IMG/VR virus record: IMGVR_UViG_3300050120_000012
Location: 7,813-71,812 of that record
DNA length: 64,000 nt
Origin: a virus
Reading direction: 5' to 3' (one strand)
This document shows, one piece after another, positions 1-64,000 of this stretch. How positions within the stretch are numbered: the stretch's first letter is position 1; each line of letters opens with the position of its first letter. The notes beneath the pieces were generated by a model, which saw only the letters and a list, made by a program, of their open reading frames with translations, was not told where the DNA came from and ran no database searches. The position numbers were made by a program, and so were the translations under genes.

Positions 1-335
1 ATAAGAAACCCAAGCTTGATTGGAGTTCCATCGTCATTGTCAGAATGTGATCCAGTAGCCACAGCTTGGAGACGCTTGGCCGATTCTATTCGAGCAGAGA
101 AGTTGAACTCAACCCATGTCACAGGAAAAGGGGGATCACCTAAACGAAGATAGCTCAACAGACGTTTGCTCAACGTACTGGAGCATGACACTTGCATAAT
201 GTAATCCACAATATCATCGTCCAAGGTGAACGGAATTGCCTTCTTCATTTGCTCGCGATAGAGCTTCATTCCCGCTTTGCCATGAGACTCAACTATAGCT
301 CGATTGTAGAGATCAAGATTGCGGGTGTTCTTCAT
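1..335 (-). CDS. hypothetical protein, truncated at the window edge (MKNTRNLDLYNRAIVESHGK...)
   Basis: Hand-translated open frame from ATG at 335, which overlaps the upstream stop as ATGA, to position 1 with no stop. Not in the ORF track. Confidence 0.7.
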   Translation of the reverse strand, partial: MKNTRNLDLYNRAIVESHGKAGMKLYREQMKKAIPFTLDDDIVDYIMQVSCSSTLSKRLLSYLRLGDPPFPVTWVEFNFSARIESAKRLQAVATGSHSDNDDGTPIKLGFL

Positions 336-559
336 AGTATGTCCCAATCATCATCATCTATGGGTTTATCGCCGGGGCGTCCAAGTTCACACCATAAAAG
401 GTAGGCGGCTTTGCGATCCCATGACGCATCACTGATCTTGCCGCCGTTGGCGAACACGGCTTCATCACCGACGTTGTTCAGAGACGTACCGAAGTGGCGT
501 TCGAAGTAAATCTCGAATGGCGTCACAGCGCCGTCCTTCGGTCGATCCTTTACAGCCAT
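332..559 (-). CDS. hypothetical protein ending in DDDDWDIL
   Basis: 75 aa ORF tightly packed between its neighbours; carries the shared C-terminal motif. Confidence 0.75.
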   Translation of the reverse strand: MAVKDRPKDGAVTPFEIYFERHFGTSLNNVGDEAVFANGGKISDASWDRKAAYLLWCELGRPGDKPIDDDDWDIL

Positions 560-822
560 GCCAGCCCATTCCTTGTGATGCTGTACCGTCCGAACGGATG
601 CTTGGCGATCCAGTAGCGTCCGTGGCAGACCATCATCCCGGACAGCGCACCTTGGACGGAGGATTCGGTGACGATGAAGTGTGTGCCGTCCGGCCTTAGC
701 ACATGGGACAACACCTTGGCGATGTCTTTGGCGTACAGCGGCCCTAGCTCCTGAATCCGCGCCGCGTGCAGCACCATGAGAACCTGACGCTGGAGCGGCC
801 CCGGCTTGCCTTGCTTCGCCAT
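550..822 (-). CDS. putative winged-helix DNA-binding protein
   Basis: From MAKQGKPG: LQRQVLMVL..AKDIAKVL..VTESSVQGALSGM..YSITRNG resembles a wHTH pattern. Confidence 0.5.
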   Translation of the reverse strand: MAKQGKPGPLQRQVLMVLHAARIQELGPLYAKDIAKVLSHVLRPDGTHFIVTESSVQGALSGMMVCHGRYWIAKHPFGRYSITRNGLAWL

Positions 823-872
823 GGATTGCTTGCGGTGGCGCTCGCCGTTCTTCGCTGGATCGCGACGACGGC

Positions 873-1022
873 TCACGATCCTATCCAGCACGGCGACGAG
901 ATGATCTCGATCAGGCCGAAGAACAGGCACAGCATACGCGCCGAAGCGTCCATGCGGGGATTGCGGGTGAAGACGCCCCATATGAACAGGACCATGAAGA
1001 AGATCGCGATGAACCACTTCAT
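873..1022 (-). CDS. small membrane protein
   Basis: Two hydrophobic stretches, MKWFIAIFFMVLFIWGV and MLCLFFGLIEII. Confidence 0.5.
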   Translation of the reverse strand: MKWFIAIFFMVLFIWGVFTRNPRMDASARMLCLFFGLIEIISSPCWIGS

Positions 1023-1085
1023 GACAGGTACAGCGCCAGTGCGCCACACAGGACTGCGCCAGCGATGCACAGTGCGATTGCGAGA

Positions 1086-2144
1086 TTAGTACGAGAAGTC
1101 ATCATCGGATACCTCCTGAAGGGCTGTTTTGGCTTGTTCGATGCCGTGTTCGATCTGTTGACGTTGGACGCTTTGCAGACGGACACGTTCGGCATTCAAA
1201 GCCTCTACAGGATCGACCTTTTCAGTTGGTGGAGAAAGAAGGTCAATGCCGAGTAACTTTGCAGCCATGAAGATGCCTTGACGTTGGTAGTTTGACAGCA
1301 ACGTCTCATCGTCAATCATCTGACGGAACGCATCTTCGACGTGGCCTTTGTCGGCCTGCATCTCGCGAAGTTTCTTCTCACGCTCGACGCGCCGGGCTTC
1401 GTCTTCGACCACACGGCGAGCCTTGGCCGTCGTATGCAGTTCCATGTCCGCGCGGTCTTTGTTGATGATGTCCTGACGCAGCGGCACAAGTCCATCTGCG
1501 ATCATGGATGGAATTTGCATGAGCGCGTATTCCTTCGACGCAAACCGCTTGGCGTCGGACTTCGTTTCGCGCTTCTCGCCGCTGATCTCATAGCGCCGAA
1601 TGTAGTTCAGCGTGTCACCCATCCTCGGATCGGGCATGTCGCCCTTCTCATAGTCGCCGTAGCGAGCGGCGGACTCAAAGCCCCTGATCTCCCACGACTT
1701 GCCCCATCCGCTTTCGATGCAGACGAAGGCGACAATCCGATTGGGATCATCGGCGTCGGCCAAGACGCCCGTATCGATGACGGGATAGACGGACTTCCAT
1801 GTGTATTTGGAAATGCCGAATGGCTTGGAATCGTTGAGCGCGAACCGTTCGCCGAGGACATAGCCGATGGGTTCAGCCTTCAGCTTCTTCGCCAGATACT
1901 TCGATTGGCAAGCGCCACACACGTCATGCGCCCATTCGAACTTTGTGAACTGCGAATAGGAGCCGGTGTCGCAATAGACGCGCTCAATCCGGTCGCGGTT
2001 ATCGGTTTGGGAGTAGGCGACGGCGTATTTGTCGCCACAGAGAGATTTGACAGACCACCGCGCTTCACCTTCGCGTCCGGGTGACGCCGGTTCGATAGCT
2101 CCGATCAGATGCTTTTGGTGAGAAGACCGTTGTGAACGCGCCAT
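1086..2144 (-). CDS. hypothetical protein (352 aa, coiled-coil C-terminal half, acidic tail DDDFSY)
   Basis: Long ORF; AGGAG-type RBS upstream on the minus strand. Confidence 0.8.
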   Translation of the reverse strand: MARSQRSSHQKHLIGAIEPASPGREGEARWSVKSLCGDKYAVAYSQTDNRDRIERVYCDTGSYSQFTKFEWAHDVCGACQSKYLAKKLKAEPIGYVLGERFALNDSKPFGISKYTWKSVYPVIDTGVLADADDPNRIVAFVCIESGWGKSWEIRGFESAARYGDYEKGDMPDPRMGDTLNYIRRYEISGEKRETKSDAKRFASKEYALMQIPSMIADGLVPLRQDIINKDRADMELHTTAKARRVVEDEARRVEREKKLREMQADKGHVEDAFRQMIDDETLLSNYQRQGIFMAAKLLGIDLLSPPTEKVDPVEALNAERVRLQSVQRQQIEHGIEQAKTALQEVSDDDFSY

Positions 2145-2183
2145 TATTGCAGGCTCCTATGTGAGACGATTGAGAAGTACGTT

Positions 2184-2531
2184 CTAGTCGGTCTTTTCAG
2201 GATAGTCAACCGGCCTGTGAATGGAAACAATCTTCGGCCCTTCGATTGCTTCCACCGCCGACGTGTAAGACCGGAATACCCCATCTTCGCCCCAATTCCG
2301 GCACGGACGCCATCCCCGAACTGTCTTGCCGTCCTCTATGCGAGGGTCTTTCATGTCGCCGTACCACTCAACGCGAAAGCGATGTGGCTCATAGATCGGA
2401 AGTTCTATGATCCTCATGTCGCCAAGCTTAGGCTCAGTTCGATAGTCTGAGATAAGCTCATAGGAAAAGTTCTTATCCCGATCCAGCATGTAGTCCGGCT
2501 TCTCAAAATGATTTGAGCCGATCTCTTTCAT
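2184..2531 (-). CDS. hypothetical protein
   Basis: ORF from MKEIGSNH, fits the operon packing. Confidence 0.65.
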   Translation of the reverse strand: MKEIGSNHFEKPDYMLDRDKNFSYELISDYRTEPKLGDMRIIELPIYEPHRFRVEWYGDMKDPRIEDGKTVRGWRPCRNWGEDGVFRSYTSAVEAIEGPKIVSIHRPVDYPEKTD

Positions 2532-2550
2532 GGGGCGACGTGTGAACATA

Positions 2551-2757
2551 CTAGAACTGGCCTTTGCTGTTGCGCGACAGGACGCGATATTGATTGTGGG
2601 GATTTGTCTGGCCGCAGGACTTCGCGTATTGCTCCGCGACCGGCTTGCTGTTGAAGGCGCAGATCGTCTCCCATCCGGCAAAGCCGGACGGGGTTTTCAC
2701 TTCGACGATATGCTCCAGCGTGTAATACCGGCTGGACCGCTTCACAGCTTCACCCAT
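2551..2757 (-). CDS. hypothetical protein
   Basis: Short ORF abutting the upstream gene; start uncertain. Confidence 0.55.
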   Translation of the reverse strand: MGEAVKRSSRYYTLEHIVEVKTPSGFAGWETICAFNSKPVAEQYAKSCGQTNPHNQYRVLSRNSKGQF

Positions 2758-3356
2758 ACAGGTTCGTTGAAACCACCCTTGCGGAAGGATGTCTCCCAAT
2801 CCTTCATGCGATGTTCCTGATAGGTGATGTAGTCCGTGGTGCGCTTGATCTCGCCGTCACGCTGGCGCAGATCGGACGCCATAGCATCTTCGAACTGATA
2901 CATCGAATAGGTGCGGAAATTGGCGGCGTGTTCAGCCTTGACGGCTTCAAAGTTCTCGCGAGTGAGTTCATGTCGCATAGGCTTGCGACCACTCGGGCAG
3001 TCAGACGAACGGGCGACCCGGAGGGAGTAGCAGAACTGGACCGGCGCGGTTTCAGCCGCCACCGCAGCCCGCGCCGCCGTGATGCGCTCCAGACGGTCCT
3101 TCTGGCCTGCCACATGGTCCTCCAGCACGGTCTTCTCAACCTCAAAGGGGAGACGGCGAGCGCCGGGGCAGGAGGCCGTTTGCCAGCCCTCGCCGGGCCG
3201 CTCATAGCCGTGGTGGGCGATCACGCCGGACTCGGCGAAGATGCGCCGGGCGCATATCTGACAGGTCTTAGCCTGACGGTCCTTTTCGGCCTTCTCGGCG
3301 GCGATCTCAGCCGCAGGACGGGGAGGGGATTTGCGTTGACCGTAGCGACTAAACAT
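2742..3356 (-). CDS. hypothetical protein with putative Zn-binding motif
   Basis: CQIC...HHG...C pattern, 204 aa. Confidence 0.75.
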   Translation of the reverse strand: MFSRYGQRKSPPRPAAEIAAEKAEKDRQAKTCQICARRIFAESGVIAHHGYERPGEGWQTASCPGARRLPFEVEKTVLEDHVAGQKDRLERITAARAAVAAETAPVQFCYSLRVARSSDCPSGRKPMRHELTRENFEAVKAEHAANFRTYSMYQFEDAMASDLRQRDGEIKRTTDYITYQEHRMKDWETSFRKGGFNEPVWVKL

Positions 3357-3425
3357 GAGCGAGCTTTCCTATAGCGGTTGCTGATAGGAGAACTTCTAAA
3401 TCGTCTTTTCGTTGCAGTCAACAGG

Positions 3426-3953
3426 TTATTTTGGACCCGGACTAGACCGCTCTTTTTCGATCTCCGCGTGGTAGTCGTGCTTCTTCAAACGCCCCTTGGC
3501 CGCGTTGGATAGAAGCTGTGTGAAGCCGTAGTCGTGCAGCACCGGCTTGCCGTCGATCAATCCCCAATTCTTCAAGTCCATGTCCACGATCCACGACGGG
3601 ACCTTCAGCGGCATATCCTTGATCTCCATCGGCTTTGTCTTGTGCTGGATCAGCACCATGCCGTTGTCAGAGATGTATTCGCACGGCGCGATCCACTTGG
3701 CCGCTTCCGGCTTATCTTTGATCGCCTGCCATAGCTCCCATTCCATCACGTTCTGGAATGTGTGGACGTTGGTCTCAAACTTGAACACCCATCGCGGGTT
3801 TTGATTGCAGCTATAGACGTGACGCGAGATGCCATAGCCGATCTTGTCACCAATGATGAGATGACAGAAGTCCATCGATAGTCGGCCTGTGAAGTAGTCT
3901 TCGATTTCCACGATTCTATCCCCGTTGGCTATCGATGTCCGAATCGCCGTCAT
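3426..3953 (-). CDS. small protein-kinase-like (Ser/Thr kinase fold) protein
   Basis: IGYGISRHVY Gly-loop, VFK lysine, NVME helix-C Glu, DMDLKNWG catalytic loop, HDYG (DFG-like). Confidence 0.7.
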   Translation of the reverse strand: MTAIRTSIANGDRIVEIEDYFTGRLSMDFCHLIIGDKIGYGISRHVYSCNQNPRWVFKFETNVHTFQNVMEWELWQAIKDKPEAAKWIAPCEYISDNGMVLIQHKTKPMEIKDMPLKVPSWIVDMDLKNWGLIDGKPVLHDYGFTQLLSNAAKGRLKKHDYHAEIEKERSSPGPK

Positions 3954-4197
3954 CGTCTTCATCCTCTGGCGAACATTCGTCGCAATAGAGTTCGCCGTTC
4001 TTATCTTTGCCGAGATCGGATACGTCGGACCACCAGCTACAGCCGGTGCAGCAAAACACGCGATCATCCAACTCTTGACAAAATGTTATGTCATTCTCTT
4101 CTCCGTCTTCACAGACTTCGTGGATCGACTTGCACGTTCCGACTAGATCGTTGGCGACGACTTCGGCTCGCGCCTTCATCAATTCAGAGCTTGGCAT
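3916..4197 (-). CDS. hypothetical Zn-finger protein
   Basis: CTGC...CDEC motifs, acidic. Confidence 0.7.
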   Translation of the reverse strand: MPSSELMKARAEVVANDLVGTCKSIHEVCEDGEENDITFCQELDDRVFCCTGCSWWSDVSDLGKDKNGELYCDECSPEDEDDDGDSDIDSQRG

Positions 4198-4414
4198 TCT
4201 CACACTCCAGACTCACAGGCGGATGGACTTCGCCCAAGATGCGCAGATGGACATAACCACCGGCCAAGAGACAGGCGATCTCATCGTCAGATGGACGCCA
4301 GCGCGTCACCATGCACGGAATGCCGCCAAGGTCTTCATCGCGAATGTGGAGTGGCTTATAGCCCTGATCCAGCCCGACGCAGCGCGTGTGATTGGGGATA
4401 CGTTCTGAGTTCAT
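4184..4414 (-). CDS. conserved phage hypothetical protein
   Basis: WRPSDDEIACLLAGGYVHL...HPPVSL, a pattern I recognise from phage proteins; ATGA coupling. Confidence 0.7.
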   Translation of the reverse strand: MNSERIPNHTRCVGLDQGYKPLHIRDEDLGGIPCMVTRWRPSDDEIACLLAGGYVHLRILGEVHPPVSLECENAKL

Positions 4415-4875
4415 CTGGAGACTACCCATGTCCGCCGTGCGAGGCCACAGGGGCGTAGCTCATAGCGTTTGACGGCCTCCAGCTTATCATCGTCGAGCTT
4501 CACTTGCCAGCTATCGTACACCGGGTTCCACGGCTCTTGCCCTTGGTGCGTCACGGCGCTGGAGATCACGCGCCCACGCACGTCTCTATCGACGGTCATC
4601 CCCATGCCATCGATATAGAGGAAGATCACGACATCACCTTGGATCGGTGTGTGATTGGATTGACCATTCAGATCACCAATCATGTAGTCCATCGTGATCT
4701 GTTTGCCAGTCATGTCATCCACAGCCCACATAGGCTGATCTTCATATAGATGCTCTTCGTTCGACCCATCCCACATTTTCTCCCACTTGCGATGAGTGTA
4801 CCACAGGAAGCATGTGATAAGCAGACCGACGAAGTAGAAGACGATGATCTGTAGCCAGTGTGGGGTGTGTATCAT
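4411..4875 (-). CDS. membrane-anchored hypothetical protein
   Basis: N-terminal TM segment; ATGA overlaps at both ends. Confidence 0.7.
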   Translation of the reverse strand: MIHTPHWLQIIVFYFVGLLITCFLWYTHRKWEKMWDGSNEEHLYEDQPMWAVDDMTGKQITMDYMIGDLNGQSNHTPIQGDVVIFLYIDGMGMTVDRDVRGRVISSAVTHQGQEPWNPVYDSWQVKLDDDKLEAVKRYELRPCGLARRTWVVSR

Positions 4876-5225
4876 CGTGATCCTCTTTGATTGACGCTAA
4901 GAAACATCGCGTGCATTGGACCACCGTCCTGTGATATGCTTAGCGGGTATGTGGACGCTCTTTCCATATCCACATATGACTTCTCCCCATGACATCTTGT
5001 GCCAAATCCGACTTCGATGCACCGGAAGAATGGATTTTCTGTGCTATGGTCACAGATGATCGTTGGCTTGGTGTAATGCTGGTATTGGCTCCAGCGCCAT
5101 TCCTTTAGATTGTTGAACTTCCAACGTGTCCATGTCGCACGTTGAAAGCATGTGCCGGGGCTCTTGTGGTTCAGCCTGCGTTGCTTGCGCTTGGCGTTGT
5201 TATTAGACTTGCGGATGCTACCCAT
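4872..5225 (-). CDS. hypothetical basic protein
   Basis: ORF overlapping both neighbours. Confidence 0.6.
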   Translation of the reverse strand: MGSIRKSNNNAKRKQRRLNHKSPGTCFQRATWTRWKFNNLKEWRWSQYQHYTKPTIICDHSTENPFFRCIEVGFGTRCHGEKSYVDMERASTYPLSISQDGGPMHAMFLSVNQRGSR

Positions 5226-5430
5226 CGTTCTTCAAGTCCTTTAGGTATTTGATGACATCGGACGCTTCACCGATGCCGAGATTGTCGAACCACGCTTGGA
5301 CGGTGGTGTATGCCATGTCGAAGTGTGGAAGGTCTTCATGGTCACGGTTTGTCGCGAACGTCGATATACCACAGTCGATCATAAGACCGCGAATGTAGGA
5401 CAGTTGCTTGTCCGTTGCCATGATCGCCAT
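5218..5430 (-). CDS. hypothetical protein
   Basis: ATDKQLSYI...EASDVI pattern typical of small phage proteins. Confidence 0.7.
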   Translation of the reverse strand: MAIMATDKQLSYIRGLMIDCGISTFATNRDHEDLPHFDMAYTTVQAWFDNLGIGEASDVIKYLKDLKNDG

Positions 5431-6179
5431 TAGAAACTGAACCCATCATCGTCGGTTGCTGGAGCATCTTCTTCGAAGCCGAAGTCTGGCTCTAGCTCTT
5501 CGACATCATCTGGACCGAAGTCAGCATCGTCTTCAGCTTCTCCGCCGCCTCGCGCTTCCCGGTGTGTCTTGAGGTAGGCTGACAGATCACCGACAGAAAG
5601 CTCGCGAACGTCGGCGGCGAAGTCTCCAGCGGCGTCGGACGCCACAGTGAAATCAACGGATCGTTCCGGCCAATCCACAAGTTGGGGCGGGAGCTTGCCT
5701 GTGTATGGGGATGCAGCCCACTTGCGCCCGTCCGCATTCGCCCGAATACGGTCTCGGACATAGCTTTTGACGGATTCATCAAGGGGGAACTCCAACTGAA
5801 AGACGCTCATGAAGTTGATGACTGTATGCTCGGATGGAGCTTCGCGCAACTGGTGAGATCGTGCGGACGCAGCTTCGATCCATTCGATGGGCCAGATGTC
5901 CATGACCTGCCATAGCGGAAAGAAGTTGAAGGACTGCGCAGCAAGTTTGTCCACAACGTACATGCCAAGCTCAGTGATCGTGACGGACCCGTCATCGTCC
6001 ACGCCTTCGATGATCCCGGCCCATATCAGTTTGTAGGCATGGTTCAGATAGATCGGCGCAACTTGGCCGACATCACCGATGGAGTTCTCCAGCCATGAAC
6101 GCATAAACATGATCGACCGGCGATCCATGTACGCGGGATCATAAAGCATTGGCATCCAATCTCTCCATTGTATTTTCAC
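5430..6179 (-). CDS. hypothetical protein, possible wHTH, long acidic tail (EPDFG...DDDGFSF)
   Basis: Long ORF; probable GTG start overlapping the upstream stop; start uncertain. Confidence 0.7.
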   Translation of the reverse strand: MKIQWRDWMPMLYDPAYMDRRSIMFMRSWLENSIGDVGQVAPIYLNHAYKLIWAGIIEGVDDDGSVTITELGMYVVDKLAAQSFNFFPLWQVMDIWPIEWIEAASARSHQLREAPSEHTVINFMSVFQLEFPLDESVKSYVRDRIRANADGRKWAASPYTGKLPPQLVDWPERSVDFTVASDAAGDFAADVRELSVGDLSAYLKTHREARGGGEAEDDADFGPDDVEELEPDFGFEEDAPATDDDGFSF

Positions 6180-6484
6180 GACACACCGTTGTCGTATATC
6201 CACGTTGTGTTATCGCCGTCGATCCTGCCTAGCGCGAACGCAAACCAATCTTCGACGAAATCGTCACCGACTTCATATCGCTCGACGACGCAGACCATAT
6301 AGTTCGTCTTTTGCTCAGTCGAATCTTCGATCAGCATAGCAGTACCGATCTGTGTCACGACTGAGTTCAACTCATCTATGGTCATCTCTTCTGGAAATGA
6401 CACATAGAGTTCCTGTAGCAGTTCACCGTAATTCTCAAGCGACGGCGGGCTATCGAACATTGTGCTGATCGATAGCCTATTCAT
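6176..6484 (-). CDS. hypothetical acidic protein
   Basis: ORF from MNRLSIST overlapping the upstream gene. Confidence 0.6.
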   Translation of the reverse strand: MNRLSISTMFDSPPSLENYGELLQELYVSFPEEMTIDELNSVVTQIGTAMLIEDSTEQKTNYMVCVVERYEVGDDFVEDWFAFALGRIDGDNTTWIYDNGVS

Positions 6485-6743
6485 CGCGTATCCGAATGTC
6501 TGGATTGATACCGCGTACTTGAACTGCGCCACAGGTGTCGCATGTACGGGTTTGATGGAACGACTGCCACCGACTGATCCGCGTGTCTTCCATATCGTAC
6601 ATATCGATGATCTCGCGCTCGCGGTTCAACGCATAGGGCTTTGACCACTTGCCCCATTGGTGGTGATGCTTGAACTTCCACCACAAAGACGCGATGGCTG
6701 CGATCACAAAACCGGCGATGAACATCATCTGATTGATGGTCAT
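6477..6743 (-). CDS. membrane-anchored hypothetical protein with CxxC
   Basis: N-terminal TM, H-x-W-x-KWS and RTCDTCG. Confidence 0.7.
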   Translation of the reverse strand: MTINQMMFIAGFVIAAIASLWWKFKHHHQWGKWSKPYALNREREIIDMYDMEDTRISRWQSFHQTRTCDTCGAVQVRGINPDIRIRDE

Positions 6744-7201
6744 AGCGTTACCCTTGGCTGAAACAGCTTTGGCATCTTCAGCCGGTCAAACCGGCCAAGT
6801 TCATCAAACATGATGGTCGGACGAACGTACAGCCGTGGATGGTGGGGCCAGATATGCACATACAGCGTCATATCCTCTTCCGTCTCTGTATGGAAGACGT
6901 TTGATGATAGACGCAGATAGATACCACCCTTCTTATGACGGAAGAGAAAGCCCTTTTGCGGACGGATGACCGGCGGTGGCATGTAGTCGGTGAAGCCTCC
7001 GAAGTCCCACTCCAGACACAGATACCGCACGGCGCGGTACTCTTCATCGGTTGCGTGCTTCTCCGGTGGATTGAACCACTCCCAACGATTCGTCAGGACG
7101 TACCCGGCCTTCTGTAGAAACTGGATAGCGTTCTGATCCGCACAGTTGGTCGGACCTAGATTGGTGAAGAACTCATGCTCTTCTGGCGGACCACTAGGCA
7201 T
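6740..7201 (-). CDS. DUF1653-like domain protein
   Basis: C-terminal LFRHKKGGIY...HTETEE...Y...YVRP..MF matches DUF1653. Confidence 0.65.
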   Translation of the reverse strand: MPSGPPEEHEFFTNLGPTNCADQNAIQFLQKAGYVLTNRWEWFNPPEKHATDEEYRAVRYLCLEWDFGGFTDYMPPPVIRPQKGFLFRHKKGGIYLRLSSNVFHTETEEDMTLYVHIWPHHPRLYVRPTIMFDELGRFDRLKMPKLFQPRVTL

Positions 7202-7535
7202 CGATCAGTTCCTTGTCCACCTTGAGACGTCTTCGCTCCCGTGACTTCAACGCCTTCTTTATGATCTTGAACCCGGCCTTCATGACAGTGACGGCCTTGT
7301 CCAGACGTTTCAGGTCTTTCTCGGTCCATCGGTCATCGTTCTCAACGGACTCGATTAGGCATTCGAGTTCATGGACTTCATGGCGCAGATTGCCATAGTT
7401 GATCCACGCCATCTGATCCTTGATCGGCGGAAACTTCGTCGGACCTGTGTCCGGGAAGATTTCGCCTTGCGGACGCTCTTTGGAGCCCGGCTTTGGCCGT
7501 GGTGGCTCATAGTATCCGCCGCCCCATCCACCCAT
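7194..7535 (-). CDS. hypothetical protein
   Basis: ORF from MGGWGGG, TAATG coupling. Confidence 0.65.
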   Translation of the reverse strand: MGGWGGGYYEPPRPKPGSKERPQGEIFPDTGPTKFPPIKDQMAWINYGNLRHEVHELECLIESVENDDRWTEKDLKRLDKAVTVMKAGFKIIKKALKSRERRRLKVDKELIDA

Positions 7536-7816
7536 TACGTTTGCCTCCAGAATGGACATGCGCCGCGTTTGCCGAAGCATTGCGCACACGTCTTGCCGCC
7601 GTACACGCCACTATGGCGCTCGACATCAACTTTGCATAGCTCGCGACGGTGGACGCCGATGTCCACACCACGCTTCTGATCCAGCGTGTATTGATCGAAC
7701 GCAGCGCGCTTATGCTTGTCTTTGTTCGCCGCCGCATGTTGACCGGGCAACGGCTGGAAATCCGGGATGCTATAGCTGAAACCGGCGTACACATAGACTA
7801 GGTTATTCGCCATCAC
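7535..7816 (-). CDS. hypothetical protein with Cys-rich C-terminus
   Basis: GGAGG RBS; CAQC..C. Confidence 0.65.
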   Translation of the reverse strand: MMANNLVYVYAGFSYSIPDFQPLPGQHAAANKDKHKRAAFDQYTLDQKRGVDIGVHRRELCKVDVERHSGVYGGKTCAQCFGKRGACPFWRQT

Positions 7817-7958
7817 ATGCCTCCATAAGCCATTGCTCGCACTTGTTCACGCGAGCTTCACGTTCCTCTTGGGATTGCTTGGGCGGCCACTTGCGGCTTT
7901 CGTCGATCATCGCGACCATGAGTTGGCGGACTAGACGGGCTTGACGTTTGGTCATCAT
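7803..7958 (-). CDS. small hypothetical protein (51 aa, MMTKRQARLV...)
   Basis: Hand-translated; ATGA coupling to the upstream gene; fills the gap. Confidence 0.55.
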   Translation of the reverse strand: MMTKRQARLVRQLMVAMIDESRKWPPKQSQEEREARVNKCEQWLMEACDGE

Positions 7959-8173
7959 TGTTCTTTGAACCTGTCTTCTTCCGGGATTTGATCCAGAATG
8001 GATTGTAGCCGCTTCTCTGTCTTTCTGAGATCACGGACGCAGTTCTGCCAATCGCCTCTGACCCATATCCTACCTTCGCCGCGTTCAATCATGTCCGCGA
8101 TGGTTTTGATGGTGCGGACATCGCGCGATCCGAGGACGATGCAAACCGTTGCGTTGGTCTTCTCATTGCTCAT
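7955..8173 (-). CDS. hypothetical protein
   Basis: ORF from MSNEKT with GAGG upstream. Confidence 0.65.
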   Translation of the reverse strand: MSNEKTNATVCIVLGSRDVRTIKTIADMIERGEGRIWVRGDWQNCVRDLRKTEKRLQSILDQIPEEDRFKEQ

Positions 8174-8762
8174 CGTAATCCCTCGGATTGTCATGCGGAC
8201 AGATGGGCTTGTAATTGCCCTCTACATGCTGTGGACAGCGGACGAACTCGCAATCGCCGTCCTTCTGAGCTTTGCAATGGATTGGACCATCGTCGAGCCC
8301 ATTACGGACAGCTTTTGGACATTTGGCGAGGACTTGGCCGTCGCCTTCGTCACGCCAGAACGCGCCAGTGCAGATCGCCTCTTCACGACTGCACTTGCCG
8401 TCTTTGTAGCTCCAGCCGCAAACGTCATAGAATGCAGGACGCGGGCCTGACATCGGATATGTCGTGACCGTTGCTTTCTCATCCTTGGCGTTGGGAATAG
8501 TGTGTCTATCAATGAACGGATCATTCTCGCCCCCGAAAATGGTGGTTTTGACTTCGAACGCACCAACGCGCTCGACGTGTTGTTGAAGGATTGGCTCCAT
8601 GGACGCTTTCAACGCCTCCGAATGCCGATCCATGGCGTCGTTATGCCATGACATTGCTTCGATCAGACGTTGGTTCGACTCTTGGATCGTGTGAGCCGCA
8701 CGTTGCATGTCTTCAGCGGCGGACTGCATCATGCGAGCCGCGCGAATTGCATCTTCGCTCAT
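8163..8762 (-). CDS. hypothetical protein, coiled-coil N-terminus and Cys-rich C-terminus
   Basis: ORF from MSEDAIR, ATGA coupling; CKAQKDGDC..CPQ..CP. Confidence 0.7.
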   Translation of the reverse strand: MSEDAIRAARMMQSAAEDMQRAAHTIQESNQRLIEAMSWHNDAMDRHSEALKASMEPILQQHVERVGAFEVKTTIFGGENDPFIDRHTIPNAKDEKATVTTYPMSGPRPAFYDVCGWSYKDGKCSREEAICTGAFWRDEGDGQVLAKCPKAVRNGLDDGPIHCKAQKDGDCEFVRCPQHVEGNYKPICPHDNPRDYDEQ

Positions 8763-9307
8763 TTGCGATACCGATCTGTATTGAGAAAACCGGGAGTGGT
8801 TTCTTCGGTGAATTTGCACGGTTCATCGGTCATCGCGAACCTATTGGTTTCAATCATTTCATCAATGATCTTGGCCGCATCTTCCGCATCATGCTCCATG
8901 CCCTTTGACGGGCGCGATTGCAGTTGCTTCATGATCTCGCTGGCTCGGTATATGTACCCCGATCCTTCAACTTTCTTGAATGCTAGGTCTTCTAGGATCG
9001 CGTTGGGTTCCATCGCTTGCTCATAGGTCATGCCCTGCGACTTGTGAGAGACCATGACGGTACTCCAGATCACTTCGTCGCCGTTGAGGATGGCTACACC
9101 GACCGGGCCATAGCTCATCATGCCGGTGCGGCTCTCCAGCGCGACCCGGTGGGCGTCAACGTCGCCAAAGATGGCCTGTGAGCCCGCGAGGTAAGCGACG
9201 GCGTGTGACCGGGCTGTGGCGTCGTCTGGCGCGGCGAGGAACACCGTGCCGATATGCCAAGAGATGGTCCCGTCCTTACCGTGGATGGAAGCGTGGTAAA
9301 TGTTCAT
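8759..9307 (-). CDS. hypothetical protein
   Basis: 182 aa ORF downstream of a promoter-like element. Confidence 0.7.
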   Translation of the reverse strand: MNIYHASIHGKDGTISWHIGTVFLAAPDDATARSHAVAYLAGSQAIFGDVDAHRVALESRTGMMSYGPVGVAILNGDEVIWSTVMVSHKSQGMTYEQAMEPNAILEDLAFKKVEGSGYIYRASEIMKQLQSRPSKGMEHDAEDAAKIIDEMIETNRFAMTDEPCKFTEETTPGFLNTDRYRK

Positions 9308-9328
9308 GTGAAACCCTGTGAAGTCGTC

Positions 9329-9358
9329 AGATTAGGCGGACTAGACCGGCTTTGTCAA
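9329..9358 (-). promoter_or_regulatory. sigma70-like promoter TTGACA-N18-TAATCT
   Basis: Minus strand reads ttgacaaagccggtctagtccgcctaatct, upstream of 8759..9307. Confidence 0.5.
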
Positions 9359-9504
9359 TCACCTTCAATGACGATTCCGCCACCCTTGCCTGCAACGAAG
9401 ATGCGTTCGGGTTCGGAGAATTGCTTATCCGTCTTACTTGTCATGAACACGTCTTCGTCTTGATCGTGCTTTTCCAGTTCAGCAACTAGATCACGGACTT
9501 TCAC
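9355..9504 (-). CDS. small hypothetical protein (MKVRDLVAELEK...)
   Basis: Hand-translated 49 aa; GTGA overlap; MxVxxLxxxL start is typical of phage microproteins. Confidence 0.65.
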   Translation of the reverse strand: MKVRDLVAELEKHDQDEDVFMTSKTDKQFSEPERIFVAGKGGGIVIEGD

Positions 9505-9788
9505 CACAAATCCTCCGAACAGAGTTCAGCATGATCTTTGCGTTCGTCGGTTATGATTTGACCGGCGGCGATTGCGACCTTCTTCGCCCAAGTTCGATTA
9601 ATGAATGGAAAGCGATTCGTGCTGAAGCCTTGCATTCCACCGATGGTCTCACCATATCGTTCATGCAGGGCTTTGATGAGATCACCATGCCGGGCAGGCT
9701 TTGGCATCACGACGGCGCGTCCACGGTGAATGATGCTGACGCCAGTGATCCGTTCAGTCGTGTGCGTGAGATCAATGACAACCGCCAT
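9501..9788 (-). CDS. conserved phage hypothetical protein
   Basis: PARH...QGF...FINR..A..AGQI...SEDLW, a family pattern I recognise. Confidence 0.8.
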   Translation of the reverse strand: MAVVIDLTHTTERITGVSIIHRGRAVVMPKPARHGDLIKALHERYGETIGGMQGFSTNRFPFINRTWAKKVAIAAGQIITDERKDHAELCSEDLW

Positions 9789-9912
9789 TGGTCATCCTTC
9801 CTATGTAAAATGCGATGGCTTCACCGACACATAGCAGGACAGCCGTTGCGATGGTGGTGAGGATCGCCCTGATCTGGAGACCATTAGGGGAGTTCCAACG
9901 TGGGAGCTTCAT
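9772..9912 (-). CDS. small membrane protein (46 aa)
   Basis: Hand-translated MKLPRWNSPNGLQIRAILTTIATAVLLCVGEAIAFYIG...; ATGA coupling. Confidence 0.55.
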   Translation of the reverse strand: MKLPRWNSPNGLQIRAILTTIATAVLLCVGEAIAFYIGRMTNGGCH

Positions 9913-10187
9913 TCAGCGTGATCCTTATAGTACCACACCCATTTGGTGATCGGCTTGAACTTGGCGAATGTCACAAGTGACCATAGTCCGGTCTCCTGAT
10001 CTTTCGCAACGATGTCGATCCTGATCTGATCCAATGAAATCGACTCCAGCCGGATCAATGAGAGGAAGTCGCGCAAGGCGTACACCTTCACTTCGTCGAG
10101 ATCAGGATTGGTGGAGACCTGTGATTTGATGACCGTCCTGCCAACTTGGGCGCGGATCATGAACCATTCTATAGGTGTGTTAGACAT
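9909..10187 (-). CDS. hypothetical protein
   Basis: ORF from MSNTPIEW. Confidence 0.6.
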   Translation of the reverse strand: MSNTPIEWFMIRAQVGRTVIKSQVSTNPDLDEVKVYALRDFLSLIRLESISLDQIRIDIVAKDQETGLWSLVTFAKFKPITKWVWYYKDHAE

Positions 10188-10449
10188 CGGTGATCGGCTC
10201 CACTCGCGGCTCATCGGTTTGGGGCCAGCACGTTGTATGGGGAATCTCCGAAATGTCCATCTTGGTTTTCCAGTGTGAACCACAGACTCGGCACATGAGG
10301 TAGGACATTGCAGACCATCGTGGCTGATAACCATTGAACGCCGATCTGGATTCATGGTCGATCAGTACCACCCATTGCCTCGGGCGCTGATTTGATCCAG
10401 CCGGTACGATCTGTGGCCGGTTTCGTTCCGTGCAGCGACAGGCGCTCAT
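10180..10449 (-). CDS. hypothetical Zn-ribbon protein
   Basis: MSACRC...SAFNGY...S...CRVCGSHWKTK; ATGA coupling. Confidence 0.75.
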   Translation of the reverse strand: MSACRCTERNRPQIVPAGSNQRPRQWVVLIDHESRSAFNGYQPRWSAMSYLMCRVCGSHWKTKMDISEIPHTTCWPQTDEPRVEPITDV

Positions 10450-11087
10450 ATGATGTCCCAATCCAAAGAAGGATCGTCGAAGTCCGGTTCGGGTTCTTCA
10501 GTCTTACGGATCGGATCGCCGAACCCGTCTGTCTCGCCGGTCCACATAGACTCGACGGTCTTACGGAAGAGTTCGATGCGGTCTTTGTCAGGCTGGCGTA
10601 GTTCCGCTCGCGCTTGGATTGATCCGGGGGGTGGTAAAGAGGGGGTGCGCTCTAACCACTCCACGACAGTTTCAGTGTCGAGCGCGAGATCGACGATGCC
10701 GGTACGCGGACGTATGGTGAGGAAGTCTAAATCCTTCAGTGGCTTCATCCACCATCGCTCAGTCTTAGCGGGCATGGTCAAAAGACCGACGATGATCTCT
10801 TCGCCTAAACCGTCCAAGAAACGATCTGGACTGAACTCGCCGGTCGATTTGATGAGTGAATGACGCAAGGCTGCACCGACGACAGTCAGGCTATACATGC
10901 CATCTAGCTCGCGCCGCATGAGGCCATTCTTGACGCATAATTGTAGGGCTCGGGAGCGATTGACTGTGACAGCCGACTCCGATTTGCGCCCGCCTGACTT
11001 GGGCCGGTACATGGGGGATGAACCCATCTCATCCACAAGCTCAGCAAAGCCGGGATAGATTCTATGGGGCAGAGATCGGGGTTCCAT
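10446..11087 (-). CDS. hypothetical protein, possible wHTH, ending EPDFDDPSLDWDII
   Basis: First gene of the leftward operon; LQLCVKNGLM..DGMYSLTVVG looks like a wing. Confidence 0.75.
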   Translation of the reverse strand: MEPRSLPHRIYPGFAELVDEMGSSPMYRPKSGGRKSESAVTVNRSRALQLCVKNGLMRRELDGMYSLTVVGAALRHSLIKSTGEFSPDRFLDGLGEEIIVGLLTMPAKTERWWMKPLKDLDFLTIRPRTGIVDLALDTETVVEWLERTPSLPPPGSIQARAELRQPDKDRIELFRKTVESMWTGETDGFGDPIRKTEEPEPDFDDPSLDWDII

Positions 11088-11575
11088 GAAGCGTGAATCC
11101 TGTGAAGAATGTATGCTTAGAGGGTATTTTATCCTCTGTCAAATGGGCTAAAACCTTGGGGACAAATCCGGCGGAGTTTCACACGGCATACATATTCGGT
11201 TTATGTCAGCATATACAGTATGCGAGCATATGCAATGTCCTACATATTTGGTATTATACTGTTTTGGGGTACATTTTCATCATTCATCTCAGCGCATCAA
11301 ATCAACTCACTTACAATGTGTACCTTTTAAGTGTGCTAACGGCCTAATTGAACACTCTTATCTACTAGATAAATAGATAAAAGGATAAAAACAGCCCTCG
11401 ATTTGATCGGAAATGGCCCTAATCGTCCATCTGCATGGGCTCTCCCTTGGCCGTTTCAGGAGCCAACCGTTGCAGATCGACTTTTCGGATCGGGTTTCAT
11501 TTTGAAGAGTGGAATCGCACTAAGGAATGGCTCAAAAGTGGATAAAAACAGCACAGGATGGACTGCGCAGCCTCA

Positions 11576-11802
11576 TTAACCTTAACGGACGATTAACCTT
11601 AATGCCATGTTAAGGTTGACGCTTCATTAGGGTTAAGGGTCGGTCGATAGACATGAACAACACGTTAAGGTTAATTCTGGATAAATCTTACGATGGTGTT
11701 AAGGTTGATGGATCATTAAGGTTAATTCTGGATAAAACCTAACGAGCGTTAACCTTGATGAAAATACACCTTAAGAAAGTTCGATTGTTAGTGACTTGTT
11801 AG
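11576..11802. promoter_or_regulatory. tandem array of CtrA-box-like sites (TTAA-N7-TTAA, 17 bp period)
   Basis: Perfect boxes at 11582-11596 and 11599-11613; degenerate boxes at 11616, 11654, 11671, 11688, 11705, 11722 and 11788. Confidence 0.7.
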
Positions 11803-11819
11803 GAAAGACGCTATAGATT
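11788..11819 (+). promoter_or_regulatory. putative promoter with a CtrA-like box at the -35 position and GCTATAGA -10 element
   Basis: TTAG-N7-TTAG at 11788-11802, then GCTATAGA at 11810-11817, similar to the Caulobacter sigma70 -10 element. Confidence 0.45.
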
Positions 11820-11853
11820 GACGCCATAGGGGAACGACGCCCGCCGCGATCTT

Positions 11854-11930
11854 TGACATTGTGAATCCCCGTCTCGCGCTATAAAGGCGCGACTGATGAG
11901 CCTCAGTTAAGGCGAAACGGGAATATGTCA
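11854..11930 (+). ncRNA. type III hammerhead ribozyme
   Basis: GUC cleavage triplet 11871-73; stem I 11874-80/11886-92; core CUGAUGA 11893-99; stem II GCCU/AGGC 11900-03/11910-13; GAAA 11914-17; stem III CCCGU/ACGGG 11868-72/11917-21. Confidence 0.88.
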
Positions 11931-12088
11931 TGTTCGGCAAAACTAACATGCAAACGAAAATGGCGACCTTCAATCAAAGGTCGCTGAATGTGTCGCCAGC
12001 GTGGAACGGCATTTATGAACTGCGCAACTATCGCCGCTCGCAATCGCTGGCGGGTCGCCTCGCGGCTCTTCTCGGAAAGGTCGCCTAA
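11930..12088 (+). CDS. small hypothetical protein (52 aa, MFGKTNMQTK...)
   Basis: Hand-translated; GGGA upstream; TAATG coupling to the next gene. Confidence 0.6.
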   Translation: MFGKTNMQTKMATFNQRSLNVSPAWNGIYELRNYRRSQSLAGRLAALLGKVA

Positions 12089-12279
12089 TGGCTCGCACCT
12101 TTCATCACGACATGATGGCGGCGCTAGACGCCGAAACCTACAGCGGTCGGACGACTCCCGACAAAACGCATTACGCCATGCGCCGCGCTCTTCGTAAGGC
12201 AAACATGCGCGGTTCTGCGATCATGAATGACAAACAACTCGCAATGGCTACCTTGGCCGAATTGGCGGAGTGGAAATAA
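12088..12279 (+). CDS. small hypothetical protein
   Basis: TAATG coupling at both ends. Confidence 0.7.
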   Translation: MARTFHHDMMAALDAETYSGRTTPDKTHYAMRRALRKANMRGSAIMNDKQLAMATLAELAEWK

Positions 12280-12743
12280 TGGGCTATTTCGGACGCGCTG
12301 GCGACGCTGGACGCCTTACCAAAGACGATATGACTCCGGTGAACGCGGTTAGCTCGCGCAAGGCTGGACATAATCGCATCACTTGGACAAATGATCGCGG
12401 CTTCAAGCATTTTCGCTTGATACAAACCGACGTTGTTTCGACTACGCCGGACGGTCAAGAAATCATGATCGATACGAACGGCTTTGATAGTCGCACGACT
12501 TCCACCGCGATCATGCAAGCCGTCGATTTGTTCTACTTCGGACGCATGAGCGTGGCTAATGGTTCGTGGTATATCGGCAATGTGTGGATGCGGTCTAAGA
12601 CGCGCGAAACAAACACGCTCTTATTGATCCGCTACAATGCCGGAACTGCGACCTATGAACGTGAGGAAATCGCGTTCGATGAAAAGATCGAAGTGAAGCG
12701 CGACCCGAAAACGGGCGATCTCACTTGGAAATCTGATCTCTAA
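12279..12743 (+). CDS. hypothetical protein
   Basis: ORF from MGYFGRAG with GGAG upstream. Confidence 0.75.
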   Translation: MGYFGRAGDAGRLTKDDMTPVNAVSSRKAGHNRITWTNDRGFKHFRLIQTDVVSTTPDGQEIMIDTNGFDSRTTSTAIMQAVDLFYFGRMSVANGSWYIGNVWMRSKTRETNTLLLIRYNAGTATYEREEIAFDEKIEVKRDPKTGDLTWKSDL

Positions 12744-12786
12744 ACTTAAACCGCGCGAGATAGCGCAAACCTGAAAGACTAAACAA

Positions 12787-13245
12787 ATGACCTATTACGT
12801 TTTCGACAATGGCGAAGCGATGGAAGCCAGCCATGAAATCAAAGACGCGAAAGCCGTTTCTAAAGCGGTCTATCTCAAGGCTCGCGCTGAATATGCCAAA
12901 AAGCGGCTTCTGACGATGATCTCGCCCAAAGACACGATTTATTGCGTCCTGAAGCATCGCGCGCCGTCCGGCATGTCGCGGAGTATCGAGTTCCTGATAA
13001 CGTGGTCTAAGGACGGCAAAACCGGCATACAGTCGATCACTCATTATATGGCTGATCTTGGCTGGAAATTCGATCAAACACACGGCGGTTTGAGGATCGG
13101 CGGTTGTGGGATGGATGCGGGTTTCGGCGCGGTCTATAGCTTGGGTCGCATCTTGTGGACGAACGGTACAGACAAGCCGCACGGCGTGCGCAATGGCGAA
13201 CCTGATAGCGATGGCGGTTACGCTATCGGTCATAGCTGGCTTTAA
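12787..13245 (+). CDS. conserved phage hypothetical protein
   Basis: DTIYCVLKH..PSGMSRSI...GGCGMDAGF..VYSLGR pattern. Confidence 0.8.
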   Translation: MTYYVFDNGEAMEASHEIKDAKAVSKAVYLKARAEYAKKRLLTMISPKDTIYCVLKHRAPSGMSRSIEFLITWSKDGKTGIQSITHYMADLGWKFDQTHGGLRIGGCGMDAGFGAVYSLGRILWTNGTDKPHGVRNGEPDSDGGYAIGHSWL

Positions 13246-13259
13246 TCGGAGTTCATGCA

Positions 13260-13670
13260 ATGACAATCAAAGACGAACTAATCAGCGCCGAAACCGCAAC
13301 GCAAATCCGCGCCAATGTTGACACGTTCAACGCTTGGCTTGGTGATCGCCGCTCATGGCGACCTGAAGAAGTTCCTTCGCATATCGTCCAAGTGACGAAC
13401 GATCAAAAAGGCGAACTAGAACGTTTTGAGACGTTCCGCGATATGCCGTCCAAGTTGTTCGTATATGTGAAGATATATGGTGCGAACGATGTAACTGCGA
13501 CCGTCTGGACTGGTCAACCGCTTGGACATGGCAAAGCGTCAACTGCATATCGCAGCAACTTCGGAGATCGTCGCCGCTCGATAACCATTACGATCAACGG
13601 CCAAAAGTACCACGGAACGGCATACGTTGACGCTGGCGACTATGCGCGATTAACGAAGTCCAAGCGATGA
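13260..13670 (+). CDS. conserved phage hypothetical protein
   Basis: GGAG RBS; TVWTG..LG...RSNFG..R...Y.G pattern. Confidence 0.75.
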   Translation: MTIKDELISAETATQIRANVDTFNAWLGDRRSWRPEEVPSHIVQVTNDQKGELERFETFRDMPSKLFVYVKIYGANDVTATVWTGQPLGHGKASTAYRSNFGDRRRSITITINGQKYHGTAYVDAGDYARLTKSKR

Positions 13671-13864
13671 GCGAACGCTTTAACAGGTGCGCAGCACGAA
13701 CAAGCGTCATCATCCATCATAATCAATCAACGGTTAAGCATCTTCGATGGCATGTGCTGATGCACAGACTAGACCATATGATCGTTAACGCATTTATACT
13801 GTCGTTAGTCTTTCATCATCACAGACACCATCAACACAACGGCCATTAGACAAGTAAAACGAAG

Positions 13865-13925
13865 TCAGTACCTCGCCCCTATGCTTTGAAGTTTGTGTAT
13901 AGGGGCGAGGATGACTGATTTATTA
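13865..13925 (+). terminator. strong hairpin closing the small-gene cassette
   Basis: CCTCGCCCCTAT (13871-82) pairs with ATAGGGGCGAGG (13899-910), with flanking TCAGT/ACTGA, followed by TTTATT. Confidence 0.5.
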
Positions 13926-14224
13926 CTGTCTCTTTCCCCCAGACCCCCGTTAACCATTTTGCTACGGCGGGTATCTCAACGGTCGCGCCGATCCAATTTC
14001 CCAAATAGTGCATCTCAACGTAGTCCATCGAAAAATGGATAAAAAAGTAGCCCAATACAGCGTTTTTATCCAGAAATCCTCAAATCAGAGCCCGATCAGA
14101 GGAAAACTCGATAAAAACGTCATCGGAGGCCACTTCCCCACTCAGCACACCATAAAATGCGACAAATCGGAAAATTCCAGAAAAATTCTGGAAAAGTGCA
14201 TCCCAACCGGCTATCTCATTAACC

Positions 14225-15010
14225 ATGGCGCTTGGACCCGCACAAAAAGCCGAACTGATCGACGCGATTTACGTCAAGCTAGGCGTTCCTGCGGCTGCGG
14301 AACACTGTCATCTGAAGCTCCGCGACGTTCTGACGGAGATGGATGACGATGAGGACTTCGGAGCCGCCGTAGAGCAAGCTATGGCTCACCTGACACCCTT
14401 GGCCGAACAAGAGCTATTCCGCCGGGCAGTCCATGGGACGGAGAATTACGTCGTCAATCAGGGCCGCGTGGTCTTCCTCACCAATTCAGACGGCATATCG
14501 AAGCCTCTGATAGAGAAGAAGTATAGCGATGGCCTCCTGACGAAGTTCCTAGAGGCACGCAAGAAAGACGTTTTTGGAGCCAAAGTCGAAGTTGCTCACA
14601 AGCATAGCGGCTTTATTGCCGTCCCGGTCATGTCCATGGAGGAAATCCAGAACATGCTCGACTCTCCGGGAGATGAAGTGACCTTTATCGACGCCAGCTA
14701 TCAAGAGATCGTCGGTCAACGCCCCTTGGCCGTTGCAGATGCCGATGTTGAGGCCGATTGGCCGCCTCAGAGCGCGGATAGCGAGCCTCGGGCCTCACAA
14801 GCTGTTATCCAAGAGCGTGTCCGCGCTCTGACGACGCCCCGGCAAGAGCCCGAACTGATCGACTTCGACCCTCGGGACGACGCCATGGAGTTCGTCATGG
14901 ATCGGCTGGAGGATGAGCCGGACTTTGAGTTCGTCACGGCTGAGATCGAAGACACCGCCGAAGAGCTTAAGACGTTCGACGATGACGATGAACCGGACTT
15001 CGGCGTCTAA
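14225..15010 (+). CDS. terS: terminase small subunit (putative) with long acidic C-terminal extension
   Basis: Directly before terL; E.ELFRRAV.G...KYSD.LL..FLEA pattern. Confidence 0.7.
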   Translation: MALGPAQKAELIDAIYVKLGVPAAAEHCHLKLRDVLTEMDDDEDFGAAVEQAMAHLTPLAEQELFRRAVHGTENYVVNQGRVVFLTNSDGISKPLIEKKYSDGLLTKFLEARKKDVFGAKVEVAHKHSGFIAVPVMSMEEIQNMLDSPGDEVTFIDASYQEIVGQRPLAVADADVEADWPPQSADSEPRASQAVIQERVRALTTPRQEPELIDFDPRDDAMEFVMDRLEDEPDFEFVTAEIEDTAEELKTFDDDDEPDFGV

Positions 15011-16608
15011 TGGCTCAAGTTGCAACCGCACTCAAGCCCGTAGGCTCCCAATCTTATGTCAATCATAAGAAGCGCCTGACGAAGGACGCCACTTGGAAGC
15101 CCCAAGGTAAGGCCCAAGCCATCGCGCTCGCCTGTACGATGGTCAACGAAGTCCTCATGGAGGGCAATCGCGGCGGCGGTAAGACTATCACCCTCATCAT
15201 GACCTACGTCTCCCAAGTCGGACGCGGATGGGGTGCGAACTGGCGCGGCGTGATCTTCCGTCAGACCCATCCCGCGCTGAAGGACATCATCAAACAATCC
15301 AAGCAATGGATTCCGCTGATCTATCCCGGCGCGAAGTTCACTCACAATGATAGCACATGGACTTTCCCTGAAGGCGAACAACTGACATTCAGCCACTTCG
15401 CCAATCCCGACGACTATAAAGCATGGCACGGCCAAGAGCTTCCATTCATTGGATGGGAAGAACTCACCAACTGGTCTAACGATGAATGCTATTCCGTTAT
15501 GCTGTCCTGCAATCGTTCCTCGGCTGCGCCAAATCCTCTCACAGGCGAAGAGATGCCCCGGATCGTTCGCTCGACCACAAACCCATACGGCCCCGGACGG
15601 CTATGGGTGAAAGAACGGTGGGAACTCCCCGACATGCGCGGGAAGATCAGGACCGGGCTTGTGAACGACAAAGGCGAATCTCTTGGGGATCGCCTCGCTA
15701 TCCAGTTCTCGCTCGAATCTAACAAGATCATGCTCGACAATGACCCGAACTATCGGGCCAAGGTGCGCGCCGCGACCCAAGGCAATGAGGCCATGGAGAA
15801 GGCGTGGCTCGACGGGGATTGGGAGATCAGTGTCGGGGGCATGTTTGACGACCTGTGGGACCGTAAGGTACACGTCGTGGAACCCTTTGACCTACCCGGC
15901 GGTTCTACTCGTGGCGGCGGTGGCTGGAAGCTCTATAGGGCCTTCGATTACGGTTTCAGTAAGCCTTACTCCATAGGTCTTTACGCGGTATCCGATGGGA
16001 CACCATATCATGATCGTCAAGGCAATCTTCACACTTCTATTAACGGTGACGTATATCGCGTTGCCGAAATCTATGGTTGGGACGGGAAACCTAATCATGG
16101 ATGCAGGGAAGAGCCCGGCGAGATCGCCCAACGCCTGCTAGACTTTGAGATTGCTTGGGGAATACATGGGCTAGTCCAGCCCGGCCCCGCCGACTTGAAC
16201 ATCTTCTCTCGCGAACAAGGCAAGGCGATGCACGATGAGTTCGTGTCTCGCAAGGTCAACTTCCGCAAGGCGGCCAAGGAACCCGGCTCGCGCGTCCGGG
16301 GATGGATGCTGATCCGTCAGAAGCTCCTGAACGCCCTCCCGCGCTACCTCAATCCCGATGGGACGATTGTGTCGTCCAAGGATCGGAAGAAGGTCCACCC
16401 GGACGCCAAGCCTCTGCGTCGGGAAGAGCCTGCATTGTTCTTCTTCGGTGAAGACCGTAACAAGCATTTGCTGCGGACGATGATTGGTGCGCCGCGAGAT
16501 GAGAAGAACCCGGACGACATTGACACAGACTATGAAGATCACGCTCTGGACGAACTTCGATACTATATGACAACGAAGAAGATAGAGATCAAGCAAAGCA
16601 ACTATTGA
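15010..16608 (+). CDS. terL: terminase large subunit
   Basis: Walker A GNRGGGKT, Walker B FIGWEE, TTNP coupling motif, AFDYG and DHALDELRY nuclease motifs. Confidence 0.95.
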   Translation: MAQVATALKPVGSQSYVNHKKRLTKDATWKPQGKAQAIALACTMVNEVLMEGNRGGGKTITLIMTYVSQVGRGWGANWRGVIFRQTHPALKDIIKQSKQWIPLIYPGAKFTHNDSTWTFPEGEQLTFSHFANPDDYKAWHGQELPFIGWEELTNWSNDECYSVMLSCNRSSAAPNPLTGEEMPRIVRSTTNPYGPGRLWVKERWELPDMRGKIRTGLVNDKGESLGDRLAIQFSLESNKIMLDNDPNYRAKVRAATQGNEAMEKAWLDGDWEISVGGMFDDLWDRKVHVVEPFDLPGGSTRGGGGWKLYRAFDYGFSKPYSIGLYAVSDGTPYHDRQGNLHTSINGDVYRVAEIYGWDGKPNHGCREEPGEIAQRLLDFEIAWGIHGLVQPGPADLNIFSREQGKAMHDEFVSRKVNFRKAAKEPGSRVRGWMLIRQKLLNALPRYLNPDGTIVSSKDRKKVHPDAKPLRREEPALFFFGEDRNKHLLRTMIGAPRDEKNPDDIDTDYEDHALDELRYYMTTKKIEIKQSNY

Positions 16609-16648
16609 CACCTTGCTTTCAACCCCTGTCCCGAAGTAGCTTGACCCT

Positions 16649-18220
16649 ATGGCCCGCGCACCCCGACCCACAAAAGCCAATGCCGCTTCGGTGAATCCGA
16701 ACACCAAGTCGCTCGAATGGCAGTCTATGAGCTACAAGTGGTGGCTCATGGCGACATGCTGGAGCGGAACGGCTTCGATGCGTGACGCCGGGCAAATCCT
16801 ACTCCCGAAACACCAAGGGGAATCGATCCTCCGCTATAATGATCGTCTCCAGAGCGCCGTCTTCACGAACTACGTCCGACTGACGGTTGAGTTCCTAGTC
16901 GGCAAGCCATTCTCTGAGAAGGTGGTCTTCCGCGATGGAACTCCACAGTCTTTGCTCGATCTCGAATCGGACGTGGATGGGACCGGAAACGATCTCACCA
17001 CCGTTTGCATGGACTTCTTCCAACGTGGCTACAAAGGCGGTCACTCATGGCTCATGATCGACTATCCGTCTGTCATGAACCCCGACAACGTGACGCTGGC
17101 GGACAAGGATAAGCTGAACCTCCGTCCGTACTGGATCGTCATGAATGGCGATGAAGTGCTGGACGCCGATGGGGCGCTGATCGAAGGCAAGTTCTGTTAT
17201 ACCCATATGCGGGTGTCGAAGTCCATCATCGTCAAGGATGGCTATTCGCAATCCATCGTCCGTCAGATTTGGGAATACAATCTCAAGGATCAGAACGTCG
17301 ATCCCGATCCGAACCATGAGCCTGACTATCGCGTCGTGGTGACGATCCACCAAGAGGAAAAGCCCAATAACGACAAGTGGACTATCGTATCGAACACTGT
17401 CACCACAGGTACGCGGATCACCGCCGTCCGTTTCAATAGTGCGCCCGATGGCGACATGACGTTGGAAGACCTTCTCTATCAGAATGTGGCGCACTGGCAA
17501 TCCACCGCCGATCAAAAAGCGTGTCTCGTTATGGCCCGCTTCCCGATCTTGGCCGCCGCCGGGGTTGACGATGACAAGACGTATGTCATCGGCTCCTATG
17601 AACTACTCCGCTCCAGCGATCCGTTGAGCAAGTTCTATTACGTTGAGAACAACGGTACAGCCATCGGCGTCGGATCGAAGGATATTGAGTCCATCGAAAC
17701 CCATATCGCCATGTATGGCGCGACCATGCTGAAGAAGAAGCCGGATCGTCAGTCCGCCACGTCGGCAACGCTCGACGAAGCGCAGAACATGGCTCCGCTC
17801 CAGATCATGGTCCTACAGTTCATGTCCGCCATGGAGCAAGTGTGTGACTACACGCTACTGTGGCTGAACGATCCGGCGGCGACTGACGACAAGACCTATG
17901 GCGTCAACGTCAATCTGGACTTTGCTCTGTCCGAAGAGCAACAGAAGCAAATGTCGTTTATCGAGAATGCGCGTCTTCAAGGCGACATCTCACGCATCCA
18001 ATACTTCACCATGGCGATTGAGCTTGGATATATCCCGTCCAGCTTCCCCATCGCCCTCAATCAGACGCAGATCGAAGCTGAACAAGCCGCCGATCAAGCG
18101 AACCAACTTGCCATCGCCTCTGCAAAGGGTGCGCAAGGAAACAACGGATCGGGAACCGGCGACCCGCTCAACAATCCGAATGATCCCAAGATCACGAAGA
18201 AGAACGTCCCCGCCGTTTAA
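16649..18220 (+). CDS. portal protein (DUF4055-like)
   Basis: Follows terL; 523 aa; LLPK..E...Y..RL..A.F.N and L.DL...N.AHWQS.AD motifs. Confidence 0.88.
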   Translation: MARAPRPTKANAASVNPNTKSLEWQSMSYKWWLMATCWSGTASMRDAGQILLPKHQGESILRYNDRLQSAVFTNYVRLTVEFLVGKPFSEKVVFRDGTPQSLLDLESDVDGTGNDLTTVCMDFFQRGYKGGHSWLMIDYPSVMNPDNVTLADKDKLNLRPYWIVMNGDEVLDADGALIEGKFCYTHMRVSKSIIVKDGYSQSIVRQIWEYNLKDQNVDPDPNHEPDYRVVVTIHQEEKPNNDKWTIVSNTVTTGTRITAVRFNSAPDGDMTLEDLLYQNVAHWQSTADQKACLVMARFPILAAAGVDDDKTYVIGSYELLRSSDPLSKFYYVENNGTAIGVGSKDIESIETHIAMYGATMLKKKPDRQSATSATLDEAQNMAPLQIMVLQFMSAMEQVCDYTLLWLNDPAATDDKTYGVNVNLDFALSEEQQKQMSFIENARLQGDISRIQYFTMAIELGYIPSSFPIALNQTQIEAEQAADQANQLAIASAKGAQGNNGSGTGDPLNNPNDPKITKKNVPAV

Positions 18221-18229
18221 GGATTTCAC

Positions 18230-18418
18230 ATGAACATGACCGCTGCAATCTGCATTCTGATCTTTGCGAACATCGTCCTCGCAAAGGTGCGCCTGTCGCG
18301 CTATGTCGCAAGAGAACAACTCCGGTGGGATTCGATGAACCGCCAAGAGCAAGCGGCTGAACAATACATCATCGATAACCACGGAATCGACGAAGATTGC
18401 GCTTCCGACTATTACTGA
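18230..18418 (+). CDS. small membrane protein, possible lysis accessory
   Basis: AAGGA RBS; N-terminal TM. Confidence 0.6.
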   Translation: MNMTAAICILIFANIVLAKVRLSRYVAREQLRWDSMNRQEQAAEQYIIDNHGIDEDCASDYY

Positions 18419-18429
18419 AGGACTACACC

Positions 18430-18564
18430 ATGTTCCTACTCTGGATTTTGCTCGGGTTCATCCTCGGAACGATCTTCGGTGGCGGCGTCGTCACTTGGAC
18501 CAAGTCCAAGGAAGCTGTCGTGAAGTCGGACGTTCAGTCCGCCGAAGAGAAGTTGATCCCGTAA
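18430..18564 (+). CDS. small single-TM protein (44 aa, MFLLWILLGFILGTIFGGG...)
   Basis: Hand-translated; AAGGA RBS; TAATG coupling to the lysozyme. Confidence 0.65.
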   Translation: MFLLWILLGFILGTIFGGGVVTWTKSKEAVVKSDVQSAEEKLIP

Positions 18565-19370
18565 TGTGGGGCCTGCCATCGCTGTCCACGGTACTTGAGA
18601 CCCTGCGCCTCAAGCCCTTACCCGCGCCAGCGATGGCGGAGCCGCGCCCTACCGTGACGGAGCCGCCCCCTGCGGCCCCTGTCACCCCTGCGGTGGTGCT
18701 GGAGACGGCCCCTGCGCTGGTTGTGGCGGGCCTGACGCTATCGAGCGACTATGTGGGGCTCCTGAACAAGCTGGAGGGCCTGTCCGGCGCGGTGAAGGGC
18801 AAGCCGGGCATCTTCACATGGTTCTTCGACAACGTGGGAGTGGCGACCCTCGGATACGGGCATGTCCTGCATCATCCGGTCAACGGAGGCCAGATCACAA
18901 AGAAGCTTTATGGTGATGCCTGTACGTCTCTCGCCAATCAGGCGATGATGAAGTATTACGGCGAGACTGAAATCACCCTCCAGCAAGTCCTAGACCTTAA
19001 AAAGCAGGACATGCAGAACTACGCGAACAACGCCATCCCCCACATTCGAGCGGACACCATCCAATGTCAGTTTGATATGCTGGTGGACTTCGCGTACAAC
19101 GTCGGCGAACACAGTCTGGAGACTTCCACGTTACTGCGGCTTCATGACGCGGGGGATTGCCCCATCGGCGTACTGGACCCGGCAACCCTCTGTGCTAATT
19201 CGAAGTCCAAGGCTCCGATCACCACGATTGGCGGCGCATTCTGCGCATGGTCAAATTCCGGCGGTGCATGGACCTTGGGCGTTTTTCACCGTAGGCTTTG
19301 CGAAGTGCTGGTGTATTCCGGCATGGACTATAGTAAGGCATACACCACAGCGTGGCTCTTCCGCGATTAA
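18564..19370 (+). CDS. endolysin, GH24 (T4/P21-type) lysozyme with Pro-rich N-terminal extension
   Basis: LEG...D-x5-T-LGYGH, QFDMLVDFAYNVG and G...RR..E motifs. Confidence 0.88.
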   Translation: MWGLPSLSTVLETLRLKPLPAPAMAEPRPTVTEPPPAAPVTPAVVLETAPALVVAGLTLSSDYVGLLNKLEGLSGAVKGKPGIFTWFFDNVGVATLGYGHVLHHPVNGGQITKKLYGDACTSLANQAMMKYYGETEITLQQVLDLKKQDMQNYANNAIPHIRADTIQCQFDMLVDFAYNVGEHSLETSTLLRLHDAGDCPIGVLDPATLCANSKSKAPITTIGGAFCAWSNSGGAWTLGVFHRRLCEVLVYSGMDYSKAYTTAWLFRD

Positions 19371-19397
19371 CCCCCTCAAAGGATCAAGGGATCAAAA

Positions 19398-20219
19398 ATG
19401 TTCTACTTCAAAGACAATGCCGAACTGGACAACCTCGACGGGGTTCCGGCGGAGTATAAGAGCTTCTACGTCCAAGCTCAGAACGGCGGCAAGTGGACCC
19501 TTGTCGAAGGCATGAAGCCGCTGGCGACGAACATTGACGGCCTGCGCACCAATCTGACGCAAGCTCAGTCCGCCACCACCCGCGCCAATACTGAGTCCGC
19601 CGAACGCCGCGTCCAGTTGGAAGCCTACCAAGCCTTGAATCTCGGCACGACGCCGGAAGAAGTCAAGGCGAAGGTCGATCAGATGACCAAAGACCTGACG
19701 GACGGGAAGAAGATCAACCCGGAGACGATCCGTCAGGAGATCACCGCCCAATTCCAAGCCCGTCTCGACGAATCGACGAAGGTCTCGACCGATCTGGAGG
19801 GCGAACTGAATAGCGTCTTGGTGGACGACGCCATCACACGCGGCATCGTCGAGAACAAGGGCAATCTGGCGCTCTTGTCTCCCATCGTGAAGTCCAAGGT
19901 CGCCGTCATCAAAGACCCGATCTCCGGGAAGCGCGTGGCGGTCGGCGTCAATGAGAAGGGCGAAGCTCTTCCCGGCGTGGATGGCGGCTTCCTGCCCGTC
20001 GCCAAGGTCATCGAAAGTCTGAAGACTAATAAGGACTTCGCCGCCGCCTTCGAAGGTCCCAAGCAATCCGGCGGCGGAACGCCTCCCGGTGGTGGCAATC
20101 GTCCGTTCGTGAAGACGCCCGCTCAACAGCAAGAGGGCGGCGGCCAGCAACAGAAGACGCCCATGAACAAGATCACCGCCGGTCTCAATGCGCGAGCCCA
20201 AGGCGGCGTGCGTCAATAA
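19398..20219 (+). CDS. capsid scaffolding protein
   Basis: Upstream of MCP; coiled coil; F...SGGG motif near the C-terminus. Confidence 0.8.
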   Translation: MFYFKDNAELDNLDGVPAEYKSFYVQAQNGGKWTLVEGMKPLATNIDGLRTNLTQAQSATTRANTESAERRVQLEAYQALNLGTTPEEVKAKVDQMTKDLTDGKKINPETIRQEITAQFQARLDESTKVSTDLEGELNSVLVDDAITRGIVENKGNLALLSPIVKSKVAVIKDPISGKRVAVGVNEKGEALPGVDGGFLPVAKVIESLKTNKDFAAAFEGPKQSGGGTPPGGGNRPFVKTPAQQQEGGGQQQKTPMNKITAGLNARAQGGVRQ

Positions 20220-20264
20220 ATCGTCTGATAGGGCTTGCAAACGCCCTAGAGGTTATAGTTAATG

Positions 20265-20295
20265 GGGGCGCGCTCAAAACGCGCCCCTTCCTTTT
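20265..20295 (+). terminator. intrinsic terminator-like hairpin
   Basis: GGGGCGCG-N7-CGCGCCCC followed by TTCCTTTT. Confidence 0.55.
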
Positions 20296-20402
20296 GTGTG
20301 GATTCCAAAGGGGAGTGGGTTTCAGGACCGCGCCGGACAGGATTGTCGGCGGTACTAGAGCGATCTTGAACACCCATTCCTCCATTAAGGGACACCATTC
20401 AA

Positions 20403-21383
20403 ATGGCCTCCGTTACTCTCGACGAATCCGCCAAGCTGGCGCAGGACGAACTCATCTCGGGCCTGATCGAAACCATCGTCACGGTCAATCCGTGGTTCGA
20501 ACTCCTGCCCTTCGAAGGGATCGACGGCAACTCCCTCGCCTACAACCGCGAAGCCCTGCTCGGCGGCGTGATCGTGGCCGGTGTCGGCACCGATCTCTCC
20601 AGCGCCCAAGGCGGCGAGGCCAAGCGTCCGGCCACCTTCACCCGCGTCAACTCCAACCTCACCAAGATTCTCGGTGACGCGGAAGTGGACAACCTGATCC
20701 AAGCGACCCGCTCTTCGGAGAACGATCAGAAGGGCATCCAGATCGCGTCCAAGGCCAAGGCGTCGGCCCGGCAATATCAGGACATGCTCATCAACGGCAC
20801 CGGCCAAGGTGACGAGTTCATGGGCCTCTTGGGCCTCTGCGCCGATTCGCAGATCGTGCAGTCCACCGTGGACGGCACGGACTCCGGTGCGGCCACCAAC
20901 GGCGGTCGCATGTCCTTCGGCCTTCTGGACGCCTTGCTCGACAAGGTGACGGACAAGGACTCCGCCCCGGACTATATCATGATGAACGCCCGCGATCTGC
21001 GGTCCTATCGTGGTCTTCTCCGCTCGCTCGGCGGCACGCGCCCCGACGACGTTTACACCATGCCTTCCGGTCGCGAAGTCATGGCCTACAACGGCGTCCC
21101 CATCTTCCGTAACGACTACATTCCGATCAACCTGACCACCGGCTCGGCGAACAATACGTCCGTCATCTTCGCCGGGACGCTGGACGACGGTTCGCTGTCG
21201 CACGGCATCGGCGGTCTGACCGCTCGGGATGCGGCTGGCATCTCCGTCGTCGAAGTCGGTCAATCCGAGTTCCGCGACGAAGAGATCACCCGCGTCCGCT
21301 GGTACTGCGGTCTGGCGAACTACAGCCAACTCGGTCTGGCGATGATGACCGGCGTCCTGCCGGGTTACATCACCGGCACCTAA
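20403..21383 (+). CDS. major capsid protein (YuA/M6-like HK97 fold)
   Basis: MASVTL.ESAKLAQDEL...GNSLAYNRE...PIFRNDYIP...WYCGLA closely resembles my recollection of the Pseudomonas phage YuA/M6 MCP; strong codon bias. Confidence 0.93.
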   Translation: MASVTLDESAKLAQDELISGLIETIVTVNPWFELLPFEGIDGNSLAYNREALLGGVIVAGVGTDLSSAQGGEAKRPATFTRVNSNLTKILGDAEVDNLIQATRSSENDQKGIQIASKAKASARQYQDMLINGTGQGDEFMGLLGLCADSQIVQSTVDGTDSGAATNGGRMSFGLLDALLDKVTDKDSAPDYIMMNARDLRSYRGLLRSLGGTRPDDVYTMPSGREVMAYNGVPIFRNDYIPINLTTGSANNTSVIFAGTLDDGSLSHGIGGLTARDAAGISVVEVGQSEFRDEEITRVRWYCGLANYSQLGLAMMTGVLPGYITGT

Positions 21384-21423
21384 GTCCTCTGTAGGGCGAT
21401 CTGATCCACCGTCTGAAAGAGAG

Positions 21424-21458
21424 GGGGTTTCCCGGTCTAGGCCGGGGAACCCCTTTTT
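21424..21458 (+). terminator. intrinsic terminator after MCP, containing the CCGGTCTAGGCCGG element
   Basis: GGGGTTTCCCGGT-CTAG-GCCGGGGAACCCC-TTTTT. Confidence 0.8.
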
Positions 21459-21515
21459 CTTGACGGGTCCATTCCTCTAGTCCAAGGTCCAATCCTTCAC
21501 TGAGGATCATTCACC

Positions 21516-22028
21516 ATGTTCGAACAGACCAAAGCATTTCGCATTCGTTTTCAGCTTCCCGAAGAGCAACGTGGCAAGATTCGTGAGATCAGGACCATCG
21601 CCTTCGATGCCGCTGGAATACACACCTTCGAAGGGACTTTTGAAGAGTTCCAAACTAGAGCGCGCTATCTGAAGAACTTCGGCGCATTGCCTCTTGAACT
21701 TCCTGATATGACTATTGCGCCGACGCGGCCTTTGCCTACCGGCGTGGGGACTCACAAGGTTGCAAACCCGACCCGGACAAGCGATGATCTTGACGATCTC
21801 TCTGAGTTCAAGGTGAAGCCCAATGTCGCTCCCGTCAGTCCCGCCCCTCAAGGGGACAGGCAACCCGCACCGGATAACGGTTCGGGGGCCAAAGCCGCAA
21901 CCGATCTTCTCGAACGGAGCGCAGCAAATGGTCCTGACGGTCCAGCCTCGCGGCCTAGTTCCACAGGGCCAAGCCTACGGACCCAAGATCAAGTAAAGCC
22001 GGAAGACGACGCCGACTTTAACTTCTAA
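21516..22028 (+). CDS. hypothetical protein, disordered C-terminal half ending EDDADFNF
   Basis: GAGGA RBS; follows MCP. Confidence 0.75.
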   Translation: MFEQTKAFRIRFQLPEEQRGKIREIRTIAFDAAGIHTFEGTFEEFQTRARYLKNFGALPLELPDMTIAPTRPLPTGVGTHKVANPTRTSDDLDDLSEFKVKPNVAPVSPAPQGDRQPAPDNGSGAKAATDLLERSAANGPDGPASRPSSTGPSLRTQDQVKPEDDADFNF

Positions 22029-22065
22029 ACAGTCGTACATCGCAGTCCAGCTTAGGAGAAGTACC

Positions 22066-22206
22066 ATGAAGGGCATGAACAAGGGAACCCGTTCCATCCC
22101 GCAAGGGAAGAAGAGCGGTTCGACGGTCCAGCCTAAGCCGCACACCGGCAAGGGATCGGGCTCCAGTCAATGGGGTGGGTCCAAACCAACCGGCGGACGT
22201 GTTTAA
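22066..22206 (+). CDS. 46 aa Lys/Gly/Ser-rich basic peptide
   Basis: Hand-translated MKGMNKGTRSIPQGKKSGSTVQPKPHTGKGSGSSQWGGSKPTGGRV; AGGAG RBS. Confidence 0.65.
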   Translation: MKGMNKGTRSIPQGKKSGSTVQPKPHTGKGSGSSQWGGSKPTGGRV

Positions 22207-22255
22207 TCACGGACGACGTTAACCTCGGAACAAGCAACGCTTAGAAGGCATCCCA

Positions 22256-22672
22256 ATGGCGTCCCTCAACTATGACAACTATTTCTATCATCTGGCGCGG
22301 GGCGAGATCAATCCTCTGACGGATACCTTCAATGCGTTGCTTGTAACGTCGTCCTACACTCCGAACAAGGGAACGCACAATTCGCTGTCCGACATCACCA
22401 ATGAGGTTGTCGGGGCAGGCTACACGGCGGGCGGCGAGGCGGTGGCGGCCTCAGTCAGTCTCGACGCCACGAACCACCGTGTGGACGTTTCCTTCGCTGG
22501 CGCGAGTTGGTCATCTGCGACCATCACGGCGAGAGCCGCCGTCATCTATAAGGTGGGTTCCGATGCTGCGCATAGCTGGCTTGTCGGTTATGCGGACTTT
22601 GGATCAAATGAAGTCGACTCGGGCGGCACTTTTGCGGTGTCCTTCACGACGCCGCTCCGCATTCAAAACTAA
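22256..22672 (+). CDS. putative virion structural protein
   Basis: Beta-rich; NEV.G.GYTAGG...W..ATITAR.AVIY pattern of phage structural proteins. Confidence 0.7.
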   Translation: MASLNYDNYFYHLARGEINPLTDTFNALLVTSSYTPNKGTHNSLSDITNEVVGAGYTAGGEAVAASVSLDATNHRVDVSFAGASWSSATITARAAVIYKVGSDAAHSWLVGYADFGSNEVDSGGTFAVSFTTPLRIQN

Positions 22673-22703
22673 TCAGGAGCCGGTCTAGGCCGGGTTATAC
22701 ATC

Positions 22704-23255
22704 ATGGTGGCTCCTGATTTTTTCATCCTTCAAGACGATGGCGGTATCACACCCGATGCGAATAGCTATGCAGATATTGACTTCTTTGTTGACTACTGTG
22801 CATCTCGCGGACGGATCATCGTTGATCCGCTCACGACGGCGCAATACACCGACGCGCAAATTGCTGTGGCGCTCATCCTTGGCCGTGACTATATGGATGG
22901 CCGGTGGGGCTGGATCGGCTTTCGCCAACAAATCGATCAAACAACTGAGTGGCCTCGACTCGACGCTTTCGATTCATCGAACAGCTACGTCAATGGGATC
23001 ACTGATACTCTCCGCCGGGCTCAATGTGAGTATGCCTTTATTGCCCTGACTTCTGGCGTTGACTTGAACCCGGCTCCAGATCGCGATACCACAGGTGTCG
23101 CCGTTCAATCGAAGACGACGCAAGTTGGACCGATCCTCGAATCGATCCACTACGTTGCCGGTGCTGTATTCGTCAATCCCTCCTATCCGGCTGCGGACAA
23201 TATCCTCAAGAGCCGTGGGTACACGATCAACCGCTCAACCCTCATGAGGGGGTAA
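22704..23255 (+). CDS. head-tail adaptor (DnaT-like family)
   Basis: DANSY......Y...RG, DY.D, Q..EWPR and AQCEYA motifs. Confidence 0.8.
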   Translation: MVAPDFFILQDDGGITPDANSYADIDFFVDYCASRGRIIVDPLTTAQYTDAQIAVALILGRDYMDGRWGWIGFRQQIDQTTEWPRLDAFDSSNSYVNGITDTLRRAQCEYAFIALTSGVDLNPAPDRDTTGVAVQSKTTQVGPILESIHYVAGAVFVNPSYPAADNILKSRGYTINRSTLMRG

Positions 23256-23256
23256 G

Positions 23257-23646
23257 ATGGCGGATGCGTTCTACGATTCTCTAATCAAAACCGCCGATGC
23301 TTTGATTACGAAGCGCGGACGCCAAGTATCCATCATCCATCCTACGGACGCAACTGCGCCTGATCCGACCAAGCCGTGGGACGGCGCAGTCGGCCAAGGT
23401 GCGCCACTCACCAATACCACGTTCGCTGTGTTCACTCAGTTCGACCGCAAGTCGGTGGATGGTACTCAGATCAAGGCGACTGATCTGAAGATGATCTTCA
23501 CCGCCTTAAAGATCGTTGACTTTGACATCTCCAGCCGTGACGTGGTTCAAGATACCATTTATGGAAAGCTGGCGATCATTGACGTTGGTTTGATCCAACC
23601 CGGTTCGACGAAGGTGCTATACACCCTTCAAGTGCGGAGGGCGTAA
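23257..23646 (+). CDS. head closure/head-tail joining protein
   Basis: Position; A..LI...G, DGT.I...D and P....LY.LQVR motifs. Confidence 0.75.
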   Translation: MADAFYDSLIKTADALITKRGRQVSIIHPTDATAPDPTKPWDGAVGQGAPLTNTTFAVFTQFDRKSVDGTQIKATDLKMIFTALKIVDFDISSRDVVQDTIYGKLAIIDVGLIQPGSTKVLYTLQVRRA

Positions 23647-24179
23647 TGGCGAACCCGAATGCCAAGGGGAATTACTCCTATACCCCCGGCGATGCGCGTG
23701 AAGCGATGTACGCCACCTTCTGGAATACTTGGGACGATAGCCTGCTAGGCTGGCGCGCTGTTCTGCCCGGCGTGATGCCCGATGATCCTTTGCTCGCCCC
23801 CACGGTGGCATGGGACGCTGAAGAGCCCGAAGACGATGCTGCGATCACCGCTCCTGTGGTCTATGCCTACGTCCGCCACACCACCGGCAAGCAAGCCAGC
23901 CTGTCGGCCCGTCAGGACCCGACTACAGAGCAATGGATAGGCCGCCGCTGGCAAAGGACCGGGTTCATCTTGCTACGGCTTGACGTGCCTCAGTCTATGC
24001 AGTTGAAAACCGGGGATGCCCTCGCTAAGGTGATCGTTAACGCTTTCCAAGGGAAGCGCGGCGTCGGTTCGGGCGCGGGTATCATCTTCCCCTCTGTTCG
24101 TCCTATCGAGCAAGGCAATTTGAAGTCCCGCTATCGGATCGACATCAACGTCAGCTTCCAATACGACGAACTCGTTTAA
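23646..24179 (+). CDS. tail terminator protein
   Basis: Immediately before the major tail protein; ends F.YDEL. Confidence 0.7.
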   Translation: MANPNAKGNYSYTPGDAREAMYATFWNTWDDSLLGWRAVLPGVMPDDPLLAPTVAWDAEEPEDDAAITAPVVYAYVRHTTGKQASLSARQDPTTEQWIGRRWQRTGFILLRLDVPQSMQLKTGDALAKVIVNAFQGKRGVGSGAGIIFPSVRPIEQGNLKSRYRIDINVSFQYDELV

Positions 24180-24206
24180 CGTCCCTCCAGTTTAGGAAAC
24201 CGGAAA

Positions 24207-25727
24207 ATGGTTAACAAGATTGACTCCAATTTTACCGGCCTCCGGTACACGCTGGAGGTCCGTGGATCGCCGAAGACTCTTCCCGGTGATCCGGCGTGGC
24301 TGGAGCTTGAACCGAACTCCTATGCGGACTTCGGTGCGACCACCACTCTGAAGGCCCGCAACCCCATCGTCGCCAATCGTCAGCAACGCAAAGGCCGCGT
24401 TGTGGACATCGAAGCGAAGGCCGGGTTCAGCATTGACTTCACGTCGGATAATATGCTGGAGTTGATGCCGTGTTTCTTCTTCGCCGATTGGCGCAAGGCG
24501 TCCGTCGCGGAGATCGATGCTCCTACGTCCGTCGTCGCCTACAATGCGACGGGTCCTGTCGCCGGGGCCTTCGACAAGGTGGCGAGCTTCGGCGGCAAGG
24601 CCGTCGCCGGATCGTTGATCTCCACCAGCGGCTTCACCAACGCCGCGAACAACGGCATCTTCCAAGTGAGCGCCGTCGCTGCGGATAGCCTGTCCGTCAC
24701 GTCCCATGCCATCGTCGCCGAAGCCGGTCCCCCGGCAACGTCGGTTATCAAGGTGGTGGGCTTCGTCGGCGCGGCTGGCGATCTCACCATTGACGCCAGC
24801 AACGCCGCCGCCCCGGCTCTTCTGTCCACGGTCTTCGACTTCACCACTCTGGAGTTGATCCCCGGTCAATGGGTCTATATCGGCGGCGATGCCGGTACGT
24901 CCGCGTTCGCCGACGAAGGGAACAACGGCTTCGCCCGTATTCAGGCGATCTCCGCCCATCGGATGACGTTCGACAAGACGCAGAATACGATGGTCACGGA
25001 CAACGGTGCGGGCCAGAGCATCGAAGTCTTTATGGGCGACTTCCTGAAGAATGAGAACGACCCGACTCTGATCGTCACTCAGACGATCCAGTTGGAACGG
25101 TCTCTGTCGTCCGCCGGGTTCCAATACCTTCCCGGCACGTTCTGCAACGAACTGACGATTGACATGAAGTCCGCCGACAAGATCGAACTGGCGATGACCT
25201 TCATCTCGCTCACCGAAGAAGACTTGGACTACGGTGATCGGAAGACCGGGACGTTCCCCGACATCGCCACGGACCCGGAAGCCTACAATACCTCTTCCGA
25301 CCTGATCCGCATCCGTTCGGCGCTTCAAGGGACGGCCTCTCCGCTGTTCGCCTTCATGCAAACGATGTCGCTGAAGATCGCGAACAACGTGTCGCCGCTG
25401 AAGGCCCTCGGCGTCCTCGGCGCGTTTGATACCACCATCGGGGACTTCATCGTCTCCGGTGACATCACCGCGTACTTCTCCGATCTCGCCGCCGTCGAAG
25501 CCGTCCGCTTGGCCGATTCGGTGTCGGTGGACTTCGTTCTGGCGCTCGACAATCGCGGATGGCTGTTCGACATTCCCGAACTCACCTTCGACAAGGGTAC
25601 GTTGACCGTGACCAAGGATCAGCCGATCACTATCCCGGTCGGCATCAATGCCGCCGAAGACGATACGCTGAAGACGACGCTCATGGCGACCTACTTCAGC
25701 TATCTCCCCGACGCCGCGACCGCTTAA
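24207..25727 (+). CDS. major tail (tube) protein, YuA-like
   Basis: NKIDSN.TGLRY..E...W..LEPNSY.DFG...RNPI...RQ..KG N-terminus; 506 aa; strong codon bias. Confidence 0.88.
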   Translation: MVNKIDSNFTGLRYTLEVRGSPKTLPGDPAWLELEPNSYADFGATTTLKARNPIVANRQQRKGRVVDIEAKAGFSIDFTSDNMLELMPCFFFADWRKASVAEIDAPTSVVAYNATGPVAGAFDKVASFGGKAVAGSLISTSGFTNAANNGIFQVSAVAADSLSVTSHAIVAEAGPPATSVIKVVGFVGAAGDLTIDASNAAAPALLSTVFDFTTLELIPGQWVYIGGDAGTSAFADEGNNGFARIQAISAHRMTFDKTQNTMVTDNGAGQSIEVFMGDFLKNENDPTLIVTQTIQLERSLSSAGFQYLPGTFCNELTIDMKSADKIELAMTFISLTEEDLDYGDRKTGTFPDIATDPEAYNTSSDLIRIRSALQGTASPLFAFMQTMSLKIANNVSPLKALGVLGAFDTTIGDFIVSGDITAYFSDLAAVEAVRLADSVSVDFVLALDNRGWLFDIPELTFDKGTLTVTKDQPITIPVGINAAEDDTLKTTLMATYFSYLPDAATA

Positions 25728-25763
25728 CACCTTGCCTCTGTGGAGGCATTCGAGCTAGTGTCT

Positions 25764-25793
25764 AGGGCCGTCCCATCGGGGCGGCCCTTTTCA
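25764..25793 (+). terminator. intrinsic terminator after the major tail gene
   Basis: AGGGCCGTCCC-ATC-GGGGCGGCCCT-TTT. Confidence 0.75.
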
Positions 25794-25810
25794 TTGGAGT
25801 TACCCGGATC

Positions 25811-26272
25811 ATGAGCCCCTACGCCTCTTACAAGATGGACCGCGACAAAGAGAAGTCCGGCGTCGTCATCGTCGAAAACGAGTTCTTCCGCATCACAGGT
25901 GCGCGGGCTGGCGGTAAGAACGTCGCCTATGAAGACCTTCGTGAAGCCCTCACCAAGCCCCATCGCCGGGCGATCCAGACGGGGACTCTCCCCAAGGAAT
26001 TGCAGGATCGGCTCAACGCCGAACTCGCCGCCGGGGCGCTGGTGAAGTTGTGGGAGACCAATGAGAATGCCGGTACTCCCGGCGCGGCTCCGAAGTGGAA
26101 GCCGAACACCATCCACGATCCGGTGAGCGGCAAGGTGGAGAAGATCACGCCCGAACTGATCGTGGCGACCTTCCTCCAGTTCGACGAACTGTACGATCAG
26201 TTCTCGCGCGGCTGCGTTGATGTCGAGAACTTCCTTGATAAGGAGGCAATCGAGGCCGACGTAAAAAACTAG
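25811..26272 (+). CDS. tail assembly chaperone (G-like)
   Basis: Between the tail tube and tape measure genes; ends on a slippery heptamer. Confidence 0.85.
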   Translation: MSPYASYKMDRDKEKSGVVIVENEFFRITGARAGGKNVAYEDLREALTKPHRRAIQTGTLPKELQDRLNAELAAGALVKLWETNENAGTPGAAPKWKPNTIHDPVSGKVEKITPELIVATFLQFDELYDQFSRGCVDVENFLDKEAIEADVKN

Positions 26273-26691
26273 AGGCCCATCTGGAATACAGGTTTTTACA
26301 TGGAGAGGGTGAAGAGACAGTTCTCAAATCCGCGTACTCCAGTATAAAGACCATCCGGGGAAAGGTAGTCGGAGAAGTCCGGCTACCTGATTTCCTTAAG
26401 AATGCCCCGGAACTGTATTTCTGGCTTGCCCCATACTATGAGGCATTCCAGACCCTATCCTCTACTCGCCGTGTGGATGGGATGACCGGATCAATCGGGC
26501 GGATTCCTTGGACGGCGGTGGACCAATATGCGAAGAGGTATCCAGTATTTGAAGAGGACTTCGAAGTCTTTGAACTCTACATCAAAGTCCTAGACGAAAA
26601 GCTTCTCCAGCTAGTCAAAGACAATAAGCCAAAAGGCAATCGTCCAGAGCGGCCACCGCTCACACCGAAGTCGAAGATAGGAAGAAGCTAA
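26263..26691 (+). CDS. tail assembly chaperone GT extension via -1 frameshift
   Basis: A-AAA-AAC at 26263-26269; the -1 frame is open from 26269 to the stop at 26691 (PEL...Y..AF..LS..R..G.IPW..V.QYA). Confidence 0.8.
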   Translation, partial: KKLEAHLEYRFLHGEGEETVLKSAYSSIKTIRGKVVGEVRLPDFLKNAPELYFWLAPYYEAFQTLSSTRRVDGMTGSIGRIPWTAVDQYAKRYPVFEEDFEVFELYIKVLDEKLLQLVKDNKPKGNRPERPPLTPKSKIGRS

Positions 26692-27137
26692 TGGTTGACC
26701 GCCGGGGTTCGAATCAGTTCACACGGCGACTCAAGCTCAACGCAGATAAGTTCGAACGCGGCGCTCAGAAGATGATACAAAACGCGGCCAAGGCCGCGCT
26801 TGAGGTAGTCGTCTTAGGTTCTCGCGTTGATACTGCAACCTCTCGCTCTAACTGGATCGTCACAAGAGATGCCCCCAATAGTGGGACGATCTCGGCGTAC
26901 TCTCCATATCCTAAAGGATCGAAAGGCGGCGGTGAGGGATCGGCTGAGACGGCCAACGCAGCTACGGCTCTAGCCAACGGATTCGCCATCATCGAAGAAT
27001 ATCAGCTAGGCGTCGATCCCGATCTATTTATCACGAACAACGTCAGATACCTTCGCTATATCCCGGAGATGGGGGCCTTGACTACAGAGGCCGCCGACGC
27101 AGCCCGGCTAGTTCTTAGAGCGGTGAAATTGCTGTGA
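26691..27137 (+). CDS. tail completion/neck protein (HK97 gp10-like)
   Basis: VDT..SRSNW...FITNNV.Y pattern. Confidence 0.7.
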   Translation: MVDRRGSNQFTRRLKLNADKFERGAQKMIQNAAKAALEVVVLGSRVDTATSRSNWIVTRDAPNSGTISAYSPYPKGSKGGGEGSAETANAATALANGFAIIEEYQLGVDPDLFITNNVRYLRYIPEMGALTTEAADAARLVLRAVKLL

Positions 27138-30100
27138 GCGACGAACAGTTTAATATCCGCTTTAATGAGCAAGGCGCTTCCGATGTAATCAAGCGGATGC
27201 GCGAAGTCGTGTCCTCCGCTGGAGACGCGGCTGAAGCCACTGAGAACTTGAACGATCAGCTTGGGAAGGTCCAAGCTAAAGCCAACCCGGCTCAAGCCGC
27301 CTATGAAAAGCTGGCGTCCGGGATCGATGTATTGGGCCGGGCTCAGAAGGCCGGTCTCATTACTATGGATCAGGAGGCCCGTTCGCGGACTAACCTGATC
27401 GGTCGGATGGAAGCACAGGTCCGTCCGTTTTCCACTCTCGTCTCCAATATCCAGAATGAGACGCGAGCCCTCAGTCTAAATCGGACTGAACGGGATGCGA
27501 CACTTCGCACCATGCAACAGATGCAATCGTTGCAGTCACGCGGCGTAGCTCTGTCTGCGCAAGAGCGTGAACAACTTGCGGCGACGAACCTTGCGTATGT
27601 CCGTCAACGCGAAAGCATCGCTGCAACTGCGGCTGCGGAACGTGAGCGCGTCGTCGCTGCGCAGACCGCCGCTCGGGAAGTAGCCGCCGCTGCACGTCAG
27701 GAAGAACAAGCCAAGATCGCCGCCGCCCGCCAAGCTGCGGCTGAGAAGGCGCGTATCCATCGCGAGTCTCAAACGCAGCAAGCCCAAGGCGCTCGCCGGG
27801 ATAGCATCGTCGGTTCCGTGGTTCCGAAGATCGAAGCGGAGACCGCCGCGTATCGTCTGAACACCGTCGAGCGGAATGCCAATCTGCGGACGATCCAGCA
27901 ATCCGAAGCTCTGCGCACGTCTGGCATCACGCTCACGGAAGAAGAGACGGCGGCGATCCTGTCCGCCAACGTCGCGCTTGCTCAGCAACGTGAAGCGAAC
28001 CAACTTCTGGCGTCCACCGAACGGGAGCTTAATAGCGTCCGCTCGCGCACGTCCACCAATCCCGCTCAAGCGGCGCAGAGCCGCCTTAATGCCGACCGCG
28101 CGACCGTGGGGAGAGCGGGAGCCGTTGGTCTTATTTCGGGTTCGGAACAAGCTGCGCTGGAGCGCCAGTTGGGTCTAGCCTATGAGGCTCAGATCAATCC
28201 GCTGATCCGCACGAACGAACTCCTGCAACAGCGCGCGTCCTATCAGTCAGGTCTCTTCGAATCGGGCCGGGCTCTGGCGCTTGTGGAGCGTGATGTCGCC
28301 GCCGCTGAAGAAGCCGGGATCGCCGTCAGCCGTGAACAGATCGCCAGCCTTCGGGCGCAGGCTCAACAGATCGACCGCGTTGAAGGGGCTTACCGTTCGC
28401 TGAAGACCGCCAGCGGTTTGCTTGGCAATGTCATCGGTGGCTTTGCTCTGGCGGGTGGTGCGGGTGAACTCGGCAAGTCTATCGATGAGACCACGAACGT
28501 CCGCAACTTGGTCGGGGTTACTTCGACGGGTCCGCAAAATCAGCAAGACGCTACACAAGGCGTTTACAAGGTCGCTGAAGATACTCGCTCCAGCGTCGAA
28601 GATACCGCGAAGCTCTACTCCCGTCTGGAGCTTGCGGCTCAACGCTTCGGCATTGGTCAAACGCAAGTCTTGGGTCTCACCAAGGAAGTCAACGAACAAA
28701 TCCGTTTGTCGGGTACTTCTGAAGGTGAAGCCACTCGGGCGGTGATCGACTTCGCCCACTCCATCGGTTCGGGCAATGTCCAGTTCCGCGAACTCCGTGC
28801 GCTCACTCAGCAAGCGCCGTTTGTCGCGGTGGAGATCGCCAAGGGTTTGACCGCGCTCGCCAAAGAAGGAACCGCCCAAGGTGAGGCGTTCAAGCAACGT
28901 GCGTCGAAGGCTGGCATCAATGTCGATCAACGTGACATCGGCATTGGCGATCTGAAGGAACTGACTTCGAAGAAGGCGCTTGGATCGAATGACATCATCG
29001 CCGCCCAAGCTCTTGAGGCGGACGATACCCAAAAGCGATTTGAGAAGCTGACGCCGACCATCGCCCAAGCCGGTGTGCAACTGAAGGACTTCTTCCTCCA
29101 GTATGTCGATAGCGCAAACCAATCGACCGGCGCAGGCCGTAACATCGCTGAAGGTATCGAGTTCATCGGGAAGAACCTCTCAACGATCATCCCCATTGTC
29201 CTGATCGCCGGTTCGGCGCTCGCCGGTCTATTCATTGCTGAGAAGCTGATCCAAGGTGCGACCTTGATTGGCGTCCTCTTTGAAAAGGTCGGAATTGGCA
29301 TCGGCGTAACGAAGACCGCTACTGGCGCGACCGCCGGGAATACAACTGCGATGGATAAGAACACCATCGCCCAAGGCGTCAATGCCAAAGAGGTTGACGC
29401 TGTGACGGCGGCGCTCGCCCGGCAAACCATCGCCCGGCGCGAAGCCTCTGGCGCGGCTGCACCTAAGCCCGGCGTCGGTGCGGCTGGCGCTGGAGCGGCG
29501 GCTGAAGAGGTAGGCGTAGGGGTTGCCGCCGTCGAAGGCGAGGGAGCCGCTGTGGCGGGCTCTGCGGCGCTCGGCATCGGTGCTGTGGCGACCGGGTTCA
29601 CGGTGGTCATCCCACTCATCCTCGCGGCGGCTGCGGCCTATGCGTTGCTGAAGGACAATGTGAACCTCGCCACCGATCAAACCATTGCGTACTCCGATGA
29701 TGGGGTGACGAAGGCGATCCAAGGCAACATCACGCTTGGCGACGTTGCCGGTGCGATCTTCAGCAATATCCAGACGGGTGCGACGGAAACCGCTGGCGTC
29801 CAGAAGAAGGCGTCCGACGATACGGCGGCGACTGATAAGAAGAACTTGGATGATCGTCTAAACCACGCCAAGGCGAACTTCGATAAGACGCACACCTACT
29901 ATAACCAAATGGCGTCCGGCATCGTCAAAACGAGTATCGATGTCGCGACCTTCCTTGAGACGACTCAAGATCGTATCTTGCTTGGGTTCGATCTCTTGGC
30001 TGGTGGTATCGAAGTCGCCTTCGCAAATGCTTTCGATTATGTGGCTAATAAGTTCGGCGATCTTCTGAACGCGACTGTCATCCCCGGTCTGAATCTGATC

Positions 30101-32398
30101 GCTAAGGCGGACGGTGCTAAGGGCGTTGGGAATGTTCCGAAGGTTAACCTGACGGGTGCTGCGGACGCGGACAATGCTCAACGCAAGCTTCGCGATCAGA
30201 AGAAGTTGGATGACGATCAGAAGAACTACGCTGAAGGTCTAGCGAAGGCCGTCACTGATCGCTTTGTCAAGCGTAACACTCCAGCCGTCTCCACTTTGTC
30301 GAATAGCGCAGGCAATGGTGATGATGGTCTTCCGCCTGACAAGGCGAAGAAGGAAAAGAAGGACCCGCTGATCGCGGAGTTCGACGAACTTCTGAAGAAG
30401 ACGTTCCCGGCTGTAGAGGCGATCCGTAGCCTCAACAAAGAACTCGACGTGCTGGCTAAGGCGTCTGTTGCTGACAAGGAAGGGGTTGTGCTTCTCGCTC
30501 AAGCGGCGAAGCAAATCTCTGACTATGATAAGCAATACGGCGTCAACATTGCCGGGACGAAAGACGGTGCGATCACCGCCGGTCAACTGAAGGGCCAGAT
30601 CACCGACCGTCTGAAGGATCAAACGCTCGACGCCATTGACCCGGATCGTTCATTCCAACGGGATCAAACGGCCAAGCAACAGTCGTTCAACTTCGACGCC
30701 AATAGTACGGCGACGAACCCGTTCCAACGCACCATCGATAACAAGGTCTTCGAACAAGAGCAAAAGGAAGCTCAGCAACGCAAGGTCAACATCTCCGTCA
30801 TCCAAGAGGAAGAGGGTGCGAAGATCAGGCTGGCGGTTACGAATACCTCGCTTGCCGAACAAGCTGCGAAGGTTCGTGAAGCCATTGTAACGGAGAGCGC
30901 GGATCGCACTCGCCAGATCAGTCAGCTTGGTCAATCGACGGCGTTCATCAAAGCCCAAGATGATGCCTACAAGGTGTACGGCGTGAGCATCTTGGCCGGG
31001 GTGGCTGGATCGAAGGAAGCCTATGACGCGCTTGTGGCGCAGAACGTCGCTTTCGAGCAACTGAAGACGCGGGTTGATTCGGCCAAGGCTTCCTATGAGA
31101 CGATCATTGGCCCGGCGAAAGAGTTCAACTCTGGCGTCCAAGCTCTGAACGATCTCATGAGCCAAGGGCTCATCACTATCGATCAGTATGATAAGAAGGT
31201 CCGCGATCTGAACTCTTCGTTCCTCGCAACGAAGACTGACGCCGGTTCGGGCATTCAGCGTGCATTCCTAGACATCTCCAAAGAGGCGGACGATTCAGCC
31301 GCCGATATGGAACGTACTTTTAAGGATGCCTATAACAATATCGAGTCGGGTTTTTCCAGCCTGTTTACCGGGGGCGATCCCAAGGCGGCCCTCCATAAGG
31401 TCTTGGAAGGCGTCACGAATGATCTGTCGAAGACTCTCTTTCATAATATCACGGATGGACCTGTAAAGAACATTGCCAATAGTCTTGGTATCAAAGGCTT
31501 TGGCGATAAGGCGATCCAAACCCAACGCACTGATATTACGGCGACCAACGTCTATGTGAATGGTCAACAAACGGGCCAGCTTGGTAACGGCGGAGCGGGC
31601 GGTGGGTTGCTTGGTGGATCGACGCCGGGCGCAAATCCCTTGGGTCTCGGCTCGACGGGCGTCAATCCTTTGACGGGTGCGGCGAACGATAACAGCGTGG
31701 CCTCGATCCTGTCCGGCGGCGGTGGTCAAGGCGGCGCGGCTGGCCTGCTAGGTGGGAGTAACCCGCTGGCGGGTCTCGGCCTGCCTACCGACCCTCTAGC
31801 CTCGATTCTCAGCCCTTCCCCGTCGTCGGCGCTGTCCTCGCTCTTGAACCCCGGCTCAGCCTCCAGCCTGCTAGGTGGCGGCGGAGGGCTTGGTGGCCTG
31901 CCATCCCTGCTAGGCGGTGGTGGAGCGGCGGCTGGAGGCGGTGGTGGCCTGCTAGGCGGCCTCTCGGGCATTCTAGGCGGTGGTGGCGCGGCTGGCGGCG
32001 GTGGGTTGCTTGGGGGCCTGTCCAGCCTGATCGGCGGCGGTGCGTCGGCGGCTGGTGGTGGGATCACGTCGCTGATCTCCAGCATCCTTCCCTTCTTCGG
32101 CTTTGCGACCGGCGGGTCCTTCAATGTCGGCGGCGCTGGCGGTACGGACTCGCAAGTGGTGAGCTTCAAGGCTACACCGGGTGAGAACGTCTCTGTCGGA
32201 ACGCCTACACAGCTTCAAGCCGCACATGATGCTGCGGCCAACGCTGGACAGGCCGCTCCGCAAGTCAATCAGAAGATCGTCAATGTCATGGACCCTCAAG
32301 CGGCCCTAGACGCGATGGGTACACAAGCGGGCTTCAAGGTAGTGCTTAATCACATTGCCTCTAACCCGGAAGCAATCAAAAGGGCTCTTGGCGGATGA
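27134..32398 (+). CDS. tape measure protein
   Basis: 1754 aa, Ala-rich helical; tape-measure domain (LYSRL..A...ELRAL.QQAP); C-terminal FATGGSF.VGG.GGTDSQ..ATPGE.V. Confidence 0.93.
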   Translation: MSDEQFNIRFNEQGASDVIKRMREVVSSAGDAAEATENLNDQLGKVQAKANPAQAAYEKLASGIDVLGRAQKAGLITMDQEARSRTNLIGRMEAQVRPFSTLVSNIQNETRALSLNRTERDATLRTMQQMQSLQSRGVALSAQEREQLAATNLAYVRQRESIAATAAAERERVVAAQTAAREVAAAARQEEQAKIAAARQAAAEKARIHRESQTQQAQGARRDSIVGSVVPKIEAETAAYRLNTVERNANLRTIQQSEALRTSGITLTEEETAAILSANVALAQQREANQLLASTERELNSVRSRTSTNPAQAAQSRLNADRATVGRAGAVGLISGSEQAALERQLGLAYEAQINPLIRTNELLQQRASYQSGLFESGRALALVERDVAAAEEAGIAVSREQIASLRAQAQQIDRVEGAYRSLKTASGLLGNVIGGFALAGGAGELGKSIDETTNVRNLVGVTSTGPQNQQDATQGVYKVAEDTRSSVEDTAKLYSRLELAAQRFGIGQTQVLGLTKEVNEQIRLSGTSEGEATRAVIDFAHSIGSGNVQFRELRALTQQAPFVAVEIAKGLTALAKEGTAQGEAFKQRASKAGINVDQRDIGIGDLKELTSKKALGSNDIIAAQALEADDTQKRFEKLTPTIAQAGVQLKDFFLQYVDSANQSTGAGRNIAEGIEFIGKNLSTIIPIVLIAGSALAGLFIAEKLIQGATLIGVLFEKVGIGIGVTKTATGATAGNTTAMDKNTIAQGVNAKEVDAVTAALARQTIARREASGAAAPKPGVGAAGAGAAAEEVGVGVAAVEGEGAAVAGSAALGIGAVATGFTVVIPLILAAAAAYALLKDNVNLATDQTIAYSDDGVTKAIQGNITLGDVAGAIFSNIQTGATETAGVQKKASDDTAATDKKNLDDRLNHAKANFDKTHTYYNQMASGIVKTSIDVATFLETTQDRILLGFDLLAGGIEVAFANAFDYVANKFGDLLNATVIPGLNLIAKADGAKGVGNVPKVNLTGAADADNAQRKLRDQKKLDDDQKNYAEGLAKAVTDRFVKRNTPAVSTLSNSAGNGDDGLPPDKAKKEKKDPLIAEFDELLKKTFPAVEAIRSLNKELDVLAKASVADKEGVVLLAQAAKQISDYDKQYGVNIAGTKDGAITAGQLKGQITDRLKDQTLDAIDPDRSFQRDQTAKQQSFNFDANSTATNPFQRTIDNKVFEQEQKEAQQRKVNISVIQEEEGAKIRLAVTNTSLAEQAAKVREAIVTESADRTRQISQLGQSTAFIKAQDDAYKVYGVSILAGVAGSKEAYDALVAQNVAFEQLKTRVDSAKASYETIIGPAKEFNSGVQALNDLMSQGLITIDQYDKKVRDLNSSFLATKTDAGSGIQRAFLDISKEADDSAADMERTFKDAYNNIESGFSSLFTGGDPKAALHKVLEGVTNDLSKTLFHNITDGPVKNIANSLGIKGFGDKAIQTQRTDITATNVYVNGQQTGQLGNGGAGGGLLGGSTPGANPLGLGSTGVNPLTGAANDNSVASILSGGGGQGGAAGLLGGSNPLAGLGLPTDPLASILSPSPSSALSSLLNPGSASSLLGGGGGLGGLPSLLGGGGAAAGGGGGLLGGLSGILGGGGAAGGGGLLGGLSSLIGGGASAAGGGITSLISSILPFFGFATGGSFNVGGAGGTDSQVVSFKATPGENVSVGTPTQLQAAHDAAANAGQAAPQVNQKIVNVMDPQAALDAMGTQAGFKVVLNHIASNPEAIKRALGG

Positions 32399-33336
32399 CG
32401 TGGATCAACGGAACTGCAACTGACTATCTGGACATGCTTTCACAGATTGAAAGTGAAGCGGTTGCTCATGGGTGGACGAATAAGAGGTACACCACGTCCG
32501 GCGAGACTGCGCCGTACACGGCTGAACTGATCCTTGAAGGTCCGGGGTTTGGCGCGGGCTATGAAGTCTATATTGGCGTCCGCGCTCGGCAAGACGCACC
32601 GAACAATATCTTCAGCTTGGAAGGCCGTGGGTTCACGTTCTACAATGCCGCCCAAGTGTTCGACAATCAGCCGAACATCTCGCCTCCGGTCTATTGCAAT
32701 CTATGGGACTCGGCGATCACATATTGGATGAGCATTTCAGATCGGCGTATCTTGCTGGTGGCGAAGTGTTCGAACACCTATCACTCGCTCTATCTCGGGT
32801 ACTTCGCGCCGTTCACCGATCCGACCGAATACCCGGCTCCAATGTATATCGCCGCTGATGGTCCGAACATCGATACATTCGGTAACACCGATGCGTTCCA
32901 ACGGAGCATAGCAAACCCCGGTCTAGGCGGCGCTTATATTCGCGATCCGGCTGGCAACTGGATTACGGTTGCCGTCTATACCAATCAGACCTTTGGCTTC
33001 AATGGTTATGGTCTGAACAACTATACTATCTATCCATACCACCAAGGACAACCGACGAACGATAATCCTCCGGGGAACTACACAGTTCCTCTTGGGGCTC
33101 GCTTCGAACCTAACCCTGCGGTGGCGGCTTCCCTTCCATTCTTTCCAACGTACATTCAAGCCATGTTCAACAAAGGTGGCTTCCTTGGCGTTCTGGAGGG
33201 TGTGTTCTGGAGCCCCGGCAATACCCTCTCCGCTGAACAAGAGATCACCTACGGCGGCGACACTTATCAACTGTTCATCGCGATCTCCCGTTCGCTTGAA
33301 CAGCCCTCCCAATTCTATGCCGTGAAGGAAGCGTAA
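32395..33336 (+). CDS. virion structural protein (tail tip region)
   Basis: Follows TMP with ATGA coupling; YuA-like gene order. Confidence 0.75.
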   Translation: MTWINGTATDYLDMLSQIESEAVAHGWTNKRYTTSGETAPYTAELILEGPGFGAGYEVYIGVRARQDAPNNIFSLEGRGFTFYNAAQVFDNQPNISPPVYCNLWDSAITYWMSISDRRILLVAKCSNTYHSLYLGYFAPFTDPTEYPAPMYIAADGPNIDTFGNTDAFQRSIANPGLGGAYIRDPAGNWITVAVYTNQTFGFNGYGLNNYTIYPYHQGQPTNDNPPGNYTVPLGARFEPNPAVAASLPFFPTYIQAMFNKGGFLGVLEGVFWSPGNTLSAEQEITYGGDTYQLFIAISRSLEQPSQFYAVKEA

Positions 33337-34391
33337 TGGCCTATCTTAATGGAGCCTTCTCTGGCGGTGATACCTTCGCTACTGTGATGTCCAAGCTGCA
33401 CGACTTCTGTGTGACGGCGGGCTGGACTATCAATCTGAACTCATTCCCTTCCTTGGCCGTTTCCAAAGGGACGACGTTCGTCAATATCGCATTCAATGAG
33501 ACTGTTACGGTGGATGACACCTTGGGCTCGGGCAACGCTCATGCGCCGGATTTCGGTATCTCATCCTATCTGTCAAATGCCTATCCCCCGTCCTCTGACT
33601 CAAATCGCATCACCGATCTGTCATTTGATCCGGTGTTTCACAATGACTTAAACGGACCCTATAGCCAGTATTGGTTCTTCTCCGGTGGGGACGATGATCC
33701 GCCATACATCTATATGGTGATCCAGAAGGCCAACGGTAGCTACTCCTGCTATATGTTTGGCAGGATCGATAAGAAGGGTGTGGACTATGATGGTGGGGAC
33801 TTCATTACTGGTGTGAACTGGCATTGGAATTTCCAGAACAATACTGGCGTTCCCACGAATGGTTTCCAAGGGTCCGGTCAAGGCTCTGATCCAATGTCAG
33901 GCGCTCATGGGTGGCCCGGCGACGGCGCTGCGCAATACCAGTTGCGTCTTGGTGATGTCCTGACTTCACACCCCTATACGTCGAACTTTGGTGGTGCTGG
34001 CGGACGGCCCTATGCCAACGCTCTTGTCGGGATGATGTTTCGAGGCGATCAAGTTGCAACTCAACTTGAAAATTGGAGCCAAGAGAATCTTGGCTGGATT
34101 GGACAGGTGGCTTGGCTTGGCCCATCTCCGATCAACGGTGCAACGCCTTTGTTTGAAGTTCCGGTCTTCTACAATGACGCTGCGCAGTCGCGGATGATCT
34201 CCATGGGCTCTTACCCGAACTACCGTCATTGTTCGATGCTGGGGCGAGTAGAGGCTGAAGAGATCACCTTTGGTTCGGACAACTGGATTGTGTTTCCGAT
34301 GAAACGCGCTCTTCCTTGGAACCCCGAACCCTTCACCGCGAAGACTCTTACGTCTGCGCAATATGGACATGCTTTTAAGGTTGTCACCTAA
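33336..34391 (+). CDS. virion structural protein (tail tip region)
   Basis: TAATG coupling; C-terminus EEITFG.D.W resembles that of the previous gene. Confidence 0.75.
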   Translation: MAYLNGAFSGGDTFATVMSKLHDFCVTAGWTINLNSFPSLAVSKGTTFVNIAFNETVTVDDTLGSGNAHAPDFGISSYLSNAYPPSSDSNRITDLSFDPVFHNDLNGPYSQYWFFSGGDDDPPYIYMVIQKANGSYSCYMFGRIDKKGVDYDGGDFITGVNWHWNFQNNTGVPTNGFQGSGQGSDPMSGAHGWPGDGAAQYQLRLGDVLTSHPYTSNFGGAGGRPYANALVGMMFRGDQVATQLENWSQENLGWIGQVAWLGPSPINGATPLFEVPVFYNDAAQSRMISMGSYPNYRHCSMLGRVEAEEITFGSDNWIVFPMKRALPWNPEPFTAKTLTSAQYGHAFKVVT

Positions 34392-36127
34392 TGTTCCTCC
34401 AGAACGATGTCGTTTACGGTCGCGGCACAGTCACGTCGCCGCACGGTACGCCCGTTCTGGACGCGCCGTCCGTTGGCGTGGATATGGATGGCCTTGGAAT
34501 CTATACCAAAGGCACACAAGCTGGCGGATCGCATTCAGCTAAAGCCTCACAAGCTGGCGCTCTATATGCTGGCTTCTTTGGTGACTACTTCAATAAGGTC
34601 TATATCGTTCCCGGTGTTCTGTCGCTGATCGATCCTATATTGGGTACGCCTGTCCCATTCAATTTCTGGAATACAAACTTCAATGATGGGACTGTAACGG
34701 GCGTTACTGGAGAAAACTCTGTCGGTTTGACCATCAATGCAAACTACCCTCTTACCATTGGTGGTCTGAAGCTCACGCCTGCGGCAATCACCGTGGACGA
34801 TTCGGCTCCCGATTCTGAGGAAGCGATCTTCACCTTTGGGCTCGGCGGCGGTCTTACCACAAAGTGGACTGTTGAACTTCTCCGCACGAACCTACTGAAC
34901 ATCGCTGTTGAAGCGCCGCTAATCGAGACGCTGAAGTGGAAGACCGATGTTCTCGGCTCAAAGGAAGGGCAGGAACAACGGATCGGACTTGCTCAGTTCG
35001 TCCGCGTTGAACAGACGCTCAAGTATGTCATCACGGATGATGCCGATCAGAAAAACATCTTCGAACAATTCTTCGCCCTATCCAATGGGAGCTTCAGCTT
35101 GCCGTTGTGGATGGAACAAACCCGGCTGGAGGGTAACGTCACCGCCGGGACTGCAACGGTCCTGATCGACGTGACAAAGTTCGATCTTCAAGTGGGAGAT
35201 CAAATCCTCTTGAGCAAGTCCGACGAAAGCGTCCAAGAATCGGTGAAGGTTGACTTCATCAATCCTGACAATGTGACTGTCACACTTCTGTCCGTACTGG
35301 CGAACGATTGGACCACCGACGATCTGATCTTCCGTGTCACCACCGCTCTGTTGCCTGCCAAGCCTGAGATTGACCGTGGCAACTATGGCTATCTGGAGAT
35401 CAGCGCCGTCGCTCGCATCCAAGAGTTCCGTACACTGTTCAGCGCCAACGCTGCGCCGGTCGAACTCGTTAAGGCCACGGTGGTTCAAGATCGTGTCCTA
35501 TCGACGACGGTCTATACCCTGTCTGGCATTCCGATACTTCATGCTCGACCGATTGTGGATGAGAAGGTGAAAGAGACCTTTGATTGGGACATCGAAGTGA
35601 TTGACTTCGACATTGGTGCTTTTGAGTATTTCACCGACCGCCAACTGTCATCTCCTTCCTATGATCGCAAGTTCTACATTAAGAACCTAACGCAGAAGTT
35701 CTATTGGAATTGGGTACTCGAATGGATGCACGGCCAACGTCGTCCTGTGTGGCTTCCTACATGGGTAAATGACCTTGGACCCGACGTTGTGACTATCGGT
35801 GGTGCGACGATCACCACCAATTCGGAGAAGTTCTTCACCTACTATGGAGCGCAAGGTCTCCAATCCGTACAGGGCATGTGGTTCACTCATCCGAACGGAT
35901 GGTTCGCCCGGCGGATCACCGCTATCTCTCGGGACGGCTTAGGCCATACCCTGATCCAACTAGATGAGGCCGTTCCCGACGATTTTCCGGTTTCTGGCCC
36001 CTATGAGCTTGGATTACTGATCTTGGCAAGGCAAGCTGTTGATGAGGTTACGCGGGAGTGGCATCCGCTCTATTCGTTCCTTTCAACATCGTTCATCGGA
36101 ACGAAGTCAACGCCAGAGATCACATGA
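34391..36127 (+). CDS. minor tail/distal tail protein
   Basis: ETL.WKTDV.....G.EQRI and GQRRPVWLPTW motifs. Confidence 0.75.
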   Translation: MFLQNDVVYGRGTVTSPHGTPVLDAPSVGVDMDGLGIYTKGTQAGGSHSAKASQAGALYAGFFGDYFNKVYIVPGVLSLIDPILGTPVPFNFWNTNFNDGTVTGVTGENSVGLTINANYPLTIGGLKLTPAAITVDDSAPDSEEAIFTFGLGGGLTTKWTVELLRTNLLNIAVEAPLIETLKWKTDVLGSKEGQEQRIGLAQFVRVEQTLKYVITDDADQKNIFEQFFALSNGSFSLPLWMEQTRLEGNVTAGTATVLIDVTKFDLQVGDQILLSKSDESVQESVKVDFINPDNVTVTLLSVLANDWTTDDLIFRVTTALLPAKPEIDRGNYGYLEISAVARIQEFRTLFSANAAPVELVKATVVQDRVLSTTVYTLSGIPILHARPIVDEKVKETFDWDIEVIDFDIGAFEYFTDRQLSSPSYDRKFYIKNLTQKFYWNWVLEWMHGQRRPVWLPTWVNDLGPDVVTIGGATITTNSEKFFTYYGAQGLQSVQGMWFTHPNGWFARRITAISRDGLGHTLIQLDEAVPDDFPVSGPYELGLLILARQAVDEVTREWHPLYSFLSTSFIGTKSTPEIT

Positions 36128-37209
36128 CTACCTTTGAGCAAGATGACACCGGCTTAGACTCCAGCAATCCCATCGAACTCTACAGGTTCTATGGGATTGA
36201 TGGTTCGTACACATACACGTCCGGCAATCGCCAGATGAGTTATGCTGCGCCGTCCTCGGAAAGCACTGAGGTCTATAAGCCGATCCCCATGTCCAGATCG
36301 GAAGTCGTCTTGGGCGATGTCACTGAGAAGAATCAACTGACGATCACCATCCCGAAGAACCTGTCATTGGTGAACGACTATGTGTTTGACATCTCACCGT
36401 GCGACGATCTGCTATTGGAGATTTACCGTCTTAATGGTTCGACCGGCGCAATCCAACTGATCTTCTATGGTATCGTCGCCAGCTTCAACGTCCAAGATAA
36501 CAAGGTCACTGTCGTCTGTCCGTCCACCTTCACGAACTATCTACAAACGGACTTCCCGAACATCTATTATCAGTCGGCGTGTAACCACGTCCTCTATGAC
36601 AATGGCTGCACCGTAAATCGAGCGGACTTCCTTGTGCTGGCGAACATCATGACGGTGAGCGCCGATGGCTTGACGATCACCTTTGAAGAGACTTCTGGAC
36701 CGATCTCCGGTTACGGTTCTCTGAGTAACACCGTCAAGACGTTGACTTACGGTGGGATCACATATGACTACTCGGATACTGAAGAGTGGGATACCTATCT
36801 TGCCAACTATCCCGATGTCGTCGAAGCCGCCATCAAAGCCATTGCCGCTGATACTGTTCACTTCCCTACACAGGAAGCCTATGCCGCTTGGCATTGGCTG
36901 AAGTTCGGTCGCTATGAAGGTCGGATCGCGCCTGTCCCGACTCTGTTCAACTCCGAATTGCCGGATGCTTGGCTGACGCCGGGTGAGATCGTGATCGGAA
37001 GTGAGCGCCGGTTGATCCTCCAGCAAGTGGGGACTTCTATCATGCTCAACTATCCTTTCCGCGCCATCAATGTAGGTGACGCTGTGGAGATGGCGGCGGG
37101 TTGCCTTCACACGTCGGACGCTTGTCGTGAGAAGTTCAACAATGGTGATAACTTCCTTGGATTTGAGTTCATCCCCTATATCAACCCGTTCCTTGTAGGG
37201 GTGCAATAG
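36124..37209 (+). CDS. tail tip/hub protein (DUF2163/GTA BR0599-like, lambda gpL-like Cys cluster)
   Basis: PIELYRF, C.H.LYD..C and GC.....C..KF.N..NF.GF.FIP motifs. Confidence 0.85.
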   Translation: MTTFEQDDTGLDSSNPIELYRFYGIDGSYTYTSGNRQMSYAAPSSESTEVYKPIPMSRSEVVLGDVTEKNQLTITIPKNLSLVNDYVFDISPCDDLLLEIYRLNGSTGAIQLIFYGIVASFNVQDNKVTVVCPSTFTNYLQTDFPNIYYQSACNHVLYDNGCTVNRADFLVLANIMTVSADGLTITFEETSGPISGYGSLSNTVKTLTYGGITYDYSDTEEWDTYLANYPDVVEAAIKAIAADTVHFPTQEAYAAWHWLKFGRYEGRIAPVPTLFNSELPDAWLTPGEIVIGSERRLILQQVGTSIMLNYPFRAINVGDAVEMAAGCLHTSDACREKFNNGDNFLGFEFIPYINPFLVGVQ

Positions 37210-40200
37210 ATGTTCGCGCTATTCCTTATCACCATATTCTTCTCTGTCTTGACGAGTTTGCTTGCGCCGACGCAAAAGGCTCAACGTGGCAATCTGAAGG
37301 ACTTCAGCTTTCCTCAAGTGCAGGACGGTGATCCTATTGCCTATGCAGTCGGTCGCGTAAAGATCGCCGGTACTGGCCTGACGTGGTATGGTGATTTCCA
37401 AACTAAGGCGATTAAGAAGTCCACCGGCCTCTTCACGACTTCGACCGTGGGCTATAAGTATTATCTCGGATGGCAGTTGGTTATCGCCATTGGTCCGAAC
37501 GTCATGCTTCGGAACCTGTGGTTCGGAACGCCGCAAGGCCAGACGAATACCGCTAACGGTTTCGAAGATGACACCTACATCGAAGAGAACAACCCGAACT
37601 TCACCAATGCCAATGATACGAAGATTCCTGTCCCTGTATGGGGTGTGGGGATTGCTTCTTATCCCGGCGGCCCGATCATCACTGAACCGACCGGGACTGC
37701 GATCTTGGACGTTTCCAATGTCAAGGCGTTCGGCGGTGATAACGGCGGCGGTGGTTTTGATCTGTCTGTAGAGTTCTATGGTGGTGAGAACTCACAAACC
37801 TCCAGCGTCTATCTCCAAAGCCAAGTCAATCAAGCTTTCGTTCCACCTTATCGCGGCGTCTCCCATCTGATCTGTCATGGCTACATCGGCAACAGCGCCA
37901 GCCTCCAAAACATGACGGTTGAGATCGACCGTATCTATGATCCGCTAGAGCTTGGCTCCCAAGCTATCATTGGTCAAGAGGGTGACGCCAATCCGGCCAA
38001 CGTGATCTATGAGCTTCTGACGAACAACTTTGGTGCGGCCTCTATTCCGCTCCCTCGGATGAACTCGGCGTCATTTGTCACCGCTGGCGGCATCCTGTGG
38101 ACTGAAGACGAAGGTATTTCCATCGCTTTTGGATCGTCTCCCACGGCGGTCTCCAATGTGCTGAAGGACATTCTGCGCCAGATCGACGCCACGTTGTACG
38201 AAGACCCGACCGATGGTCAAATCTATCTGAAGCTGATCCGTGCCGACTACGTTCTCGCTGATCTTCCTGTTATCGATCAGACGAACATCTTGTCCGTCCA
38301 GAGCTTCACCACGAATATGTGGTCCGATACGAAGAACCGCATTCGGGTGTCCTATGAGGACCGCTCGAAATACTATGATGATCGTGTCGCCGTTGGTGAA
38401 GACATGGCGAACGTGGCCTTCCAAGGTGGACAGGTCAAAGCGATCACTGTTCAGCATCCTTATATCAAGCGGGCTGAACATGCGAACCGCAAGGTCGCTC
38501 AAGAGATGGCGATCTATACCACGCCGCTGTCAAAGCTTACCGTCACAACGCAGCGGTTCACGACTTCGCTTCGCCCCGGCTCCGTCATTAACATGGTCTA
38601 TCCGGCGTACAAGATCGCCTCGATTGCCTATCGTGTGACGAAGGTCTCCATGGGTGATCTGACGAACAACCGTCTGTCACTGGAGCTTGTCCAAGATAAG
38701 TTCGCCACAGTGCAGTTCGTGTTCGCTGCGCCTGTGAACTTCTGGCAAAAGCCCAATACCTCTGCGGTTAACATCGTGACCTATAATGCTGAAGAAGCTC
38801 CCCGGTTCTTCAACGCACTTCAGCCTACTATTGTGAATGTTGATAACTCGCGCCTTTTCGTTCAGCCGATCCAGCCGAACATTGCGCAGAGCGGCTATAA
38901 CATTTGGGCTAAGATCACAACTGAGACGGACTATGCTCAGATTGACTATGAACAGAGCTACGCCACACTTGGGACGCTCCAGAACAACCTTGCTATGGAG
39001 CTTCTGTCCACCGTCACGCTCGCGTCGATCAGCGACATCGATTCTTTGGCCGTCGCCAATCAGGCGCAGATCAGTTCCGGCCTGAATCTGATCCAGATCG
39101 ACGATGAGATCATGGCCTATGAGAGCTATGTCCTCGCCGCCGGGCTCTACACCCTAGAGAACGTCCACAGGGGCTTGCTGGACACCGTACCGGCCACTCA
39201 CGCCGCCAGCGCCAACGTGGTCTTCCTGACGCCCGACACGGTGGGTACGCGCGAGTTCGCCGGGACTGAGGCCGTGGACGTTCTCATGGGCTCCTACAGC
39301 TTCAGTGACGAACAGACTCAGGACGAAGCGACTCACGTTGGCGTCCAACTCATGCAGCGCCCACAACGGCCATATCCTCCAGCGGACGTGATGATCGACG
39401 GGGTTCTATATAACCCGAACGTGGATAACACGTCCGGCTGCACAGTCACGTTCAAACGCCGGTCTAGGTTGAACCTTGGCGTGCTTTATCAGACGGACGC
39501 CGATGAAGCCCCCGAAGCCGGGACGACGTACATTGCTCGCGTCGGCATCCCCGGTCATACGGTTGACCATGCACTCGGAACGGCGGACACCGGCACGTTC
39601 ACCTTCGACTTGGCCGGTTCCAATGTGGTTCAGATCATCGCGGTTCTGGACGGGCTCGAATCTCAGCCGGTTCAATGGGACACGACTGTCGCTCATGCGG
39701 CGGGTGTCTCCGTTGGTGTGGCGCTTGCCGCTGCGGCGACGACGGTTGCGATCACACCGGAAGAACTCCTATCCCATGACGCCGGGCTGGCGACCGCGAC
39801 GACTTCGCCCATAGTTGCCATCGCCACCATCGCGGGTGCTGTTGCGACCGGCGACCTTGGAACGCCTGCCACGACTGTTGCGATCACCCCGACGACTACC
39901 GGCGGTGGGGGTGTCATTGAAACGACGCCTCATAGGTATTGGGGTATCCGTTTGAACACTCCGCAAACGAGTGGGACGAACTTCGCCTTTGGTGAACTGG
40001 AGATGTACGAACACGATCTCTCTAGTGGAAATGCTGCACTCGGTATCACCGCATTCGCTGATGGCTCTTCCTTCACTGGAGCCGATCAAGGCTTGACGCA
40101 TGTGTTTGACGGTAAAGTTGGTGCAAACGTCGGCAATGTCGGGATAGGGTCTTCGGCGGCTGGTTACAAAGTATGGGGCGACTTTGTTACTCCCATTGCT

Positions 40201-41832
40201 ATTGACTGTATTCGACTTGCATGTGTCGAAAGCCAGTACGCAATATCTATGCCTTCAGACTTCGATGTCATCTCTTCAGATGATGCCATGACGTGGAATA
40301 CTGAATGGTCTGCAACCCCGGCAACTTGGGGTGAGCCTGCGTTCGAATATCGGGCCTTCATGCGTCCCGGCAAATCACTTGCCTACAGCGGCTCGCCGTG
40401 GGGCGCACATGCCTATTGGCGGATGGTTATGGTGGATAGCCAAGACACGTCAGGGTGGGGTGCTGCGGAGATTTCCATGCGCGCAACGGCGGGTGGATCA
40501 AACCAATGCACCGGGGGAACGGCGACCACGAACAACGCCTATGCCACGCCAACGTATGATGCGCCCATGGCCTTTGACGGAAACCCTGCAACGCTATGGG
40601 GCTCAAATGGTCATGGAGAAGTTGGGGATGAGGGCTTTGGTGGCGGCGGGGGCCAAGTGTGGATTCAATATGAGTTCGCTGCACCTGTCTCTGTCGGGGA
40701 GATTGCGATCACCGCCCGCAATGATAGCTTCTTCGGTCAATCCCCTTATACCTTCCTTGTGGAATACTCGGACGATGGGACACTGTTCAAAGAGGCTTGG
40801 ACTGCATACGCCGGTTCCCTGACGCCGTATAGCTCGGGAAGCACTGTCGTCTTTACCGATCCAAACTTGATCTCTGACTCGCTCACGGCGCTTTCCGATG
40901 GTGAAGGTGGTCTCTTGGACGATGGTACGGGTCAAAGCCTTGAGAGCCTTTTGGATGAATCAACGGTACTTGTTCCGCTTGGTCCGCGTGTCTTGACTTC
41001 GGCTATTGTCCCGGAAGTGACGATCTCCGGTGAACCGACGTTTGAAGGTGTTCTCGACGGACGTACAGATGTTGCAGCGGCGTATGGCTTCCGTCGTATG
41101 GCGACAAGTTATACTGGCCCTCTGATTAAGATCAGAAACCAAGACACACTTTCTAGTATGGACATCGGTTATATCGACAATGGCGAACTCGATCAGGCTA
41201 CTATGCTTGCATTCCTTGGCTCGGCAAATGGTACGATCTCCACTTGGTACGATCAATCCGGCAACGGACGGGATATAGGCGGCGGTCTTCCTTCTCTCGT
41301 AAGTAGCGGCACGGTTGATAGTGTGAATGGCTACCCTGCGGCGGCCTTCAACGCTACACCGCAATCGAACTCGGGGTGGCAACTTACAGACTCCGCCTTC
41401 TCAGCTATCATTGCGGGTCAAAGGACTAGCGGTGGATATAATGCGTTTGTATCTCAGTCGATCTCCAGCCATTCGTTGTCTTTAGGTATCGATCCTTCAG
41501 GCAAATTGGATATGATGCGTAATGGCGTTTCAGACGTTAATGGACAATCGACTTCGGATGACTTCTGTATTGTGTCTTGGGTTGGATCGGCTGGAATGTC
41601 GGCCTTCGTTCCGTTCAATGTCACAGGGTACTTGAATAGTGATGGTGGAACTTCCTTCACCTTGACTTATGGTGAAAGCCTCCTGAATGGCGTCTCTATT
41701 GGTGGTGCGTATGCCGGTGGTGATACAGTCACAGGGATCATCGCTGAAGTCGTTCTACTGAATGACGCGATTGCTGACGTGTATCGCGAAAACATTGAAA
41801 GCAACATGAAGACCCGGTTTGGTGTCTCTTAA
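37210..41832 (+). CDS. central tail tip/host-specificity protein with C-terminal carbohydrate-binding modules
   Basis: N-terminal GDPI....G...WYGD and GTA-type tail domains, then two discoidin-like repeats and a ConA/arabinofuranosidase-B-like domain. Confidence 0.85.
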   Translation: MFALFLITIFFSVLTSLLAPTQKAQRGNLKDFSFPQVQDGDPIAYAVGRVKIAGTGLTWYGDFQTKAIKKSTGLFTTSTVGYKYYLGWQLVIAIGPNVMLRNLWFGTPQGQTNTANGFEDDTYIEENNPNFTNANDTKIPVPVWGVGIASYPGGPIITEPTGTAILDVSNVKAFGGDNGGGGFDLSVEFYGGENSQTSSVYLQSQVNQAFVPPYRGVSHLICHGYIGNSASLQNMTVEIDRIYDPLELGSQAIIGQEGDANPANVIYELLTNNFGAASIPLPRMNSASFVTAGGILWTEDEGISIAFGSSPTAVSNVLKDILRQIDATLYEDPTDGQIYLKLIRADYVLADLPVIDQTNILSVQSFTTNMWSDTKNRIRVSYEDRSKYYDDRVAVGEDMANVAFQGGQVKAITVQHPYIKRAEHANRKVAQEMAIYTTPLSKLTVTTQRFTTSLRPGSVINMVYPAYKIASIAYRVTKVSMGDLTNNRLSLELVQDKFATVQFVFAAPVNFWQKPNTSAVNIVTYNAEEAPRFFNALQPTIVNVDNSRLFVQPIQPNIAQSGYNIWAKITTETDYAQIDYEQSYATLGTLQNNLAMELLSTVTLASISDIDSLAVANQAQISSGLNLIQIDDEIMAYESYVLAAGLYTLENVHRGLLDTVPATHAASANVVFLTPDTVGTREFAGTEAVDVLMGSYSFSDEQTQDEATHVGVQLMQRPQRPYPPADVMIDGVLYNPNVDNTSGCTVTFKRRSRLNLGVLYQTDADEAPEAGTTYIARVGIPGHTVDHALGTADTGTFTFDLAGSNVVQIIAVLDGLESQPVQWDTTVAHAAGVSVGVALAAAATTVAITPEELLSHDAGLATATTSPIVAIATIAGAVATGDLGTPATTVAITPTTTGGGGVIETTPHRYWGIRLNTPQTSGTNFAFGELEMYEHDLSSGNAALGITAFADGSSFTGADQGLTHVFDGKVGANVGNVGIGSSAAGYKVWGDFVTPIAIDCIRLACVESQYAISMPSDFDVISSDDAMTWNTEWSATPATWGEPAFEYRAFMRPGKSLAYSGSPWGAHAYWRMVMVDSQDTSGWGAAEISMRATAGGSNQCTGGTATTNNAYATPTYDAPMAFDGNPATLWGSNGHGEVGDEGFGGGGGQVWIQYEFAAPVSVGEIAITARNDSFFGQSPYTFLVEYSDDGTLFKEAWTAYAGSLTPYSSGSTVVFTDPNLISDSLTALSDGEGGLLDDGTGQSLESLLDESTVLVPLGPRVLTSAIVPEVTISGEPTFEGVLDGRTDVAAAYGFRRMATSYTGPLIKIRNQDTLSSMDIGYIDNGELDQATMLAFLGSANGTISTWYDQSGNGRDIGGGLPSLVSSGTVDSVNGYPAAAFNATPQSNSGWQLTDSAFSAIIAGQRTSGGYNAFVSQSISSHSLSLGIDPSGKLDMMRNGVSDVNGQSTSDDFCIVSWVGSAGMSAFVPFNVTGYLNSDGGTSFTLTYGESLLNGVSIGGAYAGGDTVTGIIAEVVLLNDAIADVYRENIESNMKTRFGVS

Positions 41833-41846
41833 AAGGATAGACTGCT

Positions 41847-42563
41847 ATGTCCACGAAGATGAGCGATATTGTTACGGCGGGACACTTGGCCGCTCCCATT
41901 GCGAAGGACGATAAGATTTATGTGGTTCAAGCCGGAACGGGTGACATCGTTCTCGCCGGAACGGCTCTTCAGCTTCGCGCCTTTACATCTCGTTTTCAGC
42001 CTCCCAAGGCGGCTGACTTCGGGACGCTTGTAGGGACGGTGCATCCCACTCTGACGGATGACGATGACGTTGGATTGATGGTGAACTGTGGCGCTGTAGC
42101 GACGGGAGATGCCAATAGATTCGCTTACAAGGCTCTTCCGGGTGGAGACTTTGATGTAAGCATTCACATGAATGCTACGCTGACTTTAACATCATTCAAT
42201 GCCATGGGTTTGATGTTGCTGGAATCGGCTACAAATAAGTTGATGATAGTTGGTTCTGAATGGGGCTCCGCCGCTGCAAACTATCGTGTCGGACGATTGA
42301 CTTCACCAACTGGCTTCGTCAGCAATCCCGCTGATCCGGGTCAAGGTGGAACGGGATTTGAATGGTTCCGTATCCAGCAAACGGGATCGACGTTGAACTT
42401 CTATATGTCGAAGGACGGCAAAAGCTGGCTTCTGATATACACTGAAGCTCTGACGGCCTTCTTCACGACTGCGCCGGATAGCATTGGTCTCGGGTTCTCC
42501 ATCAATATGTCGAGTGGTGCTAATCCTCAGTTTTCGGTGGATTACTGGAATCAAGACTTCTAA
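41847..42563 (+). CDS. putative receptor-binding/lectin-fold tail protein
   Basis: WFRI...G..L.FY.S.DG..W ConA-like pattern; AAGGA RBS. Confidence 0.6.
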   Translation: MSTKMSDIVTAGHLAAPIAKDDKIYVVQAGTGDIVLAGTALQLRAFTSRFQPPKAADFGTLVGTVHPTLTDDDDVGLMVNCGAVATGDANRFAYKALPGGDFDVSIHMNATLTLTSFNAMGLMLLESATNKLMIVGSEWGSAAANYRVGRLTSPTGFVSNPADPGQGGTGFEWFRIQQTGSTLNFYMSKDGKSWLLIYTEALTAFFTTAPDSIGLGFSINMSSGANPQFSVDYWNQDF

Positions 42564-42645
42564 ATGGTGCGGCGGGGAGTCGCGCTATAGACGCACGCCG
42601 CCCCGCCCTCTAGCATTCAATCGCTTCACAGGGGATAACCGCATC

Positions 42646-42993
42646 ATGGACTCACAGACCATAGTACGCGATACGCCGCCGGTCTCCAGCGTCACCACGA
42701 CAACGGGGAGTAACACGGACGGGTGGAAGTATCGTCGCCGTTTTATGTTCGCGATCACCGTCTTCGATATGGCGGTTGTCATCGTCGGACTTCTCTTCGC
42801 GAAGCAAGAGAGCGTTGCGCAGATCGGCGTCATAATGGCCTTTGGGTCATTGACCGCGATCTTCGGGTTCTACGTTGCCGGTGCGGTATGGGATGACCAT
42901 TCGATTCGAACGACGCAGATGCAGGGGTTGTCCATGCTTCGCGGCGGCCCGCCCCCCGGAGATGGCAAAGATGACGGACACGATGGCCCCTAG
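42646..42993 (+). CDS. holin-like protein with 2 TM segments
   Basis: WKYRRR followed by two TM segments and YV.GA.WDD. Confidence 0.6.
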   Translation: MDSQTIVRDTPPVSSVTTTTGSNTDGWKYRRRFMFAITVFDMAVVIVGLLFAKQESVAQIGVIMAFGSLTAIFGFYVAGAVWDDHSIRTTQMQGLSMLRGGPPPGDGKDDGHDGP

Positions 42994-43267
42994 AAAGGCC
43001 CCATTCCTCTTCCGCATGGAAGTCCTGATCGTTTTGCTGGCGTTCATGTTCCTTGGCGGCACAGTGATCTATGCGGTGTACGTCATCACGACGCACCAAA
43101 CGGAACATCTGGATCGCGAGCGAGCGGAACGACTGAAGAAGCACGACGCCGAACAGAACGTACACAATAAGCTTGTGGAGAAAGACCTACAGGCTATCCT
43201 CAAACATGAAGGCATCACCGATGTTGAAGTTCCTATCGTGGTTCACGCCGGGCGGCGCGGCTCTTAA
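42983..43267 (+). CDS. single-TM membrane protein in the lysis region
   Basis: One TM and a charged tail; overlaps both neighbours. Confidence 0.55.
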   Translation: MAPRKAPFLFRMEVLIVLLAFMFLGGTVIYAVYVITTHQTEHLDRERAERLKKHDAEQNVHNKLVEKDLQAILKHEGITDVEVPIVVHAGRRGS

Positions 43268-43799
43268 CGTCCTCGGCGTCATCTTCAAGCCAGCGAACGT
43301 CATCATCTGGCTTCCATTGGTCTTCTTGGCCGGTTCGCTTGGGTTCGCCGGTTGGAAGGTGGATCAGTTCATCGTTGCAGACAAGGCCGCTAAGGCGCAA
43401 GTTGTGGCGCTCGGCGGACAGGTCAAGCAACTGACTACCAGCGTCCAGACCGAACGCGATTCGGAGGTTCTTATCACAAAGAACCTTCAGAGCTATGTGA
43501 AGGAAGTCCAACTCTATTCGTCACAGCAATCGCAATTCCAGCAACAGATCAAAGGTCTTCGGGTGAAGCTCGCCCCGGCCAAGATCATCAAAGAGGCTCA
43601 GACCAATGCTCCACAAGCTTCCGCCGATGCTACTAGCAACTATGCTGATCTGCTCGGCATGTTCGACTCTACAACCGGCTCCGGTTCAAGTCCTGCAAAC
43701 GCAGTACCTACCGGCAAAACAACCGTTACCACTACCACAACCCATAAGGACACAACCCGTACAGTGGCAAGTCCTCAAAAAGGGAACACCGGCCCCTGA
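43221..43799 (+). CDS. inner-membrane spanin (Rz-like)
   Basis: N-terminal TM and long coiled coil; overlapped by a lipoprotein gene. Confidence 0.7.
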   Translation: MLKFLSWFTPGGAALNVLGVIFKPANVIIWLPLVFLAGSLGFAGWKVDQFIVADKAAKAQVVALGGQVKQLTTSVQTERDSEVLITKNLQSYVKEVQLYSSQQSQFQQQIKGLRVKLAPAKIIKEAQTNAPQASADATSNYADLLGMFDSTTGSGSSPANAVPTGKTTVTTTTTHKDTTRTVASPQKGNTGP

Positions 43800-43953
43800 C
43801 GACATTTACACGTTGTCCGCCAGCGCCTATACAGCGTTGACGAACAACGAAACGGACTTTCTACGGTGGATCAAAGAAGCAGTCGTGCAGTTAGCGTATT
43901 ATACGGAGCCACCGAAACCCGATGCCACCGCCGGAACTACACCAAAGCGATGA
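43606..43953 (+). CDS. outer-membrane spanin lipoprotein (Rz1-like)
   Basis: Signal peptide with lipobox (LICSAC), Pro-rich; GAGG RBS; overlaps the i-spanin 3' end in another frame. Confidence 0.75.
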   Translation: MLHKLPPMLLATMLICSACSTLQPAPVQVLQTQYLPAKQPLPLPQPIRTQPVQWQVLKKGTPAPDDIYTLSASAYTALTNNETDFLRWIKEAVVQLAYYTEPPKPDATAGTTPKR

Positions 43954-44212
43954 CATTGACGCGATTGTAGCGGCGTCTGTTCGTCAGACGTTGCTACAGA
44001 TCGGCCTTGTCACTACGTCCGACGCCGACATGCGCGAGACACAGAAGGACTTTGCCTATTTGCGTGATCTGCGGATCGGCTCTTCGGCGATGAAGTCCAA
44101 AGGCGTCCTCGCGGTGATTGGGATCATCGTCACAGCGTTAGCAACCTTGATCTGGCTTGGATTGAATGCTCTATTCCATGCAGGCGGAACGCCGCCTGTC
44201 TTGCCTCATTAA
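43922..44212 (+). CDS. membrane protein with C-terminal TM (holin/antiholin-like)
   Basis: E.QKDF.YLR.LR followed by a C-terminal TM. Confidence 0.65.
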   Translation: MPPPELHQSDDIDAIVAASVRQTLLQIGLVTTSDADMRETQKDFAYLRDLRIGSSAMKSKGVLAVIGIIVTALATLIWLGLNALFHAGGTPPVLPH

Positions 44213-44224
44213 GGATTGAAGACC

Positions 44225-44467
44225 ATGCCCCTGTCCCTCGCCGTCGCCTACGCCCCCGGTATCGTGAAAGCGGTCATAGGGGCGCACGACTCCGAAGAGA
44301 CGGAGGGCATGTTCCTCAAGCAAGAATCGAATCTAACGCCAGATCAAGCGCGGAAGTGGGCCGGGCTTTTGCTAGAAGCTGCGGATCAAGCCGAAGGGTC
44401 TCAGCAACCCAAGCTCGCGCTCCATGGGGGTTCCGAAGAACTGCATAGAGTTCGGAGCGACCCATAG
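44225..44467 (+). CDS. small hypothetical protein
   Basis: AAGGA RBS; LTPDQAR.WA.LLLEAADQAE motif common in phage proteins. Confidence 0.6.
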   Translation: MPLSLAVAYAPGIVKAVIGAHDSEETEGMFLKQESNLTPDQARKWAGLLLEAADQAEGSQQPKLALHGGSEELHRVRSDP

Positions 44468-44858
44468 GGGTTATCGGCACAGTCTTATATGAGAGTTCTC
44501 TGAGAAACGCGGTCTTGGCCGTGCCGATCCTCTCCATCGCCATCGCGAGCGCACCGGGGATCATATAGATTTCCGTGAACCCTTGGATCATGATCCAAGA
44601 CGTTCCACCTACTTCCCAACGCTTAGCCGCCCACTCGCGTTGCCCGACTTGGAACTTGAGCCTACCACCTTCGTTCGGTTTGCCGATGTAGGTCCGGTCC
44701 CGTAGAACTTTGAGTTCGATATGGAAGTGATGCTCAAATAGTTGGCCTTCAACGTCCGGCGTGCTAAGCGCGACGACATTCTCGACTCTCTCCATGTGAA
44801 GGCCAGCCATCGGGAGCTTGCCTTTGAACCACTTCCACAGCGCCGATTCATTTGCCAT
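44316..44858 (-). CDS. PD-(D/E)xK nuclease (VRR-NUC/Holliday junction resolvase-like)
   Basis: MANES.LW...RVEN...TPDV...IELK...Q..W motifs. Confidence 0.8.
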   Translation of the reverse strand: MANESALWKWFKGKLPMAGLHMERVENVVALSTPDVEGQLFEHHFHIELKVLRDRTYIGKPNEGGRLKFQVGQREWAAKRWEVGGTSWIMIQGFTEIYMIPGALAMAMERIGTAKTAFLRELSYKTVPITPMGRSELYAVLRNPHGARAWVAETLRLDPQLLAKARPTSALDLALDSILA

Positions 44859-45057
44859 TGGGTGCGACCTTCGCTCCTAGTTTGATGGTCTCTTTCGATG
44901 AAGAGACCGGCGCTCTGTCGTCCGTACCCATAGGCCCGTCGTATGGCGCGAGATAGACCCCATGGCCGGGTTTGGCGGAGGTCTCTTTGACGATCACCGT
45001 GTGGCCGCGCACAGGCTGGCGCATGGCCTCCCTGATCTCTGCGACCGTCCGGCCCAT
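44848..45057 (-). CDS. small hypothetical protein
   Basis: Fills the gap; start abuts the upstream stop. Confidence 0.5.
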   Translation of the reverse strand: MGRTVAEIREAMRQPVRGHTVIVKETSAKPGHGVYLAPYDGPMGTDDRAPVSSSKETIKLGAKVAPNGK

Positions 45058-45702
45058 CTAGGCGATCTCCGGGGCTCTGGCGAGGGCTGCGATGGCCTCC
45101 GCCTTGGCTTGGGGCGTGCAGCCGGTCCACGGCTCCAGAGGACGCCCCGGAGCGGGTCTGGCGCGATCTGGCGGCACTTGGAAGGCCACGTCATAGATGA
45201 AGCCGTACAGCGCCTTGGTGGTGACGCCGCCACGCTCGAAATCGTTGTCCAGCGCGAAGTCCGGCACGACGGTTTCAACGGCGTGATCGGAGGCGACTCG
45301 CGGCTCCCGACCCGGCACGATCAGCTTGAACACCTTGCCGCCGAGTTCGTGGATCGCTTCGACTTCGTTGGGATAGCGGACATCATCCACGATCACGAAC
45401 TTCATCTTCAGCGCCTTCAGCCCGAAGTGTCCGACCCAAAACTGAGGGTGCATGGTCTCGCGGCCCCAAAGCCCTCCCAAGGTCTCCATCGCAAAGCGTG
45501 GTGAGCGACCCATGAGAAGGTCATGCGGTTGTTCCTTCTTCACTGGATCGCGAAGGGTTTCCTCCGGGATGCCAAGCGCCATGACCATAGCTCTGATTGG
45601 GTCTGCGAAGCTCGCCCGCTTGAAGCCGTGGTTCTGGAGAAACCAATCTGAGACCGTTGTCTTACCCGATCCGACGAAGCCGCTGATTCCGATGATGACC
45701 AT
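45058..45702 (-). CDS. deoxynucleoside monophosphate kinase
   Basis: IIGISGFVGSGKTT, FADPIR, SPR....LG..WGR and DDVRYPNE motifs. Confidence 0.9.
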   Translation of the reverse strand: MVIIGISGFVGSGKTTVSDWFLQNHGFKRASFADPIRAMVMALGIPEETLRDPVKKEQPHDLLMGRSPRFAMETLGGLWGRETMHPQFWVGHFGLKALKMKFVIVDDVRYPNEVEAIHELGGKVFKLIVPGREPRVASDHAVETVVPDFALDNDFERGGVTTKALYGFIYDVAFQVPPDRARPAPGRPLEPWTGCTPQAKAEAIAALARAPEIA

Positions 45703-45717
45703 GTGATTCCCTGTGAG

Positions 45718-46068
45718 TTAGAATGGTAGCGCGATCTCAACCTCTGAGTAGGTGTTCGCCCGGCGATCCCACTTGAGCATCTTGAGCTTGTCGTCGGGCG
45801 ATAGCCGATTGGCCGCCGCCAGAACAGCTTGCGCGCACAGGATAGCATCACCGGACGGCAATATGAAGTCGTCCTTTGTGAAGTCCGCCAGCTTCTTCTC
45901 CAAAAGCTTTTCGACGTTCCCACCCCAATCCTGTTCGACGATGTTCCACGTCGGGATCAGAACAAAGATGGGTCCGAACACCACAGCGGAATCGTAGTTA
46001 TGGACGGTCATCGCCCCACTATCACGATCCTTACGCATGTGCTGTTGAACGATGAATACTCTGGACAT
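45718..46068 (-). CDS. hypothetical protein
   Basis: MSRVFIVQ...A..FG...DDFIL.SGD...LKWD..Y conserved phage pattern. Confidence 0.75.
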   Translation of the reverse strand: MSRVFIVQQHMRKDRDSGAMTVHNYDSAVVFGPIFVLIPTWNIVEQDWGGNVEKLLEKKLADFTKDDFILPSGDAILCAQAVLAAANRLSPDDKLKMLKWDRRANTYSEVEIALPF

Positions 46069-46069
46069 A

Positions 46070-47578
46070 CTAACCGTCGCCAATCTCTCGTAAAAGCTCT
46101 TGAAGACCTGTTCTGCTAATGCGTTCGGAAACGTCTTCTTTGTTGCCTAACAGGTTTAGAATGTAGTCGTCATTCGCATTGTTAGCTATGATGTCGATCA
46201 GGTCAACGGCCTTCTTTCCTAAAGCTGTGGCCCGGTCGCTCGCCTGATTGCGCTGGATCAGCGAAGGCGTATGCGAACTCCAGATCAGCGTCCCGGCAAC
46301 GGACATATCAACGCCAGCGCCGCCGGACTGCGGTTGGCCGATTATACCGGCGACTTCTGGATCATCCCTCAGATCGCGGAGGTTTTGGAATTTGATCTTC
46401 TGAGAAACGCCGCCGTACATCTGGAGCATACGACGGCCAAAGCCTTCTTCGACCAAGAGTTCTTCCAACATCTCAGTCATCTTCACGATGTCATACTTGA
46501 ACCGACACCATATGATGAACTTGCTATCGGAGTTCATCGCCTCATGGATCGTCAGGAGGAATCGTGGGTTATCCTTGGGCTTGACTAGCTCATGCAGAAC
46601 CTTGTTCTCATCCACTAGGAAGCCGGAACTGATCTGTTGAAACTTCAGCATGAGAGTACCGCCGTCCAAGGCTCGCCCTCCCATCACAGGTTCCTTCTTC
46701 AGCGCACGCCAGACCTTGATCTGATTATCGGTCATCTCGAAACGACGCTGCGTATCGATGGGCTTCAGAAGTCCAGCGTCCTCGCGCGTCACTACAGAGG
46801 CGTACTTCGCAATCGCCGTCTTGAGTTCTTCTTCGTTCTTCGGTCCAAGGAACTTCTGATATTTCCGATTGTTCTTTGTGGTCTTCGTCTCCCATATGCC
46901 GAAGTGATTCTTGAACGTCTCAGACGTGTCAAACCCTAGCGCGCCTTCCTCCAGTATTTCGAACTGTGAGTAAGCCTGCATCGGCGACTCATCAATCGCC
47001 GTCCCTGATAGGATGCGTCTGAAGTTCGACGCATTACGAATGGCCTTTGTTGCGCCGGTTCTAGCAGAACCCGGTGCGCCGTATTGATGGCTTTCATCCG
47101 CGACTAAGAAGACCTTCCCCTTGTGATACTTGAGAAAAGTCTTCAGAAAGGCGCGACACACCTTAGACGCCAACGACTCACTGTTGACGGACAGGATCAT
47201 GAGCTTATCGCGACCGCGACACACCCGCTCAAACTGCGCCATGTACGCCTTTTGCTTGGTGCGAGCGCGGTTGGCATTCCAAATCATCCCTTCCCATGGG
47301 ACTTGATCTGGCATGTGCCGGGGGATTTCCTCCAGTATCCAGTTTTGGTGTGCGATGTTCGGCGCGAGGATGACGACGGCGGTGATCCGTCCGACGTGAT
47401 AGTTGAAGGCGAAGGTATCGATGACCGCCTTGGACTTACCCGAACGCATTGACCACAGTAGAGCGCGAGCCGCGACGGACCTGTATTTGAAGAACTCCGT
47501 CCGCTGTGTGCTACGCGGCGGCGTCTTGAAGGTGAGTGGCCCAATAGGTTTGCGGGGCTTCGCGGCTGGCCTTTGCAC
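46070..47578 (-). CDS. SNF2-family DNA helicase
   Basis: MRSGKS, VADESH, ILSGT, GG.GV.M and Q..DR motifs. Confidence 0.9.
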   Translation of the reverse strand: MQRPAAKPRKPIGPLTFKTPPRSTQRTEFFKYRSVAARALLWSMRSGKSKAVIDTFAFNYHVGRITAVVILAPNIAHQNWILEEIPRHMPDQVPWEGMIWNANRARTKQKAYMAQFERVCRGRDKLMILSVNSESLASKVCRAFLKTFLKYHKGKVFLVADESHQYGAPGSARTGATKAIRNASNFRRILSGTAIDESPMQAYSQFEILEEGALGFDTSETFKNHFGIWETKTTKNNRKYQKFLGPKNEEELKTAIAKYASVVTREDAGLLKPIDTQRRFEMTDNQIKVWRALKKEPVMGGRALDGGTLMLKFQQISSGFLVDENKVLHELVKPKDNPRFLLTIHEAMNSDSKFIIWCRFKYDIVKMTEMLEELLVEEGFGRRMLQMYGGVSQKIKFQNLRDLRDDPEVAGIIGQPQSGGAGVDMSVAGTLIWSSHTPSLIQRNQASDRATALGKKAVDLIDIIANNANDDYILNLLGNKEDVSERISRTGLQELLREIGDG

Positions 47579-49755
47579 TACTTACGATACCGGAGCATGG
47601 CTGCGCCTTCGGCGGCGATGGGGAAGCCTCTGCCCCAATTCGGAAGGTGACACATGAGATCGCATAGAAGCTGCGCAGCGGCTTTGCTTCCACCTAATGC
47701 TTCGACGCGGACGATCTCCAGCGCCGTGACTAGCTCATCGTGGACGGTAAGTAGAAGCTCGAATTGACCATGACGCTTTACGACCCGCATAGCGTGCGCC
47801 ATAAGATCGCGACACAAAGCCTGTACGATGTTCTCGACTAGCTTTCCCCCGTAGGTGTAGCTCCGATCCCACTTCTTCGTGAAGCTGTTGATCTCCATGT
47901 ACGAGATCGCCAGCTTCCTCGACTTCGTGTATGTGACCTTGCCTGTCACTTCGTCCACGTCTTCCCATACGCGCTCCGTCCATTCCAGCTTGGGATAGGG
48001 ATAGGGGATCAGCCTGCCCGAAGGCAACTGGCAAAACAGGAAGCGCCCGGCGCGCTTATAGGCAATGTGCGAATTGACGCGGACTACCGATCCGGGGTTC
48101 TGCATCGCCTCGATAGCTGCGCCCTCACAGGCGTACCAAAAGGCTTTGACCGGCGCATGACGCTCACGATAGCCAAGGATGCCTTTCTTGGCCGTGTCTA
48201 GGTCAATGATGATCTTCGATTGAGCGCAGTAGTCAATGAACTTCGGAGGGCCTAGCTGATACCCTGCGCCCAAGATGATTTGCTTGCCGAACTGGCGTTC
48301 ATCGGCCCAACGGATAGACGGGGCTTTGTTCTTCTTATCTTCATCGAACTCGCGTTTGATCGTCGCGTAGTCGAGATTGTTTACGAAGGCCGCCATCTCC
48401 AGATAGGAGTCGATGCCCTGATTGAATAGCTCTACGCCGTCGTGGTGATCGCAGACCCAAAACAGACCGCGTGCTTCCACGGATGAATAGTCGGCGGTGA
48501 CAAGCATCTTATCTTTGCCGGGCAGGATCGCACCACGCAACGCGCCAGAGAAGACGCTGTAGAGATCGTCATACTCTTCTTCTAGTTCCTCTGCGTCCAA
48601 GTTCATAAGAGCAAAGACGGTATCGTCCATGTTCTTAATCTTGCCACGCGGAAGGTTCTGCGGCTGGATGCCTACTCCCGCCCACCGGGACGTGCGAGAT
48701 GCACCGGCATACATGAGAACGTCTCTACACCGCCCGTCGTCAGACGCACGGTATCGAATGGTCTTATATTTTGCTGTTGATGCGCGACCAGCCATACGCA
48801 CACGACTAACAACGCCGTGTATATGGTCTGGAAGGAAATCATCTTCCAAGAGCGCGTCGAGAGTAGCAGCCTGCGTATTGGGAAGTTCAAAGCCATTTTC
48901 TAGCATCCATTCTTTGAGTTGATTTCGCGCTGTGACTTTCGGGACTTTCCCGTCAGTTAGACGCTGTATCTCTTCTTCATACTTCCCCCGAAGGTATGCC
49001 AAGGTCTCCATTGCCTTATCGACAAGTTCAAGGTCGATAGGGATGCCGCGTTCGTTGATCTCCTGATCGATCAGCCAAATCTCTTGCTCGACCGGCGATA
49101 GATCAGGGAGGGATTGACTGAACCGCTCTTCAGCGAGAACGTCCTTCCGGCAATAGACGATCAGACGCTTGATAGATGTCGCGTCTTGAACCCATCGCTC
49201 GGGTTGCTTCTTCGTCGCCTTCTTCGGACGACACATGGTCATCATGAGCTTGTGACCTTCCTTGTCCTTCTGGACAGGGAGGTTCATGATCTCACAGCAC
49301 TTCTCCAGACCACGCGGGAGACTGTACGATGCAGCCTTGGCCGCCGAACATCTCCATTGCACGTCTGGAATGTCGGGCCAGAACTCAGGGACTAGCTTGC
49401 TGCGCCAGACGGCGCGTTCGAACATGGCATTGTGGGCTTCAACGACTCCGCCATCTTCGATCCACTTGCATAGATCGGCTGGCGGCGGCATCCGTGGGAC
49501 GCCACAGATGTCCGCGATCCAATCGGGAACCCACACCGCTGTCTTGCCCTCGGGCCAGAAGGGCAGGCGGTAGCAGAGGCACATGACCTGTGTGGAGTCG
49601 TCCGACGCATAGCGCCAAGCGCCGGACTTCTTTAGATCGATCCGCGACCTTGTTTCGAAGTCGATAGTGGCGCGTTGAAGACGTGTTTTTGCTGGAGGCT
49701 TCGGCTTGCGAACCTCTACTCCGGGACCGCCAATGGTTCCGAGATCAAAAGCCAT
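47578..49755 (-). CDS. DNA polymerase family A with 3'-5' exonuclease
   Basis: IDFETRS and AHNA.FE (exonuclease); ADYSSVEAR (motif A), RQ.GK...LG.GY (motif B), VHDE (motif C). Confidence 0.95.
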   Translation of the reverse strand: MAFDLGTIGGPGVEVRKPKPPAKTRLQRATIDFETRSRIDLKKSGAWRYASDDSTQVMCLCYRLPFWPEGKTAVWVPDWIADICGVPRMPPPADLCKWIEDGGVVEAHNAMFERAVWRSKLVPEFWPDIPDVQWRCSAAKAASYSLPRGLEKCCEIMNLPVQKDKEGHKLMMTMCRPKKATKKQPERWVQDATSIKRLIVYCRKDVLAEERFSQSLPDLSPVEQEIWLIDQEINERGIPIDLELVDKAMETLAYLRGKYEEEIQRLTDGKVPKVTARNQLKEWMLENGFELPNTQAATLDALLEDDFLPDHIHGVVSRVRMAGRASTAKYKTIRYRASDDGRCRDVLMYAGASRTSRWAGVGIQPQNLPRGKIKNMDDTVFALMNLDAEELEEEYDDLYSVFSGALRGAILPGKDKMLVTADYSSVEARGLFWVCDHHDGVELFNQGIDSYLEMAAFVNNLDYATIKREFDEDKKNKAPSIRWADERQFGKQIILGAGYQLGPPKFIDYCAQSKIIIDLDTAKKGILGYRERHAPVKAFWYACEGAAIEAMQNPGSVVRVNSHIAYKRAGRFLFCQLPSGRLIPYPYPKLEWTERVWEDVDEVTGKVTYTKSRKLAISYMEINSFTKKWDRSYTYGGKLVENIVQALCRDLMAHAMRVVKRHGQFELLLTVHDELVTALEIVRVEALGGSKAAAQLLCDLMCHLPNWGRGFPIAAEGAAMLRYRK

Positions 49756-50108
49756 TACTTATCAGACGGAGCGATCATCTCAAGCGCGGCTTCATAGAGT
49801 TCGATCAGCGCCTCTTCTTCCTGACGCTTGGCCTTGTCTTGCTTCCGGCGCGCGATGACCTTGCGCATGATCTTCACGTCAAAGCCTTCACCCTTGGCTT
49901 CAAGGAAGACTTCCTTCTTATCGGTCTTCACCGCATCTTCGTCTTCCTGAAGACGCTCGATACGCTCGACGAAGGACTTCATCCGCGTCTGCGCCGTGGT
50001 GGACATCATATCCAGCGCCACGCCTACTTCATCGCCGTTGAATGACTCTAGGCCATTGCCGAAGTCAATGTCGCCGTCTTCGGCTTCCAAATCGAAATCA
50101 CCGGCCAT
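49755..50108 (-). CDS. gapR: GapR-like nucleoid-associated protein (DUF2312) with acidic N-terminal extension
   Basis: SFVERIERL.E......D.KEVF.EAKGEGFDVKIMRKV...RKQD...RQEEEA...LY matches GapR/DUF2312. Confidence 0.88.
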   Translation of the reverse strand: MAGDFDLEAEDGDIDFGNGLESFNGDEVGVALDMMSTTAQTRMKSFVERIERLQEDEDAVKTDKKEVFLEAKGEGFDVKIMRKVIARRKQDKAKRQEEEALIELYEAALEMIAPSDK

Positions 50109-50109
50109 G

Positions 50110-50679
50110 TTAGTACGCCTCACCTTGATTGGGATCGGTGATGTCGAGATAATCTCTCCAATACACCCACTTCCATTGCATCGTCGGATTGTTGACCCGG
50201 CTTACGATGACTTCGCCGGTATCGTCTTGATAGTTCGCGGGTGGACACCAAAAGCCCCAATCCCGCTCGCGCTCGCCACGGAAGATCAGGGTGAGGACCG
50301 TCCGGGTATGCAGCCGCGTGATCCTGTGAGCGTGCTGTGGCCGCCTCGCACGGTAGCTGAGCCACCGGAGGGTGTCAGGGATCAGGAGGCCGCTAGGCGG
50401 GTTCTCCAGCCCATTGTTCGTCTGCGCCACAAGCGACTCCTGCGGCTCATGGGACACTTCATCGTACCCACCGTAAAGGATCAGCGTGCGAAAGCTCCAC
50501 GGATGATCGTGGAAGACGCGATCAGCGTCCGGTCGATAGAATTTGTGGAGATAGATGCGGAGCTTGAAAGGCCACCACTTCCACGGCGTCAGGTGCGTCC
50601 GTACAAGATAGGGTTGGCCGTTTGTGTCGATCCATTCGACGTACATGCCAAGCGGTAATTGCTTAGTACGGATACCCAT
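50110..50679 (-). CDS. cupin-like hypothetical protein
   Basis: YL.R...IYLH...D....HDHPW.F..LIL.GGY.E...HRI...WGF pattern. Confidence 0.75.
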   Translation of the reverse strand: MGIRTKQLPLGMYVEWIDTNGQPYLVRTHLTPWKWWPFKLRIYLHKFYRPDADRVFHDHPWSFRTLILYGGYDEVSHEPQESLVAQTNNGLENPPSGLLIPDTLRWLSYRARRPQHAHRITRLHTRTVLTLIFRGERERDWGFWCPPANYQDDTGEVIVSRVNNPTMQWKWVYWRDYLDITDPNQGEAY

Positions 50680-50738
50680 GTGAACCTCTGTGAAGGGAAG
50701 GTGGAACCCGGCCTAGACCGGGTTCCTTTAGCCTCAGA

Positions 50739-51380
50739 CTAGAACTGAACGTCGTCATCTCCGAAGGCGTCACCGCCCGCGTCGTCGCCGAAGCTGATCT
50801 CGTCTTCGCCCAAGTCGGTGAAGTCGTTCTCCGCGTCCGGCCCTTGATTGCCGAACTTCTCGCCGTCACCGATGAAGATGAGGTTGTGCAGATTGACCGC
50901 AACGCCCTTGGACTTATTGTCGAAGCTCCAGAACGACACGGAAGCTCGGGCGTAGCAGCCCGCGTAGAACTTGCTCCAGTCGATCTTGGTCTTCGCGCCG
51001 CCGATCATCTGGATCATGCCGGGCGGGGTTTTGTTCCCCATCCGAATGAACGTGACGCCTGCGCCGTAGCCGTCTTTGTCCGGCTTCTCCATGCCGTCGC
51101 GGAACGGCATCTTGTACGCCGGAAGAATCTTCCGGTCGGCCCCGAACGCTTTGTCGCCGAACTTCTCCCGGAGGGAGGCCACGGCGGCTTGACGCATCTT
51201 CTTCCACCGCTCCGCATCTTGCGGTGTGAAAGACGTAGCCGTGAAGAGGCCGGTCACGCCATACTTGGGATCGCTGGCGGAACCTTCCATCTTGGACGGC
51301 TTATCGAGGTTGGGATAGGACGTTCGGAAGATCGGAGTGGTGATCGTGACCTGAACGGCTTTCTCGGCTGCATCAGCCAT
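50739..51380 (-). CDS. single-stranded DNA-binding protein (DUF2815-like)
   Basis: R.SYP.L..P, PFRDG, FYAGCY.RAS and GV...L.N.....DGE.FG motifs; acidic tail DDDVQF; start at MADAAEK. Confidence 0.88.
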   Translation of the reverse strand: MADAAEKAVQVTITTPIFRTSYPNLDKPSKMEGSASDPKYGVTGLFTATSFTPQDAERWKKMRQAAVASLREKFGDKAFGADRKILPAYKMPFRDGMEKPDKDGYGAGVTFIRMGNKTPPGMIQMIGGAKTKIDWSKFYAGCYARASVSFWSFDNKSKGVAVNLHNLIFIGDGEKFGNQGPDAENDFTDLGEDEISFGDDAGGDAFGDDDVQF

Positions 51381-51450
51381 GAGGGTAGTCCTTTCTAACG
51401 TGTTAGCGTTTGAGCGTTTTAATGGCCCCATGAGGGAGCCGGGATCGACG

Positions 51451-51802
51451 CTACCGGACTCTGCGCACGTTGGCAATAGCGCGTTCGATATTGGTGAGAT
51501 TCGGAATGCGCTTGCGTTGGAAGACTTCACGCCAGAACGGAGGGACTTTTGTGTGGTCTCCAGAAGAACGGGCATAGATCAGTTGGGTAGCGGTCTGGCG
51601 CACGATTACTGCATCCATTCCAGCGATGTCGCAGATGTCCCTATACTCGTCTTGGGCTTCTATGAACCAAGCGCGAGCTTCATTTACACAACGGCGATGT
51701 TCTTCTTTGTCGTGCGGTAAGTTGGTGAAGCCGAGGGCATCGCAGAGCGCCCGGTATATGACTTGCTGACAAACCGGACGCCACTCTTCAACGATGTCCA
51801 TG
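51451..51802 (-). CDS. hypothetical protein
   Basis: W..V..Q....DA...EARAWF...Y..ICDIAGMD conserved phage pattern. Confidence 0.7.
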
Positions 51803-51830
51803 GTTAACGGACATAGCAGGGAGTTCGGGG

Positions 51831-53414
51831 TTAGAGAATATCCCATTCGTCGGCGTCGGGTGCGGCGAGTAGCAGCGGTTCCCCGTCGTCCACGACACTG
51901 AAGTCCGCGTCGATAATGCCAAGCTCTTCGTCGCCCAAGTCACTGAACGGATTGATCTCGATTGCAGGACGCGCGTCGGTGATCGGAACTAGGGTGAGCT
52001 TACCTTCCGGGTGGAAGGACAGTTGGGCCACAAGGTCTTTACCGATCTCGGGTATCTTCTCCAGTTGAGCCGGTGTCTTGCACTTCGGCTCTTTGAAGAT
52101 GTCCTTATCTGGAATACCCATGTTGCGCAGACGCTTGATCGTGTCCGCTTCATTCTTCAGCTTTCGATTAGACCGCTTGCGGACGATCTTCTGGCCTTCG
52201 ATGGCATAGCCGTTTTCAGCCTCATGCTGAGCGTAGGCTTGAACGTCGCGGATCATGGCGTCCAGCACAGGTGCGAGACGGAGGATGGTGAGCATCCGCT
52301 GGCGATCTCCGATGACGCTGGCGACCATCTTCTTCGATAGGTTCTCACCGGCTTCTGATAGCACTTGCTTGACACCTTTCTGAATGACGAACTCTTCGTC
52401 GCCTAAGTCTGTGAAGTCCTGCAAAGCAAGCGACTGAGCTTGGTCGAATAAGGCGGGACAAGGCTTCGCCTTACCATTGCAGAAGAAGCATTGGACTTCG
52501 CCGGGGACTAGCGGCGCATCCGGGTCTTCGGTCGCTATTGCAGCTTCAATGAGAGTCTTCGTGAAATCCATGACTTCATCGATAGTGTAGTCCCACGTTC
52601 TAATAGGACCGTCTCTGTGAGCCGCGCGAGGTTGAACGATAACGGTACGGACGATCTTCGGTAAGTCCCCTCGATCTCTACATATTTCGAGGATAGCCCC
52701 AAGAGCATAATACAGAAGTTGAGGATTGAATTTAGCTTCGACGACTTTACCTCTTCCGTGCTTGTAATCAAGAACGATAAGGATTTCGCCTCTGACGAAG
52801 AAGCAATAGTCATTTGTTCCGAACATGCCGGGATAGAGGCGACTGAGATCAAATCCCTTTTCAAGGAAAATATGAACGTCGTCTTTGTCATAAGTAGCAT
52901 ACAGTTCCTCCGTAATGCGGGCGATCTCTAGTGTGTATTTCGCCACGGCATCGGCCATGTCTTCATCGATCTCAAAGACGATCACGTCGTCTTCTTCCTC
53001 ATCCGGGTAGTCGTCGGTGAGGTTGCCTTTGATGTCGATAAACTGTCCGATGAACCAATGCGGATGAACGTCGGACGACAGTGCAAGCTCCGCTAGATGG
53101 TGAGCACACGTTCCCTCTTGAGCAAACCGGCTGGATCGGTTCGGCATCCCCTTGGACATGCGGACGGAGCCGGGACACTTCATCCATCGATCTGAGGACG
53201 ACGCACCTAATACGGCGTGGACCTTGCCATCCTCTGACGTGTGGCCTTCCTTCTTCCCATGGGCTTGAGGCCCTAGCACGGATAGCAGCGTCGGAACCCG
53301 ATTTTCCAGCCCCATCTCCGCAACGATGTCGTCGAAGTTTATATGGGGATTGGCGATCAGAGTTGTGACCTTGGCGATCACCTTCTCTTTGTTCTTCGCT
53401 GCGAAGTCGATCAT
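51831..53414 (-). CDS. Cas4-like exonuclease (DUF2800-like) ending DEWDIL
   Basis: HA.L.AS...RW..CPGS, EGT.AH, FGT.D, DYK.GRG, NPQL..YALG and C.FC...C motifs. Confidence 0.88.
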   Translation of the reverse strand: MIDFAAKNKEKVIAKVTTLIANPHINFDDIVAEMGLENRVPTLLSVLGPQAHGKKEGHTSEDGKVHAVLGASSSDRWMKCPGSVRMSKGMPNRSSRFAQEGTCAHHLAELALSSDVHPHWFIGQFIDIKGNLTDDYPDEEEDDVIVFEIDEDMADAVAKYTLEIARITEELYATYDKDDVHIFLEKGFDLSRLYPGMFGTNDYCFFVRGEILIVLDYKHGRGKVVEAKFNPQLLYYALGAILEICRDRGDLPKIVRTVIVQPRAAHRDGPIRTWDYTIDEVMDFTKTLIEAAIATEDPDAPLVPGEVQCFFCNGKAKPCPALFDQAQSLALQDFTDLGDEEFVIQKGVKQVLSEAGENLSKKMVASVIGDRQRMLTILRLAPVLDAMIRDVQAYAQHEAENGYAIEGQKIVRKRSNRKLKNEADTIKRLRNMGIPDKDIFKEPKCKTPAQLEKIPEIGKDLVAQLSFHPEGKLTLVPITDARPAIEINPFSDLGDEELGIIDADFSVVDDGEPLLLAAPDADEWDIL

Positions 53415-54673
53415 CCAGCTTGCTCTTTACGAACTATGGTGATGCGCTCCGCAAAGCGGGTGACGCCGGTATAGAGCCAATTCGGGTATTGGTGATCGGA
53501 ACGGCTCCATTCATCAATTAGCACGCCGTTCTTCCATTGGGAACCTTGACTCTTGTGGACGGTGATAGCGGAGCCGTAGGTCATCACAAGGCCCTCCGGG
53601 TTTCCGGTGAGCATCGGTGTCCAGAACTTCATATGATGCGTCGTCCCTTCAAGGAACGGCATGACGTGAACCATGACTCCAGTGAGCCGTTCTCCACGCA
53701 TATCCAAGCTCTGGAGATCGCACCTGTAATACTTATGTGGACCGCGCTCGACGAACTCGGCGCGAAGGACTTTCCACATGCCGCCGTTCATGACGCCGAC
53801 TTCATAGTTGTTCTGGAGACAGATGAGCTTTTCACCTTCCTCCAGAACCTTCGTCCGCTTGAGCATCTTGCGAAACGCATGATTGACGGCGATCCGCGTT
53901 GCATTCTTCCCGCAAAGGATTTGCTCATACTCGGCGTACTCCGCCGGGCGCAGCGACTTCACGATCCGGCTGTCACCAAGCGAGCCGTAGGGCAGGGTGA
54001 GCGCCCGGCCTCCGCCATCCATGTCCTTCGGGCGGATGGCTGTGGCGAGGCGCAGGACCGGGTTTCCGGCGGCCTGACGGTGGATATGGCGCAGGAGGAC
54101 ATCGGGCTTGGCGTTGGTGAAGAAGCCCTCCCCGGCGATGGGCTTAAGCTGCGCCGGATCACCTAGCACGATCACCGGGAAGCCGTAGCGCAGCATCGAT
54201 TCGCCGATGAACTTGTCCACCATCGAAACTTCGTCACAGGCGAAAGCCATGTCACGTGGGAACTCAGACAAGTCCTTCGGGATGAAGATTGGGGAGTTGA
54301 GCGATTGCTTCGAAGTCTCTAACTTGCGGCCAAGGGTGTCCTTCTCAGGACCGGCTTCCATCGCTTCCCATGTGTCGAGTTGATCCTTGTATTCCTTCAC
54401 GGCTGTACCGCGCGGAACGAAGATCGTCTTGTGGATCGTGGCGGCGTTCACGCAACCCTTGGACGCCAGCACTAGGGCGGCTTTCCCGGTATATGCCATG
54501 AACTGGATACGAAGCTTGGATCGCTTGGCGATCTCTTGAGCTAAGGTTGTCTTACCCGTCCCGGCGTAGCCGAAGATACGGAAGACTTCTTTGCGGTTGA
54601 ACTCAAAGTTGTCGAGATAGTTGACGCCCTGTTCGATGGCGTTGACTTGCTCGGGTGTGAAACCACCGTCCAT
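53411..54673 (-). CDS. Dda/RecD-like SF1B helicase
   Basis: GYAGTGKTT, TIH, DEVSMV, GDP.QL.P, HRQ, TVHKSQGS.W and YT.VTR motifs. Confidence 0.92.
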   Translation of the reverse strand: MDGGFTPEQVNAIEQGVNYLDNFEFNRKEVFRIFGYAGTGKTTLAQEIAKRSKLRIQFMAYTGKAALVLASKGCVNAATIHKTIFVPRGTAVKEYKDQLDTWEAMEAGPEKDTLGRKLETSKQSLNSPIFIPKDLSEFPRDMAFACDEVSMVDKFIGESMLRYGFPVIVLGDPAQLKPIAGEGFFTNAKPDVLLRHIHRQAAGNPVLRLATAIRPKDMDGGGRALTLPYGSLGDSRIVKSLRPAEYAEYEQILCGKNATRIAVNHAFRKMLKRTKVLEEGEKLICLQNNYEVGVMNGGMWKVLRAEFVERGPHKYYRCDLQSLDMRGERLTGVMVHVMPFLEGTTHHMKFWTPMLTGNPEGLVMTYGSAITVHKSQGSQWKNGVLIDEWSRSDHQYPNWLYTGVTRFAERITIVRKEQAG

Positions 54674-54773
54674 GTGATGCCGATCATATTAGCGTTTTAT
54701 CATGTTAGGGTAGCAGGCTTAGACCATCTGGAGAGCCCGGTCAAGACACGGCCTAGACCGGGCTCTGGATAGA

Positions 54774-55691
54774 TCAGTCAGCCGTTTTGTAGTCCGGCGC
54801 GTCGTGGCCCAATTCCTTGCGGACGGCAAGCTCGCGCTCCAGTTCGGCGTTCGTCGCCAAGCCGAGTAGCGGCCCGCGAAGCTTGTCATCGGTATAGGTC
54901 CGCATCACCCGCGAACCATCGGCTCCGATGAATGCAAGTTGGACTTGACCGAACAGACCGTGTTCGTGTGCGCCGCCTGCATAGCTTTCCAGCCATACTT
55001 GCGAGTCATCGTCGAAATGCTCCAGCATGGAGATGCCGGGGGTTTCGGGTTGTCTGTCAGGTATGGTAGAAAAGATGCTGTTGACCGCAACTGCGTTGTC
55101 GCGGTTTTGCCTGCCACCGCCGAAGACGGACACCTTGGCGATAGCCTGATCCGCCGCGATCTGTTCGGCGAGACGATCCCGGCCTTCTTCGCTGTAGGCG
55201 TCGGCGTTGAAGTTATGCGCCGTGGCGTCCGTCACCTTGTGCCGGGCGAAGAGCTTGGCGATGTTCGCCGCCATCGCCACGTCGATCCGGGAATCGACGC
55301 CGGATAGATAGCGATTGAGATACCACAGCACGTCGCCAGCTTCTTCGACCGCGTTCTTCTGATCGAAGTGCTTGCCGTAGAACCATGCGTCGATCAACGC
55401 TTCAGCGATCTCCCCACATTCGGTCGCCATCCCGATTGTGCCGTGAATGACGGCATCCGGGATCGGCATAGGGGAGTTGAAGTCAACGTCGGTCGCTGAA
55501 TGCAGCGGCGACTCAGCCGGTAGCTGGCGGCCATAGACGTAGGACTTCTTCACCGCGTCGAGAGTCTGACACGCCTTTACGACGGCGATCAGGGCGGCGA
55601 ACACTTGGCCGGGTTTGACCATCTCCAGATGAAGACGCCCTTCGGGTGGTAGCGTGCGCAGGGCTTCGCGCGAGTACGTTTCGATGTCCAT
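54774..55691 (-). CDS. MazG-like nucleotide pyrophosphohydrolase with C-terminal extension
   Basis: H..IG..TE.GE...EE.GDVLWY...NI.KL..R; start at MDIETYS. Confidence 0.75.
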   Translation of the reverse strand: MDIETYSREALRTLPPEGRLHLEMVKPGQVFAALIAVVKACQTLDAVKKSYVYGRQLPAESPLHSATDVDFNSPMPIPDAVIHGTIGMATECGEIAEALIDAWFYGKHFDQKNAVEEAGDVLWYLNRYLSGVDSRIDVAMAANIAKLFARHKVTDATAHNFNADAYSEEGRDRLAEQIAADQAIAKVSVFGGGRQNRDNAVAVNSIFSTIPDRQPETPGISMLEHFDDDSQVWLESYAGGAHEHGLFGQVQLAFIGADGSRVMRTYTDDKLRGPLLGLATNAELERELAVRKELGHDAPDYKTAD

Positions 55692-55703
55692 GATTGATCC
55701 ATG

Positions 55704-55734
55704 TGAAAAGGGCCGCCCCGGATGGGACGGCCCT
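55704..55734 (-). terminator. intrinsic terminator
   Basis: Minus strand reads AGGGCCGTCCC-ATCC-GGGGCGGCCCT-TTT. Confidence 0.75.
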
Positions 55735-55761
55735 CCACTATCGCTGATTCGACGCCGATGT

Positions 55762-56244
55762 CTAGGCGCTGAAGTCGGCGTCACCTTCCTTGGCGGCGGC
55801 AGGCGCGGCGGCCTTGTCGCCAGTGGCGGCTTCGCCTTCCTTGGCCGGGGCGTCGTTCTCGGTCGGGATCATGATGACCAGCGCCTTGTCCTCGGGATAG
55901 ACCTTGAACTTGGCCTTGGCCGACACGTCGAAGGGCAGGGACGCCGACATGACGTGCGCCGCCGTCTTCTTGCCCTTGCTGACGTAGCGCAGGGTGAGCG
56001 GGCCGTCGTCCGCCGGTTGGATCATGAGCTTGCCGCCCCACACCGCGCCGGTCCCCTTGACCGCCTTGACCTTGATGCCGTCGCCGAGATCGGTGAGGCC
56101 CATGGTTTCCAGCACGTCGGAACCGATGGTGATGACCTTCTGGCCCTTCTTCAGGCTGGAGACGCGGACGCCGGTGGTCTTGCGGCCCGTCAGGTTGACG
56201 CCGCGTTGGGGGACGATTGCTTCGCCCGAAAAGTTGAGAGCCAT
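55762..56244 (-). CDS. hypothetical protein (Lys-rich, strong codon bias)
   Basis: AAAGGA RBS; followed by a terminator. Confidence 0.8.
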   Translation of the reverse strand: MALNFSGEAIVPQRGVNLTGRKTTGVRVSSLKKGQKVITIGSDVLETMGLTDLGDGIKVKAVKGTGAVWGGKLMIQPADDGPLTLRYVSKGKKTAAHVMSASLPFDVSAKAKFKVYPEDKALVIMIPTENDAPAKEGEAATGDKAAAPAAAKEGDADFSA

Positions 56245-56307
56245 GAGATTTGATCCTTTCTGAGATCGGAGGTTGAAAGAGAGATAGACGTTGGTGTCGG
56301 ACGCGAA

Positions 56308-56868
56308 CTAGGAAGCGGCGTAGTGAGGGAACGCTTCCTTGAACTTGTTATAAGCCTCAACGGCGTTGTCGTCGGGAATGTCCGACACCTTCGAGACGCT
56401 GTAGCTTTGCATGATGGTCCGCGCAGATGCAAGCTCTTTCGCGTCCTTCTTTGCAATTACTTTTTTGGCGATCTCGATAGCGGCGGCCTTCGCTTGTTCC
56501 GGCGACAGGTCTTCGACGAAGCCGTCGAGCATGTCATCGCCTTCACCGAAGTCTCCAGCGCCGGACGACGTACCGTCGCCGAACGCCGCATCGTCATCGT
56601 CAGCCGGGGGAGTCGCGGCGGTTTTCTTGGCCGCTTCGGCTGCGGCTGCGGCGGCCTTCTTCTCTGCGGCGGTTTGTTGCTTGACGCCAGCGCCGGGCTG
56701 CGCCACCTTGCCATCCCCGGACGCGCTCGCCGCTGACGCGCCCGCTCCAGCCGGAATAGCCGTTGAGGCGAAGCGATTGGCGATAGCCAGACGCTCAGCC
56801 AACTCGACCCTCTCGCGGAGTTCTGCGAGCGGCATGGAAACGATGGTGGAGTTCAGATGATCGGTCAT
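56308..56868 (-). CDS. hypothetical protein of the replication operon (Ala-rich linker, small helical C-terminal domain)
   Basis: AAGGA RBS; C-terminal KVSDIP..N pattern often found upstream of DUF2800/DUF2815 genes. Confidence 0.8.
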   Translation of the reverse strand: MTDHLNSTIVSMPLAELRERVELAERLAIANRFASTAIPAGAGASAASASGDGKVAQPGAGVKQQTAAEKKAAAAAAEAAKKTAATPPADDDDAAFGDGTSSGAGDFGEGDDMLDGFVEDLSPEQAKAAAIEIAKKVIAKKDAKELASARTIMQSYSVSKVSDIPDDNAVEAYNKFKEAFPHYAAS

Positions 56869-56905
56869 GTTGATCCTTGATAAAAGAGTGATTAGGAAGA
56901 AGTCC

Positions 56906-56934
56906 GTCGTACACCTAGTTTTTTAGAGCGTCAA
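56906..56934 (-). promoter_or_regulatory. sigma70-like promoter TTGACG-N17-TACGAC for the leftward replication operon
   Basis: Divergent intergenic gap between 56868 and 56944. Confidence 0.4.
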
Positions 56935-56943
56935 TCACAGTCG

Positions 56944-59457
56944 ATGTCAATTTCGGGTCCAACATCTCTGCTACCCAAGCCAAGCCAGCTTACCGCATAT
57001 GGTCAGGCGAATTGGCAGTATGTACGACTCCACCATTGGTCTGAGACGAAGACCCTTCCGCCCAACGCCAAGGGTGAAGTGAAGGTGATGAAATTGGGGA
57101 AGGCCCCCATCGGGAAGAAGTGGACGCTCAACGGCGTCGATCTCGAAAAAGCCGTGGCGCACGCAAACATGGGGAAGAATGTCGGCGCGCTCATCCCCAA
57201 AGGATGGGCCGTTCTCGACATCGATCCACGCAACTTTCCGAAGGGGCGCAAGGTATGGAATGAGTTCTGTACCGCGATGGGGATTGACGAAACTGAATTG
57301 CCGTTGGTGGTCACAGGTTCGAAGGGCCGTCACTACTTCGTTAGAATCCCGGAAGACTTCAAAGGTTCCGTAGGGCATCCCGACTATCCGGGTGTCGAGT
57401 TCAAGCAAAATGGCGCGCAAGTCGTCACAGCCGGGTCCATCCATCCCGATACACAGGGCTACTATATGTGGGCGGAAGGCCGTCCCGCTATGGAAGACGC
57501 GCCGATGGCCCCGGACACGGTTCTGGAGCTATTCAAGATCAAAGCGCCAACGCTCGGCGGCGCACGCGGATCAGGATCATGGAACTCCCTGACGCTGGAG
57601 CAAATCGACGAAGCTCTTGCGGCGCTAGACGCGACCAAGTTTCGCGATCAGGACGAATGGTTCGGACTCATGTGTTCCGTACACTGGCTATCCGGTGGCG
57701 AGGGACGCGAGAACTGGATTGAGTGGTCCACCAGCGATCCCTCATATGAGGACCACCGCGAAATTATTGAGATGCGGTGGGACTCCCTTGGCCGCGATAA
57801 CGATTCGAACGCCTTGGTCGCGAAAGGCGGTTTGCTGTTCAAAGCCCTCAAAGCGGAGGGCATCTCGCCGGGTGATGCGAAGTGGAAGCTGGACCCGGAT
57901 AAGGACTTCGAAGACTATGACGAAGCTGAAGCTGAGACGGATGCAGCGAACCTCAAGCTAGTCCATGAAGCGATCACCGATAAAATCCAGAAGACCGCTG
58001 GATCACTATTGGAGGCGATGAACAATCGTCACTTCGTTCTATGGCATAAAGCGAAGGTTGTCATCGGGTCCATCGTCAAGGAAGAAGATGACAATGGTGC
58101 AGAGATCACCGTTTACAATTTCACAGACAAGACTTCCTTTGGGACCTTCTATGCCAATAAAACCATCAAAGGTCCAGACGGCCCACTACCCGTCTCGGAT
58201 TGGTGGCTGCACCATCCGGGGCGGCTTACCTATAATGGCATGGAGTTCCGACCTGACAGGACGCCCGGTGCTTACATTAACCCTCAGAATGAGAAGATTC
58301 TGAACCAATGGACCGGATGGGCGCTGAAGCCAAAGAAGGGTGATTGGTCACTCTTCAAAGACCTGATCGACAAGACGATCTGCGGAGAAGACCCGGCCAA
58401 GATAGAATATATCTATAAGTGGTTCGCCAAAGCCTATCAGAAGCCGGATGGCCCAATCGGTACGGCGATGGCGATCAATGGTCTGAAGGGTACAGGTAAG
58501 ACCACCGTATGGGAAGTCTTCAGCGCACCGTTTGGATCGTCGCACGCCATGGCGACATCACGGATGAGCGAAGTCTTCGGGGACTTCAACGGTCGGATGA
58601 TGGGTAAGATGGCCCTCTTGATCGAAGAAGCCCTCTTTGCCGCGTCCAAGACATCGAACGCCATTCTGAAGGACACCATCACAGGCGGCAAGGTGTCCAT
58701 CAATGAGAAGTTCCTACCCGCATACTCACAGAAGAATTTCCTCCGCATCCTGATCTTCACGAACAACGATCATATCGTGGAAGCGACGGAAGATGAACGC
58801 CGGTTCTTCGTTACCCGCGCGCTAACCAATCGGAAGTACGATCCGGGTTTCTGGAAAGCCCTTCGTAAGCAAATGTTTGAAGAAGATGGAGTTGCGGCCT
58901 TCTTCCACGATATGCTAGAGATGGACATCACAGGCTTTGATGCCTTTCACGATATGCCGCGAACGAAGGAATTGCTGGAGCAAATCAACATCACGCGGGG
59001 CGCGACCCTCGATTGGCTTGCCGAGAAGTTTGACTCTGGCGAAGACCAATTCGGGTACGCATGGAAAAATGCCAAGCAAGAGTTCATCCTGCCAATCCAT
59101 GAAATGTGGATGGACTTCGCCATGTGGCAGAAGAACCAATCTCACGCCCGGTACGACAATCCAATCAAGTCACAGTCAGGGTTCAGCCGCGAGCTAAAGC
59201 GCGTCTTCGATGAACTGGCGCTCACCACCGCCAGCGTCCCGGCCGAGTTCGCAGCATTCGAGATCAAGTCTCACGAACAGGTGGTCAATAACAAGACCTA
59301 CCAAATCGCCAAGGTTTATAGGTTTCACAGCTACGCAGAGTTTGAAGGTACATTCCGCAAGCGGTATGGACTAGAGATGCCGGATTACGATCCATCACAT
59401 GACGAAGCGGACGATGAGCCTGACTTCGGCACAGAAGACGAATGGGACATCATATGA
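56944..59457 (+). CDS. primase-helicase (bifunctional Prim-Pol, PriCT-2, DUF5906-like NTPase) ending EPDFGTEDEWDII
   Basis: GKAP, NVG..LDIDPRN, TGS.GRHY, GSIHP, EWS...Y...W.S, GTGKTT and N....I.TN..DERRF motifs. Confidence 0.92.
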   Translation: MSISGPTSLLPKPSQLTAYGQANWQYVRLHHWSETKTLPPNAKGEVKVMKLGKAPIGKKWTLNGVDLEKAVAHANMGKNVGALIPKGWAVLDIDPRNFPKGRKVWNEFCTAMGIDETELPLVVTGSKGRHYFVRIPEDFKGSVGHPDYPGVEFKQNGAQVVTAGSIHPDTQGYYMWAEGRPAMEDAPMAPDTVLELFKIKAPTLGGARGSGSWNSLTLEQIDEALAALDATKFRDQDEWFGLMCSVHWLSGGEGRENWIEWSTSDPSYEDHREIIEMRWDSLGRDNDSNALVAKGGLLFKALKAEGISPGDAKWKLDPDKDFEDYDEAEAETDAANLKLVHEAITDKIQKTAGSLLEAMNNRHFVLWHKAKVVIGSIVKEEDDNGAEITVYNFTDKTSFGTFYANKTIKGPDGPLPVSDWWLHHPGRLTYNGMEFRPDRTPGAYINPQNEKILNQWTGWALKPKKGDWSLFKDLIDKTICGEDPAKIEYIYKWFAKAYQKPDGPIGTAMAINGLKGTGKTTVWEVFSAPFGSSHAMATSRMSEVFGDFNGRMMGKMALLIEEALFAASKTSNAILKDTITGGKVSINEKFLPAYSQKNFLRILIFTNNDHIVEATEDERRFFVTRALTNRKYDPGFWKALRKQMFEEDGVAAFFHDMLEMDITGFDAFHDMPRTKELLEQINITRGATLDWLAEKFDSGEDQFGYAWKNAKQEFILPIHEMWMDFAMWQKNQSHARYDNPIKSQSGFSRELKRVFDELALTTASVPAEFAAFEIKSHEQVVNNKTYQIAKVYRFHSYAEFEGTFRKRYGLEMPDYDPSHDEADDEPDFGTEDEWDII

Positions 59458-60314
59458 GTATCAAGGCCGTCGTTATCGAAGACTCCATCTCTGCCATTGA
59501 TGGCAAGCGTCTAACCACCCTCCAGCTTCGATACCCTCGGTTCATCCATGCGGAGTTCATGACGCACCGCATCTTCAGTCGCAATGCGTCGTCGAGCCGC
59601 GCCATCCCGGTAAGCCGTCTGATCCAAGACATCATTGACGATCCTGCGGAGCCGGTGAAGTGGGGAACCAATCGTCCGGGGATGCAAGCCGGGGAAGAGA
59701 TGCGCGGGCTGGAGCTTGCGTCTGCTAAGGCGTACTGGCGTGAAGACCGGGAACACAGCATCCTCATGGCGCGAGCCTTGGACGGCTGTGGAGCGTCAAA
59801 GCAACTCGTCAACCGTCTGATCGAAAACCACGGACATATCAACGTCGTCTGCACCGCAACGGAGTTTGCCAACTGGTTTGCTCTGCGGAACCATTGGATG
59901 GCTGATCCGACTATCGAAGCTCTGGCGATAGCTATGTGGAATGCGATGGAGGATTCGAAGCCGGTGGAGCTTGGGCGGCGCGATTGGCATACACCCTACG
60001 TCAACGCGGCCAAGGAAGATTTGGACCGGCGCGAGGCGATCCTATGCTCCGTCGCCCGATGCGCCCGCGTGAGCTATTTGACGCACGATTTGGTGAAGCC
60101 CAAGGTCGAAAACGACTTGCGCCTAGCACACGATCTAGTAGGTTCGACGCCGAAACACGCAAGCCCTGCGGAACACCAAGCCCGGCCTCTAGCTGAAGGC
60201 GAGGGTGAGAAGCGGTTTGTGGATGGCGCTGATCTCCCGACCGGCAACTGGATAAAGAACTTCAACGGCTGGCGCATGTACCGCGCCGACATAGCAGATG
60301 AGACGGTTTGGTGA
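59454..60314 (+). CDS. thyX: flavin-dependent thymidylate synthase
   Basis: PRFIHAEFMTHR.FSRNASSSRAIP, F.LR, S.ARCARVSY and HASP.EH motifs. Confidence 0.9.
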   Translation: MSIKAVVIEDSISAIDGKRLTTLQLRYPRFIHAEFMTHRIFSRNASSSRAIPVSRLIQDIIDDPAEPVKWGTNRPGMQAGEEMRGLELASAKAYWREDREHSILMARALDGCGASKQLVNRLIENHGHINVVCTATEFANWFALRNHWMADPTIEALAIAMWNAMEDSKPVELGRRDWHTPYVNAAKEDLDRREAILCSVARCARVSYLTHDLVKPKVENDLRLAHDLVGSTPKHASPAEHQARPLAEGEGEKRFVDGADLPTGNWIKNFNGWRMYRADIADETVW

Positions 60315-60946
60315 CTTACGGGGTATCCGCTACTGGAGGCAACCCCGAAGCGGGACGGCGTGAGGCGGACTTCTACTCGACGCCCGAAGACGCCACCGAA
60401 GCGGCATCATATGGCATACCCGGTCTGGATAAAATGACCGGCGTTTGGGAGTGTGCGTGCGGCGATGGACGACTTGCGAAAGTTCTGGAGAAGCGTCGGC
60501 CCGGTTGGAAGATGGCTGCTACCGATCTCTTTGATCGCTCTTATGGTGTGGGAGGGGTGGACTTCCTGACGGCTGAGTGGCCCGACGATCTGGATAAAGA
60601 CTCGACGGTCATCTTCACCAATCCACCCTTCAGTCTATCCGAACAGTTCATCCGCCGCGCGTTGTCCCATGACGTTGCGATGGTGGTCATGTTCAGCAAG
60701 TCCACATACTATCATGCCGATGTTCGACGCAGCTTCTTCGAAGAGATGGCTCCCCAATACAAATACGATCTTACCTTTCGTGTGGACTTCTCCGGCCAAG
60801 GAAGACCAACGATGGAATGCTCTTGGCTGGTATGGGTTCGTGACGCAGACGATCCGAACATATGCCAGCTTCGACTACTGCCACGTTCGCCGCTTATGCC
60901 TTCGCGTAAGCTCGCCTTAACCGATGAAGATTGGGACATATTATGA
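60311..60946 (+). CDS. DNA amino-methyltransferase (N6A/N4C type) ending DEDWDIL
   Basis: DFYSTP, WECACGDG (SAM binding), DFL and TNPPF catalytic motif. Confidence 0.85.
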   Translation: MTYGVSATGGNPEAGRREADFYSTPEDATEAASYGIPGLDKMTGVWECACGDGRLAKVLEKRRPGWKMAATDLFDRSYGVGGVDFLTAEWPDDLDKDSTVIFTNPPFSLSEQFIRRALSHDVAMVVMFSKSTYYHADVRRSFFEEMAPQYKYDLTFRVDFSGQGRPTMECSWLVWVRDADDPNICQLRLLPRSPLMPSRKLALTDEDWDIL

Positions 60947-62910
60947 ACTACGTTGAAGGTCCGTCACCCCGCGCACAGATCACAGCCCGTCGCACCTACA
61001 ACCGTCCGCTGGACGCTGAAGGCACGGTCTTTGAGACGTGGGAGCAAACCATTGACCGCGTGATCGGACATCAACGCTGGCTTTGGGAACGGGCGCTTGG
61101 CGAAACCCTCAACGAAGAACAAGAGCAAGAGCTTTCCGATCTGAAGACGCTCATGGTGGACCGCAAGGTATCGGTCTCCGGTCGCACCCTCTGGCTTGGT
61201 GGGACTGACATTGCCAAGCGCCGGGAAGCCTCACAATTCAACTGTTCGTTCCTCCGCGTCGAGACCGTCTCTGACATCGCGGACGGCTTCTGGCTTCTCT
61301 TGCAGGGTTGCGGCGTTGGCTTCGAACCGATCCCCGGCACGCTCAACGGCTTTGCGAAGCCGCTGGAGATCGAAATCGTCCCATCCACCCGGACAGGCAA
61401 GGGCGGTCACGAACACAATAAAGAGACGATCAAGAAAGGCGTCTGGACGATCAAGGTTGGTGACAGCGCCGCCGCATGGTCCAAAGTCCCGGCAAAGATT
61501 CTCGCCAATAAGAACAGCGCCCACAAGCTGGTGATCGACTTCTCCGAAGTTCGTCCGGCTGGAGAACGCTTGGCCGGTTATGGCTGGATCAGTTCCGGCT
61601 ATGAAGGCTTCGCCAAAGCCTTGACTGCGATCTGCGCCATCCTCAATCGGAAGTCCGGTCAAATCCTCAACCGGATCGACATTCTGGACATCATGAATTG
61701 GCTCGGGACGACTCTCTCATCCCGGCGGTCTGCGGAGATTTGCGTTGTACCGTGGGGTGATCCAGAAGCCGAAGCCTTTGCCCGCGCAAAGAAGGACTAC
61801 TTCCCTGACAATGTGCAGCGTGGTCAATCGAATAACTCCCTACTCTTCTATGAACGTCCGACGAAGTACGAACTCGCCTACGTCTTCAATATGATGGAGA
61901 AGTCCGGCGGTTCTGAGCCCGGCTTCATCAATGCAGCGGCGGCCTATAAGCGTGCGCCGTGGTTCAAGGGCTGCAATCCCTGTGCCGAAATTCTACTCGG
62001 AAATAAGTCCTTCTGCAACTTGGTCGAAGTTTGCCTTCCCAAGTTCAACGGCCAAGGTCTCCAGCTATTGGAAGCTATTCGCCTAGCAGCGCGGGCGAAC
62101 TATCGTCAAACCTGTGTCGATCTCCGCGATGAAATCCTTCAAACGTCGTGGCATGAACTGAACCAATTCCTCCGTCTCTGCGGCATCGGCATGACGGGGA
62201 TTGTATCGTGGGAGTTCGACGGCAATGCGCAGTCGATCCGTCAGCTTCGCAAGGCTGCTCATGAAGGTGCGGATTCGATGGCTGATGAGCTTGGCCTTCC
62301 CCGGTCCAAAGCCAAGACGACTATCAAGCCCTCGGGTACGTTGTCAAAGGTGATGGACTGCGCTGAAGGCATCCACAAGCCGAACGGTCGCTACATCATC
62401 AACAATATGAACTTCAGCAAGCATGATCCGATCATCCCCTTGCTGAAGGCCGCCGGTTACAGGGTGTGGGAGAACCCGGTGGACGACATGAATGTCTTGG
62501 TGTCCTTCCCGGTCGCCTATGAGAATATCGAGTTCGAAACCGTCAACGGCGTTCCTGTGAACCTCGAACCGGCGGTCTCTCAGCTTGAACGCTACAAAAT
62601 GTGGATGGATAACTACGTCGATCACAACTGTTCAATCACGATCTCCTATGACTCTTCCGAAGTCGAAGCCATCATCGAATGGCTCATGGAGAACTGGAGC
62701 CACTACGTCGGTGTGAGCTTCATCTATCGAAACGATCCGACCAAGACTGCGGAAGACCTTGGCTACAAGTATCTTCCGCAGGAAGTCGTCACCGAAGAGA
62801 TTTACAGCGCCTACGCCTCAACGCTGTTGCCGGTTGACTTAGAGAAGGCGAACTCGTTTGATGAGATTATCGCGGACGAATGCGCGACCGGAGCATGTCC
62901 CATCAAATGA
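60943..62910 (+). CDS. nrdJ: class II (B12-dependent) monomeric ribonucleotide reductase
   Basis: GR.LW.GGT, FNC, NPCAEI, TTIKPSGT and C-terminal ECATGACPIK; no small-subunit gene in the window. Confidence 0.9.
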   Translation: MNYVEGPSPRAQITARRTYNRPLDAEGTVFETWEQTIDRVIGHQRWLWERALGETLNEEQEQELSDLKTLMVDRKVSVSGRTLWLGGTDIAKRREASQFNCSFLRVETVSDIADGFWLLLQGCGVGFEPIPGTLNGFAKPLEIEIVPSTRTGKGGHEHNKETIKKGVWTIKVGDSAAAWSKVPAKILANKNSAHKLVIDFSEVRPAGERLAGYGWISSGYEGFAKALTAICAILNRKSGQILNRIDILDIMNWLGTTLSSRRSAEICVVPWGDPEAEAFARAKKDYFPDNVQRGQSNNSLLFYERPTKYELAYVFNMMEKSGGSEPGFINAAAAYKRAPWFKGCNPCAEILLGNKSFCNLVEVCLPKFNGQGLQLLEAIRLAARANYRQTCVDLRDEILQTSWHELNQFLRLCGIGMTGIVSWEFDGNAQSIRQLRKAAHEGADSMADELGLPRSKAKTTIKPSGTLSKVMDCAEGIHKPNGRYIINNMNFSKHDPIIPLLKAAGYRVWENPVDDMNVLVSFPVAYENIEFETVNGVPVNLEPAVSQLERYKMWMDNYVDHNCSITISYDSSEVEAIIEWLMENWSHYVGVSFIYRNDPTKTAEDLGYKYLPQEVVTEEIYSAYASTLLPVDLEKANSFDEIIADECATGACPIK

Positions 62911-63014
62911 ACCCCTTGGCTCTTCAGATCATCATCCACGTTGTATCCCTTGTCGCGGTGATCTGTTTATGGGAAGGTGCTAAGCGGGCTTTCTTTGGTG
63001 GCAAGAGCCTCTAG
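62907..63014 (+). CDS. 35 aa single-TM peptide
   Basis: Hand-translated MNPLALQIIIHVVSLVAVICLWEGAKRAFFGGKSL; GGAG upstream, ATGA coupling. Confidence 0.5.
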   Translation: MNPLALQIIIHVVSLVAVICLWEGAKRAFFGGKSL

Positions 63015-63089
63015 CATTCGGCTCGGGTGTGGACTAGCATCTGATCCGCCGGGCCTTTGGCCCCTTCTCAGCCTTTGGAGCCAAACCCT

Positions 63090-63449
63090 ATGACCGTGAC
63101 CCCTACCATCTATCTGATCTCGCGCACCCCGCAAGGCGATGGCCCCGAAGGCTTCGTTGACGGCGTGAGCGCCGTCCTCATCAACCTCGACTCCGCCGTC
63201 GCCACCAGCGCCGCCCTCCAGAAGGCCGAAGCGGTGAAGATGTGCAACGCCACCAAGTCCACCACCGGAACCTATGAAGACCTTCAAGGCGCGAACGTCC
63301 CGGCGCAGTTCCCCGACAACTACTTCGACACGGTGCAGGAGATCGGCCTCGCCGCCGGGGGCGTTCTGGCGACGACCCTCAATACGGGGATCATCTTCCA
63401 AGACGTGAATTTCGGCGCCGTCTCTGCGATCCAAGCCGCCGTCACCTAA
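63090..63449 (+). CDS. hypothetical protein, possibly an abundant virion-associated protein
   Basis: GGAG RBS; C/G-ending codon bias like the MCP; two hairpins downstream. Confidence 0.75.
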   Translation: MTVTPTIYLISRTPQGDGPEGFVDGVSAVLINLDSAVATSAALQKAEAVKMCNATKSTTGTYEDLQGANVPAQFPDNYFDTVQEIGLAAGGVLATTLNTGIIFQDVNFGAVSAIQAAVT

Positions 63450-63477
63450 CTAACCCGGTCTAGGCCGGACTTTTTTA

Positions 63478-63514
63478 GCCCCCGTCAGATTCACTCTGGC
63501 GGGGGCTTTCGTTT
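63478..63514 (+). terminator. intrinsic terminator
   Basis: AGCCCCCGTCAGA-TTCAC-TCTGGCGGGGGCT-TTCGTTT. Confidence 0.75.
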
Positions 63515-63648
63515 GTCACATGATCTGTCTATGATCTCCGCGCCGCTGGAGCATTCTCATGAAGTTTCCTTACATCTTTGACATAAGCGAAGCCCTTGGC
63601 GAAATCCTCGGTAACACACGTCAACTCCTGAAGATAGGACTGAAGACC

Positions 63649-64000
63649 ATGGCCGAACTCGACGATTTGAACTCCGCCCTCACCGATCTCGAAACCTCGA
63701 ACACCGAATCGATGGACACCATCGAATCGGAACTCGCCACGATCCTCGCCGGATCGACCGGCCCGAACCCTGACGCCGCTGGCATCGAAGCTGGTGTGAC
63801 CCGCATCCGTGCGGTGATCGCTGCGCAGAAGAAGGCCATGGCCGACGTGGTGGCCGCCACCAGCCCGCCCGCGCCCGCTGCGGCGGCTCTGGCCCTCGCC
63901 ACGACCGAACTGGACGGCGCAGTCGTCGGACAGCCCTACACCGGCTCCCTGTCGATCTCCGGGGGCACAGCGCCCTATACGGTGAGCGCCAGCGCCGACG
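63649..64000 (+). CDS. protein with a putative Ig-like (He_PIG-type) domain, truncated at the window edge
   Basis: Hand-translated MAELDDLNSAL...AVVGQPYTGSLSISGGTAPYTV; an alternative in-frame ATG lies at 63559. Confidence 0.7.
   Translation, partial: MAELDDLNSALTDLETSNTESMDTIESELATILAGSTGPNPDAAGIEAGVTRIRAVIAAQKKAMADVVAATSPPAPAAAALALATTELDGAVVGQPYTGSLSISGGTAPYTVSASAD

Follow-up and report, generated by a model that had tools for sequence, protein, structure and literature searches.

A shared C-terminal tip on unrelated phage proteins: a candidate portable docking motif resembling the acidic tails of T7

Introduction

In phage T7 the C-terminal tails of the SSB (gp2.5) and of the helicase (gp4) are alike and interchangeable, and the tip of the tail is a terminal Phe. 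The C-termini of gp43, gp33 and gp55 of T4 and RB69 bind gp45. The bacterial SSB tip DDDIPF combines an acidic run with a hydrophobic tip and makes protein-protein contacts within the replisome. In the LIR/AIM of eukaryotic autophagy cargo, [WFY]-x-x-[LIV] follows acidic residues and illustrates binding to two pockets by beta-strand addition.

According to the portions of the studies cited here, the gp4 tail of T7 binds two basic patches of gp5 (PMC12593628), and the tails of gp2.5 and of Enc34-type SSBs contact replication proteins as well as the neighbouring SSB (PMC10359462, PMC5686142). The title of a reference in PMC10359462 has the gp2.5 tail and ssDNA competing for the same surface. As described in an excerpt on Enc34 ORF6, the tail enters the beta-sheet groove of its neighbour in the crystals, and removing the tail changes DNA specificity (PMC5686142). 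For the clamp, the excerpted source gives Q-aliphatic-x-[LM]-[FL] or Q-aliphatic-x-[LM]-x-[FL] as the canonical binding motif and reports that a change from Gln to Glu greatly weakens QLDLF (PMC11139829). Our full-text literature searches, which covered sources other than subscription journals, returned no description of shared tails beyond the T7, T4 and SSB cases.

Here we analyse a 64,000-nucleotide stretch of DNA from an uncultured phage (the window), which corresponds to bases 7813-71812 of a genome of 71,812 bp. Like T7, this phage has a family A polymerase, a gp2.5-type SSB and a primase-helicase in one replisome. Also as in T7, different replisome proteins end in flexible acidic tails whose free C-terminal tip is hydrophobic or aromatic, and the tails within one phage resemble each other. 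The original prediction, made from the letters of the window, was that five unrelated proteins carry a phage-wide tag, [DE]-W-D-I-[LI]-stop, which recruits them to one hub.

Results

Gene calls and starts are our own longest-ORF calls (91 ORFs). When the translations were re-read, five of these ORFs ended as predicted (DDDDWDIL, PSLDWDII, DADEWDIL, TEDEWDII and DEDWDIL, in the order below).

332..559, minus strand: p75, 75 aa, function unknown; tag codons 335-346
10446..11087, minus strand: p213, first gene of the leftward operon, function unknown; ends EPEPDFDDPSLDWDII-stop, tag codons 10449-10460
51831..53414, minus strand: DUF2800 (PD-(D/E)XK-type) exonuclease; ends ADFSVV...DADEWDIL-stop, tag codons 51834-51845
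56944..59457, plus strand: PrimPol/PriCT_2/DUF5906 primase-helicase; two-part tail ending DDEPDFGTEDEWDII-stop, tag codons 59443-59454
60311..60946, plus strand: small N6-adenine-type DNA methyltransferase-like protein; ends LTDEDWDIL-stop, tag codons 60932-60943

The DNA also reads as predicted. Four copies are TGG GAC ATM HTA TGA, with the final ATGA opening the downstream frame (in p75, for example, it starts the next gene). The exonuclease copy is TGG GAT ATT CTC TAA and has no overlapping start.

The functional labels exonuclease, primase-helicase and methyltransferase hold up under Pfam, PHROGs, motif and AF2/Foldseek analysis. The exonuclease matches PF10926 (DUF2800, E 2.5e-71) and phrog_69, 'exonuclease' (E 9e-91). 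The primase-helicase has Prim-Pol, PriCT_2 and DUF5906 domains (phrog_1156), and 48% of the 25 residues preceding its WDII tip are D or E. The methyltransferase matches phrog_799 (E 2e-38) and contains the motifs WEPACGDG and TNPPF (98-sequence alignment). A PDB sequence search with this protein gave no match; a Foldseek search with its AF2 model matched N6-adenine DNA methyltransferases (M.TaqI, M.BseCI, CamA, HsdM). Overall pLDDT of the model is 91, the fold stops near residue 190, and pLDDT drops thereafter, reaching 64 and 46 in the last two 10-residue blocks (201-211); the tail is predicted to be flexible and to lie outside the fold. A tag-like end is found in three of 150 methyltransferase homologues (the two closest and one with GVFDFL), and in two homologues the residues before the tip are basic, not acidic. 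All annotated tag carriers are DNA-binding, and four of the five tagged proteins have acidic tails.

Pfam, PHROG and NCBIfam searches with p75 and p213 produced no family match, and atlas searches with both produced no usable family; for p213 there were weak structural leads only, with faint hints of a winged helix. The p213 tail combines a DF motif with the tag. An NCBIfam search with eight proteins gave no match.

Chance does not explain the shared C-terminal tails. Translated in all six frames, the window contains five copies of WDI[LI] and the 71.8-kb genome six, every one immediately before a stop; widening the pattern to WDI[LIVM] in the window again returns the five tag sites only, with the stop next each time. 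Shuffling the genome 200 times with dinucleotides preserved gave a mean of 0.31 WDI[LI] copies (maximum 3), none of them followed by a stop. The 91 called ORFs contain no internal copy, and amino-acid frequencies predict 0.0008 WDI[LI] tails among them. The tripeptide at positions -4 to -2 is common to five proteins, and 2000 shuffles of the last 20 residues never gave more than three. Spread of the tail by DNA duplication was also considered and is out, because the tails are unlike in DNA upstream of the last 5-6 codons. The term 'phage-wide' was too strong: the tag is found on 5 of 91 called ORFs here and on 8 of 119 annotated proteins in Brevundimonas phage Delta.

The sixth copy, DDWDIL with the stop next, lies just outside the window at genome bases 7022-7036, in the +1 frame relative to the ORF that it follows.

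1..337, minus strand: 5' part of an ORF of 366/370 aa, which extends to genome base 7047, beyond the window

An assembly of a public run (depth ~40) has the identical sequence at this site; the run is probably the source of the DNA, so the agreement is not independent, and contigs would not reveal minor variants. Used as a query for homologues, the 370-aa ORF matched nothing but itself, and the orthologue in the 87.6-kb relative G001 is without the tag.

Among the Brevundimonas phages we examined Delta; four others with the same primase score were judged near-duplicates and left out. Tails of the form [WF][DA]IL occur on eight proteins in Delta and seven in G001, with a partly different set of carriers that includes the small terminase subunit (DGFDIL in both). 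The exonuclease family ends in WDIL here and in DAFDIL in Delta and G001, the first leftward gene ends in DDEFDIL in both relatives, and members of the p75 family end in WDIL in this phage and in FAIL in G001 (DDPFAIL). The tag is portable, gained or lost on individual families, and it does sit on unrelated proteins as predicted.

The 22 tails from four related genomes vary widely in DNA. Ile is encoded by ATC, ATT and ATA in 12, 7 and 3 tails, there are six final codons, the stops are TGA, TAA and TAG in 11, 5 and 6 cases, and the aromatic residue is W or F. In nine of the 22 it is encoded by TTC or TTT, which leaves no GGGA. The ATGA overlap is found in four tails, all in this phage, and in none of the 16 from Delta, G001 and L047. 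The peptide is kept. Across orthologues of 46-70% identity the tag persists, and 11 of 13 primase orthologues end in W-D-[ILF]-[ILA] (the other two in [LI]GFGI). Over the last six positions these 13 sequences have D in 10, E in 8 ([DE] in 11), W in 11, D in 11, I in 9 and I or L in 12, whereas at positions -7 to -30 the commonest residue is shared by at most eight and usually by two to six. A DF[GDS] element lies 7-22 residues from the end in 12 of the 13. Because codons vary synonymously, the peptide is kept in orthologues and W is replaced by F in relatives, selection acts on the peptide rather than on the DNA, as the original prediction argued from the exonuclease copy.

Scans of viral contigs with single primase and exonuclease proteins and an alignment-based scan of genome contigs found no relatives, and a metagenome scan returned G001 again and one 8.7-kb contig, nothing else. 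A DNA-pattern scan of viral contigs for [DE][DE]WDI[LF]-stop gave 28 loci, about the chance level that we estimate for a roughly 31-bit pattern; G001 (L023 in that scan) was the sole relative. Three others of these loci (L016, L027 and L005) have single tails. In 185,579 species genomes we found no host protein family ending in DEWDI[LF]: there were 62 matches, eight of them ending a frame of at least 60 codons, in scattered taxa.

Three other proteins bear on the comparison with T7.

47578..49755, minus strand: family A DNA polymerase without a tail (ends RYRK-stop); phrog_17, E 4e-89, with PF00476 just below the cut-off
50739..51380, minus strand: gp2.5/Enc34-type SSB with its own acidic tail (ends GDDDVQF-stop); PF10991, E 9e-30, and phrog_112
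14225..15010, plus strand: small terminase subunit (ends DDDDEPDFGV-stop); phrog_4044

Searched against the PDB as a profile, the polymerase matches Klenow/Taq-type chains, and T7 gp5 is absent among the 60 matches listed; searched as a single sequence it gave no match. For the SSB, a start at 51380 is more likely than one at 51575. The end of the small terminase subunit and the primase tail have the element DEPDFG in common. Among the Pfam and PHROG matches of 84 ORFs there is no sliding clamp gene, although remote homologues among the many orphan ORFs are possible, and neither resource yielded a protease or adaptor gene in the phage. A 352-aa conserved protein (1086-2144) was tried as a hidden clamp-like hub and rejected: its C-terminal half is charged and coiled, and an alignment with the G001 homologue reveals no repeated domains.

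We also compared tails at 53 loci in distantly related phages that share the replication module, using our own score and ORF calls. Primase and exonuclease tails are more alike within a locus than between phages: the mean score is 5.42 versus 2.11 in shuffles, and none of 20,000 shuffles reaches the observed value (n=24; related loci are not fully independent). Without the WDIL lineage 22 of 20,000 shuffles reach it (n=23), and 70 of 20,000 when the LGL clade is also collapsed (n=19). Examples of such pairs are NWDE/EWDE, GLDI/ELDI and ALGL(E)/ELGL, each before the stop, and the tips differ by clade of the module (WDIL, LGL, LDI, WDE). SSB and primase tails at 19-20 loci behave in the same way, with 14 of 20,000 shuffles reaching the within-phage likeness and 25 of 20,000 without the WDIL lineage. 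The SSB end and the tag are similar in Delta and G001 (ADEFQL and DEFDIL) and unlike here (DDDVQF and DEWDII). Polymerase C-termini at the distant loci do not resemble primase or exonuclease tails. In exonuclease tails, DF occurs within the last 32 residues in 23 of 28 distinct tails versus 0.14 expected, usually as D-F-x-x-[LIVM]. Not every phage with the module shares tails among its proteins: Pseudomonas phage PaMx74 shows none in the 45 CDS examined (annotated non-structural and terminase genes), and several distant loci have near-zero tail-likeness scores.

Discussion

The gene content of this phage fits the analogy with T7 gp4 and gp2.5 that the original prediction drew: a family A polymerase, a gp2.5/Enc34-type SSB and a primase-helicase are all present. 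The tagged set differs from T7 in several ways. There are five to eight carriers rather than two, and they include the small terminase subunit, the methyltransferase, the first early protein and orphans, which are not replisome proteins. The tip is a defined four-residue sequence, [WF]-D-I-[LI], the SSB tail is of another kind (DDDVQF), and the primase-helicase is PrimPol/D5-like and not a gp4 homologue. Clamp-binding peptides offer a parallel in that many clients, polymerases, nucleases and methyltransferases among them, use one short, often C-terminal hydrophobic peptide for one hub pocket. However, the tag misses the clamp-binding motif at positions 1, 2 and 4, its tips vary far more among clades than clamp motifs do, and, unlike in T4-type systems, Pfam and PHROGs detect no clamp gene in the phage. 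The bacterial SSB tip has a different sequence and the opposite layout: one hub tail with many partners there, many tailed proteins here. The acidic-W-x-x-L grammar of the tag is the same as that of LIR/AIM; this is a resemblance, not membership, and to our knowledge the Atg8 family that receives LIR/AIM does not occur in bacteria or phages.

One could argue that the tag exists for the sake of its DNA, with TGGGACATNNTATGA conserved as a cassette for ribosome binding and restart at the next gene, and the peptide a by-product. The GGGA-N6-ATG coupling of the original prediction is partly right, within this genome: the ATGA overlap with the next start is found in 4 of 5 tagged genes versus 11 of 86 others (hypergeometric P ~0.002), GGGA lies 6 nt upstream of that ATG, and AGGA-, GGAG- or GGGA-like sequences precede other starts, including that of the major capsid gene. 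Because these overlaps are enriched among tagged genes, a DNA-level constraint acts here in addition. It does not extend to the relatives, and the 0 of 16 overlaps found there mark the coupling as a local side effect that does not account for the conservation. Neither the exonuclease copy nor the out-of-frame copy has the overlap, aromatic, final and stop codons vary as described above, and TGGGAYAT occurs nine times in the genome (both strands), six times as a tag and three times where there is no start cassette. A cassette conserved in place of the peptide is the reverse of what the primase orthologues display. As a primary cause the cassette is largely refuted, and we give it hardly any weight. 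A C-terminal degron or timing signal, by which a protease or adaptor would clear the carriers together at a set stage of infection, is very improbable too, and this option of the original prediction found no support. It would suit a free C-terminal peptide that is common to early- and middle-gene proteins and conserved at the free end only, but clade-specific tips misfit a conserved host protease, and our Pfam and PHROG searches for a phage-encoded reader came back empty. Primase and exonuclease, and in other clades SSB as well, have to be present throughout replication, and acidic residues beside the C-terminus are unfavourable to ClpX-type recognition; both facts count against a degron.

Docking on a host protein (the beta sliding clamp, the host SSB or RNA polymerase), with the small tagged orphans as inhibitors, deserves more attention, although we consider such recruitment or hijacking unlikely. 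The tip hardly changes from this phage (55.6% G+C) to Delta-like phages (62-64% G+C), whose proteins are only 40-50% identical, as would suit a conserved host pocket. The exonuclease, methyltransferase and primase are of the kind that typically binds clamps, the free C-terminal pattern x-aromatic-D-aliphatic-aliphatic is loosely like QLDLF, and in Delta and G001 the tag is found on the first early genes. The clamp analogue of the original prediction nevertheless fits poorly, as Gln is missing from the tag, position 2 is aromatic and position 4 is Ile. The differing tips of the module clades are hard to reconcile with a pocket as conserved as that of the clamp, and no host family with such a tail turned up in the species genomes. 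It is also conceivable, but distinctly unlikely, that there is no common receptor and that each tail folds onto its own DNA-binding surface as an acidic DNA mimic, for autoinhibition or ssDNA specificity, with the tip as a generic anchor. The DNA-binding nature of the annotated carriers and the mostly acidic tails agree with this, and gp2.5 (tail and ssDNA in competition), gp32 and Enc34 ORF6 (tail removal) could serve as models. One would not expect the same four terminal residues on unrelated folds, kept at 46-70% identity while the acidic run varies, nor co-variation between tails of different proteins within one phage, and the methyltransferase homologues have basic residues before the tip.

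A docking tag read by a common phage-encoded partner in the replisome is the reading we favour, on balance and with modest confidence. Under it, [DE]-[WF]-D-I-[LI]-COOH would be a short linear motif used for docking, placed at the free tip of C-terminal tails that are flexible and usually acidic. Evolution adds it to or removes it from unrelated proteins of one phage lineage: the primase-helicase, the DUF2800 exonuclease and the DNA methyltransferase, the first early protein, a number of small orphans and, in relatives, the small terminase subunit. The aromatic and the last aliphatic residue would fit into a hydrophobic pocket on a receptor common to all carriers, charge would come from the acidic run and the free carboxylate, and docking would tether the carriers to the phage replisome. 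Exonuclease tails across the wider module carry an acidic-Phe-x-x-aliphatic element, which may be older and of which the tag would be the form in this lineage. We infer the binding itself, the existence of a single receptor and its identity, which is probably a conserved phage-encoded member of the replication module. By inference from T7, where the gp4 and gp2.5 tails dock on gp5, the polymerase would be the first candidate and the gp2.5-like SSB the second; that the partner is indeed the polymerase is a tentative proposal, possible rather than probable. Several observations run against these proposals. A place in the replisome is not obvious for the small terminase subunit, the first early protein, the methyltransferase or the orphans, which speaks against docking there, and the SSB tail of this phage differs from the tag, which speaks against a receptor chosen on the T7 pattern. 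Also on this side are the lack of shared tails in PaMx74, the [LI]GFGI ends of two primase orthologues and the basic residues before the tip in two methyltransferase homologues.

A more elaborate version can be imagined, which as a whole we regard as rather doubtful: an address-tag system that needs no sliding clamp, in which one replisome pocket, on the polymerase or the SSB, acts as the hub for six to nine clients. Next to the primase-helicase and the exonuclease, the methyltransferase as a client would couple methylation to replication, the small terminase subunit would couple packaging to it, and the first early, winged-helix-like protein would be a client as well. Tiny orphans that consist of little beyond a tag may be competitive regulators or timers of hub occupancy. 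The sixth copy may be a switch, with +1 frameshifting giving tagged and untagged forms of one protein. The tips LGL, LDI and WDE of other phages would be parallel dialects, and the whole system, resting on a T7-like replisome, would be the virus's functional equivalent of the PIP-box/PCNA network.

The best reading of our data is by analogy: the tag would be an enlarged form of the acidic tails of gp4 and gp2.5, turned into a portable docking motif. T7 is the textbook case of two acidic tails organising a replisome, and if the tag works as proposed the principle is general and expandable. A four-residue label, freely attached and removed by evolution, would then connect methyltransferase, small terminase subunit and early regulators to DNA replication. 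A tag on an orphan phage gene would predict where its product acts, and annotation pipelines could flag common C-terminal tips as evidence of interaction. The hub would then be within reach of a peptide pull-down in the cultivable Brevundimonas phage Delta, and a small peptide would be expected to poison phage replication.

A shared tail in one phage genome

Five open reading frames (ORFs) end in the tag, a C-terminal [DE]-[WF]-D-I-[LI] directly before the stop codon, which reads WDI[LI] in this phage. Their C-terminal ends and the DNA encoding them match the original prediction exactly.

Tagged ORFs
332-559 (-): p75, small protein
10446-11087 (-): p213
51831-53414: DUF2800 exonuclease
56944-59457: PrimPol/PriCT_2/DUF5906 primase-helicase
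60311-60946: DNA methyltransferase-like protein (match to PHROG 799, "DNA methyltransferase")

Translating the window in all six frames places WDI[LIVM] at these five sites only, each directly before a stop. The proposed comparison with shuffled controls bears the tag out: 200 dinucleotide-preserving shuffles contain a mean of 0.31 WDI[LI] per genome and none before a stop. From composition, 0.0008 tails ending in WDI[LI] are expected among the 91 called ORFs, within which there is no internal copy. The shared tail is real and chance is excluded.

Family searches return no matches for p75 and p213. The methyltransferase has the motifs WEPACGDG and TNPPF (98-sequence alignment), and its AF2 model (pLDDT 91.1) resembles M.TaqI, M.BseCI, CamA and HsdM. 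The predicted fold stops near residue 190, and confidence drops toward the tail.

Searching the whole 71,812-bp genome, a single contig of which the window covers bases 7813-71812, adds a sixth WDI[LI] copy, outside the window but close to its edge. It reads DDWDIL-stop at genome positions 7022-7036 (-) (locus L046), in the +1 frame, 10 codons beyond the in-frame stop of one ORF:

genome 7047-8159 (-): 366/370-aa ORF ending ...VKPPKKDD; its 5' end is window 1-347

A one-base skip after AAG AAA would produce ...KK-TIDRDDWDIL. The same sequence is present at this site in a Logan contig at a depth of about 40 (from the only public run found to contain this DNA, labelled peat metagenome and probably its source), and the orthologue in G001, an 87.6-kb IMG/VR relative, is without the tag. 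The sixth copy is either a tail that was lost recently or a +1 frameshift that yields tagged and untagged forms.

Selection on the peptide

The closest GenBank phages are Brevundimonas phage vB_BsubS-Delta (Delta) and four more, with a primase identity of 48%; the group also includes G001 and the 8.7-kb contig L047. Delta can be cultivated, on B. subvibrioides ATCC 15264. Delta has eight [WF][DA]IL tails (small terminase, DELTA_47, exonuclease, primase, DELTA_73, DELTA_79, DELTA_118 and DELTA_119) as well as the near-variants DDEFDI and DPFDL. Seven [WF][DA]IL tails are present in G001, whose p75 homologue ends in DDPFAIL.

The original prediction also held that the DNA doubles as a coupling cassette, GGGA-N6-ATG, with an ATGA overlap that starts the next gene. 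One could argue that this cassette is the conserved element. It is real in this genome, where four of the five tagged genes overlap via ATGA compared to 15 of 91 genes overall; GGGA/AGGA-like sequences also lie upstream of other starts. However, in relatives the peptide persists while the overlap is absent. Among the 22 tails with DNA from this genome, Delta, G001 and L047, only four show it, every one in this genome. Synonymous variation is present: Ile is encoded by ATC, ATT and ATA (12, 7 and 3 times), the final codon of the tag takes six different forms, and all three stop codons are used. Nine of the 22 tails have Phe codons, which abolish GGGA. This variation and the missing overlaps contradict a DNA-level cassette as the conserved element, and the coupling, though real, is a local side effect.

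Protein families point the same way. Of 13 primase orthologues (46-100% identity over the last 278 residues), 11 end in W-D-[ILF]-[ILA] and two in [LI]GFGI; conservation of the tail is restricted to the last six positions, and the rest of the acidic tail varies. In the latter two, P0127 and P0129, [LI]GFGI replaces the WDI[LI] tip. Among the best 150 representatives of methyltransferase homologues, the tag is confined to the nearest two (72% and 45% identity), which end in KDEWDIL and KEDWDIV; a third tag-like end is GVFDFL. Codon and stop variation, together with the orthologue and methyltransferase tails, show that the peptide is selected and portable between families: orthologues retain the tag, and individual families have acquired or lost it.

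A similar end, KK[DE]D[DE]WDIL, closes a protein of 123-129 aa that contains a Pro/Ile-rich repeat region and is encoded on seven IMG/VR contigs (L008, L009, L010, L013, L018, L026 and L030), two of them with giant-virus (GVMAG) names. These contigs show no kinship with this phage. In a virus that infects eukaryotes, an acidic-W-x-x-L end has the sequence pattern of Atg8/LC3-interacting motifs.

Shared tips in distant relatives

An alignment of three primases was used to search viral contigs, which gave 53 loci belonging to distant relatives. [quoted passage not shown]

Examples of clade-specific tips
L065: NWDE-stop/EWDE-stop
L096: GLDI-stop/ELDI-stop/QLDF-stop
L089-L097: [AE]LGL(E)-stop on primase and exonuclease; D(D)ILG on SSB
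L100: LEGL-stop and DLDI-stop groups

Four 37-44-kb phages (L100/G005, L089/G006, L096/G007 and L088/G008) have the same replication module and their own tips on 3-6 proteins, small proteins of unknown function included (CLEGL and DLDI, LGL, LDI, DLL[ST]).

We compared the last five residues by BLOSUM62 and shuffled partners between loci 20,000 times. Primase and exonuclease tails are more alike within than between phages: no shuffle reaches the observed value (n=24 loci), 22 do without the WDIL lineage (n=23), and 70 do when the LGL clade is also collapsed (n=19). For primase and SSB the figures are 14 and, with the WDIL lineage removed, 25. Polymerase pairs show no within-phage likeness in this test. 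Shared tips do not occur in every clade: in PaMx74, none is seen among 45 annotated CDS checked (non-structural and terminase), and several distant loci score near zero.

The tails of T7, T4, SSB and clamp-binding proteins are known precedents. In the openly accessible full-text literature we found no description of clade-specific tips common to primase, exonuclease and SSB, nor of one tag that terminase, methyltransferase and orphan proteins carry as well.

The replication module and its acidic tails

The module surrounding the carriers is of the T7/Enc34 type. Its helicases are SNF2-, Dda- and UvrD-like.

47578-49755: family A DNA polymerase
49755-50123 (-): GapR-like DNA-binding protein adjoining the polymerase gene (PF10073, E 2e-27)
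50739-51380 (-): gp2.5/Enc34-type SSB, start revised

The longest SSB ORF is 50739-51575 (-) with 278 aa. An alternative ATG at 51380, giving 213 aa, has AAGGA upstream, agrees with the start of the Delta orthologue and is probably the true start; the overlap with a conserved 131-aa ORF (51451-51846) is then gone. GapR is a nucleoid protein of alphaproteobacteria, so the GapR-like gene fits kinship with Brevundimonas phages. Three close polymerase homologues (P0003, P0018 and P0019) are 966-1029 aa long; their alignments cover no more than 51-65% of the query, and they may carry an insertion, for example an intein.

Exonuclease tails contain DF within the last 32 residues in 23 of 28 distinct tails (0.14 expected), usually as D-F-x-x-[LIVM]. 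This is an older element of the exonuclease family, and the Delta-type tip A-F-D-I-L is the same element positioned at the extreme end. Primase tails have DF[GDS] 7-22 residues from the end in 12 of 13 cases. The primase tail element DEPDFG also terminates this phage's small terminase, and EPDFD precedes the tag in p213.

A second acidic tail family, D-F-[SNG]-[FYAV]-stop, ends four of the 91 ORFs (0.01 expected): DDDFSY, DADFNF, DADFSA and EPDFGV of the small terminase. Close variants are DDGFSF and DDDVQF of the SSB. This family may represent another docking motif, kin to the D-F element of exonuclease and primase tails.

ORFs with D-F-type acidic tails and variants
1086-2144 (-)
5430-6203 (-)
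14225-15010 (+): small terminase
21516-22028 (+)
55762-56244 (-)
50739-51380 (-): SSB

Proposed docking and candidate receptors

One could also argue that the tag docks on a host hub rather than on a phage protein. It mismatches the beta-clamp motif at three positions, and tips differ too much between clades for a pocket as conserved as that of the clamp. Across 185,579 species genomes, D-E-W-D-I-[LF]-stop has 62 scattered matches, only 8 of which close a frame of at least 60 codons, and no host protein family has this end. If the tails were autoinhibitory DNA mimics, identical tips on unrelated folds would be left unexplained, and a degron would be ill-suited to proteins that are required all through replication.

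For docking on a phage protein, the D-F-x-x-aliphatic element spans clades at 25-35% protein identity, so its receptor should be sought among the module's conserved proteins. Of these, the polymerase is the one that never bears a tail; where relatives' loci include it, its C-terminus mostly reads ...RYRK. The T7 literature describes gp4 acidic tails that bind two basic patches on gp5 (PMC12593628) and a gp2.5 tail that touches other replication proteins (PMC10359462). By analogy, the polymerase would be the first candidate receptor. The second candidate would be the SSB: a structural study reports crystals of Enc34 ORF6, of two DUF2815 proteins and of gp2.5 in which the tail slots into the beta-sheet groove of the molecule next to it (PMC5686142). 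The simplest account is that the tag would be a short linear motif for docking, carried by a flexible tail, and that a partner reading the tip at the tail's free end would co-evolve with it.

What the first reader, a model, noticed from the sequence alone, without database searches (positions are those of the whole stretch)
11576..11802. Strictly 17-bp-periodic array of CtrA-like boxes
Seen: TTAA-like half-sites at 11576, 11582, 11593, 11599, 11610, 11616, 11627, 11633, and again at 11654, 11665, 11671, 11682, 11688, 11699, 11705, 11716, 11722, 11733, 11739, with alternating +6/+11 spacing. This is a chain of TTAA-N7-TTAA units joined by 2 bp while the N7 spacers vary. A 21-mer, TTAAGGTTAATTCTGGATAAA, repeats at 11665 and 11716. 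A last TTAG-N7-TTAG box sits at 11788. Established: TTAA-N7-TTAA is the binding site of CtrA, the alphaproteobacterial cell-cycle master regulator, and CtrA sites have been described in some alphaproteobacterial phages. Inference: about nine phased boxes could be a cooperative CtrA~P sensor or sponge that reads swarmer versus stalked state, or could repress a phage origin as at Cori.
Basis: partly seen in the sequence, partly recalled or inferred. Interest (0 to 1): 0.8.

Follow-up and report, generated by a model that had tools for sequence, protein, structure and literature searches.

The report
CtrA-type site array in phage gap
A lytic phage from an uncultured sample carries, between its two opposed gene blocks, a tight array of DNA words of the kind bound by CtrA, the cell-cycle regulator of alphaproteobacteria; related phages were shown in 2022 to have such a control region, so this is a new example, not a new kind.

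Summary
The array is real and far beyond chance. Its repeated unit is a 10-mer, TTAAGGTTAA, in either orientation. There are eight copies with at most one mismatch, and all lie in 11576-11758. They form two clusters on a 17-bp lattice: four strictly periodic units, a 38-bp step, then four more. Only 2 TTAA-N7-TTAA boxes are perfect and 5 have one mismatch.

The window is most of a 71.6-kb lytic siphovirus that is syntenic with Brevundimonas phage vB_BsubS-Delta. The array sits in the same gap between divergent gene blocks. In Delta, Mascolo et al. 2022 (PMC9437464) showed CtrA~P binding and CtrA-dependent repression there. Delta-like gaps are built from the same 10-mers. The CtrA reading is therefore supported by analogy, not tested here. 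The "sponge" and "origin" ideas stay open.

New detail: the unit extends to GTTAAGGTTAAC. Across IMG/VR, tandem copies sit 17 or 27 bp apart (31 and 42 stretches) but almost never 22 bp apart (2 stretches). That is one helical turn of quantisation. A near-threshold hammerhead ribozyme lies just downstream.

An earlier report of this scan (e1-5948679) describes a similar region in another phage. Verdict: new member of a known kind.

The parts
11576..11636 (.). Cluster A: four 10-mer units at exact 17-bp steps. They are 11576 TTAACCTTAA (-), 11593 TTAACCTTAA (-), 11610 TTAAGGTTGA (+) and 11627 TTAGGGTTAA (+). Together they form an imperfect 27-nt inverted repeat with 7 nt between the arms.
   Evidence: (I1)
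11582..11613 (.). The only two perfect TTAA-N7-TTAA boxes of the whole genome (11582-11596 and 11599-11613). Each bridges two neighbouring 10-mers, and the two boxes are 2 bp apart.
11665..11758 (.). Cluster B: units at 11665 (+, exact), 11699 (+, 1 mismatch), 11716 (+, exact) and 11749 (-, 1 mismatch). Lattice positions 11682 and 11733 are degenerate. The cluster contains a 51-bp duplication (11665/11716) whose first 21 nt, including TCTGGATAAA, are identical. It holds five TTAA-N7-TTAA boxes with one mismatch (11654, 11671, 11688, 11705, 11722).
   Evidence: (D1)
11788..11802 (+). TTAG-N7-TTAG, a weak box (two mismatches to TTAA-N7-TTAA), followed by GCTATAGA at 11810-11817. It resembles the per-gene element GTAA-N7-TTAA-GGAATGGC of locus L061. 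It may be a box overlapping a promoter; this is speculative.
11365..11395 (+). A+T-rich tract (AGATAAAA x3) ending in GGATAAAAACAGC. The 13-mer recurs at 11540-11552, just left of the array. An A+T-rich tract holds the same relative position in the Delta-like gaps.
   Evidence: (D3)
11866..11923 (+). Type III hammerhead ribozyme candidate (full-length model match, GUC / CUGAUGA / GAAA core intact). It lies between the array and the first rightward ORF. Predicted cleavage is after C11873.
10446..11087 (-). First gene of the leftward block of small genes of unknown function (213 aa). No Pfam or PHROG family and no relative found in IMG/VR.
11930..12279 (+). First two ORFs of the rightward block that leads to TerS, TerL and portal: 11930-12088 (52 aa) and 12088-12279 (63 aa). 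The 63-aa ORF belongs to the DELTA_5 small three-helix protein family. That family also lies near 10-mer clusters in Delta-like phages, in CcrSC-type DTR loci, and in L028 and L061.

Best explanation
The array is the CtrA-docking part of the control ('gap') region of a Delta-like lytic siphovirus. Each 10-mer is two abutting half-sites of the type GTTAAS. A half-site of one unit and the facing half-site of the next unit lie 11 bp apart (TTAA-N7-TTAA), which is the spacing at which phosphorylated host CtrA binds.

A run of units 17 bp apart therefore offers a chain of dimer sites only 2 bp apart. When CtrA~P is high in the host cell, the chain would fill. It would then hold down, or tune, the promoters that fire out of the gap towards the leftward early block and the rightward structural block. 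This couples the phage programme to the host's cell-cycle or motility state, the 'lytic deferment' idea of Mascolo et al. 2022.

Shown here: the array, its statistics, its position, the synteny with Delta, the shared 10-mers, stronger conservation of TTAA than of spacers, and helical-turn quantisation of the spacing. Taken from print: CtrA~P binding and CtrA-dependent repression at Delta's gap. Inferred: that this phage's host has CtrA, that CtrA binds this array, which promoter is controlled, and the sign of control.
For: 1. Real and unique. All 8 copies of the 10-mer in the window lie in 183 bp. All 4 exact copies in the complete record lie there too, and the reversed control pattern gives 0. 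The array holds 2 of 2 perfect and 7 of 12 one-mismatch TTAA-N7-TTAA boxes of the genome, while simulated genomes never exceed 2 per 250 bp.

2. Position. It lies in an 842-bp gap of 43% G+C between divergent gene blocks.

3. Kinship with Delta. Twenty-nine of 94 ORFs hit the part of Delta that I held, at 27-65% identity and in the same order, and the gene order matches. Delta, Poludnitsa, Leszy and Fanboy each carry 11-13 units of the same 10-mer. In the stretches held, these occur only in the equivalent gap.

4. Experiment in print. Mascolo et al. 2022 report a CtrA~P band shift with an 81-bp probe from Delta's gap. They also report 4.5- to 6-fold higher reporter activity in a ctrA-ts strain (sections 23 and 24).

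5. Selection on TTAA. Within the arrays of three Delta-like phages, 99 of 104 TTAA columns are invariant against 140 of 188 other columns.

6. Helical phasing. In IMG/VR, exact tandem 10-mers occur with N7 in 31 stretches (27 contigs), with N17 in 42 stretches (36 contigs), and with N12 in 2 stretches. The facing TTAAs are thus 11 or 21 bp apart, one or two turns. In this window the two clusters are joined by a 32-bp step (11633 to 11665), about three turns.

7. A host factor fits better than a phage factor. The same word occurs in at least 12 locus groups that share no long, near-identical DNA (megablast matches of 300 bp or more), from 72-kb siphoviruses to 320-kb Caulobacter phages. Among cultured phages, the records that match the array part of the query are from Brevundimonas, Caulobacter and Erythrobacter hosts.

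8. No phage rival found. No response regulator or other DNA-binding Pfam domain turned up in the ORFs scanned.

9. Host precedent. The C. crescentus pilA promoter has four CtrA sites, two of them 3 bp apart, and the upstream sites repress and raise sensitivity to CtrA level (PMC11264516, passages).
Against: - No binding or expression data exist for this phage. No RNA run holds it.
- The host is unknown. At 55.6% G+C the phage is well below Delta (62%), and only kinship to Brevundimonas phages points to a host that has CtrA.
- Only 2 N7 boxes are perfect. The 10-mer, including its SS dinucleotide and the flanking G and C (77% and 83% of 260 unique instances), is better conserved than the CtrA consensus alone requires.
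- Units 27 bp apart, and single units, do not form TTAA-N7-TTAA at all.
- The phiCbK sites that were validated with mutant probes are ordinary single TTAACGGTTTGTTAAC boxes, not 10-mers.
- The Delta probe had only a cold-competitor control and used 3.3 uM CtrA (methods passage).
- The 10-mer is not visibly enriched in 301 alphaproteobacterial genomes against a reversed control. The doubled form is almost absent from 185,579 species genomes: 20 stretches, mostly microsatellites in other phyla. Hosts therefore do not use this form of site.
- DELTA_120, the ORF whose promoter was tested in Delta, is not conserved here. Only a 32-aa ORF remains, so the controlled target is unclear.
Confidence: 0.65

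Rival explanations
1. The 12-mer GTTAAGGTTAAC is the site of another protein. This could be a small phage-encoded factor or another conserved host factor, for example the CtrA partner SciP. In that case the TTAA-N7-TTAA boxes are a by-product of placing 10-mers 17 bp apart.
For: - The 10/12-mer is conserved as a unit, including the SS dinucleotide and the flanking G and C.
- Units 27 bp apart (42 stretches) and single units beside terminators and promoters give no N7 box.
- Hosts do not use the word more than a control.
- A small 63-aa three-helix protein family lies near the clusters in 5 lineages.
- The unit is a 7-of-8 match to TTAACCAT. That 8-mer has been tied to CtrA and to SciP; this link is recalled, and one search gave only a listing.
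Against: - The same word in at least 12 locus groups with no shared DNA argues against a fast-evolving phage factor.
- The small protein has no structural match at E <= 0.001 in PDB and nothing marks it as DNA-binding. It was found near clusters in only 5 loci on 4 contigs by the IMG/VR scan.
- No DNA-binding Pfam domain was found in this phage.
- CtrA~P does shift a Delta probe made of these units.
- Mascolo et al. saw no positional bias for SciP, GcrA or DnaA models in these phages.
Confidence: 0.17
2. The gap is the phage replication origin, and the 10-mers act as iterons or as CtrA boxes that gate initiation, as at Caulobacter Cori.
For: - Repeats lie next to an A+T-rich tract (11365-11395).
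- Three 8-of-9 matches to the DnaA box consensus (consensus recalled) lie at 11537, 11676 and 11727, all on one strand. The window holds 18 such matches against 8.5 expected.
- The gap is the lowest-G+C part of the region.
Against: - The replication genes lie 33-52 kb away (PolA 47578-49755, primase-polymerase 56944-59457).
- Two of the three DnaA-like words are copies within one duplication.
- I saw no such DnaA-like words in the Delta-like gaps, by eye.
- Seventeen-bp spacing is unlike the helically in-phase iterons of plasmids (recalled).
- Cumulative GC skew mainly follows transcription direction.
Confidence: 0.1
3. The array is a packaging recognition (pac) site, bound by the small terminase subunit.
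For: It lies upstream of the packaging and structural block. TerS starts at 14225, about 2.5 kb downstream. Repeat arrays bound by TerS are known in other phages (recalled).
Against: - The same word occurs in phages with no related DNA, including inside the terminal repeats of Caulobacter jumbo phages. TerS proteins and their sites are normally lineage-specific.
- Delta is reported as circularly permuted, and no role for the gap in packaging was noted (section 18 passage).
- The assembly closes into a circle with no end at the array.
Confidence: 0.03

Closest known systems
[quoted passage not shown] 2022, PMC9437464)
   Same: - The genome architecture is the same and 29 proteins are shared.
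- The gap lies between divergent blocks, upstream of the small genes that precede TerS.
- It is built from the same TTAA-SS-TTAA units.
- Predicted sites are extremely concentrated in one region.
- An A+T-rich tract lies to the left of the array.
   Different: - This array is shorter: 8 units against 11-13, in a gap of 842 bp against 1.2-1.3 kb.
- It is more regular, on a 17-bp lattice, while the Delta-like arrays mix 13, 17, 18 and 25 bp.
- Sequence similarity outside the motifs is weak.
- The DELTA_120 ORF is not conserved.
- A hammerhead ribozyme candidate follows the array here and was not found in the others.
- Nothing has been tested experimentally, and the host is unknown.
Multi-site CtrA promoters and origin of Caulobacter crescentus (pilA promoter, hemE Ps, Cori)
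   Same: Several CtrA boxes lie within a few base pairs of each other. In pilA the upstream sites repress and sharpen the response to CtrA level. Cooperative binding is reported at hemE Ps (PMC11264516, passages).
   Different: Host promoters have 2-5 degenerate boxes at irregular spacing. They do not use the doubled half-site unit. Here the units are near-identical and phased.
Canonical CtrA-activated phage promoters (phiCbK gp005 and gp018)
   Same: They use the TTAA-N7-TTAA(C) word in a phage of an alphaproteobacterium. Binding was shown with mutant-probe controls.
   Different: Those are single boxes (TTAACGGTTTGTTAAC) placed over the -35 region, and they activate. The array here is a cluster of doubled half-sites away from any recognisable promoter. 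phiCbK also has a separate 10-mer cluster at 1921-2094 that was not tested.
Plasmid and phage iteron arrays
   Same: Direct and inverted copies of a short word in a non-coding region next to an A+T-rich tract.
   Different: No initiator gene is adjacent. The word is shared by unrelated phages, and the spacing is not an integer number of helical turns from unit to unit.

Membership tests
LPEG-phage CtrA-site gap region (Mascolo et al. 2022) | Strong positional concentration of predicted CtrA boxes in one genome region | tested here: met
   The array holds 2 of 2 perfect and 7 of 12 one-mismatch TTAA-N7-TTAA boxes within 250 bp of a 71.8-kb genome. Simulated genomes never exceed 2 per 250 bp. 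I used a plain consensus, not the authors' scoring matrix or their entropy measure.
LPEG-phage CtrA-site gap region (Mascolo et al. 2022) | Sites lie in non-coding DNA: a gap between divergent gene blocks or a terminal repeat | tested here: met
   The gap is 842 bp, between 10446-11087 (-) and 11930 (+). No ORF of 60 aa or more crosses the array.
LPEG-phage CtrA-site gap region (Mascolo et al. 2022) | The host is an alphaproteobacterium that encodes CtrA | tested here: inconclusive
   The host is unknown and the phage has no tRNA genes. The nearest cultured relatives infect Brevundimonas. Array-like matches among cultured phages come from phages of alphaproteobacteria.
LPEG-phage CtrA-site gap region (Mascolo et al. 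2022) | CtrA~P binds the sites and CtrA changes expression of the adjacent promoter | not testable with these tools
   Known only for Delta, phiCbK and Cp1R7A-A1.
Canonical CtrA box | TTAA-N7-TTAA(C): two TTAA half-sites 11 bp apart | tested here: met
   Two boxes are perfect (11582, 11599) and five have one mismatch. The best-conserved unit, however, is TTAA-N2-TTAA.
Delta-like siphoviruses | Shared gene content and order with vB_BsubS-Delta | tested here: met
   Twenty-nine of 94 ORFs match the Delta stretches held (first 50 kb and last 7.2 kb) at 27-65% identity, colinear. Identity is low enough that this is a different genus at least.
Iteron-type replication origin | Iterons next to the initiator gene, with a DNA-unwinding element and DnaA boxes | tested here: inconclusive
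   An A+T-rich tract and three 8-of-9 DnaA-like words are present. The replication genes are far away, and there are no functional data.
Terminase pac/cos site | Lineage-specific repeats bound by TerS at or near the genome end | tested here: not met
   The word is shared by unrelated phages. The assembly closes as a circle with no end at the array.
Hammerhead ribozyme type III (RF00008), for the neighbouring element | Three-stem junction with CUGAUGA, GAAA and a cleavable GUH triplet, scoring above Rfam's gathering score | tested here: inconclusive
   The match covers the full model (1-54 of 54) and all core words are present, with E 1.7e-6 over the window. The score is 44.6 bits, below the gathering score of 48.5.

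The most novel reading that the evidence does not exclude
The doubled half-site GTTAAGGTTAAC is a phage-specific 'super-site' class, distinct from ordinary CtrA boxes. It is rare in host chromosomes. It recurs in at least a dozen phage lineages with no shared DNA. It is always placed so that facing TTAAs lie exactly one or two helical turns apart (unit spacing 17 or 27 bp, almost never 22 bp).

If CtrA binds it, the arrays would load a continuous chain of dimers on alternating faces of the DNA. Such a chain would give a very steep, switch-like read-out of CtrA~P, or could soak CtrA up as the phage genome multiplies. If CtrA does not bind it, an unknown conserved factor does.

Neither the unit nor the spacing rule is mentioned in the main text of the 2022 paper: 'spacing' and 'cooperative' each occur 0 times. 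Two full-text searches for the word listed 42 and 39 papers. I saw the top 10 of each, and none concerned phages. The paper's figures and supplements were not seen.
Probability: 0.3. Interest if true: 0.65.

Novelty: new member of a known kind. Interest (0 to 1): 0.4.

Why it matters
This finding extends the 'lytic deferment' type of control region, in which a phage reads the host's CtrA state, in two ways. It now includes a distant, uncultured relative of Brevundimonas phage Delta. It also shows that the signature recurs widely in IMG/VR.

The array here is the most regular example I saw. That regularity exposes the building rule: doubled half-sites, with facing half-sites one or two helical turns apart. 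The rule gives a concrete, testable model of how many CtrA dimers load and why the response could be steep.

The hammerhead ribozyme candidate between the array and the first structural-block gene would add an RNA-processing step to the same control region. As a discovery about phage biology the finding is confirmatory. The phasing rule is the part worth a bench test.

Tried and rejected
- Tandem Repeats Finder sees only an 8-bp AGATAAAA repeat, not the array.
- A relative search with the 213-aa gene to the left found nothing in IMG/VR.
- Pfam and PHROGs give no DNA-binding protein, response regulator or SciP-like protein in the ORFs scanned. This covered 78 ORFs over. Most structural-block ORFs between 18.2 and 41.8 kb were not scanned.
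- The 63-aa DELTA_5-family protein folds as a three-helix bundle (pLDDT 85). It has no PDB match at E <= 0.001, so nothing supports it as the binder.
- A sigma-54 promoter, a lead from earlier report e1-5948679: no match with 2 or fewer mismatches in the gap, and fewer window-wide than in shuffles.
- Sigma-70-type scan: 2 weak promoter-like sites in 11000-12100, no more than in shuffles. I could not assign promoters. My comparisons with the L061 and phiCbK promoter words are by eye.
- RNA structure: the array folds better than shuffles (z -3.8). That is expected from inverted copies of one word, and I do not read it as an RNA element.
- Whole-window Rfam scan: only the hammerhead. A crude structural pattern finds no such ribozyme in the other loci held. 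My first two patterns were faulty and missed even the window's own copy.
- Expression: no RNA holder was listed for this stretch. The laid contigs of three runs show no sequence variants, so there is no microdiversity to read.
- Host genomes: the table of 301 genomes was compared by eye and not summed.
- Supplementary files of Mascolo et al. (site lists, probe sequences, reporter maps) and Figure 5 could not be seen. They may already show the 10-mers.

Full report
WHAT IS THERE

The 842-bp stretch 11088-11929 is non-coding and has 43% G+C. It separates a leftward block of small genes of unknown function, whose first gene is 10446-11087, from a rightward block. The rightward block starts at 11930 and runs through TerS (14225-15010), TerL (15010-16608), portal (16649-18220) and the tail genes.

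Inside this gap the sequence read shows one repeated 10-mer, TTAAGGTTAA, in both orientations. A window-wide search with at most one mismatch finds 8 copies, all between 11576 and 11758. Shuffles give a mean of 0.92 and a maximum of 3, and 0 of 100 reach 8. The complete record has 4 exact copies, all in the array, and none of the reversed control pattern.

The units and their orientations are:
- 11576 (-)
- 11593 (-)
- 11610 (+)
- 11627 (+)
- a 38-bp step
- 11665 (+)
- 11699 (+)
- 11716 (+)
- 11749 (-)

The first four units form an imperfect 27-nt inverted repeat (I1). The second cluster contains a 51-bp duplication whose first 21 nt are identical.

Of the 19 half-site positions listed, 11 are exact TTAA and 8 differ by one letter.

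Read as TTAA-N7-TTAA, the genome has only two perfect boxes, at 11582 and 11599, both in the array. It has 12 boxes with at most one mismatch, and 7 of them are in the array. In 100 Markov simulations no 250-bp window held more than 2.

The observation therefore holds and is highly non-random. The conserved unit, however, is the 10-mer. Strict 17-bp periodicity holds only for the first four units, and there are 7 usable boxes, not about nine.

WHAT THE GENOME IS

The window is bases 7813-71812 of a 71,812-base IMG/VR virus record. The record's first 187 bases repeat at its end at 98.9% identity. A 71,655-base contig in run X1 has ends that overlap by 30 bases. Both give a closed map of about 71,625 bp, so the genome is probably complete.

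It encodes its own DNA polymerase A, helicases, primase-polymerase, single-strand-binding protein, exonuclease, thymidylate synthase and ribonucleotide reductase. I found no integrase or repressor in the ORFs scanned, so it looks lytic.

[quoted passage not shown] Twenty-nine of 94 ORFs match the Delta stretches held at 27-65% identity, in the same order.

THE PUBLISHED PRECEDENT

Mascolo et al. 2022 (PMC9437464; abstract, sections 20 and 22-24, and searched passages read) describe the following for Delta:
- A 1,312-bp gap between divergent gene blocks holds 30 TTAA words, 12 of which form TTAA-N7-TTAA.
- An 81-bp probe from that gap is shifted by phosphorylated C. crescentus CtrA and competed by cold probe.
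- A reporter runs 4.5- to 6-fold higher in a ctrA-ts strain, which the authors read as repression by CtrA.

They call such phages LPEG phages and propose 'lytic deferment'.

I fetched the gaps of Delta, Poludnitsa, Leszy and Fanboy. Each holds 11-13 copies of the same 10-mer, found only in the gap within the stretches held, at spacings of 13, 17, 18 and 25 bp. To the left lies an A+T-rich tract, as in this window.

Outside the motifs, similarity to the window is weak, with a few short colinear blocks. The equivalence is therefore positional and compositional rather than a good alignment.

Within the arrays of three of these phages, 99 of 104 TTAA columns are invariant against 140 of 188 other columns. 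Selection acts on the TTAA words.

THE BUILDING RULE

A scan of IMG/VR for two exact 10-mers with an N7 spacer found 31 stretches on 27 contigs. Many carry dozens of copies.

In 260 unique instances the unit extends to G-TTAAGGTTAA-C, with G in 77% and C in 83%. That is two abutting hexamers of the type GTTAAS.

The spacing of neighbouring units in those loci peaks at 17 bp (56 pairs) and 27 bp (51 pairs). That count is biased by the search pattern. I therefore ran two more whole-collection scans:
- N17 spacer: 42 stretches on 36 contigs.
- N12 spacer: 2 stretches.

The facing TTAAs of neighbouring units thus lie 11 or 21 bp apart, one or two helical turns, and almost never 16 bp apart. In the window the two clusters are joined by a 32-bp step (11633 to 11665), about three turns.

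This is what is expected if proteins on facing half-sites must sit on the same face of the helix. It fits response regulators of the OmpR/PhoB type, which bind repeats one turn apart (general knowledge, recalled). The 21-bp case is not a described CtrA mode as far as I know.

HOST FACTOR OR PHAGE FACTOR

The loci fall into at least 12 groups with no long, near-identical DNA in common (megablast matches of 300 bp or more). These include 317- and 322-kb contigs whose lengths equal those of the Caulobacter phage records CcrSC and CcrBL9.

Among cultured phages, the records matching the array part of the query come from Brevundimonas, Caulobacter and Erythrobacter hosts. A word kept unchanged across such distant phages points to a slowly evolving host protein.

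Against a simple CtrA reading:
- Hosts do not seem to use this form. In 301 alphaproteobacterial genomes the 10-mer is about as frequent as its reversed control (compared by eye).
- The doubled form occurs in only 20 stretches of 185,579 species genomes, mostly as microsatellites in other phyla.
- The phiCbK sites validated with mutant probes are ordinary single boxes, TTAACGGTTTGTTAAC.

The arrays are therefore a phage-specific way of using TTAA half-sites. CtrA binding to them rests on the single Delta probe.

A PHAGE CANDIDATE THAT LED NOWHERE

A 63-aa protein (12088-12279) belongs to a family that also lies near 10-mer clusters in Delta-like phages, a CcrSC-type locus, L028 and L061. It models as a three-helix bundle (pLDDT 85) with no PDB match at E <= 0.001. 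It may be a gene controlled by the arrays rather than their binder.

TARGETS AND MECHANISM

I could not place the promoters.
- The sigma-70 scan is no better than chance.
- No sigma-54 site lies in the gap.
- DELTA_120, whose 'promoter' was the Delta reporter, corresponds to a 68-aa ORF in Poludnitsa whose translation looks like translated repeat DNA. It is only a 32-aa ORF here. I doubt it is a gene.

Two weak leads remain:
- Leftward promoter-like words (TTAACA-17-CAGAAT) lie inside cluster B and would be covered by bound protein.
- The TTAG-N7-TTAG box at 11788 resembles a per-gene element of locus L061.

By analogy with Delta and with the pilA promoter of C. crescentus, I take repression or threshold-setting as the most likely action. 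In pilA, closely spaced upstream CtrA sites repress and raise sensitivity (PMC11264516, passages). The sign and the target of control are inferred.

RIVALS

Origin of replication. The gap has an A+T-rich tract and three 8-of-9 DnaA-box-like words. However, the replication genes are far away, two of the three words are one duplication, and I did not see them in the Delta-like gaps.

pac site. The same word occurs in unrelated phages, and the assembly shows no end here.

Other binder. This is not excluded; see the points above.

NEIGHBOUR WORTH NOTING

Rfam finds one element in the whole window: a type III hammerhead ribozyme at 11866-11923 (+). The match covers the full model and keeps the GUC, CUGAUGA and GAAA core. 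It scores 44.6 bits against a gathering score of 48.5, with E 1.7e-6.

It ends 6 nt before the ATG at 11930. If it is active, the rightward transcript must start upstream of 11866, between the array and the ribozyme or further left, and would be cut after C11873.

VERDICT

The array is real. Its best reading is a CtrA docking array in the control gap of a Delta-like phage. That is a new member of a kind described in 2022, and an earlier report of this scan (e1-5948679) reached the same class for another phage. The doubled half-site unit and its one-turn spacing rule are the new, testable part.

Noticed in passing
window 11866-11923 (+): Type III hammerhead ribozyme candidate. The match covers the full Rfam model and keeps the GUC, CUGAUGA and GAAA core. 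It scores 44.6 bits against a gathering score of 48.5, with E 1.7e-6. It ends 6 nt before the first rightward ORF. A crude pattern search did not find it in the Delta-like phages or in the other loci held.
   Followed up: partly
window 11383, 11540, 11679, 11730 (+), 11128 (-), and 14037 (+) / 14065 (-): A second clustered word, GGATAAA(AAC). Seven of its 10 copies in the window lie in two non-coding regions. One pair forms an inverted repeat upstream of TerS. The other three copies (60250-60598) are inside or next to a coding region. The binder is unknown. Two copies overlap 8-of-9 DnaA-box-like words.
   Followed up: partly
window 13950, 14219 (+), 24207, 51800 (-): TTAACCAT, the CtrA-type 8-mer, occurs 4 times against 0.68 expected (1 of 100 shuffles reach 4). 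All four lie in non-coding DNA or over a start codon (TerS at 14225; the ORF at 24207).
   Followed up: no
window 12088-12279 (+); L030 12664-12861; L028 8621-8857; L061 about 5001-5153: A small three-helix protein family (DELTA_5-like, 62-78 aa) lies near 10-mer clusters in several otherwise unrelated phages. The AlphaFold model has pLDDT 85 and no PDB fold match.
   Followed up: partly
G000 ends (record 1-187 and 71626-71812); run X1 contig: The record's ends overlap by 187 bp at 98.9% identity. An independent-format contig of 71,655 bp closes on itself with a 30-base overlap. The genome map is therefore circular, about 71,625 bp, and probably complete, although the record is listed as linear and 82% complete.
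   Followed up: yes
L058 2278-2484 (-) (Poludnitsa_00580, homologue of DELTA_120); window 11456-11554 (-): The 68-aa ORF used as the reporter target in Delta translates to a repetitive hydrophobic string. It is not kept as an ORF in this phage, where only 32 aa remain. It may not be a gene.
   Followed up: partly
L007, L021, L012, L027 (IMG/VR contigs): In another phage group, single 12-mers sit in nearly every intergenic region between a terminator hairpin and a promoter-like word. A GTTAACCAT lies 27 bp from the start of the unit. This is a genome-wide promoter module built on the same word.
   Followed up: no
L067 (phiCbK) 1921-2094: phiCbK has a cluster of five 10-mer units in a non-coding stretch of its terminal repeat. 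The cluster is separate from the single canonical boxes that were tested by band shift.
   Followed up: no

What the first reader, a model, noticed from the sequence alone, without database searches (positions are those of the whole stretch)
11576..13925. Candidate integrated module: CtrA array, promoter, self-cleaving leader and small-gene cassette
Seen: the box array runs into a promoter-like element (box at the -35 position, GCTATAGA at 11810). The hammerhead follows about 40 nt later, then five small unknown genes (11930-13670) and a strong hairpin (13865-13918). The block sits between two non-coding regions at the strand switch just upstream of terS. Inference: this is a first-expressed, possibly terminal-repeat, cassette under two-layer control by host cell-cycle state (transcription) and a ribozyme (translation or stability). 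I do not know of a described phage system that combines the two.
Basis: inference. Interest (0 to 1): 0.8.

Follow-up and report, generated by a model that had tools for sequence, protein, structure and literature searches.

The report
Phage CtrA-box region with hammerhead leader
A peat-metagenome phage carries the known kind of CtrA-box cluster ahead of a small-gene cassette, as its relative Brevundimonas phage Delta does, but it alone has a hammerhead ribozyme in the cassette's leader RNA.

Summary
The elements described are present. Eight TTAACCTTAA-type boxes lie at 11576-11758. A promoter-like site follows at 11791-11819. A complete type III hammerhead lies at 11866-11923 (44.6 bits, E 1.7e-6 for the whole window, 3.9 bits under Rfam's cut-off). 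Five small ORFs and a strong hairpin come next.

The array, cassette, hairpin and terS layout is not new. It matches Brevundimonas phage vB_BsubS-Delta: TerL 41% identical, TerS 40%, the same box types, an alignable leader and one shared cassette gene. For Delta, Mascolo et al. 2022 showed CtrA binding and regulation.

The hammerhead is the new part. It is absent from Delta and from both Delta-like contigs, which carry a non-catalytic branched leader at the same place. It is also absent from 27 of 27 other array-bearing viral records.

My best reading is host CtrA acting on the cassette promoter (sign unknown; repression in Delta). A constitutive hammerhead then cuts off the 5' arm that pairs with the ribosome-binding site and start region.

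I found no support for a terminal repeat; the assembly closes into a 71,625-bp circle. This is a new variant of a known kind, of moderate interest.

The parts
11576..11758 (.). Array of eight TTAACCTTAA/TTAAGGTTAA-type 10-mers (CtrA-type TTAA half-sites on a +6/+11 lattice in two runs). It holds two exact TTAA-N7-TTAA sites at 11582-11596 and 11599-11613.
   Evidence: The same 10-mers fill the gap of Brevundimonas phage Delta.
11788..11802 (.). Degenerate TTAG-N7-TTAG site overlapping the putative -35.
   Evidence: Read. It has two mismatches to TTAA-N7-TTAA and was not tested further.
11791..11819 (+). Promoter-like site GTGACT-N17-TAGATT (GCTATAGA at 11810-11817). The inferred transcription start is near 11826.
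   Evidence: Counterparts lie at the same relative place: Delta TTGACA-N16-TAGAAA, L021 TTGACT-N17-TAGAAC, L007 TTGACA-N16-TAAAAG. The generic scan did not list it. No RNA data exist.
11854..11859 (+). 5' arm UGACAU of the leader, inside the conserved TCTTTGACAT. It is predicted to pair with AUGUCA at 11924-11929, directly before the start codon.
   Evidence: Folds. The sequence is conserved in Delta, L007 and L021.
11866..11923 (+). Type III hammerhead. Stem III pairs 11868-11872 with 11917-11921. Cleavage is expected after C11873. Stem I is 11874-11892, the CUGAUGA core 11893-11899, stem II 11900-11913 and GAAA 11914-11917.
   Evidence: 44.6 bits; E 1.7e-6 for the window. The descriptor scan also finds it. 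All core letters and the three core-adjacent pairs are present.
11919..11922 (+). Shine-Dalgarno-like GGGA, 7 nt before the ATG. G11919-G11921 are paired in stem III.
   Evidence: It aligns with Delta's GGGAG.
11930..12088 (+). ORF1, 52 aa, unknown. Its stop overlaps the ORF2 start (TAATG).
   Evidence: No Pfam or PHROG match.
12088..12279 (+). ORF2, 63 aa. It belongs to a small family shared with DELTA_5 and with genes in box-rich regions of other viral records.
12279..12743 (+). ORF3, 154 aa, an orphan.
   Evidence: only itself among 27 candidates.
12787..13245 (+). ORF4, 152 aa, phrog_12365 (function unknown). It belongs to a large family. A homologue lies in the terminal repeat of phiCbK-like Caulobacter phages.
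13260..13670 (+). ORF5, 136 aa, unknown. A homologue (48% identity) lies in the cassette of Delta-like contig L007.
13862..13921 (+). Long GC-rich hairpin followed by UUAUUACUGUCUCUUU. It is a terminator-like end of the cassette unit.
   Evidence: Delta has a hairpin at the matching place after DELTA_8.
13671..14224 (.). Second non-coding gap, between the cassette and terS. It holds GGATAAAA/TTATCCA motifs and two AGTGCATCYCAAC repeats.

Best explanation
The window is a nearly whole genome of a siphophage from peat, 71.6 kb as assembled. [quoted passage not shown]

Most likely mechanism, all steps inferred:
1. The host response regulator CtrA occupies the eight boxes, whose last copy ends 32 nt upstream of the -35 hexamer. 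This couples transcription from the weak promoter at 11791-11819 to the host's CtrA state. The sign is open; it is repression at the array-proximal gene in Delta.
2. The roughly 105-nt leader folds so that its 5' part (UGACAU and CCCCGU) pairs with the region just before the start codon and with the GGG of the ribosome-binding site.
3. That pairing is stem III of a type III hammerhead, which cuts after C11873.
4. Cutting turns the intramolecular mask into a short two-piece duplex that can fall apart. It leaves an mRNA that starts with a 5'-OH and two hairpins. ORF1 and the translationally coupled ORF2 and ORF3 can then be translated, independently of what lies upstream.

This works like the engineered RiboJ insulator. 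The ribozyme is taken to be constitutive. It is a lineage-specific addition to an older structured leader and does not form a co-evolved second half of a CtrA switch.
For: Array is real and local. TTAA occurs 75 times in the 71.8-kb record, and 15 of these fall in the 1 kb around the array.

Same kind as Delta:
- TerL is 41% identical over 520 aligned columns. TerS is 40.6% identical and ORF2 is 39.6% identical to DELTA_5.
- Gene order is the same.
- The same TTAAGGTTAA/TTAACCTTAA boxes fill Delta's 1,312-bp gap.
- The leader aligns: window 11841-11894 against Delta 494-550, 70% identity, 32.6 bits. The best background match in 850 kb of other TerL-relative loci scored 24.0 bits.
- Mascolo 2022 (abstract and sections 18, 20 passages, 22, 23, 24, 28 read): EMSA shows CtrA binding to a probe from Delta's array. 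A reporter rises more than 4.5-fold in a ctrA-ts strain.

The same tandem boxes occur in 31 loci of 27 viral records. Thirty of the 31 loci have 50-67% GC, and they hold 2-9 boxes within 200 bp either side. Among 20 hits in 596 Gb of prokaryote genomes, the only two high-GC loci (67% GC) are in Xanthobacter, an alphaproteobacterium, and carry different spacers. The five box-rich hits that I printed are simple tandem repeats.

Hammerhead. All of CUGAUGA, GAAA and GUC are present, with standard pairs next to the core (alignment). My descriptor scan found hammerheads in 1.26 Mb only here and in the two contigs that Rfam also flagged.

Masking: the MFE and centroid folds pair 11854-11859 with 11924-11929, and the CCCC at 11867-11870 with GGGA at 11919-11922, which includes the G11919-G11921 pairs of stem III. 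Delta and L021 leaders fold with the matching UCCC(U) tract on their GGGA(G)/AGGGA.

A promoter-like site upstream of the ribozyme is present in 4 of 4 genomes.

Precedents: hammerheads that flank or precede phage genes and cleave in vitro and in E. coli, and the HF1/HF2 hammerhead 13 nt before the first early gene, with a mapped 5' end near the cut (Perreault 2011, passages). RiboJ is a 5'-UTR hammerhead insulator, and that paper's kinetic model sets uncleaved mRNA to decay twice as fast, a value it takes from Clifton 2018 (passages of PMC7536230).
Against: - No RNA data. No listed sequencing run is RNA, so neither the transcription start nor cleavage has been seen.
- The hammerhead scores 3.9 bits below Rfam's gathering score. 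It exists as one sequence only: the pieces found in two other peat runs show no differences. Covariation therefore cannot be tested.
- The host is unknown. At 55.6% GC the phage is well below the loci I fetched from Caulobacter phage CcrSwift and Brevundimonas phage Delta.
- No CtrA assay exists for this DNA.
- The conserved CC/GG between paired TTAA is more than the textbook TTAA-N7-TTAA requires, so another binder is possible.
- The promoter has a poor -35 (GTGACT), and the generic scan missed it.
- After the cut, 5 + 6 base pairs could still hold the 5' piece on the mRNA, especially at peat temperatures.
- The L007 leader does not show the same mask in its MFE fold.
- Fold z-scores for the leaders are modest: -1.7 to -2.4 here and -1.0 for Delta.
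Confidence: 0.6

Rival explanations
1. The array, promoter, ribozyme and cassette form one evolved two-layer switch. Host cell-cycle state gates transcription, and a regulated ribozyme gates translation or stability of a first-expressed, perhaps terminally repeated, cassette.
For: All parts lie in order within 360 bp. Stem III and a distal helix cover the ribosome-binding site and the start region. Perreault 2011 raises regulated cleavage as a possibility for phage hammerheads.
Against: Array-bearing records without a hammerhead: 27 of 27 by RF00008, with no descriptor hit in their loci. Delta, L007 and L021 share the array, leader and cassette genes but lack the catalytic core. Hammerheads occur without arrays in two TerL relatives, G040 and G059. 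No ligand pocket or extra domain is visible, since stems I and II are plain short hairpins. The assembly is a circle, with no sign of a terminal repeat. In Delta, CtrA represses rather than switches on.
Confidence: 0.12
2. The boxes are not, or not only, CtrA promoter sites. They could be iterons or operator sites for a phage-encoded binder. Alternatively they are part of a replication origin in which CtrA-type and DnaA-type boxes are interleaved, as in the Caulobacter origin. The region would then time phage DNA replication more than cassette transcription.
For: The 10-mer is conserved beyond TTAA-N7-TTAA. DnaA-box-like TTATCCA occurs 12 times against 5.0 expected, with 5 copies in the two gaps and two inside the array at 11678 and 11729. 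GGATAAAA has 6 of its 7 copies in the gaps. The region has the lowest GC of the window, 44%. The tandem 10-mer pair is far commoner per base in viral contigs than in prokaryote genomes (31 loci against 20).
Against: Identical boxes recur in viral records that differ widely in size and GC, which fits a conserved host factor better than many different phage binders. The window's record encodes no OmpR-type DNA-binding domain (PF00486: 0 matches at E <= 1). CtrA binds the homologous Delta array. Delta-like arrays carry ATAAAAC but not TTATCCA. Mascolo 2022 found no positional skew for DnaA sites (passage).
Confidence: 0.15
3. The hammerhead match is a chance or decayed motif with no cleavage in vivo. 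The leader is simply a structured 5' UTR like that of Delta.
For: It scores below Rfam's gathering score (44.6 against 48.5). There is a single sequence and no covariation. Its relatives manage with a non-catalytic junction at the same place.
Against: E is 1.7e-6 for the whole window against all 4,227 families, and it is the only match with E <= 0.1. Every core position and all three core-adjacent pairs are standard, which meets the acceptance rules quoted in Perreault 2011. The descriptor scan gave no unexpected hit in 1.26 Mb on both strands.
Confidence: 0.08

Closest known systems
[quoted passage not shown] 2022, PMC9437464)
   Same: Same gene order: leftward genes, box-rich gap, small-gene cassette, hairpin, gap, terS-terL-portal. 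Same TTAAGGTTAA/TTAACCTTAA boxes. TerL is 41% and TerS 40% identical. ORF2 matches DELTA_5. The leader aligns and the promoter-like site is in the same place.
   Different: Delta's gap is 1,312 bp with about 30 TTAA, and it has a small gene (DELTA_120) between the array and the cassette promoter. Here the last box ends 32 nt from the -35 and there is no such ORF. Delta's leader lacks the hammerhead core. The cassettes share only one gene. The host here is unknown.
Hammerhead ribozymes in phage and prophage intergenic regions, including the HF1/HF2 halovirus hammerhead before the first early gene (Perreault et al. 2011, PMC3088659)
   Same: A self-cleaving hammerhead a few nucleotides upstream of the first ORF of a multi-gene phage transcript. 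The proposed role is in trimming or separating mRNAs.
   Different: This one is a canonical type III with plain hairpins. It lies in an alphaproteobacterial-type phage next to a CtrA-box array, and its stem III is also the mask of the ribosome-binding site. It is a single copy and does not flank genes in tandem like the five type I copies in TerL relative G040.
RiboJ, the engineered 5'-UTR hammerhead insulator (described in PMC7536230; the original paper by Lou et al. 2012 is recalled, not read)
   Same: A hammerhead placed between promoter and ribosome-binding site. It removes the upstream leader and leaves the ribozyme body on the mRNA (for the description of RiboJ).
   Different: This is a natural element. 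It has no added 23-nt hairpin. Here the removed 5' piece is itself predicted to mask the ribosome-binding site and start region.
CtrA-site-rich direct terminal repeats of phiCbK-like Caulobacter phages
   Same: They hold small unknown genes behind TTAA-N7-TTAA sites. The ORF4 homologue CcrSwift_gp010 (57% identity over 81 aa) sits there, behind a terminator and a perfect TTAA-N7-TTAA.
   Different: Those are about 10-kb terminal repeats of 220-kb genomes, and CtrA activates the tested promoters. Here the assembly is circular and shows no repeat.

Membership tests
Hammerhead ribozyme, type III (Rfam RF00008) | Conserved core CUGANGA ... GAAA, and a cleavage triplet NUH | tested here: met
   CUGAUGA at 11893-11899, GAAA at 11914-11917, GUC at 11871-11873 (alignment).
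Hammerhead ribozyme, type III (Rfam RF00008) | Three stems with standard pairs next to the core; stems I and II closed and stem III open | tested here: met
   U11874-A11892, G11900-C11913 and U11872-A11917. Stem I has 6 bp, stem II 4 bp and stem III 5 bp.
Hammerhead ribozyme, type III (Rfam RF00008) | Score at or above Rfam's gathering cut-off | tested here: not met
   44.6 bits against 48.5. E is nevertheless 1.7e-6 for the window.
Hammerhead ribozyme, type III (Rfam RF00008) | Self-cleavage, and support for the stems by covariation | not testable with these tools
   Only one sequence is known. Contig pieces in two other peat runs show no differences. No RNA run is listed.
Phage CtrA-binding-site cluster (LPEG signature, Mascolo 2022) | Strongly skewed, intergenic concentration of TTAA-N7-TTAA sites in a gap between divergent modules or in a terminal repeat | tested here: met
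   2 of 2 exact sites and 7 of 11 one-mismatch sites lie within 155 bp of the 842-bp gap. 15 of the record's 75 TTAA lie in 1 kb.
Phage CtrA-binding-site cluster (LPEG signature, Mascolo 2022) | Homology or synteny with a member shown to bind CtrA | tested here: met
   Synteny, protein identities and box identity with vB_BsubS-Delta.
Phage CtrA-binding-site cluster (LPEG signature, Mascolo 2022) | A host that is an alphaproteobacterium with CtrA, and CtrA binding to the sites | not testable with these tools
   This is a metagenomic record from peat and no host is known. The host is inferred only from relatives and from the box type.
Intrinsic terminator | GC-rich hairpin directly followed by a run of U | tested here: inconclusive
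   The hairpin is strong (z -6.5), but the tail UUAUUACUGUCUCUUU is interrupted.
Direct terminal repeat cassette | The block lies inside a repeat at both genome ends, or shows double coverage | tested here: not met
   The record's last 30 nt recur at 158-187, an assembly overlap. A 71,655-nt contig of a public run closes on itself with a 30-nt overlap at 13712-13741. Contig data cannot show coverage steps or physical ends.

The most novel reading that the evidence does not exclude
A hammerhead arose, or was uniquely kept, inside an older branched leader that masks the ribosome-binding site and is shared with Delta-like phages. Translation of a CtrA-gated phage cassette would then require RNA self-cleavage. 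That would be a natural counterpart of the RiboJ insulator, and a rare case in which the biological job of a bacterial or phage hammerhead can be read from its context and tested against ribozyme-free orthologous leaders.
Probability: 0.3. Interest if true: 0.7.

Novelty: new variant of a known kind. Interest (0 to 1): 0.5.

Why it matters
The role of most genome-encoded hammerheads in bacteria and phages is still unknown (review PMC6765202, passages). Here the ribozyme's stem III is also the mask of a ribosome-binding site, and three related phages carry the same leader without the catalytic core. This gives a natural with-and-without comparison for asking what self-cleavage adds: unmasking of translation, mRNA stabilisation, or insulation from the upstream leader. 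The finding also extends the Delta-type CtrA-box architecture to a fourth, more distant genome from peat. In that genome the array abuts the cassette promoter directly, which makes a simpler test bed for the 'lytic deferment' idea. The cassette genes remain of unknown function, so the biological pay-off is still open.

Tried and rejected
Close relatives. Single-protein scans of viral contigs with TerS and ORF3 found none. The ORF3 search in the 5.8-billion-protein set found only itself. Of these only L007 and L021 had box arrays upstream (19 and 18 half-sites; every other stretch had 3 or fewer), so the rest look like chance. An ORF2-family scan gave 6 loci; L243 shares only ORF2.

TTGACA (11853)-N21-TATAAA (11880) as a promoter inside the ribozyme. 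I rejected this because the spacer is too long, and because the conserved TCTTTGACAT is better explained as an RNA arm.

Function of cassette proteins. Pfam gave no hit for the 5 ORFs. PHROGs hit only ORF4, in a family of unknown function. The ORF4 model has pLDDT 93.8 but no Foldseek PDB match with E <= 0.001, and the best VIA-align Z is 3.4. The Atlas look-up for ORF5 rested on a poor model (pLDDT 0.37) and gave nothing usable.

Expression. No RNA holder is listed. Contigs of three peat DNA runs were laid; they show presence and circular closure only. Parts without cover in X2 and X3 say nothing.

Host. No tRNA genes. No Trans_reg_C domain in the record. GANTC is at 175 observed against 273.5 expected, which I did not interpret. 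The tandem-box scan of prokaryote genomes gave mostly low-GC hits. The five box-rich ones that I printed are hexamer or 17-mer tandem repeats, so it gives only weak support for an alphaproteobacterial link, through two Xanthobacter loci.

Supplements of Mascolo 2022 (probe sequences, Figures S12/S13) were not seen. The exact position of the EMSA probe within Delta's array is therefore not known to me.


Full report
What the window is. The window is bases 7813-71812 of a 71,812-base IMG/VR virus record, called linear and 82% complete. The record's last 30 nt recur at 158-187. A 71,655-nt contig of a public peat DNA run covers the stretch and closes on itself with a 30-nt overlap at window 13712-13741. 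The assembled genome is therefore a circle of about 71,625 bp. Genes run leftward up to 11087 and rightward from 11930. TerS (phrog_4044), TerL and portal follow at 14225, 15010 and 16649. The nearest isolates by TerL are YuA-like siphophages, at 42-44% identity.

Checking the observation: the array. TTAACCTTRA with up to one mismatch gives 11 matches in 64 kb, and 8 of them lie at 11576-11758 (shuffles mean 2.94, largest 7). All 4 exact TTAANNTTAA sites and both exact TTAA-N7-TTAA sites are there. So are 7 of the 11 one-mismatch TTAA-N7-TTAA sites. The half-sites follow a +6/+11 lattice in two runs that are 4 bp out of register.

Checking the observation: the ribozyme and the block. A full-length match to Hammerhead_3 lies at 11866-11923. 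It scores 44.6 bits, 3.9 below the gathering score. E is 1.7e-6 for the whole window against all 4,227 families, and it is the only match with E <= 0.1. The core (CUGAUGA, GAAA, GUC) and the three core-adjacent pairs are all standard. A descriptor scan that I wrote for types I, II and III found it. In 1.26 Mb of other held sequence, that scan otherwise hit only the seven sites in two contigs that Rfam also flags. Five ORFs follow, the first three linked by TAATG overlaps. A long hairpin at about 13862-13921 folds far better than shuffles (z -6.5). The 'box at -35' is only TTAG-N7-TTAG at 11788-11802.

The array and cassette are a known architecture. Mascolo et al. [quoted passage not shown] CtrA shifts a probe from that gap, and a reporter for the array-proximal gene DELTA_120 rises more than 4.5-fold when CtrA is compromised, which means repression. 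In phiCbK and a Mesorhizobium phage, CtrA activates instead.

I fetched Delta (MN862068.1). Its order is leftward genes, gap, DELTA_1-8 (small genes), a hairpin, a 430-bp gap, then terS, terL and portal. TerL is 41% identical to the window's. TerS is 40% identical, and ORF2 is 40% identical to DELTA_5. Delta's gap is filled with the same TTAAGGTTAA/TTAACCTTAA 10-mers. Two IMG/VR contigs, L007 in G005 and L021 in G019, are Delta-like and share ORF2; L007 also shares ORF5 at 48% identity.

The same tandem pair, TTAACCTTAA-N7-TTAACCTTAA, occurs in 31 loci of 27 viral records. Thirty of the 31 loci have 50-67% GC, and they hold 2-9 boxes within 200 bp either side. In 596 Gb of prokaryote genomes it occurs 20 times. 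The five box-rich hits that I printed are hexamer or 17-mer tandem repeats, and the only high-GC sites are in two Xanthobacter genomes. The ORF4 homologue in phiCbK-like phages, CcrSwift_gp010, lies in the terminal repeat behind a terminator and a perfect TTAA-N7-TTAA.

The leader. The non-coding DNA before the first cassette gene aligns with Delta: window 11841-11894 against Delta 494-550, 70% identity, 32.6 bits. The best background match in 850 kb of other TerL-relative loci scored 24.0 bits. All four genomes share TCTTTGACAT-N5-ATCCC followed by a GC-rich hairpin. The window and Delta also share AAACGGGA before the ATG. Some 35-45 nt upstream, each genome has a sigma-70-like pair:
- Delta: TTGACA-N16-TAGAAA
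- L021: TTGACT-N17-TAGAAC
- L007: TTGACA-N16-TAAAAG
- window: GTGACT-N17-TAGATT at 11791-11819

I take this as the cassette promoter, which puts the transcription start near 11826, upstream of the ribozyme. This is inference; the generic scan did not list the site.

Folding from the inferred start (11824-11950) and of 11848-11935 pairs UGACAU (11854-11859) with AUGUCA (11924-11929). It also pairs the CCCC of the 5' arm with the GGGA of the ribosome-binding site. Delta and L021 fold with the matching UCCC(U) tract on their GGGA(G)/AGGGA, closing a multi-branch junction. L007 does not show this in its MFE fold. In the window the junction carries the hammerhead core. In the other three genomes it does not: no Rfam hit at E <= 1 in the Delta loci, none at E <= 0.01 in G005 and G019, and no descriptor hit.

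Do array and ribozyme travel together? They do not. RF00008 found nothing in 27 of 27 array-bearing records, and the descriptor scan found nothing in their loci. G040, which reads as low in GC, has five type I hammerheads, each about 20-35 nt before a small gene. G059 has two. In the stretch of G040 that I read there is no CtrA-type array. It does not refute that the two act in series in this one phage.

How it most likely works. Everything below is inferred; what is shown is sequence, homology and predicted folds.
- CtrA occupancy of the array, whose last box ends 32 nt from the -35, modulates a weak promoter.
- The leader masks the ribosome-binding site and start region with its own 5' part.
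- The hammerhead cuts after C11873, so the mask becomes a separate 49-nt piece held by 5 + 6 base pairs, which can leave.
- The mRNA then begins with a 5'-OH and two hairpins.

This is the logic of the engineered RiboJ insulator (passages of PMC7536230). It also resembles the HF1/HF2 halovirus case, where a hammerhead lies 13 nt before the first early gene (Perreault 2011, passages). Nothing suggests that the ribozyme is regulated.

Rivals. The boxes could serve a phage-encoded binder or a replication origin. DnaA-box-like TTATCCA occurs 12 times against 5.0 expected. Five copies lie in the two gaps and two inside the array. GGATAAAA has 6 of its 7 copies in the gaps. Against this, identical boxes recur across very different viral records, the window's record encodes no OmpR-type domain, and CtrA binds the homologous Delta array. 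The ribozyme could also be inactive, which only a cleavage assay can settle.

Novelty and score. The array, cassette and terminase layout and its link to CtrA are already in print. Hammerheads in phage leaders are in print too. What was not found in print is the combination, and the observation that the hammerhead sits in a leader whose relatives have a non-catalytic junction. The search for 'hammerhead' plus 'CtrA' gave 7 papers, none relevant by title and abstract start, and 'ribozyme' occurs 0 times in Mascolo 2022. I class this as a new variant of a known kind, with interest 0.5.

Noticed in passing
window 12787-13245 (ORF4): ORF4 belongs to a large family (1,157 proteins with E <= 0.001 among 1,174 candidates, all unnamed or 'hypothetical'; phrog_12365). 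Invariant residues include G106-C107-G108, D110 and H132, R135-N136-G137. The AlphaFold model is confident (pLDDT 93.8), but no PDB fold matched (no Foldseek hit with E <= 0.001; best VIA-align Z 3.4).
   Followed up: partly
window 13995-14019 and 14183-14207; L125 (Delta) 3460-3610: Repeats of the form A(A/T)AGTGCA..TC stand in the gap just before terS in both phages: two AGTGCATCYCAAC copies here and three AAAGTGC(A/G) copies in Delta. They are candidate TerS (pac) sites or late-promoter elements.
   Followed up: no
window 11127-11737 and 14036-14072: GGATAAAA/TTATCCA, a DnaA-box-like motif, is concentrated in the two gaps that flank the cassette. 6 of 7 GGATAAAA copies and 5 of 12 TTATCCA copies lie there, two of them interleaved with the CtrA-type boxes.
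   Followed up: partly
L121 (G040:C1:34000-40546) 4131-6258; L123 (G059) 3834-4925: A TerL relative that reads as low in GC carries five near-identical type I hammerheads, each about 20-35 nt upstream of a small gene on either side of a divergent region. A second relative carries two. In both, ribozymes separate the small genes from one another.
   Followed up: partly
window 13712-13741 and the record ends: The assembly is circular, at about 71,625 bp. The IMG/VR label 'linear, 82% complete' understates this: the record ends overlap by 187 nt with at least one mismatch.
   Followed up: partly
window 12169-12767: A low-depth 530-nt contig in run X1 matches 12169-12207 (6 differences) and 12744-12767 (1 difference), with 67 other letters in place of the 536 nt between. 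It may come from a co-occurring relative that lacks ORF3.
   Followed up: no
window 14219-14227: TTAACCATG: a CtrA-type half-site (TTAACCAT) overlaps the terS start codon. Further TTAACC copies lie at 13732 and 13950 in the second gap.
   Followed up: no
L258 7895-7921 and L266 883-909 (two Xanthobacter genomes): The same TTAACCTTAA-N7-TTAACCTTAA pair sits about 30 nt upstream of a conserved ORF start in two Xanthobacter chromosomes. This is a candidate host CtrA-controlled promoter of the same box type.
   Followed up: no
L007 1688-2053 (- strand); L125 165-422: Delta-like phages share a conserved small ORF (the likely DELTA_120) between the array and the cassette promoter. The window has no counterpart, so its array abuts the promoter directly.
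   Followed up: partly
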